This document shows positions 1 through 31,398 of a stretch of DNA of 31,398 nt, piece after piece. The notes below the pieces were generated by a model, which worked only from the letters and a program-made list of their open reading frames with translations, searched no databases and had not been told where the DNA came from. A program made the position numbers and the translations under genes. Origin of the DNA: Candidatus Omnitrophota bacterium (GTDB lineage Bacteria; Ratteibacteria; UBA8468; MWAK01); NCBI GenBank assembly GCA_043797665.1, contig JAZDPL010000048.1, positions 1 to 31,398 on the forward strand, in the 5' to 3' direction. Within the stretch, counting starts at the first letter, position 1. Each line of letters opens with the position of its first letter.

Positions 1-1457
1 ATCGGTTTATAGTCCTCGCCTTCGCGTTGGTAGATTTCCCTAACCGCTTTTTCCAGTTCTCTCTTTTTCTCTTCTGACAAAGGGTCTGGATGATGACTCT
101 TCAGTATCCGGCGTGCCTTTTCTACGGCACAGGTTCTTAAGTCTTTACCGCCGGAAGATTCCCAGGAATTACGGGAATTACGGCTAAGGATATCAACAAA
201 GTGCAACTCCTCCCGGAAATATTTGAGGGTATGCCGGTGACCAAGGTAATTCCCGCCCGGGCCGGTTTCGCGAATTACATCCAGGGCTAATTTATCGTCG
301 GTTACTTCAATACCCTGGAGTATTCTCTGAATATAGCCGGCGATTTCGTTGTCAATCACCACCTGTTCGTAGTTAGCAGTCTTGGCAAAGTCAATCAGTC
401 CGCCGAACAGGGCAATTTCATCGGCACCCGCCAGGGCGGGAAGAAGGGAGGTCATCATCTTCTCAATGCCGGTCTGCTGGTCGGGAATTTTTGAGTCGGT
501 GGGACCGCAGACAATATTGCTGGGAATTTCGTAATACTTTGCAATCTGAGCGGCAGCCGCACCGATTAAAGCGCCTTCCGGGCAACCAAAAACATGGGTA
601 CCAACCTTCATATCCATCATTCCCGGCCAGACCCAGTAAATACCCGGAGCACCCAGGCTAACCAATTGATGAAGAACCAGAACGCTGAGTATCTCTGCGT
701 TCATCTGGATTAGAGTACCGGCCAGCGTTACCGGGTTCATAGAGCCAGGGAATGGCATCGGACCATATTCTACGGGAATTTTGGATTTACCGGCCTCAAT
801 AAAGACCCAGACATTCTCACCCCAGGTAAGAGCACTATGGGGACAGGCGGTCATGGTGTAGGTCTTCTTTTTAGCAGATTCGTCTTTGCCACCAAGAACG
901 GCCTCAACCAGATGAATGATATCTTTTGTGGTTTTTTCATCAAGTCCGTCGCCGGCCGGTGTTACCTTTCCGTTATTCTTTACCAAGGCTTCAAAATAAC
1001 GCGCATGAAAAACATTTTTTGGGACATCCTGTGCCCAGATCATACCGTTTCCGATCGGAAGATTTTCCATGGCGTCAGAAAGCCGTGCGAAGTCTACAAT
1101 GTCTTTCTCTAACGCCTTCCGATAGTTTCCATCTAGGTCTAGGACAAACGGCGTAGTAGAACCGGTGCCAAGATAAGCCTTTCCTTCACCCAACCTGACC
1201 GGTTTGTGTTTAGGGTCCAGGGGATAGCGGGTAAATCCCGGAGGAACCGAGCGGATACATTTCTCTACCAACTCCGGCGGGAAATAGACGGTACCGTTCT
1301 TGTCAGATTTAAGACCACAGTCAGAGAATATTTCCTGCGCCTTTTTACAAAGAAACCTTACGCCGGTATTCTCCAGAATCTCCAGGGTTCCCAGATGTAT
1401 TCGCCGAATCTCTTCCTCGCTTAATACTCTTAACGCCGGGGACAGGTCTAATTTCAT
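1..1457 (-). CDS. Trimethylamine methyltransferase (MttB superfamily) protein, non-pyrrolysine, 3'-partial (>=485 aa)
   Basis: Translated by hand; it is absent from the ORF track because no stop lies in the window. ATG at 1457 follows AAAAGGAG and the frame is open to the window edge. Sequence includes MKLDLSPALRVLSEEEIRRIHLGTLEILENTGV, GSMNPVTLAGTLIQMNAEILS, DSKIPDQQTGIEKMMTSLLPALAGAD and LALDVIRETGPGGNYLGHRHTLKYFR, all typical MttB-family motifs. Confidence 0.92.
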   Translation of the reverse strand, partial: MKLDLSPALRVLSEEEIRRIHLGTLEILENTGVRFLCKKAQEIFSDCGLKSDKNGTVYFPPELVEKCIRSVPPGFTRYPLDPKHKPVRLGEGKAYLGTGSTTPFVLDLDGNYRKALEKDIVDFARLSDAMENLPIGNGMIWAQDVPKNVFHARYFEALVKNNGKVTPAGDGLDEKTTKDIIHLVEAVLGGKDESAKKKTYTMTACPHSALTWGENVWVFIEAGKSKIPVEYGPMPFPGSMNPVTLAGTLIQMNAEILSVLVLHQLVSLGAPGIYWVWPGMMDMKVGTHVFGCPEGALIGAAAAQIAKYYEIPSNIVCGPTDSKIPDQQTGIEKMMTSLLPALAGADEIALFGGLIDFAKTANYEQVVIDNEIAGYIQRILQGIEVTDDKLALDVIRETGPGGNYLGHRHTLKYFREELHFVDILSRNSRNSWESSGGKDLRTCAVEKARRILKSHHPDPLSEEKKRELEKAVREIYQREGEDYKP

Positions 1458-1484
1458 AGCCACTCCTTTTCAATATAGGGGCTG

Positions 1485-2702
1485 TCAGCCCCTTAGATTC
1501 TTAACCGCCTTTTTTATAGATGATATCAGGTAATCAGACTGGATATCGGTCAGCGCCGGTGTAAAAGGCAGGTTGATTAGTCTGCTATAGAACCTTTCGG
1601 CTATCGGACAGAGTCCCTTTTTATAGCCCATCTCTTTATAGATGGTAAAGTAATAGACCGGTGGATAGAGGGGAACTGTCCTGATGCTGTATTTATTATG
1701 AAGAGTTTCAATCAGACTGTCTCTGTTTCCTGTGAAGAGCACCGGATAGAGATGGTAGACATGTTGACTGCCGGGGGATTCGGAAGGAAGTTGCAATTCC
1801 TCAATGTCTCTTAGCCCTTCGGTCAACTTTTTTGCCACTACTCTTCGGCGTTCATTAAGAGAATCCAACTTTCTCAACTGAACCCTTCCCACGGCCGCCT
1901 GAATTTCGTTCATACAGAAATTGTAAGGTATCCGACCCCTTACCTTTGCGATGTCATAGAGATAGGGTATCCAGAACCTCTTCTGTTTTTCGTACTTTAC
2001 CATACCCACATGGCGCAGGGCAGGAATATCTTCGGCTGCCCGGTCATCATTGGTCGTAATCATGCCGCCTTCTCCCAGGGTAGTGATATTCTTCGCGGTG
2101 TGAAAACTGAAACAACCAAATCTACCAAACCCCCCCACTTTCTTTCCTTGATACTCTGCTCCCGGGGTATGGGCACAGTCTTCAACTACCGCAAGGTTGT
2201 ACTTCTTTGCCAGTTTCAAAATCGGCTCCATATCCGCGGGAAGTCCGTAAATATGGACTACATAAATCGCCCTGGTTTTAGGTGTAATCTTTCCTTCAAT
2301 TGTTTCTGAGGTGAGGTTATAAGTAGCGGGGTCAATATCCGCAAATACTACCTTTCCACCGAGTCTCAAAATGCCTAAGGTGGTAGAGAAAAAGGTAATC
2401 GCAGGAACAATAACCTCGTCTCCCTCTTTTATGCCGATAAGATAAGCCGCCATCTCAAGAGCGCTCGCCGCATTGGTTACCGCAAAGGCATACTTGGTGC
2501 CGATATACTCCGCAAATTCTTCCTGAAATCTTTTGGTATAGGAACTGAGAGTATAGATAGGTGCCTGCATCGCTTCTACCACTGCCTGTACCTCTTCCAG
2601 ACCATACATCGCACAGACCTCCGGATAATCCACCTTCAGTCCGGCCTCCGGAACACCTGTTCCGCTCCAATCTTCCATCTTTTTTCTTTTACTTTTTTCC
2701 AT
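1485..2702 (-). CDS. DegT/DnrJ/EryC1/StrS-family PLP-dependent sugar aminotransferase
   Basis: Motifs VVHIYG, VVEDCAH and FSFHTAKNITTLGEGGMITTND (PLP Lys). Start moved to ATG 2702, which has CAGGAGGAG upstream and overlaps the GH2 stop. Confidence 0.92.
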   Translation of the reverse strand: MEKSKRKKMEDWSGTGVPEAGLKVDYPEVCAMYGLEEVQAVVEAMQAPIYTLSSYTKRFQEEFAEYIGTKYAFAVTNAASALEMAAYLIGIKEGDEVIVPAITFFSTTLGILRLGGKVVFADIDPATYNLTSETIEGKITPKTRAIYVVHIYGLPADMEPILKLAKKYNLAVVEDCAHTPGAEYQGKKVGGFGRFGCFSFHTAKNITTLGEGGMITTNDDRAAEDIPALRHVGMVKYEKQKRFWIPYLYDIAKVRGRIPYNFCMNEIQAAVGRVQLRKLDSLNERRRVVAKKLTEGLRDIEELQLPSESPGSQHVYHLYPVLFTGNRDSLIETLHNKYSIRTVPLYPPVYYFTIYKEMGYKKGLCPIAERFYSRLINLPFTPALTDIQSDYLISSIKKAVKNLRG

Positions 2703-5262
2703 TTTCTCCTCCTGATAGAACGAAATCACCGCCTTTTACTCCTTTAATCTTTTTCATATTACGGGGAACAAGTAAAGTATCAGTAGTGGTTATAAGATAC
2801 CCTTCCGGGTCAGTAAAGGTAAGACGGATAAGACCCGGCTCACCCTTCTTAAGGGCTTCTTGCATCTTTTTGCTTAAGGCTATCTTTATTATCCTGGCTT
2901 TGAGGGGTGGAATATCAAACTTTGCCTCTTTCCATTCCGAGGTCGTTCCCAGATTAGCGGCGCCGCAGGATTCCTGAACGAAAGTTTTTCCTTCGGAAAG
3001 ATTGGTAAAACTGAAAAGGTTCCTGACCTTGACGGGTGCATTCTTTACCTCTGAGATAGTGTGGAGTCGTTGCTCCACCTGTATGGGAGCAAAAATACTC
3101 CTTACAATCCAGTAAAAAGGAAGTGGGACAAGATAGGGAGTAACAATTCCCCAGGGAAGCCCTTCGTCGTAACTGGTCCACTGATAAGGCTTACCAACCG
3201 CCGGGTCCTTAAAGTGAAAGAATGCTCCACCCAGGCTTGCCGGGTCCTGCTCCATATAGGACCACTCCCGCTGGAGCCTTTTCTTAAATACTGACCAGGT
3301 ATCATGTTTCTGAAATCGTTCCTCCGGCCTCTCTTCCTCAATCAAGGAGAGATAAGGCGCTTCCAGGAGTTCCGGAACCGTACCGAAACAGAAGTATTCC
3401 GAAGAGAACCATATTCCTTTCCAACCCCTTTGCTTTAGGTCTTCCGGAGTACAGGACTTTTTCTTTTCCCAGGTGGTATAAATTGTTATCTTACCTTTTT
3501 TCTTCCACTCTTTTATAGGCAAAAAGGTATAGTGAATATCCGCAACATCTCCTATGCCTGCCTGCAGATAGGCCGGGAATGTGGTTAACGGTCCGGGCGG
3601 AGGAAACATAGTAAACCGGTCCGGGGCAAGCATCTTTGCCCATTGGTGGAAAATCCGACTGTGCCTCCAGAAGGATACCTCTTCTCCCTGATTCCACAAA
3701 GGGGTATCGGCTTTCCTGGGTCTGGGGAGGTTCTCATTTCCAATTGACCAGACAAGGACTGAGGGGTCATTGATGTCCCTCTGAATTGCCGCCTGGATGC
3801 GGTGCAAGAATATCGGCAGATTATCAACCTCAGATATTAAATCCGGAGACCAGTCAATCGGAATCTCCTGCACGAGATAGAGGCCCATTCTATCGCAAAG
3901 TTCTACAAAACGGTGGGTAGGGTTGAGGTGGGTCCGGACGCCATTGATGTTGGCACGCTTAATCATAAATATTTCCTGTTTCAGCCATTCTTCGTCTTGA
4001 GATAGACCCTTTTCCGGATGGAACTCCAAGCGATTAATGCCCCGAATTTTAATGGCCTGGCCGTTGAGCAGGGGTCGTCCATTCTCTACCTCAAACCGGC
4101 GAAAACCCACGCTTTCCGAAACACTCTCCTCTTTTTTCCCTTCGGCAAAAAGACGCAGAAAGATTTGGTAAAGGCAGGGCTTCTCGGCAGACCAGGGAAT
4201 AACTCCGGGGACTTCAAAGGAGAATTCCTGATTAGACACACCGCTTTTTTCAATCGTTACTTCGGGTAATTCCCGCAAAAAAATGGAGTTTGGACCATCA
4301 CAAATCTCAACCTTTATTTTGCCGCACACCCTTTTTTCTCTTTTGTTTATCAGCCTGACCGCTCCGCTCAAAATTCCCTGCTTGTTTTTCTTATCCCAGG
4401 CGGAGGTAAGCCGGCAGTTGAGAATCCGGAATAAAGGTACTTGATGGATGTAGATAGGCCGGTGGATTCCACAGAAATCCATTACCCAGCGTGGCATATC
4501 AAGCCTGACAAAAGGATGTTTCCGGTAGATTCTGATAGCAATCAGGCTTTCCCCCTGACTGCAGAAAGGGGTGACATCAAACTCCCGGCTGGTCAATCCG
4601 CTCCATACCTCACCAGACTTCTTCCCGTTAATCCAGATTTTGCCACCCGGGTAGATACCGTCAACCCTTAAAATGGCGTCCTTTCCTTTGGAAGGAGAGA
4701 AAGTAAACCAACGCCGCAAGAAAAATCCGTCTTCCGGGTCAATATGGCTCAGCGTAATTTCGTCCCGCATCTTGTTAGGACTGTCAAATGGAGAACGTAA
4801 GTAAACCGGTCCTGGTACTTCTACCTCTTTCCATTGTCTGTCAGGGAACTCTTTCCGGAGGCATTCTTCTTCCGAAAAGGGCCATTTCTGGTACCGCCAC
4901 TTACCGTAAAGAGAGACAGAATTCTTGGGTTCTGATAGATTTTCATCTATATCTACCGGAGTAAGAATTGCCGGCAGATAGGGATGAAGTGGGCAATTTT
5001 TGATAGCCTTACCTCTGACATCCGCTTTGAACCTCAGGTAGAAGGAAGAGATAGAACCCTCAAGGAATTCTAAAAGGTTAAACTCAAACTCCGCCCAACC
5101 GTCCTTACCGGTAAAATCCTCTTTGCGAATAAGGTTTCCTTGTTCCGAAACTATCTCCAGGACTATCTTTTGCCCGCTCTCTTTGAGTATTTCTTCTCCC
5201 TGAAAGACCCCGGCTCTTACTTCTCCTCTTTCCGCCACCAGATACTTCAAATTCAGATTCAT
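2689..5262 (-). CDS. Glycoside hydrolase family 2 (beta-galactosidase/glucuronidase-like), no signal peptide
   Basis: Sugar-binding, Ig-like and TIM-barrel layout. Motifs PWSAEKPCLY, VGFRRFEVENG..LLNGQAIKIRGINR, WSIGNE (acid/base) and SSEY (likely nucleophile). RBS AAGGAG. Confidence 0.9.
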   Translation of the reverse strand: MNLNLKYLVAERGEVRAGVFQGEEILKESGQKIVLEIVSEQGNLIRKEDFTGKDGWAEFEFNLLEFLEGSISSFYLRFKADVRGKAIKNCPLHPYLPAILTPVDIDENLSEPKNSVSLYGKWRYQKWPFSEEECLRKEFPDRQWKEVEVPGPVYLRSPFDSPNKMRDEITLSHIDPEDGFFLRRWFTFSPSKGKDAILRVDGIYPGGKIWINGKKSGEVWSGLTSREFDVTPFCSQGESLIAIRIYRKHPFVRLDMPRWVMDFCGIHRPIYIHQVPLFRILNCRLTSAWDKKNKQGILSGAVRLINKREKRVCGKIKVEICDGPNSIFLRELPEVTIEKSGVSNQEFSFEVPGVIPWSAEKPCLYQIFLRLFAEGKKEESVSESVGFRRFEVENGRPLLNGQAIKIRGINRLEFHPEKGLSQDEEWLKQEIFMIKRANINGVRTHLNPTHRFVELCDRMGLYLVQEIPIDWSPDLISEVDNLPIFLHRIQAAIQRDINDPSVLVWSIGNENLPRPRKADTPLWNQGEEVSFWRHSRIFHQWAKMLAPDRFTMFPPPGPLTTFPAYLQAGIGDVADIHYTFLPIKEWKKKGKITIYTTWEKKKSCTPEDLKQRGWKGIWFSSEYFCFGTVPELLEAPYLSLIEEERPEERFQKHDTWSVFKKRLQREWSYMEQDPASLGGAFFHFKDPAVGKPYQWTSYDEGLPWGIVTPYLVPLPFYWIVRSIFAPIQVEQRLHTISEVKNAPVKVRNLFSFTNLSEGKTFVQESCGAANLGTTSEWKEAKFDIPPLKARIIKIALSKKMQEALKKGEPGLIRLTFTDPEGYLITTTDTLLVPRNMKKIKGVKGGDFVLSGGENGKK

Positions 5263-5278
5263 ACTTGCTCTCCTTAAA

Positions 5279-6460
5279 TCACTCAGACTTGAGATTTCCC
5301 TGTAGTCCGTCCTCTACCAGTTTTAAATAAACGTCACTGGGGGGCGGACATCCCGGGCAGAAAGGAATCTTCCCCTGGTATCTTTTCAGGCAATTCCCGA
5401 GGGCAATCTCATCGCCGGTAAGTCTTGCCTTTGCCCTGGCTCCAATCAATATCTTTATGCTCCGGACAGATTTTCCCACTACTTCTTTCCGGAGGTACCC
5501 GTGGAGGTAAGAAGCCAGTCCGGCCACACAGTTACTGCAGGGATTGCCCGCTACCACCTTTATCTCTTTATAAGGAGAGATGCCTTCAATAGTAAGAGGC
5601 GGTTTTTCAAAACTCTCCGGTGTCACCTCTTCCAGCCTTTCGCCTGACACCTCAATATCCCCGGGGTCAATCTTTCCCAGTCCCTGTTCTCCGGCTAATT
5701 TAATATGCTTCACCTCTTCTGGATTAAGCCTCATTATCCGGCAACAGGTGCTGTCTACCGCTACCGGATCTTTTCCGGCTATCAGTATGCCCAGGTCTTT
5801 CGGTCTTCCCGGTTTAAAAGGACCAATTCCCTCTAAACCAATAAGCCCTTCCACAATGGCTAAATCAGGTTTAAAAACTTTATTCAGGTCAACCAGACAC
5901 TGATTCACATCCAGGAGATGGAAAGCCAGCCTATCCTGGTCGCGGGCAACGATTCCTTTCATATTCTTTAGCGATAGACTGGCGACCGTTTCGCAATGGG
6001 TCTTTAACTTAGCCACACTGATGATGAAATCACATCCTAAAATTTCTTCAGCAACTACCACTTTTTTCAATTTCTTTCCCGGAATTTTAACCTCAGTCGT
6101 TCGGCCACTCTTAAAATCGTAGAGCGGCAGACGTAACTCTTCAAATACTCTTTTTGCGCCACACTTCTCAAAGGCATCCTGGCTTGATACTCCCCAGCCC
6201 ACTCCTTCTCCTACGATAAAATTGAAGCCCGGATTCTGAATTAGTTTGATTAAATGAGTTAATAAGTCCAGATTAACGGTTATCCCGGTGTCCCACCTTT
6301 CACCACACATCAGATTTGGTTTGATGAGAATCCTCCTGGTGGCCGGAGGGATAATCTTTTTTAAGCCACCCAACATTTCCAGGAGGGCATCCAGACCGTT
6401 TGCAACCGTTTCTTTTTTGTAGTTTTCTACCCTGACTATCGCTACCCTTGATTTTTCCAT
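5279..6460 (-). CDS. DUF362 domain protein with Cys-rich C-terminal Fe-S-like domain
   Basis: DUF362-type motifs ILIKPNL, KLKTH..T..SLSLKNMKG, LEGIGP..G and DPVAVDS. C-terminus carries CSNC...GNC...CPGCPP. TGATG overlap with the upstream gene at 6460. Confidence 0.85.
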   Translation of the reverse strand: MEKSRVAIVRVENYKKETVANGLDALLEMLGGLKKIIPPATRRILIKPNLMCGERWDTGITVNLDLLTHLIKLIQNPGFNFIVGEGVGWGVSSQDAFEKCGAKRVFEELRLPLYDFKSGRTTEVKIPGKKLKKVVVAEEILGCDFIISVAKLKTHCETVASLSLKNMKGIVARDQDRLAFHLLDVNQCLVDLNKVFKPDLAIVEGLIGLEGIGPFKPGRPKDLGILIAGKDPVAVDSTCCRIMRLNPEEVKHIKLAGEQGLGKIDPGDIEVSGERLEEVTPESFEKPPLTIEGISPYKEIKVVAGNPCSNCVAGLASYLHGYLRKEVVGKSVRSIKILIGARAKARLTGDEIALGNCLKRYQGKIPFCPGCPPPSDVYLKLVEDGLQGNLKSE

Positions 6461-7785
6461 CAGACCTTAACTACCTTGACCTTTAACATTTCACACACAT
6501 TCTCTATTTCTTCAACCACATTCAGGTGAATAAGAGAAAAGTGGTGTTCAAACCCCTGGTAAATGATGGCATCCACTAAACTTGTTATCCGGGGGAATTT
6601 GACCCTGGTTGATGTTCCGGTAAAGATTGCTTTGCCGGGAATTGCTTCTCCGGAGGCAAGAAGCATCTTGTATTCCGTATCCTCGGATAATCTGGCAAGG
6701 GTAACCTCTCCTTCTTTACATCCAAAATTACACCCCAGGCCAAAAGAACAGGGGATATGAAGAATGCTAACTTCCTCCGGGTTACGGGCAAGAGAGATGG
6801 CCGCATTTCCACAGTGCCAGAATGTCCCGATATCCTCGTTCTTATCTACCGAAACCAGGTCGGCCAAAAAAGGGGGTCTGCCGGTAAGAAAATACTGGAT
6901 AAGCATGGTGAGGGTACCGTAGATATCGCCCTCACACCCGATCGGCAGTCCTTCATCGGTAAGTTTTGAAATTACCACACAAGGATTCATCCCGAAAATC
7001 TTACCCGCCTCAGGCCAGCACTTTATCGCCAGACCATCCAGATGATACCTTTCCGCCAGAAGGTTCAAGGCGCAGTACATCTTTCCATAGGTGGAGAGGT
7101 CTTTCTCCTTCATCGCATTCCTGGAAATAACTCCTTTCAGTTCCTTTACCCTCTTCTCTATTTCTCTGCCGGAGACCTCTTCCATCCTTTCCCTTACCTC
7201 TGCTAAATCAATGTGACGGATTTCCGTGCCTATTTCTCTTTTCAATTTCAGTTCGTCAAAAGCGAGGTTATAAAAACCCGGCACATGGTAGCCAACCAGA
7301 CCGATTTTTGTACTTCTGAGTTTTTTGACCACCCCCACTGACTTCAGAAACCTACCAAGAACCGATAAAATCTTGTCATCTTTATAGGAACCGTAGAAAA
7401 ACTTGTAATCTTTCTTTAGTTTATAAAGGAGAGAGGTCACCATATTTGCCCCGCAGAAGGAATTCAGGAGCAAATTCCCATCTCCTTTGGGTTCTGGCAA
7501 TGCCCAGACAATAAAAGGGAGATTAAAATTCTCAACCAGATTAACAACCCTTTCTCCGTTAGGAAAGGTACCGGTCTGAATAAGAATACAGTCAACCTCT
7601 TCCTTTTTAAACCTTTTAATGGCTGAATCCAAATCTCTCTGGTTTAGAATTATCCCTTCCGGACTAATCAGCCTGCCTTCAAGTTTAGCAAGTTTTTCTT
7701 TACTTTTAGTAAAGATTTCCTTCGCTAAATTAAAGTTGAAATCCTCACCTGCAAGGGTCACCAGACCAAATTTTATCGGTTCCAT
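6460..7785 (-). CDS. L-fucose/L-arabinose isomerase-family protein (FucI/AraA-like)
   Basis: Motifs LAIKCWPE, GCEGDIYG, FWHCG and GFEHHFSL. TAATG overlap at 7785. Confidence 0.88.
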   Translation of the reverse strand: MEPIKFGLVTLAGEDFNFNLAKEIFTKSKEKLAKLEGRLISPEGIILNQRDLDSAIKRFKKEEVDCILIQTGTFPNGERVVNLVENFNLPFIVWALPEPKGDGNLLLNSFCGANMVTSLLYKLKKDYKFFYGSYKDDKILSVLGRFLKSVGVVKKLRSTKIGLVGYHVPGFYNLAFDELKLKREIGTEIRHIDLAEVRERMEEVSGREIEKRVKELKGVISRNAMKEKDLSTYGKMYCALNLLAERYHLDGLAIKCWPEAGKIFGMNPCVVISKLTDEGLPIGCEGDIYGTLTMLIQYFLTGRPPFLADLVSVDKNEDIGTFWHCGNAAISLARNPEEVSILHIPCSFGLGCNFGCKEGEVTLARLSEDTEYKMLLASGEAIPGKAIFTGTSTRVKFPRITSLVDAIIYQGFEHHFSLIHLNVVEEIENVCEMLKVKVVKV

Positions 7786-9233
7786 TAATTTTCCAGTTCT
7801 TCCTTCGCCTTTTGGTAAATTCTCTCCAATTCCCGGTTCTTCTCAGGCTTAAGAATGAAATTATGGTTCTTAATCTTTTCCTTGATCAACTCTTTAACGC
7901 GTTTCTTTTGATTTTCACCCCGGCCGGAATACTGCTGGAACATTGCCCGGCTAAAAACCTTTGGCATCCAGTAAGCCTTCCGGAAATTTTTGAGCGTCTC
8001 TTCTGAAGAAAGGTACGAACCATCGCCTAAAACTGCTTCCTTGCAAGACCTGATATCTCCTTCTCCATACTCAAAACCTTCTACCAGCCTCATAACATTT
8101 TCCAGGATTTCACAGTCATAGATTGCCTGTTCCGGCGAAAAAATCTCATCAAGGGAAACCTGACCGATATCAGCCAGAATCATTGCCCCGGAAAGGACTC
8201 CGCAGAGGGCCGAGGAGAATTTCTCTGTGCCTGACTGAACGCCTGTTTCTTTCGCCATGGTATTCATCTGGCAGATATGCGCATTGCCATAAAACCTGTT
8301 TATCTCAGCGATAAACATTTCTGATAAGCAATCTTCCGGAGTGCCATAAGCCAAACTTGCCTCCTTCATATCAAAGGCATGGAGTCTTACTTTAAAACCA
8401 ACCAGACTCCCATTACTCAACAGTTTTAGAATCGTATAACCACCCAACACTTCAGCCAGGGACTGAACAACTGCTTCGGGAAAGGTAATCGGTGCGGTGG
8501 CGCCCAGCATCGGCCAGGTAGATACCGCAATCGGCACTTTCCGGTCAATAAAATGCATAATCTTGTCAAAATCATTGCCCTCCATCCTTAAAGGACTAAT
8601 TACATACATATTGGTGATAAAAGGCTTGCCCATCACTTGAGCCATCTCATAAATATACTCTGAGGCTCTGATGTCTCCGGAAGGAGCAATTAACCCTCCA
8701 TGCCTTGAGTACTGACAACTTATCTTATATCTGGCAATTGGTTGTAAGAATGGCGGCAGGTCCTGAGGGTCACCAGGAGCCGCTGCCTTAATTGATGTTT
8801 CCAGAGAAAGGGTATCCATAAATCTGGTCATCTCAATGACGTCGTTGGTATTAAGGGACCGGACCTTTTCTGTTGCCGGGTCAAGGAGCCAACTGGCATG
8901 GTTACACATCAAGAACGTTGGCCGGTAAGGATACGGAAGACCTTTTTCCGGAAGCCTCATTATATGGTCGGTATCCACATTCTCTATCCTTGACCAGAAG
9001 CCTATGCATTTTTTATCCTTTTTGTACTCTTCAACCTTCTCTTTTACAAAATCTGCTTTAAGATAAACTCTGTTATTTTTAATTTTTATTTCGTCAAAAG
9101 AAGAAATCCGTTCCAGCGCCTCTTTGTTTGATACTTTCATTCCATAAGTCTCAAGAACCTCCAGCGCCAATCTCTCTATTCTGCTGATTTCTCCTTGTTC
9201 AAGCAACGCCTGCATCCTCAACGTTTTCTTCAT
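7785..9233 (-). CDS. Divergent MttB-superfamily methyltransferase, non-pyrrolysine
   Basis: Motifs ALEVLETYGM, ISPLR, PMLGATAPITFPEAVVQSLAEVLGG, FDMK...YGTPE, QSGTEK, FSPEQAIYDCEI and YLSSEETLKNFR. Confidence 0.85.
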   Translation of the reverse strand: MKKTLRMQALLEQGEISRIERLALEVLETYGMKVSNKEALERISSFDEIKIKNNRVYLKADFVKEKVEEYKKDKKCIGFWSRIENVDTDHIMRLPEKGLPYPYRPTFLMCNHASWLLDPATEKVRSLNTNDVIEMTRFMDTLSLETSIKAAAPGDPQDLPPFLQPIARYKISCQYSRHGGLIAPSGDIRASEYIYEMAQVMGKPFITNMYVISPLRMEGNDFDKIMHFIDRKVPIAVSTWPMLGATAPITFPEAVVQSLAEVLGGYTILKLLSNGSLVGFKVRLHAFDMKEASLAYGTPEDCLSEMFIAEINRFYGNAHICQMNTMAKETGVQSGTEKFSSALCGVLSGAMILADIGQVSLDEIFSPEQAIYDCEILENVMRLVEGFEYGEGDIRSCKEAVLGDGSYLSSEETLKNFRKAYWMPKVFSRAMFQQYSGRGENQKKRVKELIKEKIKNHNFILKPEKNRELERIYQKAKEELEN

Positions 9234-9234
9234 C

Positions 9235-10317
9235 TTAATCCATCCTTATCTTCCGTATTGCGTCCAGATAATACCGGTAATTATCCAGAGAGACTCCCGG
9301 AGGGACCGAATGGTCCAGAAGAGGTATAAAACCCCCTTCCCTGATGTTTTCTATATTTTTCTTAATCTGGATTTCAATCGCTTCCTTTCCCTTGGCAACC
9401 TCAAACTTATCAATTCCGCCGATGATTCTGACCGACCTGCCGAATCTTTTTCGCCACAGCCGGATATCATTGTCAGAGGTTCCCTGTTCTGCCGGAAAGA
9501 AGATATTGATACCCGCTTCCAGCCAGATAGGTACCAGTTCCTTCACCGTTCCATCAGAATCTACCCAGACCAGGTCAATACCATGCCCCCGAAGGAAATC
9601 GGTAATCCTTTTATACCTTGGTAGCATCATCTTTTTAACCAGGGAAGGCGAGATGAGAGAGCCTTTGTTATACGCCATATCCTCCCAGAAGATAGCAAAG
9701 TCAAAATCAAGTTCCTTGAGGAGAGGTTTAGCATATTCTATGGCAAAACAGGCCTGATACTCCATCATCTCTTCAATCAAATCCGGGTCATCGTAAAAGA
9801 GGATGGAAACGCTCTCCAAGCCAATCATTTGCCGACAAAAGGCAAAGAGACCGTCAATATGAAGACCTAAGGGATAATCCCTGCTTTTATGTTTCCTGAC
9901 TACCTCGGGCCAATCATTCGGATATCTCCCGGATTCGGTAGGATTGAGCCTTTTACAATACCCTTCAAAATCCGCTCTTTTCTTTATAGGAAATTCCAGA
10001 AACTGGGGAAAGGTGCTTTCCCTTTTCTTTTCTGATTTCGGCACCCTGACCCTTCTGCCCCAACTATCCAACATTATTACTGTTTCCCCTTCATCTTTTA
10101 TTACCTCTTCCCCAAAAACAGGATAGGGTCCCGTCTTTACTTCCAGAAGTTTCCACCTCTTATCAATACCCAGGAATTCGGCCGGGTCCGCATCTTCCGG
10201 TAATCCCTCTTTCTTCCATCTTTCCAAAGTCTCCGGCCAGTAATAAAAATCCCAGACCATCATTCTGTCCGCCGGCTGATAATTCATAATCCCTAAGAAC
10301 CTCTCCCGGCTATTCAT
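9235..10317 (-). CDS. Uroporphyrinogen decarboxylase (URO-D)/MtaA-superfamily protein
   Basis: Typical MNSRERF..IM.YQPADR start (ATG 10317 preferred over 10392, which overlaps the upstream gene). Motifs WEDMAYNKGSLISP, VDSDG, IIGGIDK and GGFIP..DHSVPP. Confidence 0.85.
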   Translation of the reverse strand: MNSRERFLGIMNYQPADRMMVWDFYYWPETLERWKKEGLPEDADPAEFLGIDKRWKLLEVKTGPYPVFGEEVIKDEGETVIMLDSWGRRVRVPKSEKKRESTFPQFLEFPIKKRADFEGYCKRLNPTESGRYPNDWPEVVRKHKSRDYPLGLHIDGLFAFCRQMIGLESVSILFYDDPDLIEEMMEYQACFAIEYAKPLLKELDFDFAIFWEDMAYNKGSLISPSLVKKMMLPRYKRITDFLRGHGIDLVWVDSDGTVKELVPIWLEAGINIFFPAEQGTSDNDIRLWRKRFGRSVRIIGGIDKFEVAKGKEAIEIQIKKNIENIREGGFIPLLDHSVPPGVSLDNYRYYLDAIRKIRMD

Positions 10318-10357
10318 AATGGTTTCTATCAGAACGCCAATTAGGAATTTTAGCCAG

Positions 10358-12421
10358 TTAAATTTTAAAAGAAATAAATCCTTTTGGTCCAATTCTTTTT
10401 CCCAACACAGTAGCCTTCTTGTTTGAATAGTTCACCACTACCCAGGTTCCATCGGAGTATTTTGTACCAAATACCTGCGGAGCCAATTCCTTATGGTCTT
10501 CAATAAATTCAAATTGCAGGTGTCCCAGTTTCTTGCATATTACTTGGTATTGGCTCGCTTCATTTGGAATTCGGGTCCGGGGATTGTTATCCCGCCACTC
10601 ATCCTTAGGCAGGGCCCCTGTTTCAAGCGCGTGCAAAAATTCCAGGCGGGCTTCTTCCTCATCAGGAGAAGAGGTATTGGTAAGTGAGTATTGAATTATC
10701 CCATGGTAAACGATACAGTCCAGGGGAATACCTTTGTGCGCCAGCCCTTTCTGATAGAGTTCGGTAGTATGGGCCCAGGTTGAAACGGGCTTCCAGTCAT
10801 ACGCCGGAACGTAGGAGAGGTAATTAACCGTACCGAGTAATTCACTTATACCATACTCAGTTTGTACCGCTCCAAAAAGAGATTTGGCATAGTTCAAATA
10901 TTTTTTTACAGCCAGACAATACCCTTTCCTGGTAAGGGGGTGTTTTTTATCATAACAACAAAATGGGGTAAGCAAAACTACGTCAAAATAAATCGCACCG
11001 TTCAACCCCAAAGATTTCAATTTCGGGAGGTCTCTTTTTACAAACCTCCCTAACATTGCCTGCGGACAGGCCTTGTAACTTTGTCCACCCGCCCATATCG
11101 GGCCACCTCTTAATGTACCATCCTTATTCTTCATGACAAATTCCGGGTCCCACTCCGGGGAACCTTTATAGCAATCACCGTAATTTATGTGAACCGCTAT
11201 TCGGTAGCCAAGTTTTTTTGCCTGCTCCAGTAATTTCTTGAATTCCTTTATCCGGCCAAATTTTGTCTCTATAGGAAAAACGGTAGGATACATACCATCA
11301 TGGCCCTGTCTGTTCCATCCCGCCAGCCGGATATTTACTTTATCCATGCCCGCTTCGTTCATTCTTACGAGCAATTTCTCTGCTTCAGAATAAGATAGAA
11401 ACTTTTGCAGGTACCCCCGTCCATTCGCCTGTATCCTTTTGTGACCAAAAAGAATAGTCAGCATAAAAACGTTATGAAAATATTTAACCAGCGTGTTCTT
11501 CTTCATTAAACTTTTCAATGATGTGACCTTTTTTTCGTTGATAAGATATTCCCTATACATCTTTGCCATTTCACAGTAGTTCGCCTGGTGCTTAGCGAAA
11601 AAGCAGTAGCGGACAGTTCTGTCAGTCGGGTTAATAACATCCTTACTATCCCGGCGGTAATAAAACATGAAATGAACGGAACTTAACTTTTTTTCTCCCT
11701 GATTTGCTTTAACCACTATTTCGGCATCATGTTGACCGCTTGTGATAAAAGCCCCATATCCTGAATTATTATGAACCAATCCGAAAAGCGGAAGACTGAC
11801 ATGGTAAGTATCGTCGTAAATTCCAAGTTTTTGCTGCCGAGGTCCACTTTTGTCATAGTGAAAAAAAGTTTCCGTAGCAAACGACGGAAGCAGAGAAGTA
11901 GGACTTCTCAGGATTTCTTTTCTTGTGGGTTCAAGTAAAATTCTGTGCTCGTGGTCAAAATAACGGACAACTCCTCCCCAAATCGGAAGTACCATATACC
12001 CTTTTGCACCGTCCGGTACCCCTCCGAAACCAGGCATTATTTCAAGGCCAATAAGTTTCAAATAGTTCCCTTTTTCCTCAGCGATATCTTGAGTTGGCAG
12101 CCGGAACTGAAGATAATTTTCATTCAGGGAAACCTCTAAATAAAAGATTGTCTTTGTCCGCTCACTTGCATAAAAATTATTATAAATAGTATATCCAATA
12201 GAAACTTTATCAACATCAGTTTGTTTGTAAGTTACATCCACACAATTTGGGTCCCACACCGGTTGGGAAATAACTTCCTGTCGGAGGGAATTCCAGAACC
12301 AGATGATGAAAGGAATTTGCTGGCCTTTCCACAACTTACCTGTTCGTTTATCCTTTACCGAAATAAGCCCCAGCCGTTTTTCATCTATGAAGACAACTAA
12401 GAAAGGATTTTCCAGTTTCAT
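10358..12421 (-). CDS. DUF5696-like putative glycoside hydrolase (GH101/GH129-like barrel)
   Basis: N-terminal supersandwich-like segment, then LAGWNRQGHDGMYP, EFKKLLEQAKKLGYRIAVHINYGD and GAIYFDV. C-terminal TKYSDGTWVVVNYS. No signal peptide. Confidence 0.7.
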   Translation of the reverse strand: MKLENPFLVVFIDEKRLGLISVKDKRTGKLWKGQQIPFIIWFWNSLRQEVISQPVWDPNCVDVTYKQTDVDKVSIGYTIYNNFYASERTKTIFYLEVSLNENYLQFRLPTQDIAEEKGNYLKLIGLEIMPGFGGVPDGAKGYMVLPIWGGVVRYFDHEHRILLEPTRKEILRSPTSLLPSFATETFFHYDKSGPRQQKLGIYDDTYHVSLPLFGLVHNNSGYGAFITSGQHDAEIVVKANQGEKKLSSVHFMFYYRRDSKDVINPTDRTVRYCFFAKHQANYCEMAKMYREYLINEKKVTSLKSLMKKNTLVKYFHNVFMLTILFGHKRIQANGRGYLQKFLSYSEAEKLLVRMNEAGMDKVNIRLAGWNRQGHDGMYPTVFPIETKFGRIKEFKKLLEQAKKLGYRIAVHINYGDCYKGSPEWDPEFVMKNKDGTLRGGPIWAGGQSYKACPQAMLGRFVKRDLPKLKSLGLNGAIYFDVVLLTPFCCYDKKHPLTRKGYCLAVKKYLNYAKSLFGAVQTEYGISELLGTVNYLSYVPAYDWKPVSTWAHTTELYQKGLAHKGIPLDCIVYHGIIQYSLTNTSSPDEEEARLEFLHALETGALPKDEWRDNNPRTRIPNEASQYQVICKKLGHLQFEFIEDHKELAPQVFGTKYSDGTWVVVNYSNKKATVLGKRIGPKGFISFKI

Positions 12422-12452
12422 CCGAGAATTCTTATCAATTTACAACCAGCAA

Positions 12453-14363
12453 CTATAATTTCCTTAACTGTATGATTAGTGCTGACCAGTATGGTGTATC
12501 AGGAAGTGTAATCGTTTGTTTAAGAATGTCTGATTTGAATTCAATCGGAATAAAATCTTTTTCAGGAGCTATCCAGGAAACTGAAGAAATTTTCATAGAT
12601 GCGGGAATTACCAGAGATACCTTGCACTTTGTCACCGGAACCGGTTCAGCCCGGTCATTTATATTAATGACATTATTCGCTCTTTTGCCAAGAATATGAC
12701 ATACAATAATCCGTTCGTTCTTGTTTATCCCAGGCTGGGTTGTAATCAAGTTGGACCGCCAGAGACCGTCGCCTTCTACCTTTAGGTCACAACCCGCTGG
12801 TAGACCACGACGAATAGACAAATCGTAAAGAAAACGGCTATATCGCATTGCAAAACGATGAATAGGAATACTCTCTTCCGTTGAAAATCCAGAATAATGT
12901 AGCATACTTTGCTCATTAGAAAAAGCGCTGGCAAAAAGGTGAGCGCCTGAAGCATAAAGCACTGGAAGATAATGCCGGGCAAACCCTGGAGCAAATGCTA
13001 CTGTACCTGGGTCAGGTGGTATGATATATTCGTATCCGCCTGCTTTGCGCGTGATATCTACCTCACCTTGAAAAGCATCCAGTGCCATATCCCATGTGTG
13101 GTAGGGGTCTCCCTCCCGATTCATACACCGAGATGATTCCCACACTATAGCGCTATTATTGGCACAAAATTCAAAAGTCCTGGGAAGTTGTGCACCCATA
13201 TTCCGGTATTCAAAACCGTAGTTATAACCAAAGAGGAACTCAGGGGCAAATTTATGAATAATTGCTATCCCCTGTTTCATATTACGGAGAGAAAGAATAT
13301 CAGGGTCCTGACCATGCGCCTGCATATAACCATCATATCCGTAAGTTACCTGATTATCATAGGATATACCATCTAAAGTCCAATGGCCATCAAAACGAAT
13401 TCCATCCCAGTTAAACATCTTTGTGGAACGGATAATTTCATTGGCAGCAAAATCTATGACCGCCGGATGGTAAACATCTACGTGCATATAACTACTACCA
13501 ACATTTGCTGCATTACGGGTGGCGTCATCAATAATGCCGGGTACTTGTACTTCAAGAAAATGCTGGTCATACCGTCCAGCAAATTGTCCCAGATTGGTAC
13601 GTTGGACCCATTCGGGATGTTGTCTGGCAAATTCAATTCCTGGTACTCCTGTGACAATAGGAGCGTGATACATAAAAGCACGTATACCATAACGATGGGA
13701 CTCATCAATTACTTTCTTAATTCCTCCTTTAGACTGCTGATAACATCCCCATCCAGACCACCAAGACTCCTCTTCCGGTGCAAGGTTTGAAAATTCTGAC
13801 GGCGGCACACCGGATTGCTCACACCAGGTAACATAGTAGTCCCGAGCTGTTTTTAATAACTCGTCTGTAGACCAGCGAAAACCACCGAGGTTTACACCGA
13901 AATTTTCCTCCCCAGATTTCTGGCATGCCTGAAAAACGGTTACCTGCTGCCCAGATGCAAATGGCGTGTGGTGTACTGCAAAAGTTTCACTTTTGCGCCT
14001 AATAACTGTGCTATCCAGACGAAGTAATTCTGCAATTGCTTCACATCCCCAGAATTCCTCTTTCGGAACCCAGGAAACGCTCATCCTGAAAACTTCCCCA
14101 GGTTTCATAGAAATCGGTATTTTCTTAAGTTCTTCAGAATCAGTAAGATTCCACATCACTGATATCCGCAGAATATTTGCAGTTTCTTGTTCGGTATTAT
14201 TTTTAACCACTACCATAATTTTTACTGTTTCACCTGGTTGGTAGTAAATCTTATCGGACTCGCAGGAGAGAAGAGTCGGGTCTGCATAGACAACTTTTCC
14301 TGCAATAAATAAAATAAACAACATAAGAAATGAGCGCACGATAGAAAAACCCACCTTTTTCAT
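12453..14363 (-). CDS. Predicted secreted putative glycoside hydrolase (GH66-like N-terminal Ig domain plus TIM barrel)
   Basis: Signal peptide MKKVGF...KVVYA from ATG 14363, which starts just after the upstream stop. Motifs DKIYYQPGETV, HRYGIRAFMY and FNWDGIRFDG. Family call is tentative. Confidence 0.6.
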   Translation of the reverse strand: MKKVGFSIVRSFLMLFILFIAGKVVYADPTLLSCESDKIYYQPGETVKIMVVVKNNTEQETANILRISVMWNLTDSEELKKIPISMKPGEVFRMSVSWVPKEEFWGCEAIAELLRLDSTVIRRKSETFAVHHTPFASGQQVTVFQACQKSGEENFGVNLGGFRWSTDELLKTARDYYVTWCEQSGVPPSEFSNLAPEEESWWSGWGCYQQSKGGIKKVIDESHRYGIRAFMYHAPIVTGVPGIEFARQHPEWVQRTNLGQFAGRYDQHFLEVQVPGIIDDATRNAANVGSSYMHVDVYHPAVIDFAANEIIRSTKMFNWDGIRFDGHWTLDGISYDNQVTYGYDGYMQAHGQDPDILSLRNMKQGIAIIHKFAPEFLFGYNYGFEYRNMGAQLPRTFEFCANNSAIVWESSRCMNREGDPYHTWDMALDAFQGEVDITRKAGGYEYIIPPDPGTVAFAPGFARHYLPVLYASGAHLFASAFSNEQSMLHYSGFSTEESIPIHRFAMRYSRFLYDLSIRRGLPAGCDLKVEGDGLWRSNLITTQPGINKNERIIVCHILGKRANNVININDRAEPVPVTKCKVSLVIPASMKISSVSWIAPEKDFIPIEFKSDILKQTITLPDTPYWSALIIQLRKL

Positions 14364-14365
14364 AA

Positions 14366-16261
14366 TCAGTCTTGAATAACCCATTTGATGAGCGATTGCA
14401 TAATTTTTGTCCAATCTTTCCATTCGGTAAAAAGTATTTCTTTGTGCCCGGGTGCACCAAGAACCGAGCCAGTTATCGCTATTACTCTACCCCGGTCCAC
14501 CTGCCAGGCTATAGCAAAAGGTGTTTTACCAAACCATAACCATACTTCTGCACCCGGTTTGAGACTACCAGGATAGTTGGCCCAGAAAACAGAAGGATTT
14601 TGTGAAAAATCAAGTGTTTCAGATAAGATTCCATTAGAATTTCTTAAACATCGCTCTCCCTCTGGAACGGCTCTGTTATCAAACGGTCCTGTAATTTGAA
14701 AAGGAATAAGAGAGTTTAATATCGTATTATCGTAGCCACCATTGCCATAGCTTGTTGGCCCACCCAAAACAAGTAGCCCCCCGCCCTTACGGACATAACT
14801 AACCAGGCTTCGCAATTCATCCCTGCCAAACGCTTGAGCTGGTATATCAGCAAGAATTACAGCATCATATTCATCTATAGAGGGGCCGGTTGGGTACTGA
14901 GAGATTTTTTGTTGGCCAAGAACAAGTGCCTGAAAATAAGCATTATCTATTACTAATCCAAGTTCATTAACTGCTTCGGAAATTTTCCAAAAAGGTGCAT
15001 GGAGTCCATGGACATAAAGAACCTTGTTAGTTTTTTTGATACGCGGTTCTAGATTAAGCACAAGTTGAGTTTCCACTTTAGTTTCTGGTCCCAAAAGTTG
15101 GTAGCACCCAGGGGAAAGTCCCATTGAAATCCGTTGTATCTGTTTTCCACCAAAGAGTGTTTCAAATATCAACTTTTTTTCATTACTTATATAGTTTTTT
15201 ACAATAAGGTCATCGGTCCCATACTTTCCCAAGTTTATTTCTTTTGTCCAGAGAGAAAAGTCAACAAGAGATATCCGTTCATCTATTCTGGTAATAGTTT
15301 TCCGGCCTGGCATAAGAAAAATTTCAGTTTGCCAGGAGAAATTAGTTCCACTCTTTACCCCTGGTTGAGCTGTCATACGCATTGTCAGTTGGTCTACGTT
15401 TGGAAGGAAATCTATTCCAAGGATATATTCTTCCGAAGCAAAAACAGGTGAACCACCCTGCCGGTATGGTATGATTACATAAATAGTTTCCCAGGAGCTA
15501 CCCGGCGGTATTACGGCTGGTTCCATTATCCACTCATGAGTCCCCGCACTCAGACAATTATAGAAAGCATCTAGTTTTTGGAAATCAACCAGGAAGAAAA
15601 GACCGTTACCATTTTTTTGATTGTATCCAGCACTCCAGCCCGCATTTGGGTCTCGGACCCAGTCATCTCCAATGTTCCTACGTTCAAAATATGCCTGGAT
15701 GATTCCTCTTCTGCTCGGTCGGTAGTAAATCTGGTTTGCCGGGTTTCCACCAAGAGTATAGATATGCTGGGCCCAGTACTGTATTTGCCTTGAAGAATTG
15801 GTTGGATTAAAAATACGAATTTTTACCTGCACTGCCCTATCTTCTGTTTCAATACTGATTTCCTTTTCTAATATTAAACCAGCGAGATTGTTTTGTGCTT
15901 TTCCTTCCCATTGTCCGCTGACCGTTTTGCGTAGTTTCAGAAATGCCCGGTTATTATCATAACCCTGGTCAATAACCTCATATGGTGCTTCCATAAGTTC
16001 GCCTGGCCAGGATTGCTCCCAGAAGTGGTCGATAGCAAGAGATAATTCTTTCTTGTTTACATATTCATGTCCAGTAATCAGGTAACTGAATTGAGTGATG
16101 CGGCCTCCATGATTCGCATCTACCATCAAGCGGATATATTTATTCTCAAAAAGATAAATTCCCTGCGTTGTCTGGGTAAGCATCATTGCTTTCCCATCCA
16201 CCGCAAGTAGTTCTAAAAAAACTATTCCAAGCAAAACAACCAGGTAGAATTTTTTAGTCAT
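14366..16261 (-). CDS. Predicted secreted protein: galactose-mutarotase-like N-domain plus C-terminal GATase1-like domain
   Basis: Signal peptide MTKKFYLVVLLGIVFLELLA. ENKYIRLMVDANHGGRITQF marks the supersandwich start. YDAVILADIPA..LVSYVRKGGGLLVLGGPTSYGNGGY marks the GATase1-like fold. Confidence 0.7.
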   Translation of the reverse strand: MTKKFYLVVLLGIVFLELLAVDGKAMMLTQTTQGIYLFENKYIRLMVDANHGGRITQFSYLITGHEYVNKKELSLAIDHFWEQSWPGELMEAPYEVIDQGYDNNRAFLKLRKTVSGQWEGKAQNNLAGLILEKEISIETEDRAVQVKIRIFNPTNSSRQIQYWAQHIYTLGGNPANQIYYRPSRRGIIQAYFERRNIGDDWVRDPNAGWSAGYNQKNGNGLFFLVDFQKLDAFYNCLSAGTHEWIMEPAVIPPGSSWETIYVIIPYRQGGSPVFASEEYILGIDFLPNVDQLTMRMTAQPGVKSGTNFSWQTEIFLMPGRKTITRIDERISLVDFSLWTKEINLGKYGTDDLIVKNYISNEKKLIFETLFGGKQIQRISMGLSPGCYQLLGPETKVETQLVLNLEPRIKKTNKVLYVHGLHAPFWKISEAVNELGLVIDNAYFQALVLGQQKISQYPTGPSIDEYDAVILADIPAQAFGRDELRSLVSYVRKGGGLLVLGGPTSYGNGGYDNTILNSLIPFQITGPFDNRAVPEGERCLRNSNGILSETLDFSQNPSVFWANYPGSLKPGAEVWLWFGKTPFAIAWQVDRGRVIAITGSVLGAPGHKEILFTEWKDWTKIMQSLIKWVIQD

Positions 16262-16270
16262 TGTTTTTCT

Positions 16271-17308
16271 TTATTCTACCACCGGCAGTGGTTGAGGCTT
16301 CGGCGGATAAACTACTACCGAGTAGTCATCCAGGTCAAGTTTACCAAAGTTGTAGAAGCACAAAGCACCCTGTACAATAGTAAAATCTTCTATTCTAAAT
16401 TCATCCTTTATATTTTGCCATTCATCTGGAGAATCAACTTTTTTTACTACCTCCTTTGAATACATAAACTCACCTTTACTATTCTTAAGACCAATACTAG
16501 CGTGAGCTTCGCCTTGTCCTCGTACCCAGAATGATATGGAGACCAGACTTCCTGCCTGTAAGGAGAAACGTTCTTCTTGTACAATACCGCTTGGCAAACC
16601 AGTCGTCACAGATTCACTATGTAGGTACTGTTTTCCGTCGTGGGCTTTACCGTCAGCCATAATAAGAAGTTTACCAAGATACCCGCCATGCTGTATCCAG
16701 GGAGATTCTAAGGTTGCTTTTGTTTGCGTGAAAATACCTGTTGGACATTTCTCAAATCCAGAGTCAAGCACTTGTTCTTTTCCAAGTTCACCTATTTCCG
16801 GGATAGCACCGCGCGGCGTTAAACTGAAGTCAGCGAATAACAACTCCATACCATCCTTATTTCTACCACAGGTATTACTCCTGACTTCAAAAAGCACAAA
16901 GTGAGTGTCCGGGCCAGTGAAAAAACCATGAGTGGCATAGTTCCATTCTACCGGAATCTCATGGAAGTCACGGATAGTACGCTCTGGTCTCACCACATCA
17001 CCATTTTTGTTGATTTCGGTAACAAAAAGCCATGCAGATGGAAGGTTCGGGCTTTTGAGGCGCAGTGTCACCGCATATTCAGAATTTGGTTGTACTGGCC
17101 ACCCCGGTTTTTTACTCTGGACCCCACCTTCATTAGTGCCGGGTGGAAGCGAAATTTTGATTACTTTAAGCCCTTCAATTGAAAAAGTAGTTGCTGTGCC
17201 AGTTGTAATGTCCCAGGTCGGTTCTGCATTGAGGTAATTTATAATACCTAAAAAAAAGAACACCACGCCAACATAGATGTTTCTTCTTATGCTACTATTA
17301 TTTTTCAT
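16271..17308 (-). CDS. Predicted secreted protein with two carbohydrate-binding-module-like (CBM4/9-like) domains
   Basis: Signal peptide ending LNA|E. Motifs VQPNSEYAVTLRLKS, VLDSGFE, AHDGKQYL, ISFWVRG, EWQ and LDLDDYSV. Strong RBS AAGGAGG. Confidence 0.65.
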   Translation of the reverse strand: MKNNSSIRRNIYVGVVFFFLGIINYLNAEPTWDITTGTATTFSIEGLKVIKISLPPGTNEGGVQSKKPGWPVQPNSEYAVTLRLKSPNLPSAWLFVTEINKNGDVVRPERTIRDFHEIPVEWNYATHGFFTGPDTHFVLFEVRSNTCGRNKDGMELLFADFSLTPRGAIPEIGELGKEQVLDSGFEKCPTGIFTQTKATLESPWIQHGGYLGKLLIMADGKAHDGKQYLHSESVTTGLPSGIVQEERFSLQAGSLVSISFWVRGQGEAHASIGLKNSKGEFMYSKEVVKKVDSPDEWQNIKDEFRIEDFTIVQGALCFYNFGKLDLDDYSVVVYPPKPQPLPVVE

Positions 17309-17323
17309 ATGCCTCCTTTTTTA

Positions 17324-18070
17324 CTACTCCCAGTATGGGTCACACCAGAACGTATCTTTCCCTGGTGGGCATGGATACACTCGCCAGGCTGCATGGCCAT
17401 CTAAAAAAAGACAATTTACTCCGTCAGTATGACGCCAGCGAATACTAGTTTCATGCCCACTTAGGTTCCCATCAGAGGTTACACGTTGAACTGAATTTCC
17501 CTGGTTGGCGTCTATAAGAAGACAGATATCTGAAGTTCTTGTGCACTGGCCCATTTTATAAACTGGCCGAACATAATTCTGCCCAGGCGGATTCAACTCA
17601 GATTGAAGTTGTGCCAGGGTTTTGGAGGCATCACCCATTACCCGTACATTTGGGCCATAAGAACCACGAGTTTTAGGGTTAGTCGGCACACCACCATCAT
17701 GTAACTCTTCAGTTGGTGCACTTGGACAGCGCGTTACTAAAGGCTTGCTGTATATAGTATTTTCCACATCATTTCTAACAGGTTTACCTGTGAGAAAACT
17801 AACAACTTGTAAATCCCAATAGTACCAGGTATCACCAGGAAGGACATAGGGTAGGATTAAATCATCATAATCATTAGCATACATATTGATAACTAAACCT
17901 ATCTGTTTTAAATTATTCAAGCAACTTGCCTGCCGTGACTTTTCCCTGGCTTGACTGAGTGCCGGTAACAACATCGCCGCCAGGATGGCAATGATGGCGA
18001 TGACCACCAGAAGTTCTATTAACGTGAAAGCCCTTTTTTTGTTCCGCATTCCTTCTGCCATCTGCGCCAT
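17324..18070 (-). CDS. Prepilin-type N-terminal cleavage/methylation protein with DUF1559 and H-X9-DG domain
   Basis: [48 protein letters not shown], then CPS and [19 protein letters not shown] precedes ATG 18070. Confidence 0.93.
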
Positions 18071-18082
18071 TTTGACCTCCGA

Positions 18083-19336
18083 TTAAAAGTTCCTTCCGTT
18101 AAGGGGGAGGCCCAGGATTTTTTCTGATACCTGGGACTCGCCTTCAGCAAAAAATCGGTTTAAAACCAAAGTGGCGGCTCCTAAGGCACCGCTGTTTTCC
18201 GGAAGGTGGCTTATCTTAATGACGGTTTCACTGCGGGGTTCAGGGAGCGCTCTTAGTTTAACGGTCCTTTCCACCACCGGAAGCAGCAGGTCACCACCTT
18301 CTCTGGCGAGGTAACCTCCGAGAATAACCAGAGCCGGGTTGAAGATATTGATAAGCGTGGAAATGCCTATTCCCAAATGCTGACCCAGTCTATCAACAAT
18401 CTGGAGGGCTATTTTATCTCCAAGTCTCACTGCCTTAAATATCTCCGGATAGGTAATCTCTTCCTTTTCTTTGAGTACGGTGGCCACTCCCTGTGCTACC
18501 AGTTTTTTGGCTTCTTTTTCCATTGCCACGCCAGAGCATAAGGATTCAAGACAACCATAATTTCCGCAGGTACATAAAGGGCCGTTTTCCTCAATGGTGA
18601 TGTGCCCAAATTCACCTGCCTTGCCGCTCTTTCCGTAATATAGTTCACCATTGAGGATAATCCCGAGGCCGATTCCCAATATCCCCAGGTCAAGAAAGAG
18701 AAAGTTCTTAACACCTTTACCGGAGTCGTAGTCTCTTTCTGCGAGGGTGAAGGTTCTGGTGTCATTATCCAGAATAAGGAAAAGGGGAAATTTTTCTTCC
18801 ACGATATCTCTAAAAGGAATTTCTCTCCACCAGGGATAGAAGTGGTAGGATAGGGATAAACCTCTCTCCAGGTCCACTGAGCCGGGAATACCCAGACCGA
18901 TGCCCAGAACCTTTTCTTTTCTTATTTTTTTTACTTTTAGTAGATATTTTATTCCATCAAGTATTTTTACTACCAGATCCTCTTTACTTTTGATGTTTCT
19001 TGCATCTGTTTTGTACTCCCGAATAATGTTGCCTTTTAAATCGGCTACAACAAAATAGATGGAGATATCCGAAAAATGGACCCCTACGGCATAATGAGCC
19101 TCTTTATTTAACTCAATCGCCATCGGTTTCCTACCACGATTGTTGGTAAGAATAGGTTTTCCATCGTTCTTTATTAAACCTTTTTCTTCCAGTTCTTTTA
19201 AAAGGAAATCAATAGTGGCCGGCCTGATTCTTAATTTACGGGAGATATCAACCTTAGAAATAGGTCCTTCTTCCCGAATAAGGTTCAAAACTGCCAAAAG
19301 CTGTCTTTGCCTGATGGTCTTCCGGGTCATCTGCAT
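18083..19336 (-). CDS. ROK-family transcriptional repressor (NagC/XylR-like)
   Basis: N-terminal HTH (GPISKVDISRKL..RGRKP), GLGIPGSVD, DNDTR and Zn motif GEFGH..CTCGNYGCLE. The track start (19378) lies inside the promoter, so ATG 19336 or 19330 is more likely. Confidence 0.93.
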   Translation of the reverse strand: MQMTRKTIRQRQLLAVLNLIREEGPISKVDISRKLRIRPATIDFLLKELEEKGLIKNDGKPILTNNRGRKPMAIELNKEAHYAVGVHFSDISIYFVVADLKGNIIREYKTDARNIKSKEDLVVKILDGIKYLLKVKKIRKEKVLGIGLGIPGSVDLERGLSLSYHFYPWWREIPFRDIVEEKFPLFLILDNDTRTFTLAERDYDSGKGVKNFLFLDLGILGIGLGIILNGELYYGKSGKAGEFGHITIEENGPLCTCGNYGCLESLCSGVAMEKEAKKLVAQGVATVLKEKEEITYPEIFKAVRLGDKIALQIVDRLGQHLGIGISTLINIFNPALVILGGYLAREGGDLLLPVVERTVKLRALPEPRSETVIKISHLPENSGALGAATLVLNRFFAEGESQVSEKILGLPLNGRNF

Positions 19337-19357
19337 ATTTTTACTTATTGTAGTTAT

Positions 19358-19386
19358 ATTGTACCTCAGGAGGGCCATTTTGTCAA
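19358..19386 (-). promoter_or_regulatory. Sigma70-type promoter for the leftward arm
   Basis: Minus strand reads TTGACA (19386-19381), 17 nt, TACAAT (19363-19358), with an AT-rich stretch upstream. Confidence 0.8.
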
Positions 19387-19550
19387 GAGTTAATAACTTT
19401 ATGTAAGTAATTAAAATTGTTTAATCAAAATTATAGGGGGGTAAAGTAAATTGCCGGGGATTAAGGACCTTCAGTAAAAGGTGATCTTGCCGGGGTCATA
19501 ATAACAACTGACCGGTATACCTGGAAACTGCCGGGCGATAACCTCTGAAT

Positions 19551-19578
19551 TTGACAAAGTTTTAAAAATGTGTATAAT
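19551..19578 (+). promoter_or_regulatory. Sigma70-type promoter for the rightward arm
   Basis: TTGACA (19551-19556), 16 nt, TATAAT (19573-19578). Confidence 0.75.
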
Positions 19579-19596
19579 ACAATGTGTATAATACAA
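19567..19596. promoter_or_regulatory. Tandem 14-bp repeat containing two TGTAT-A-ATACA palindromes; probable GntR-type operator pair
   Basis: AATGTGTATAATAC occurs twice (19567-19580, 19581-19594). Palindromes lie at 19571-19581 and 19585-19595, overlap the -10 box and fit the GntR GT-N(x)-AC pattern. Confidence 0.7.
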
Positions 19597-19606
19597 AGAG
19601 ACTTCA

Positions 19607-20617
19607 ATGGCTATAAATAAGTTCCAGAAAATTGCTGACTTAATAGAAAAGCGGGTTGAAAATGGTGTTTACCCACCCGGAATCAAATTGCCTTCAGAAA
19701 GAAGTCTTGCCAAAAAATATCATCTATCTCATATGACGGTTAATAAAGCCGTAGCAAGCCTGGTGGGGAGGAAAATCCTCAAACGACTATATGGAAATGG
19801 CACCTATGCAATCAAACCAAAAAAACTCTTTTCCAAGACCATTGGGATTGCACTGGAGATCGGAGAAACAAACCAGCACTCTCCTTTTACCAACATTTTG
19901 CCCTTTTTTCAGGAAAAAGGTTACCTTACAACCGTGTTTAATATATTGAATACAGATAGTCTTAAGAAAAATATGGCTAAATTCTTGGCCGAGAAACCAG
20001 TTGCTTTAATAGTTGACGGGTCTTCTTTATTTCCCTTTGAAATTCTAAACAAATTAAGAGCAGAAACCCGGCTCATTTTTATACATAGATTCGAAGGCCC
20101 CAAAAAAATCATTGCTTCTTATATCCTTTCCGACTATAGGAAAGGTGGTTATCTATCAGCCAAATATCTTCTTGATTCAGGCAGAAAAAAGGTATTAATT
20201 ATTTCTTTCCCTATCCTGCCTGGCAATATTGCGGATATTTTTTACCAGGGCTGTGAACAATCTTTTCAAGAGGCAGGGATAAGGACACTGAATTACCTCA
20301 TCTCTAAAAAAACCTCAGAGCAGACATACGAAAAAATCTTCTCAAATTCAAACCACCCAGATGGTATCCTATCATTTGGAGATTTCAGAGTTATTCCCGC
20401 TTTAGAGGTTATGAAAAGATTAAAAATTAAAGTCCCCCAGGATGTCTCGGTCATAGGATATCATAATACACTGTGGTCACATTCCTACAACTTTACCTCG
20501 GTATCTATCCGGGAAGATTTGATAGTAAAAAAAGCCTGGGAGGTTTTACAAACAAAGGAAGAGAAAGAAATTTTGGTCGAGCCTGTTCTGACAATTAGAA
20601 ATACTCTAAGTGAATGA
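19607..20617 (+). CDS. GntR-family HTH plus LacI-type sugar-binding domain regulator (AraR-like architecture)
   Basis: KLPSERSLAKKYHLSHMTVNKAVASL...GNGTY is the GntR HTH. SDYRKGGYLSAKYL, PDGILSFGD and KVPQDVSVIGYHN match the LacI-like effector domain. Confidence 0.92.
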   Translation: MAINKFQKIADLIEKRVENGVYPPGIKLPSERSLAKKYHLSHMTVNKAVASLVGRKILKRLYGNGTYAIKPKKLFSKTIGIALEIGETNQHSPFTNILPFFQEKGYLTTVFNILNTDSLKKNMAKFLAEKPVALIVDGSSLFPFEILNKLRAETRLIFIHRFEGPKKIIASYILSDYRKGGYLSAKYLLDSGRKKVLIISFPILPGNIADIFYQGCEQSFQEAGIRTLNYLISKKTSEQTYEKIFSNSNHPDGILSFGDFRVIPALEVMKRLKIKVPQDVSVIGYHNTLWSHSYNFTSVSIREDLIVKKAWEVLQTKEEKEILVEPVLTIRNTLSE

Positions 20618-20650
20618 AAGGTAAATTGAAAATTGAAAAAAAGAGCGAAG

Positions 20651-21402
20651 ATGAGAAAATATATGAAACCTATCGTTGGAATCAGCTGTCTTTACTATAA
20701 GTGGAAGAATTTACCTGAGGCGTTTGAAAGATGTGCGTCTGAATTTGGGTTGGATGCAATAGAATTTTCATATTCTAAAGCTGTTTGTAATACCGACCTA
20801 TCATTAATTGAAAAGTTAAACAAAAGATATCACTTAAAACTGAGCCTTCATGTCTGGGATGATATGCCAAACCTTGGGGAAAAGATTGGATACCAGAAAA
20901 TGCTTGATTCTCTGGATGTATGTCGCAAAATGGGCGCTTCTTCTCTGACAATTCATCTGGGGACGCATCCTGATAAAGAAGAAGGTTTGAGGATTGCGGC
21001 CGGGGTATTCGGCCGCTCAGCCATCCTATACGAAAAATCCCATATTGATATCTGTTTAGAAAACCACTATCCTTATGATTACAAAAATATGAATGACCTG
21101 GGAGGTACTCTTTCTGAATTCCTTTTCATATTTAACAAGGTTTGTTCCCCTGCTCTAAAATTCTGTCTTGACTATGGACATGCTAATATGTCTAATAATA
21201 CCCTGGAATTTATCCAGAAACTCCATCCTTACCTGGGGTTAGTTCATATTGCCGATAACCATGGTCTTGCGGACGAACATTTACCTTGGCCACAGGTTTT
21301 GCCGGGCATTATATAATTGAATTTGAACGATACGATGAATGTGGCGAATGTGTGGAGAAGTTCCGGAAATTTGCCGTTGATTTGAGAAAGTTATCGTTTT
21401 AA
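20651..21402 (+). pseudogene. Sugar phosphate isomerase/epimerase (xylose-isomerase-like/AP endonuclease 2 barrel), apparently frameshifted near 21285
   Basis: Motifs IHLG, CLENH, CLDYGHAN and HIADNHG..DEHLP, followed by an early stop at 21316. The expected tail (TLATGFAGHYIIEFERY...LSF*) lies in another frame, ending at 21402 just before the next RBS. Confidence 0.72.
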
Positions 21403-21416
21403 AACGGAGGAGGCGT

Positions 21417-22025
21417 ATGGTTAATAAAAAAAGCTTCACCCTCATTGAATTGCTGGTCGTTATTGCTATCATCGCAATACTGGCGGCGATGTTGCTGCCT
21501 GCGTTAAGCCAGGCAAGGGAAAAAGCCAGGCAGATAAGTTGCATGAACAACCTAAAGCAAATGGCGTTGTGCTGGTTGATGTACGCACAGGATGAAAATG
21601 ACTGGCTGTACCCCGCCGGCTATGGCTGGGACGGTTCCCGTTGGTGTGACTCCGTCGCACCGATACAAAGGTACATTTCCAACCGGAAAATCCAGGTCTG
21701 CCCAACCAAATCCAGTTCAGACCTTGGCTATAAAGTAAGTTACGGCGCAAACCTCTACTGCATGGGAATGGGCTGGCCGGACGCATTTTGGAATGCTTAC
21801 CTCAAGAAAATTACCGGAATTGAAAAACCGTCCTCGGCGATAATGCTCATAGACACCGGAGGCAGCCCCTTTCAGATTTATCAGGGTACCTATGTCCAGT
21901 ATCCTCATGGCAACGGCGCCAATATGAACTTTGTGGATGGTCACGTGGAATGGATGACGTTGAACCAGATGAAAGAGAAAAACCTGATAAATGCTTCAGA
22001 TTTGCTTACCTGCGACCAGTTCTAA
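21417..22025 (+). CDS. Prepilin-type N-terminal cleavage/methylation protein with DUF1559 and H-X9-DG domain
   Basis: [45 protein letters not shown], then CPT, SYGAN and [28 protein letters not shown]. Confidence 0.93.
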
Positions 22026-22034
22026 AACAGGAAG

Positions 22035-23183
22035 ATGGAAATAACCGGCAGGCAAAAGATAGAAGCGGTTCTTTCCGGAGATGGAACTCCAGAAATAGGG
22101 GTGGTGATCTGTTACGAGGATATTTTCATCCGGGACCACTGGAAGGAACTCACCAGTCTTCCCTGGTGGTTCCGGGAATCCCCGGAAATAGAAGAACAGT
22201 TACCCTGGCGCCGCGAGATTATCTCCCGGGTTAACCAAGATTGGTTTTTCGTACCTTTCTTCCATACCCGCGCGGAACGGCAAAACCTATCCCTTGAGAT
22301 TTTACCTGAAGGCGTCTTCCTTATTGATAAGCGCACCGGAAGGAAAAATGAGTTACGGGAACCGGTACCTGGCGGATGGAGGTTCCCCGGAGGAATACAA
22401 TCATTCCATCCTCCAAAACTCGCCGATTCCCCGGCGGAAATAGACGAGGCAATTCCCTTTCCGGACGAATTTAACGGCGGGAAACACCCTCCGGAAGGCG
22501 CGGATGACCTTGCGAAACGGCTTCAGGCGGAATTCGGAAAAAAACTCTTTCCGGTATCCCATGTCCCTTCTCCTTTCCGGTCACTTTACAACATCTGGGG
22601 TTTTGAGGGAACGATGAGAATGGTGGCGGAAAAACCGGAATTGGTTAAATATGCAGGTGAACGTTTTCTCTCTTTGTCTCTGAATACGGTCGGTGAGACC
22701 GCAGCGCTGGGTGCGGCCGGAGTCTGGATAGAGGAATGGATGACAGACATGATAAGCCCGGATTCGTTCGCCTCTCTCAATCTTCCCCTGATGAGGCAGC
22801 TGGTAGAGGAAATACGTTCGGCAGGAATGAAATCTATTTATTATTTCTGCGGAAATCCTGCGGGAAAATGGGAGCAGATTCTTTCTATTGGAGCCGACGC
22901 CCTTGCTTTTGAAGAAAGCAAAAAGGGGTTCACCATCAACATTGAAAACGTTGCAGAGAAAGTAAACGGGCACTGCGCTCTGCTTGGCAATCTTGACGCC
23001 ATCGGCATCCTCCAGAACGGAACCGATGAGGAACTAAAAAAGGAGATCAGACGCCAGATAGCCGCCGGCCGAAAAAATAAAAACCGTTTTATTCTCAGTC
23101 TGGGAAGCCCGGTCACGCCGCATACGCCGATCAACAGGGTTCACCTGTATTGCGAACTCGGCCGGCAACTTGGCAAAAATTGA
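22035..23183 (+). CDS. URO-D/MtaA-superfamily protein
   Basis: Motifs WGFEGTM, GVWIEEW..DMISP, IYYFCG, LLGNLDA..IL..GT.EEL..EIRRQI and FILSLGSPVTPHTP. Confidence 0.8.
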   Translation: MEITGRQKIEAVLSGDGTPEIGVVICYEDIFIRDHWKELTSLPWWFRESPEIEEQLPWRREIISRVNQDWFFVPFFHTRAERQNLSLEILPEGVFLIDKRTGRKNELREPVPGGWRFPGGIQSFHPPKLADSPAEIDEAIPFPDEFNGGKHPPEGADDLAKRLQAEFGKKLFPVSHVPSPFRSLYNIWGFEGTMRMVAEKPELVKYAGERFLSLSLNTVGETAALGAAGVWIEEWMTDMISPDSFASLNLPLMRQLVEEIRSAGMKSIYYFCGNPAGKWEQILSIGADALAFEESKKGFTINIENVAEKVNGHCALLGNLDAIGILQNGTDEELKKEIRRQIAAGRKNKNRFILSLGSPVTPHTPINRVHLYCELGRQLGKN

Positions 23184-23205
23184 GCATAGTCAAAAAAGAT
23201 AAAAA

Positions 23206-24495
23206 ATGGAAAACAGGAAAAAACTCATTTCTGCGGAAAAAAGAGATATTCCGGTTGCTGGTGAAACCGATGTGCTTGTTGTAGGCGGGGGGCCTGCGGG
23301 TATATCCGCCGCGGTTTCTGCGGCAAGAAACGGAGTAAACACGCTTATTGTTGAGCAGTTTAACTGTTTAGGAGGCGCGGCAACTGCGGGTCTTGTCGGA
23401 CCTTTTATGCGGACAACCGGAGAAAACGGCGGAATATACAGGGAGTTTCTCGGCCGCTTGGCAAAGGAAGGAGGCGCCGAAGGATACGCTTTTGAATCTG
23501 AAACGTTCAAATACGCGGCGCAGGAAATGGCGATTGAGTCGGGCGTTAAAATTCTTTTTTACACGTTTGCAGAAGGCGTCATTGTGGAGGACAACAGGTT
23601 GAAAGGAGTTTTCGTCGCGAATAAGAACGGCAGACAGGCTCTTCTCGCAAAAGTCATAATTGACGCGACAGGAGACGGGGATATCGCTTATTTTGCCGGG
23701 TGCAATTATGAAAAGGGCGATTCGAACGGAGAAATGCAGGGGTCGTCTATGATGTTCAGGTTAGGCGGAATAGACGGTTCAAGAGTTCCGGGAGAGGATT
23801 TTGTGCGGGAAAAAATCCGCGATGCGAGGGAAAAAGGGGAACTCCATTTGCCGGATTACGTTTACTGGATGCTTGGATGCAAAGGAAGCACAATACGCAA
23901 TGGACAGGTCAGTGTTAATGTTGATACTTCAACGGATATTGACGGCACTGAAACCGGACAGTTGACCGAGGCTACGATTAAATCACGCCGGCTGATTCAG
24001 GAATGTCTTCACTTTTATCATAAGTATGTGCCCGGATACGAAAACTGTCATTTGATTGATACCGCGTATCTTTACGGAATAAGAGAGACGAGAAGAATAC
24101 TCGGCGAATATTACCTTACTTACGAAGACGTGAGGAACGGAAGGAAATTTGATGACGGAATTGCGCGTGCATCGTTTTTTATTGATATTCACTGCGCGGA
24201 AATGTTCAGGGACGGGGCTGGCTGGAAGGAAAAATACCCTGTTCCTGAAGAGGGATACGAAATTCCGTACCGGTCGCTTGTGCCGCGGGAAACCGACAAC
24301 CTTCTTGTTGCGGGCCGGTGTATTTCATCCGACAGGAAGGCAAACGCTTCCCTTAGAATAATTCCTACGTGCATGGCCATGGGACAGGCCGCAGGACTTG
24401 CCGCCGTGTTTTCCGTAAAAGAGAACAAAAAACCCGGAGAAGTTGACGGTTCGTTCCTGCGGAAAACACTGATAAGCCAGGGAGCGGATATTTGA
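23206..24495 (+). CDS. FAD-dependent oxidoreductase (FAD_oxidored family)
   Basis: Motifs DVLVVGGGPAGISAAVSAARNG, IIDATGDGDIA, GIRETRRILGEY, YEIPYRSLVP..NLLVAGRCIS and CMAMGQAAG. Confidence 0.92.
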   Translation: MENRKKLISAEKRDIPVAGETDVLVVGGGPAGISAAVSAARNGVNTLIVEQFNCLGGAATAGLVGPFMRTTGENGGIYREFLGRLAKEGGAEGYAFESETFKYAAQEMAIESGVKILFYTFAEGVIVEDNRLKGVFVANKNGRQALLAKVIIDATGDGDIAYFAGCNYEKGDSNGEMQGSSMMFRLGGIDGSRVPGEDFVREKIRDAREKGELHLPDYVYWMLGCKGSTIRNGQVSVNVDTSTDIDGTETGQLTEATIKSRRLIQECLHFYHKYVPGYENCHLIDTAYLYGIRETRRILGEYYLTYEDVRNGRKFDDGIARASFFIDIHCAEMFRDGAGWKEKYPVPEEGYEIPYRSLVPRETDNLLVAGRCISSDRKANASLRIIPTCMAMGQAAGLAAVFSVKENKKPGEVDGSFLRKTLISQGADI

Positions 24496-24546
24496 TAGTG
24501 CTTTTCTTTGGAATTAAAATCCGGCCAAAATACGGAGGCGGTCTTT

Positions 24547-26484
24547 ATGAAAAAACTATTGTTCTTCCTTTTTTTCGCAGTTCTTTTTTATCCGGCTTTC
24601 CCGGAAAAAATTTTGAATGCCGAAAATATGAAAAAAGATGAGTTCTATCCGGTAATGGCGTTCGCCGTCAACTGGAAAAACAACGATGATTTGAGAAAAA
24701 TATTTGATGATCTGGAAAAACATAACGTGAACACAATTATCTTCGGACTGACAGAAGAAGAAATGTCCGACACCCAGCGGTTCCAGACGCTTGCGTCCCT
24801 GGCTGATAAATATGGAATCAAACTTATGCCGGAGATTCACGCCATTTCCCATACGATAGACAAGGTTGAGAAAAACCCGGAAATGGGCCTGCGAACACTT
24901 TCCGGAGAGTTTTCCACGGTGATGTTCCCCAGCGGCTACCGAAAAGGTTCCTATTACCCGACCCTTTTCCATCCGGAAGTGAGAAAAATTGCCGGAGCGC
25001 ACCTGACAAATACATTAAAATTATTTCAGGGACACTCGTCCTTTCTGGCGGTTAACCTGGACGATGAACCCGGCTTGAGTTTCATCGGAGAGAAGGTTGA
25101 TTTCCAGGGTGACTATAGCAAGACTTCCGTAATGGAATTCAAGAAAGAAACCGGGCTTGACCCGCCGCGGCTGACGTCTGAAGAAGTAAAGAAAAGATAC
25201 CCGCCCGGTCTAATAATATCCGACCAGGACCCCTGGCTGAAATGGAACCTCTTCCGACTTGAAACCTTCCGGAATTTTTATCAGTACCTGGAAGACCGCG
25301 GTAATAAAATAGACCCGGACGTTCCTCTAACCACCCAGGTCAACGCCGGTGTGGTAGCTGCCTACGGTATGTACTGGCGGGAGACATACGCTCCTTTCGG
25401 CGTGGTCAACTTCCACGCTTACCCTTACCGTGAGCCGCAGACGTTCACTTCCTACGCCTATGACCTGGCTCAGACTGCTTCCTGGAGCAAAAAACCGCTC
25501 TGGCTGACGGTGCAGGCATTTGACCCATGGGGTACGGTGGTTACGCCGGCGATGCTGCGGCTCCAAGTCTGGCAGGGCATTGCCGGCGGCGCCCGCGGTA
25601 TCGGCTTCTTCCTTTACAATGCCCTGGCCGAATCCGGTGATAAGTGGATAATTTACAACGCACCGGAAACCTGGACGGACGCCGGACGTATTTTCCAAAA
25701 CATAAAAGTACTGGCTCCCCGCCTGAATGCAATGAAGCGCTCCAGTCGCCAGATAGCCCTTCTTCAGTCGGTTACCACGGAAATTGTTCAGGGTTACTGG
25801 ATCGAAAGCGCAATAGAATGCTGGCGTCAATGGCACAGCAACGAACAAGCCTACTCCGCTCTGGACCGAACCCATATCCCGTTTGAGATGATAACCGAAG
25901 ACGATGTTCTGGAAGGGAAAATTAATAACTATAAAGCCCTGATTCTGGTAAATGTGGAAAACCTGCGCCAGAGTGCCGCCGCGGCTATTGAAAACTACAT
26001 CAAGCAGGGCGGGCTGGTCTATGCCGACGACACAACCAGAGTTAACCTTAAAGGAGTCAACAAACTCGGTTTCCCGGTCAATCAGATGTATGAAGATTTC
26101 CGGAAAAAACCCGGGCCAACCGCCCGCGACCGGAGAATCTATTATCCGATTATTGACAAACAGGCGGTGGAATTTGAAAAAATCTTTGCCCACATAATAC
26201 CCTACGTCTCCTGTGATTCCCGCGATATCATTCTGCGCACTCTGGAGGGCAAAGAAGGTAAACTTCTCTTCGTCATCAACAATTCCCTGCTCTGGCCCTA
26301 CGGCGAGCAAAAAGAAACTGGACGAACCATAACCACCAGAGTTAAGATAACAGATAAGGTGGGGGTAACGGATGTAATTTCCGGAAAAAAACCGGCTGAT
26401 TTGAAGAACGCCGGAACGGAGACGTTCTTTTCGGTTTCCGTCTTACCCGGGGACGCCGCCGTCTTCCTGCTTCAAAAAAGATGA
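24547..26484 (+). CDS. Predicted secreted GH42-like protein (TIM barrel plus beta-galactosidase trimerisation-like domain)
   Basis: ATG 24547 follows GGAGG and opens the signal peptide MKKLLFFLFFAVLFYPA. Motifs NLDDEPG, FHAYP, GARGIGFFLY, IPFEMITEDD..YKALIL and YIKQGGLVYAD. Confidence 0.7.
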   Translation: MKKLLFFLFFAVLFYPAFPEKILNAENMKKDEFYPVMAFAVNWKNNDDLRKIFDDLEKHNVNTIIFGLTEEEMSDTQRFQTLASLADKYGIKLMPEIHAISHTIDKVEKNPEMGLRTLSGEFSTVMFPSGYRKGSYYPTLFHPEVRKIAGAHLTNTLKLFQGHSSFLAVNLDDEPGLSFIGEKVDFQGDYSKTSVMEFKKETGLDPPRLTSEEVKKRYPPGLIISDQDPWLKWNLFRLETFRNFYQYLEDRGNKIDPDVPLTTQVNAGVVAAYGMYWRETYAPFGVVNFHAYPYREPQTFTSYAYDLAQTASWSKKPLWLTVQAFDPWGTVVTPAMLRLQVWQGIAGGARGIGFFLYNALAESGDKWIIYNAPETWTDAGRIFQNIKVLAPRLNAMKRSSRQIALLQSVTTEIVQGYWIESAIECWRQWHSNEQAYSALDRTHIPFEMITEDDVLEGKINNYKALILVNVENLRQSAAAAIENYIKQGGLVYADDTTRVNLKGVNKLGFPVNQMYEDFRKKPGPTARDRRIYYPIIDKQAVEFEKIFAHIIPYVSCDSRDIILRTLEGKEGKLLFVINNSLLWPYGEQKETGRTITTRVKITDKVGVTDVISGKKPADLKNAGTETFFSVSVLPGDAAVFLLQKR

Positions 26485-29400
26485 AGCGAATACTTCTCCT
26501 TTTTTGCCTGCTGATCTTCGCAGGCAACCGGAACCTTTTTGCCATAAGCGACTCCCTGCCGGGCAGCGCCTGGCTCGATGCTTCCGGAAAATATGCCACC
26601 GGTACGCAAAGAATTATTTCCATTCAAAATGATTATCTCACCGTAAATCAATGGGTAGGAGCAACAAACGGTTACCTCACCCAGATTGAGATTCTGGAAA
26701 ATTCCTCCGGCCGCATCATCTTCTCAACCGACTTTCTCCAGGAATGGTCTTTGAACGAAAACAAACTCGGTTACTATGCCATACCGGCCGGCGGTTTGCC
26801 GGAAGCTGTCCCGCGTTACGAAAACATAGCCAATCGCGGAGGGATCTTCTTCTGGGACTGGAATACCGGTCAGTGGCTGGTCTGGAGCAATAAAACCAAC
26901 CAACCGGACCCGGATAAAACGGTCTCCTTCCCTGCCGGCATGCCTGATTTTAAAACAAACGCATTTAAGGAAAGTTTCCGCTGGAAATACGTCCTGCAGG
27001 AAAATTTCACCGCAAGAACCGAGATTATTCTGGAGATGAAAAAGGGTGTCCCAGCGGTAAAGGTGACCGTCCTCCCTGATTTCTGCTTCGACTTCAACAT
27101 CAAAGCAAAACTGAAATTTCCCTCTTCGGAAGTTGAATCGGCCGAGGTTAACCTCGGAGCCGATAAACCGCGGGTTTTCTTCCTGCCTTCTTCGGAAAAC
27201 TCCTTCCCGGAAGCATTCTTTTTCTACCTGGAACCTTCATCTTTTGCCAGCCAGAAGATAACCGGCGCAAAAGATTCTTTCCAGATGCATTTTGGGGATA
27301 CCGGTAATTCTCCGGCTCAATCCAAAAAAATTATCTTTTACGTGGGCCTGGCCGAAAACGATTACGGAAAGATTTCCACGGTTGAAAAAGCGATAGAACC
27401 ATTAAGAAAAATGGAGGTTATCAGTCTGATATCCCAGGGAGAGCGTATAGTTTTCAACCAAGGGGAAGAAATCACCTGGACGCTGTCCTTCCCGAAAGAA
27501 TTTGCCGGGGAGATCCTTAATCTGGAACTCGGCGGAAAGGAAAAAGTTCTTCTTTCCGAAACAAAAACCCTGCCGGAAAATAAAGACAGGGTAAGTTTTC
27601 TGCTGCCAACCCGGTTCCTTGCCCCTGGCCGTTACAGGATATCGGCCATCCTGAAATCGAAGACCGGGGAATCCGCAACGGCAAGCCACTGGTTTTCTCT
27701 TGCCCCGGAATCTGACCCGGGAACATTTCCGGTCCAGACCTGGTTCCACGGGACTCCGATGGGCCTGGAGACTTTCCGGAAACTAAGTACCGTTTTTAAC
27801 CGGTTTCTGGTCTTTTCGGACCAGTTGCCTGGATATGTGGATACCGCGGCTCTGCAGAATTCAAAAATCTGCGTCGGTCTGACCCCGGCTCAACCCTCCT
27901 GGTGGGAAAGTTCACCGAATAGTCAGGAACTAAGAAACGGCGCGGCAAGGCACAGCCGGTTGATATCCGAAAGATTTTCGGACTTTCCGGCGGTTGATAT
28001 GGTGGATATTTACAGCGAAAAAGGAAACAGGCCGGCAAAGGACGCCGATACTCTGGAAAGGATGCACCGGGAAATCGGGCTTAAAGAATTCCCTGTTTTG
28101 AACTGGCAAAAGGGCATCATTCCGGACAGCGACCCCTACCTCCGATATTGTCTGTGGTGGGACAAAGAAGGCGGAGTACCGAACTTTCTGGGTTTCGTGG
28201 CCACGGCCATCAAAGAGTCTGTCCCGCAAATATCCGCCGGACATTCTGAGGGGTTTATGGCTGCAGCCGGAAACTATCTTTATGCGCCGGGACTCTGGGA
28301 AAGGCTGGATTTCCTTTTCAAGTGGACCTATACTCTTCCGGACCCGAAATTGATTGCATTCGCTTCCGAATGCCTGCGAAGCGCTGCTCGAAAAGACCAG
28401 CGGGTCTGTTCCAACATTCAACTTTTGTGGAAAAAGGACTGGATTGAACCCGGCCGCCATTACACCATCAACGCCGACATTCTCAGGGAAACCACCTGGC
28501 TTTCGATGGGCCGGGGTGTTGACATCCTTTCCTATTGGCCGCATTTTTTTCTCACCAAGGGTTCAGAGTTCAAGGAACAGGGCGTTGAAACCGTAACGTG
28601 CCCGGAGGAACTCTGGGAGGAAATGAAAAGTTTGAAGCAAGACCTGTTCCTGCCTTACGGGTACTTTTGCTCACAGATGAAAAGGCCGCTGACTTCAACC
28701 GGACTCCTCTATTCTGTGACTGAAGAAATAGGGAGCGGCTGGAAACATCAGGAAGATGCGGCTGAATTGTGGTACCAGCTCGCCCAGGCGCATATACCCA
28801 CGGAAATCGTATACGAGGAAAACATAATCCAAGGCGACCTTTCCCGGTATCAGACGCTGGTTCTTCCCAAAATTACTTATATGCGCGAAAGCGTTCTGGA
28901 AACCCTCAAGAAGTTCGCGGACGGCGGCGGGATCATCCTGACGGAAACCGAACTGCCTTTTTTGCCGCAGACAAAAAAAATCCCCCAATTTGAGGGGTCC
29001 GGCGACCAATTGCTGAAGAAATTTTTTGAACCGGGGTTTTCCGTGAAACCAGACGACGTTAAAAACTGGCAAACCACCCCGAATATAAACCTGTCCGCGG
29101 AAGACGGCAAAATAAAACTAACGGAAAACGACACGGTCGGCTACGGCGCGGCGTATTTTTCCGTAAGCGCGGACCTGACGCAATACCCGGTTCTTAAGAT
29201 TTCCGTCCTTAAATCAGAAGGAAAATGGTCCTTGCAGGTTGAGGATTTTGGCGCGTTAGCCCCGGAAACGGACGCAACCGGGGTCTTCACCTATGACCTT
29301 GGCTCGCTTACCGGTTGGAAGGGCAAGAAGAATTTCAAATTGTACATTTATGAAGCAGGTAGAGGAAAATCACTCTGGATAGAATCACTGGAGATTGGCC

Positions 29401-30122
29401 GGATTACCGCCACGCCCGAAGTAATGGAACAGAAAGCGAAGGAATCGGCCCGGCAGCAGAAAATCGCTTTTTTCCGCGGGGAATTCCTGAAGACGGACGG
29501 AACTGCCCCCTTCGCCGATACGGAAAACCCGGAAGTGGTTTTAACCCAGATGGAAAGAGGTCAGGCAAAATACGTTTTACTGGTAAACGACCAAAGGACT
29601 TTTGGAAACTGGGTCGGACAGTTTAAAAACTACAGGGAAAAAGGCGTTGATCAGGAAATAACCCTGAAGGTAAATGAAAAAAACTTTTTTGCATATGACC
29701 TTCAGAAACATCAAAAACTGAATTTTCAACCGGGGGACCGCCTGAAAATAGACCTGCCGGCCGGCGGAGGGAAAATCCTGGCTTTTTACCCCCGGGAAAT
29801 TGCATCAGTCAAACTCAAGATTCCAGGCGAATGCCACACCGGAACAATGCTGAAGTTCGGCGTGGAAGTTAACGACAAAGAGCAGAAAAAAATAGCCGGA
29901 ATTCAACCCCTTTCGCTTACTCTGACCAAAGCAAACGGCGAAACGGCAACCCTTTACCGGACCGCCGGAGAAGGTTTTTATGAAGGTGAAATTGTCGTTG
30001 CCGACAATGAACCCTGCGGAAAATGGAAAATGTCGGCAACAGAACTTGGTTCCGGCGTCAAAACCGCGGCTGAATTCAACGTGATGCAGGATGAGATAAA
30101 GACATCCTTCAACTGGAGATGA
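26481..30122 (+). CDS. Large predicted secreted multidomain GH42-like protein with CBM-like insert and C-terminal Ig-like domain
   Basis: Signal peptide MKRILLLFCLLIFAG and ATGA overlap with the upstream gene. Motifs WTYTLPDP, GRGVDILSYW, IPTEIVYEE..YQTLVLP..FADGGGIIL and NEPCGKWKMSATELGSG. Confidence 0.65.
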   Translation: MKRILLLFCLLIFAGNRNLFAISDSLPGSAWLDASGKYATGTQRIISIQNDYLTVNQWVGATNGYLTQIEILENSSGRIIFSTDFLQEWSLNENKLGYYAIPAGGLPEAVPRYENIANRGGIFFWDWNTGQWLVWSNKTNQPDPDKTVSFPAGMPDFKTNAFKESFRWKYVLQENFTARTEIILEMKKGVPAVKVTVLPDFCFDFNIKAKLKFPSSEVESAEVNLGADKPRVFFLPSSENSFPEAFFFYLEPSSFASQKITGAKDSFQMHFGDTGNSPAQSKKIIFYVGLAENDYGKISTVEKAIEPLRKMEVISLISQGERIVFNQGEEITWTLSFPKEFAGEILNLELGGKEKVLLSETKTLPENKDRVSFLLPTRFLAPGRYRISAILKSKTGESATASHWFSLAPESDPGTFPVQTWFHGTPMGLETFRKLSTVFNRFLVFSDQLPGYVDTAALQNSKICVGLTPAQPSWWESSPNSQELRNGAARHSRLISERFSDFPAVDMVDIYSEKGNRPAKDADTLERMHREIGLKEFPVLNWQKGIIPDSDPYLRYCLWWDKEGGVPNFLGFVATAIKESVPQISAGHSEGFMAAAGNYLYAPGLWERLDFLFKWTYTLPDPKLIAFASECLRSAARKDQRVCSNIQLLWKKDWIEPGRHYTINADILRETTWLSMGRGVDILSYWPHFFLTKGSEFKEQGVETVTCPEELWEEMKSLKQDLFLPYGYFCSQMKRPLTSTGLLYSVTEEIGSGWKHQEDAAELWYQLAQAHIPTEIVYEENIIQGDLSRYQTLVLPKITYMRESVLETLKKFADGGGIILTETELPFLPQTKKIPQFEGSGDQLLKKFFEPGFSVKPDDVKNWQTTPNINLSAEDGKIKLTENDTVGYGAAYFSVSADLTQYPVLKISVLKSEGKWSLQVEDFGALAPETDATGVFTYDLGSLTGWKGKKNFKLYIYEAGRGKSLWIESLEIGRITATPEVMEQKAKESARQQKIAFFRGEFLKTDGTAPFADTENPEVVLTQMERGQAKYVLLVNDQRTFGNWVGQFKNYREKGVDQEITLKVNEKNFFAYDLQKHQKLNFQPGDRLKIDLPAGGGKILAFYPREIASVKLKIPGECHTGTMLKFGVEVNDKEQKKIAGIQPLSLTLTKANGETATLYRTAGEGFYEGEIVVADNEPCGKWKMSATELGSGVKTAAEFNVMQDEIKTSFNWR

Positions 30123-30123
30123 T

Positions 30124-31224
30124 ATGAAGATTCAGGCGATATTTGAAAAACTGGCACCCCGCATTATCCACTCCGACCTCAAGGTAAAAAAGGGGGAAAT
30201 CGTTCTAATCAGGGTGGGCAGCCACCAATTAAATTATGCAGCCCCCTTGTACCTGAACATCTGCCGGGAGGGCGCCATCCCATTCATTGAGATTTATGAT
30301 GATTCGCTTTTTTCCCGCAGACTGACGGAAGTTCCGACCAGGACCCTCTCAAAAGTACCGCAGTTCCCTCCATCCTGGGCGAAAGAGATTGACGCGGAAA
30401 TCCTCTTCACCTTTCTTTTTCAAGACCCGGAACTGTTGAAAAAAATCCCGGCTGAAAGACTGGGGGCGGTCCAGAAGGCGGACCGCAGAACCAAGGAGGA
30501 GTTTGACAGAAAAAGAACCCGGCGCTGCGTCATCGGCTTTCCCGACCAATCGCTCCGTCAGATGCTCGACACCGATTATTCCGATTACGAAAAGATGTTC
30601 TGGGCTTCGTTCCAGACGGAACCGTCCCGTCTGAGAAAAATAGGCGCGCCAATCAAGAAAATTCTGGAAAAAGCAAAGACTATCCGCGTTCTTTCGGCCA
30701 ACGGCACTGACATCAGTTTCAACGTCGGCGACCGGCCGATCTTTTTCCATTCCGGGGACCTGAAACCGAAGGAATACCGGGCCGGGTCAAGGGTAGCCGG
30801 CCTTCCCGCCGGGGAAGTTTTTCTCGCGCCGATAGAGGATTCGGCGGAGGGGAAGGCGGTCTTTGAGGCGGACGCCCTGACCGGCGACGGATTCGGAAAA
30901 CTGACGCTATGTTTTCAACGGGGAAAAGTAGTAAAGGCAACGGCGGATAAAAACATAAATTTCTTCAACAATCGGCTGCGCTCCGGCTCCGGCGACAAAA
31001 ATTCCATTGCCGAGTTTGCCTTCGGAATCAATCCGGCGCTGCATTTGATTAAGGGCAAGGTCTGGGACGAACGGACCCCGGGCACCATCCACATCGCCAT
31101 CGGCAACAACAGTCTTTGGGGCGGCAAAAACGATGCCAGCATCCACTGGGATTTTTTCATGGTAAAACCGACCGTTTATGCCGATAAGAAACTGGTCATG
31201 AAAGAAGGCGAATTAAAAATTTAA
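30124..31224 (+). CDS. Peptidase M29 family aminopeptidase (AmpS/AmpT-like)
   Basis: Motifs LPAGEVFLAP, IAEFAFGIN, DERTPGTIHIAIG and SIHWDF carry the expected metal ligands. Confidence 0.9.
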   Translation: MKIQAIFEKLAPRIIHSDLKVKKGEIVLIRVGSHQLNYAAPLYLNICREGAIPFIEIYDDSLFSRRLTEVPTRTLSKVPQFPPSWAKEIDAEILFTFLFQDPELLKKIPAERLGAVQKADRRTKEEFDRKRTRRCVIGFPDQSLRQMLDTDYSDYEKMFWASFQTEPSRLRKIGAPIKKILEKAKTIRVLSANGTDISFNVGDRPIFFHSGDLKPKEYRAGSRVAGLPAGEVFLAPIEDSAEGKAVFEADALTGDGFGKLTLCFQRGKVVKATADKNINFFNNRLRSGSGDKNSIAEFAFGINPALHLIKGKVWDERTPGTIHIAIGNNSLWGGKNDASIHWDFFMVKPTVYADKKLVMKEGELKI

Positions 31225-31259
31225 AGGGTATTACGCAAAATTTATTGGGGAGGTAAAAA

Positions 31260-31291
31260 GTAAATTACCCCGTGCTTCCGCACGGGGCATT
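31260..31291. repeat. GC-rich hairpin resembling an IS200/IS605-superfamily element end
   Basis: GTAAATTA CCCCGTGC TTCC GCACGGGG CATT: perfect 8-bp stem (31268-31275 with 31280-31287) and no U-tract. Confidence 0.5.
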
Positions 31292-31325
31292 GGGACATTA
31301 AAAATGTTTGTATTCAACATTCAAG

Positions 31326-31375
31326 GTAGGGGCTTGATTTATCAAGCCCGCGGGTCGGATAAATCCGACCCCTAC
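31326..31375. repeat. Inverted doublet of GTAG-type REP sequences
   Basis: Plus strand: GTAG GGGCTTGAT TT ATCAAGCCC (31326-31349). Minus strand: GTAG GGGTCGGAT TT ATCCGACCC (31375-31352). The two units are separated by 2 bp. Confidence 0.8.
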
Positions 31376-31398
31376 AATTTTGATTGCAAAACAGATCC

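Follow-up and report, generated by a model that had tools for sequence, protein, structure and literature searches.

This locus raises the question of how sugar polymers are caught by a bacterium with two back-to-back glycan operons that each hold a pilin gene and no recognisable transporter. The window, i.e., the whole stretch of DNA analysed (31,398 nt, Candidatus Omnitrophota bacterium), is an entire contig, end to end, and encodes 21 proteins in two divergent operons, with 13 genes on the minus strand (3–19378) and 8 on the plus strand (19607–31224). Each arm opens with a sugar-type repressor and has one DUF1559 pilin, secreted glycosidase-like or carbohydrate-binding-module (CBM) genes, and one URO-D-like gene (Table 1), the intergenic gaps being at most 31 bp except for 228 bp between the arms and another of 100 bp. 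No function has been assigned to the very large DUF1559 family, and how polysaccharides cross the outer membrane in the PVC group and related bacteria is unsettled. We suggest, with a probability of roughly 0.4, that the arms are repressor-led polymer-breakdown operons, each providing a pilin that is likely built into a common type IV filament, which would catch the polymer at the cell surface and, by retracting, pull it towards the co-encoded enzymes.

Table 1. Features of the window, in order of position.
Feature	Position	Strand	Evidence
MttB-family (trimethylamine-type) corrinoid methyltransferase, 3' open at contig end	3..1463	-	PF06253 E 9e-89; TIGR02369 418 bits, below cut-off 525
DegT/DnrJ sugar aminotransferase family	1485..2729	-	PF01041 E 1e-107
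GH2 glycosidase, no signal peptide seen	2689..5262	-	PF02836, PF00703, PF02837; translation
DUF362 protein	5279..6460	-	PF04015 E 5e-46
L-fucose/L-arabinose isomerase-like enzyme	6460..7785	-	PF02952 E 4e-9; sulfoquinovose isomerase model 295 bits, below cut-off 700
Second MttB-family methyltransferase, divergent	7785..9233	-	PF06253 E 2e-42
URO-D/MtaA-fold protein, 1 of 45 in genome	9235..10392	-	PF01208 E 1.5e-14
DUF5696 protein, GH101-like barrel, no signal peptide seen	10358..12421	-	PF18952 E 2e-63, PF12905 E 7e-8
Signal-peptide protein, weak GH66-like barrel	12453..14423	-	PF13199 E 7e-6; 63% to paralogue C79_2
Signal-peptide protein, C-terminal GATase1-like domain	14366..16261	-	PF07090 E 9e-7; 63% to C79_1
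Signal-peptide CBM protein, immediately 3' of left pilin	16271..17308	-	CBM_4_9 E 2e-8
Left DUF1559/H-X9-DG prepilin, directly after ROK	17324..18070	-	PF07596, PF07963; TIGR04294; 60% to C79_3
ROK repressor	18083..19378	-	PF00480 E 6e-56 and HTH
Left-arm sigma-70-type promoter	19358..19386	-	11/12 match
Right-arm sigma-70-type promoter	19551..19594	+	12/12 match; 14-nt tandem repeat over -10 box
GntR helix-turn-helix and LacI-type sensor repressor	19607..20617	+	PF00392, PF13377 (Peripla_BP_3)
Sugar-phosphate isomerase-like TIM barrel	20633..21402	+	PF01261 E 2e-19
Right DUF1559 prepilin, one gene after regulator	21417..22025	+	PF07596, PF07963; type IV pilin fold predicted
URO-D/MtaA-fold protein	22035..23183	+	PF01208 E 6e-29; MtaA/CmuA models far below cut-off
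FAD-dependent oxidoreductase	23206..24495	+	PF12831 E 1e-116
Signal-peptide GH42-like protein	24508..26484	+	PF02449 E 4e-5
Signal-peptide protein, 1213 aa, GH42 trimerisation domain	26481..30122	+	PF08532 E 3e-7
M29 aminopeptidase, last gene of right arm	30124..31224	+	PF02073 E 9e-27
Hairpin, 10 pairs, 3' of right arm	31266..31289		terminator score on - strand only

The original prediction was partly confirmed in its observation and partly supported in its interpretation. The opening of both arms by a sugar-type repressor, the position of the prepilin directly after it (left) or one gene later (right), and the separate URO-D-like gene of each arm were verified. The secreted CBM/glycosidase genes said to follow the pilin do so in the left arm, where the CBM gene comes immediately next, but in the right arm the URO-D-like and FAD oxidoreductase genes come first and the GH42-like genes are third and fourth. 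The glycosidases and regulators agree with the label of glycan-utilisation loci, although the left arm is not purely glycan-related, since it includes two MttB genes, DegT, and DUF362, none of which had been named. The original coordinates stop at 30122; the right arm continues past them and ends with the M29 peptidase gene.

Several of the glycosidase labels are weak (GH66 at E 7e-6, GH42 at E 4e-5), and the signal peptide of the GH66-like protein was called by a heuristic and by eye. Judging by its translation, the GH2 glycosidase is likely cytoplasmic, and the isomerase-like gene of the right arm is apparently frameshifted near 21290, a second frame staying open to about 21402. The region between the arms carries near-perfect divergent sigma-70 promoters; the tandem repeat across the right −10 box is likely the operator, and the true ROK start likely lies near 19336, downstream of the left promoter. 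An operator common to many loci was considered and rejected: a loose palindrome pattern gave 10 matches, and only the two within the window lie at a regulator.

The predicted enrichment of pilins beside CAZymes and regulators was found throughout the genome, which encodes at least 60 DUF1559 pilins. A GH, CBM, or lectin match is present in 70 of 160 pilin neighbours versus 2 of 100 control genes (Fisher p 7e-16); the neighbours are positions −1, +1, and +2 of the pilins outside the window, the counts were pooled and hand-tallied, and the control genes are shorter than the neighbours and exclude multi-pass proteins. Among the 32 LacI-type regulators, 15 adjoin a pilin (background 0.052) and 23 lie within three genes of one (background 0.137), and for 25 of 60 pilins the next gene upstream, on the same strand, is of the LacI type or ROK. 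The heuristic predicts a signal peptide for 32/58 of the +1 genes versus 0.152 genome-wide. Multi-pass membrane proteins are not depleted near pilins (11/76 within three genes versus a background of 0.137).

PF07596 occurs in 41/41 genomes of the class. In seven genomes of relatives with 20 pilin loci, a GH/CBM/lectin gene stands at +1 or +2 in 15 loci (20 of 40 genes), a regulator is upstream in 11, and a protein with at least nine helices in none; some relatives have tandem arrays of 3–4 pilins. Outside the class, a GH, PL, CBM, or lectin match was found at +1 in 10 of the 43 scanned genes (43 of 78 loci have a same-strand +1 gene), and a LacI-type regulator in 14 of the 78 loci.

Both window pilins exceed the gathering score for PF07596 and PF07963, and the H-x9-DG-H motif is visible in both translations; the left one also exceeds the TIGR04294 cut-off (27.3 bits), whose 32 matches listed at E 0.001 do not include the right one. 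The class III signal peptide, phenylalanine 1, glutamate 5, and the long N-terminal helix are all present, and in 120 homologues the first 30 residues, including glutamate 5, are invariant or nearly so. Modelling, which had been proposed for the pilin heads, gave a mixed answer for the right pilin (pLDDT 84.8): the predicted fold is pilin-like, with a helix at 4–54 matching that of solved pilins, while no lectin fold appears among the structural matches of the head. Pilins and pseudopilins fill the first 23 places of its fold matches, with PilA4 first (Z 6.0, in the range the tool calls common; rmsd 3.6, 117 aligned); Foldseek gave no match for this model at E 0.001.

The notion of a substrate-specific adaptor found no support in the one test applied to it. 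With all 57 clean-motif pilins, head similarity follows the homology of the neighbouring genes (p 0.0002), but when one copy is taken out of each of four duplicated modules, which leaves 53 pilins, it does not (p 0.058, 0.126, and 0.68), so this signal was rejected as evidence of specificity. For C49_4 and C85_29, the neighbours match at 1145 bits and the heads rank 53 and 52. At E 1e-12, the left head found no relative except itself among 49 candidates, in a word-limited search that missed even its C79 paralogue.

Genes for the pilus machine expected elsewhere in the genome were found, as PilD, assembly ATPase, platform, and secretin are all encoded. There are one PilD, 12 T2SSE ATPases (four of the PilT family), and four secretins; a locus on contig C21 combines secretins, a PDZ protein, GspE, and GspF, with no prepilin-motif gene. 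In the proposed mechanism, a sugar inducer would lift the repressor, PilD would cleave the pilin, and one of the four secretin machines would assemble it, the C21 locus, without a pilin gene of its own, being the first candidate. The variable head may bind the glycan directly or via a small secreted protein (CBM/LamG) whose gene is often its neighbour, and retraction would carry the substrate to periplasmic or surface glycosidases. The products would then cross the inner membrane by a few shared importers, namely OPT-fold DUF6785 proteins, one SSF, and one sugar ABC system.

As regards uptake, the arms bring sugar regulators and glycosidases together, as a CAZyme cluster does, and the stated lack of a transporter holds for all 21 window proteins, although the contig end cuts the left arm at base 3, beyond which this operon may yet encode one. 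None of them matches a transporter family or shows the SusC/D signature (tandem TonB-dependent receptor and SusD), and none is among the genome's 97 proteins with at least five predicted helices. This is weak evidence by itself, since importers are few in the genome at large, where only one SBP_bac_1 protein was found, and some may be missing because the genome is 86% complete. Neither a TonB-dependent receptor (PF00593) nor OprB was found in this 86% complete genome. The absence of the former from the searches is consistent with the pilin as an alternative to SusCD-type uptake, but the pilin cannot replace inner-membrane uptake: other pilin loci encode an SSF symporter or DUF6785 proteins, and for three pilins such an importer gene occupies position +2 or +3. 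The DUF6785 protein C79_58, encoded outside the window, shares the OPT fold of the OPT/YSL transporters (barley YS1, PDB 7wsr, TM 0.65, E 1.7e-7, 12% identity), and a PDB sequence search gave no match; among 20 DUF6785 loci in relatives, only 6 include a pilin. In the class, TonB-dependent receptors exceed the cut-off in 8 of 41 genomes, with 1–3 copies each. It is possible, if rather doubtful, that the whole class dispenses with the TonB route and that a common retractile filament, loaded from a set of dozens of pilins that are sugar-induced and interchangeable, hauls polymers through a secretin, followed by import via OPT-fold DUF6785.

We infer polymer capture by the pilin; enzyme export competes closely with it and is only somewhat less likely. 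The pilin would then be a cargo-specific pseudopilin in a shared type II secretion endopilus exporting or displaying the adjacent large glycosidases, with sugars entering through general pores and then a handful of importers in the inner membrane. The available part of PMC13274419 proposes export for alginate lyases. The +1 gene mostly encodes a signal-peptide protein, often longer than 700 aa; GspD, GspE, GspF, and GspK-type genes are present in the genome; EpsG (Z 4.8) and PulG (Z 4.1) are among the best fold matches; and hypervariable heads suit protein partners as well as glycans. However, type II secretion needs no PilT retraction ATPase, of which the genome has four, though these may serve other pili. 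Export also predicts heads tracking the enzyme families of their neighbours, and no tracking was seen; the two genes next after the right pilin are of cytoplasmic type.

Improbable, in our view, is an unpolymerised pilin, i.e., a protein that after cleavage stays in the inner membrane with a single pass and uses its periplasmic head to bind oligosaccharides or tether enzymes, in the way solute-binding proteins serve importers, here shared ones. The Pfam family name is SBP_bac_10, PMC4807772 (in its available part) terms these proteins solute-binding, and both the single SBP_bac_1 protein and the importers near three pilins would suit this role, but the near-invariant N-terminus with glutamate 5 is what filament assembly would require, the predicted fold of the right pilin is pilin-like, and the 50 fold matches listed for it include no solute-binding protein. 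Equally hard to favour is a role of the pilins only in adhesion to particles or cells or in surface variation, co-regulated with sugar genes and with no part in uptake: hypervariable heads (the left one matching only itself among 49 candidates), tandem pilin arrays in relatives, and +1 genes in Verrucomicrobiota loci that are often not sugar-related agree with it, but general adhesion would not call for a separate pilin in each operon, controlled by that operon's own sugar regulator, and the searches for another outer-membrane sugar route (TonB-dependent receptor, OprB) found none.

Capture by retractable filaments may be compared with known systems. In the SusC/SusD loci of Bacteroidota, each substrate has its own inducible unit, in which a regulator is joined by cytoplasmic enzymes and by secreted proteins that bind and cut the glycan. 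The window repeats this composition and differs in having a pilin in the place of SusC/D and no TonB-dependent receptor. One instance is Verruconatronum alginivorum (PMC13274419, 2026, available part), in which the alginate-induced lyase cluster pgaptmp_000046-60 includes a PulG-like pseudopilin that has 67 homologues in the genome; the likeness is that of a pseudopilin, here of the PulG-like kind, inside a polysaccharide locus. It differs in the SSF symporter adjacent to the pseudopilin, in the TonB system of the genome, and in the authors' reading of the pilin as type II secretion; since Verruconatronum has both, a pilin does not preclude TonB uptake. The available part of that paper does not describe the regulator–pilin–enzyme design in general, and no such description was found in the literature covered, to which subscription journals do not belong.

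Pilus parts were tied to glycan attachment or uptake in Akkermansia MUL2 (PMC13174399), and PilA of Caldicellulosiruptor bescii is induced by xylan and binds it (10.1101/614800), according to the available parts of these sources; both represent one pilus locus per genome, in contrast to the dozens of variable pilins found here, one per operon and away from the machine. PMC11685898 reports, as far as available, up-regulation of type II secretion and nothing further on this topic. The four papers found to name DUF1559 assign no function in their available parts; the family, expanded in this genome, is here tied quantitatively to sugar operons. With its pilins so tied, a full pilus toolkit that includes four retraction motors, and a search for TonB-dependent receptors that gave none, the genome is an unusually clean case. 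A pilin gene in the transporter's stead, repeated dozens of times, may mean that these bacteria catch sugar polymers with retractable fibres. If this were true of the whole class, as a substitute for TonB-dependent receptors, it would add a third glycan-capture route to those by SusC/D and by ABC binding proteins, and a family that ranks among the largest without explanation in the PVC group would gain a function.

The left arm possibly illustrates what such an operon serves. Its second MttB matches methyltransferases of solved structure that act on trimethylamine and on glycine betaine (E about 1e-19), and a stand-alone 211-aa B12-binding protein on contig C8 is a candidate corrinoid partner, so that two PF06253 proteins in the window and a corrinoid protein in the genome are at hand, the TIGR02369 equivalog cut-off not being reached. 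The operon would likely be used for a methylated or amino sugar, which the MttB enzymes would demethylate with this single corrinoid protein. The DUF5696 protein has counterparts in 2 of 40 relatives (28–30% identity), beside a DegT gene and with no pilin in the 4.4-kb loci of these two. For the CBM protein, just two further homologues were found, one of them in the same genome, and the left module has a duplicate on contig C79, in which the pilin is retained at a different position.

Among the 2286 genes called in genome G000 we detected 60 DUF1559-class pilins by profile, plus at least two more, and their coupling to sugar operons is shown by the surrounding genes. At positions −1, +1 and +2 of the pilins outside the window (160 genes, classes tallied by hand), 70 genes matched glycoside hydrolase (GH), CBM or lectin families and 18 were sugar-type regulators, the rest being represented by six URO-D, one SSF, one DUF6785, six other DUF-only, 29 other and 29 genes without a match. 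The 100 control genes came from 150 drawn at random among the 799 eligible genes of the retrieved loci; shorter than the pilin neighbours and excluding multi-pass proteins, they included two GH genes and one regulator (Fisher, p 7e-16 for GH/CBM/lectin and p 0.001 for regulators). This enrichment agrees with the original prediction, which regarded the pilins as members of glycan-utilisation loci. Moreover, 15 of the 32 LacI-type regulators adjoin a pilin and 23 lie within three genes of one, while 20 of the 45 URO-D-like genes are located within five genes of a pilin (background 0.208, p 3e-4). The pilin–sugar-operon design is real and strongly non-random, and it adds a variant to the known polysaccharide utilisation loci, one in which we infer the step performed by the pilin; no description of the general regulator–pilin–enzyme design was found in the literature searched.

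In the window, which is contig C76 in full, a ROK repressor heads a leftward set of 13 genes and a GntR/LacI-type repressor a rightward set of eight. The anticipated layout of two divergent repressor-led pilin arms was found, although two MttB genes of the left arm had been missed and the right arm simplified. The promoters between the arms match 11/12 and 12/12 consensus bases, and the right-arm −10 box is overlaid by a 14-nt tandem repeat. In the left arm, signal peptides occur on the CBM4, GATase1-like and weak GH66-like proteins. Its MttB genes, together with the isomerase and the aminotransferase, suggest a methylated or amino sugar as the likely substrate of the left operon; the genome possesses nine MttB and 45 URO-D/MtaA-fold genes versus one stand-alone corrinoid protein.

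Gene order in the window and other located features of the genome
Feature	Location	Direction	Description
Left arm, genes 1-5		leftwards	ROK, pilin, CBM4 protein, GATase1-like protein, weak GH66-like protein
Left arm, genes 6-13		leftwards	DUF5696, URO-D-like, MttB, sugar isomerase, DUF362, GH2, DegT aminotransferase, MttB
Right arm, genes 1-3		rightwards	repressor, isomerase-like gene (apparently frameshifted), pilin
Right arm, genes 4-8		rightwards	URO-D-like, FAD oxidoreductase, two signal-peptide GH42-like proteins, M29 peptidase
Isomerase-like gene	window 20633-21402	rightwards	early stop; expected C-terminal part runs on in another frame to the pilin ribosome-binding site; either a genuine lesion or an error of assembly
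Imperfect palindrome	window 31326-31375		50 nt, at contig end; may be a dispersed repeat at which the assembly broke off
L088, secretion locus	C21:16515-26567		two secretins, PDZ protein, GspE, GspF
L051, DUF6785 locus	C63:11579-19944		two DUF6785-like OPT-type genes flanking a 1458-aa FtsX/peptidase-M28 membrane protein; a pilin follows a few genes downstream; housekeeping context
Long open frame	C8:31840-33723		627 aa, pilin domain C-terminal, LacI-type regulator in front; fusion or read-through artefact
Long open frame	C65:29409		648 aa, pilin domain at C-terminal end; fusion or read-through artefact

No gene with five or more predicted membrane helices occurs in the window, where the left arm is cut at the contig end. 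The claim that the window lacks a transporter is correct in that none was recognised, but this absence mirrors the scarcity of importers in the whole genome (2.69 Mb, 93 contigs). We counted six ABC permease domains (the pair on contig C77 sits with PhoU and a phosphate-binding protein), three MFS, one SSF and one SBP_bac_1 protein. Neither a TonB-dependent receptor nor OprB was found in this 86% complete genome, and 71 further proteins with at least six helices gave no match to PTS, TRAP or MFS_2, seven of them matching nothing; in the class, TonB-dependent receptors occur in 8/41 genomes. Multi-pass proteins are not depleted near the pilins of G000. Its single SSF gene occupies the +2 position relative to a pilin; all four DUF6785-like genes are within five genes of one. 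The model of one DUF6785 protein (pLDDT 89.3) matches barley YS1 (TM 0.65, E 1.7e-7), the lower-ranked matches having TM of at most 0.16. DUF6785 was found in 19/21 genomes, and since a pilin is present in just 6/20 of its loci in relatives, this family is a candidate shared importer and not an obligatory pilin partner. The literature searched yielded no description of DUF6785. Five loci of relatives (L108, L111, L115, L123, L124) hold one DUF6785 copy in a conserved gene run without pilins, composed of homologues of G000 genes C7_5-7, C72_16 and C86_37.

The first 30 residues of the pilins are nearly invariant, and the cysteines and the H..DG-H motif are conserved. The pilin model combines a helix of 51 residues with a small alpha/beta head; it gave no Foldseek match at E 0.001, and in a wide fold search the first 23 matches were pilins and pseudopilins (best Z 6.0). 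The prepilin peptidase and assembly genes implied by a shared pilus-like machine are present: one PilD, four secretins and 12 T2SSE ATPases, four of them PilT-family. The latter are on contigs C82, C75, C17 and C62, three of the four away from secretin loci. The dispersed pilins may be served by the secretion locus on C21, a contig with no prepilin-motif gene. The presence of LptF/G, MlaE and the secretins indicates an envelope with two membranes.

A duplicate of the left module lies on contig C79 (three neighbours 63–66%, DUF5696 31%, pilin 60%), where the pilin has shifted to another place within the module; the two pilin heads are mutual best matches (0.51 vs a mean near 0.08). With duplicated modules set aside, head similarity in G000 does not follow neighbour homology, and some pilin pairs combine closely related neighbouring enzymes with unrelated heads, so substrate specificity, as in the proposed adaptor role, is neither demonstrated nor contradicted by this comparison. 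We tentatively suggest that the pilin is part of a retractile filament capturing glycan (probability about 0.40); pili are linked to glycan use in the accessible text of two reports (PMC13174399; 10.1101/614800). Cargo-specific export of the co-encoded enzymes is a close rival, somewhat less likely than capture; an export function was proposed, in the accessible part of PMC13274419, for a PulG-like pseudopilin with 67 homologues from an alginate-induced cluster. A membrane-anchored binding protein is improbable; in the portion available, PMC4807772 gives DUF1559 the name of solute-binding proteins. Adhesion only is just as improbable.

PF07596 is present in 41/41 genomes of the class, from which 40 relatives (1.0–2.7 Mb) were sampled. 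In 20 of their pilin loci, the best-listed of a PF07596 search and, being from seven kindred genomes, not independent, GH/CBM/lectin matches comprise 20/40 downstream genes and cover 15 loci, a regulator lies upstream of the pilin in 11, and a protein with at least nine helices occurs in none. The pilin–sugar link is weaker outside the class: across 78 pilin loci from other phyla, regulators were found in 14. Of the 43 loci with a same-strand +1 gene, 10 had a GH/PL/CBM/lectin gene in that position, mostly in Lentisphaeria and Phycisphaerae. In four loci of relatives (L211, L213, L214, L222), three or four DUF1559 pilins are arranged in tandem, two arrays lying behind one regulator.
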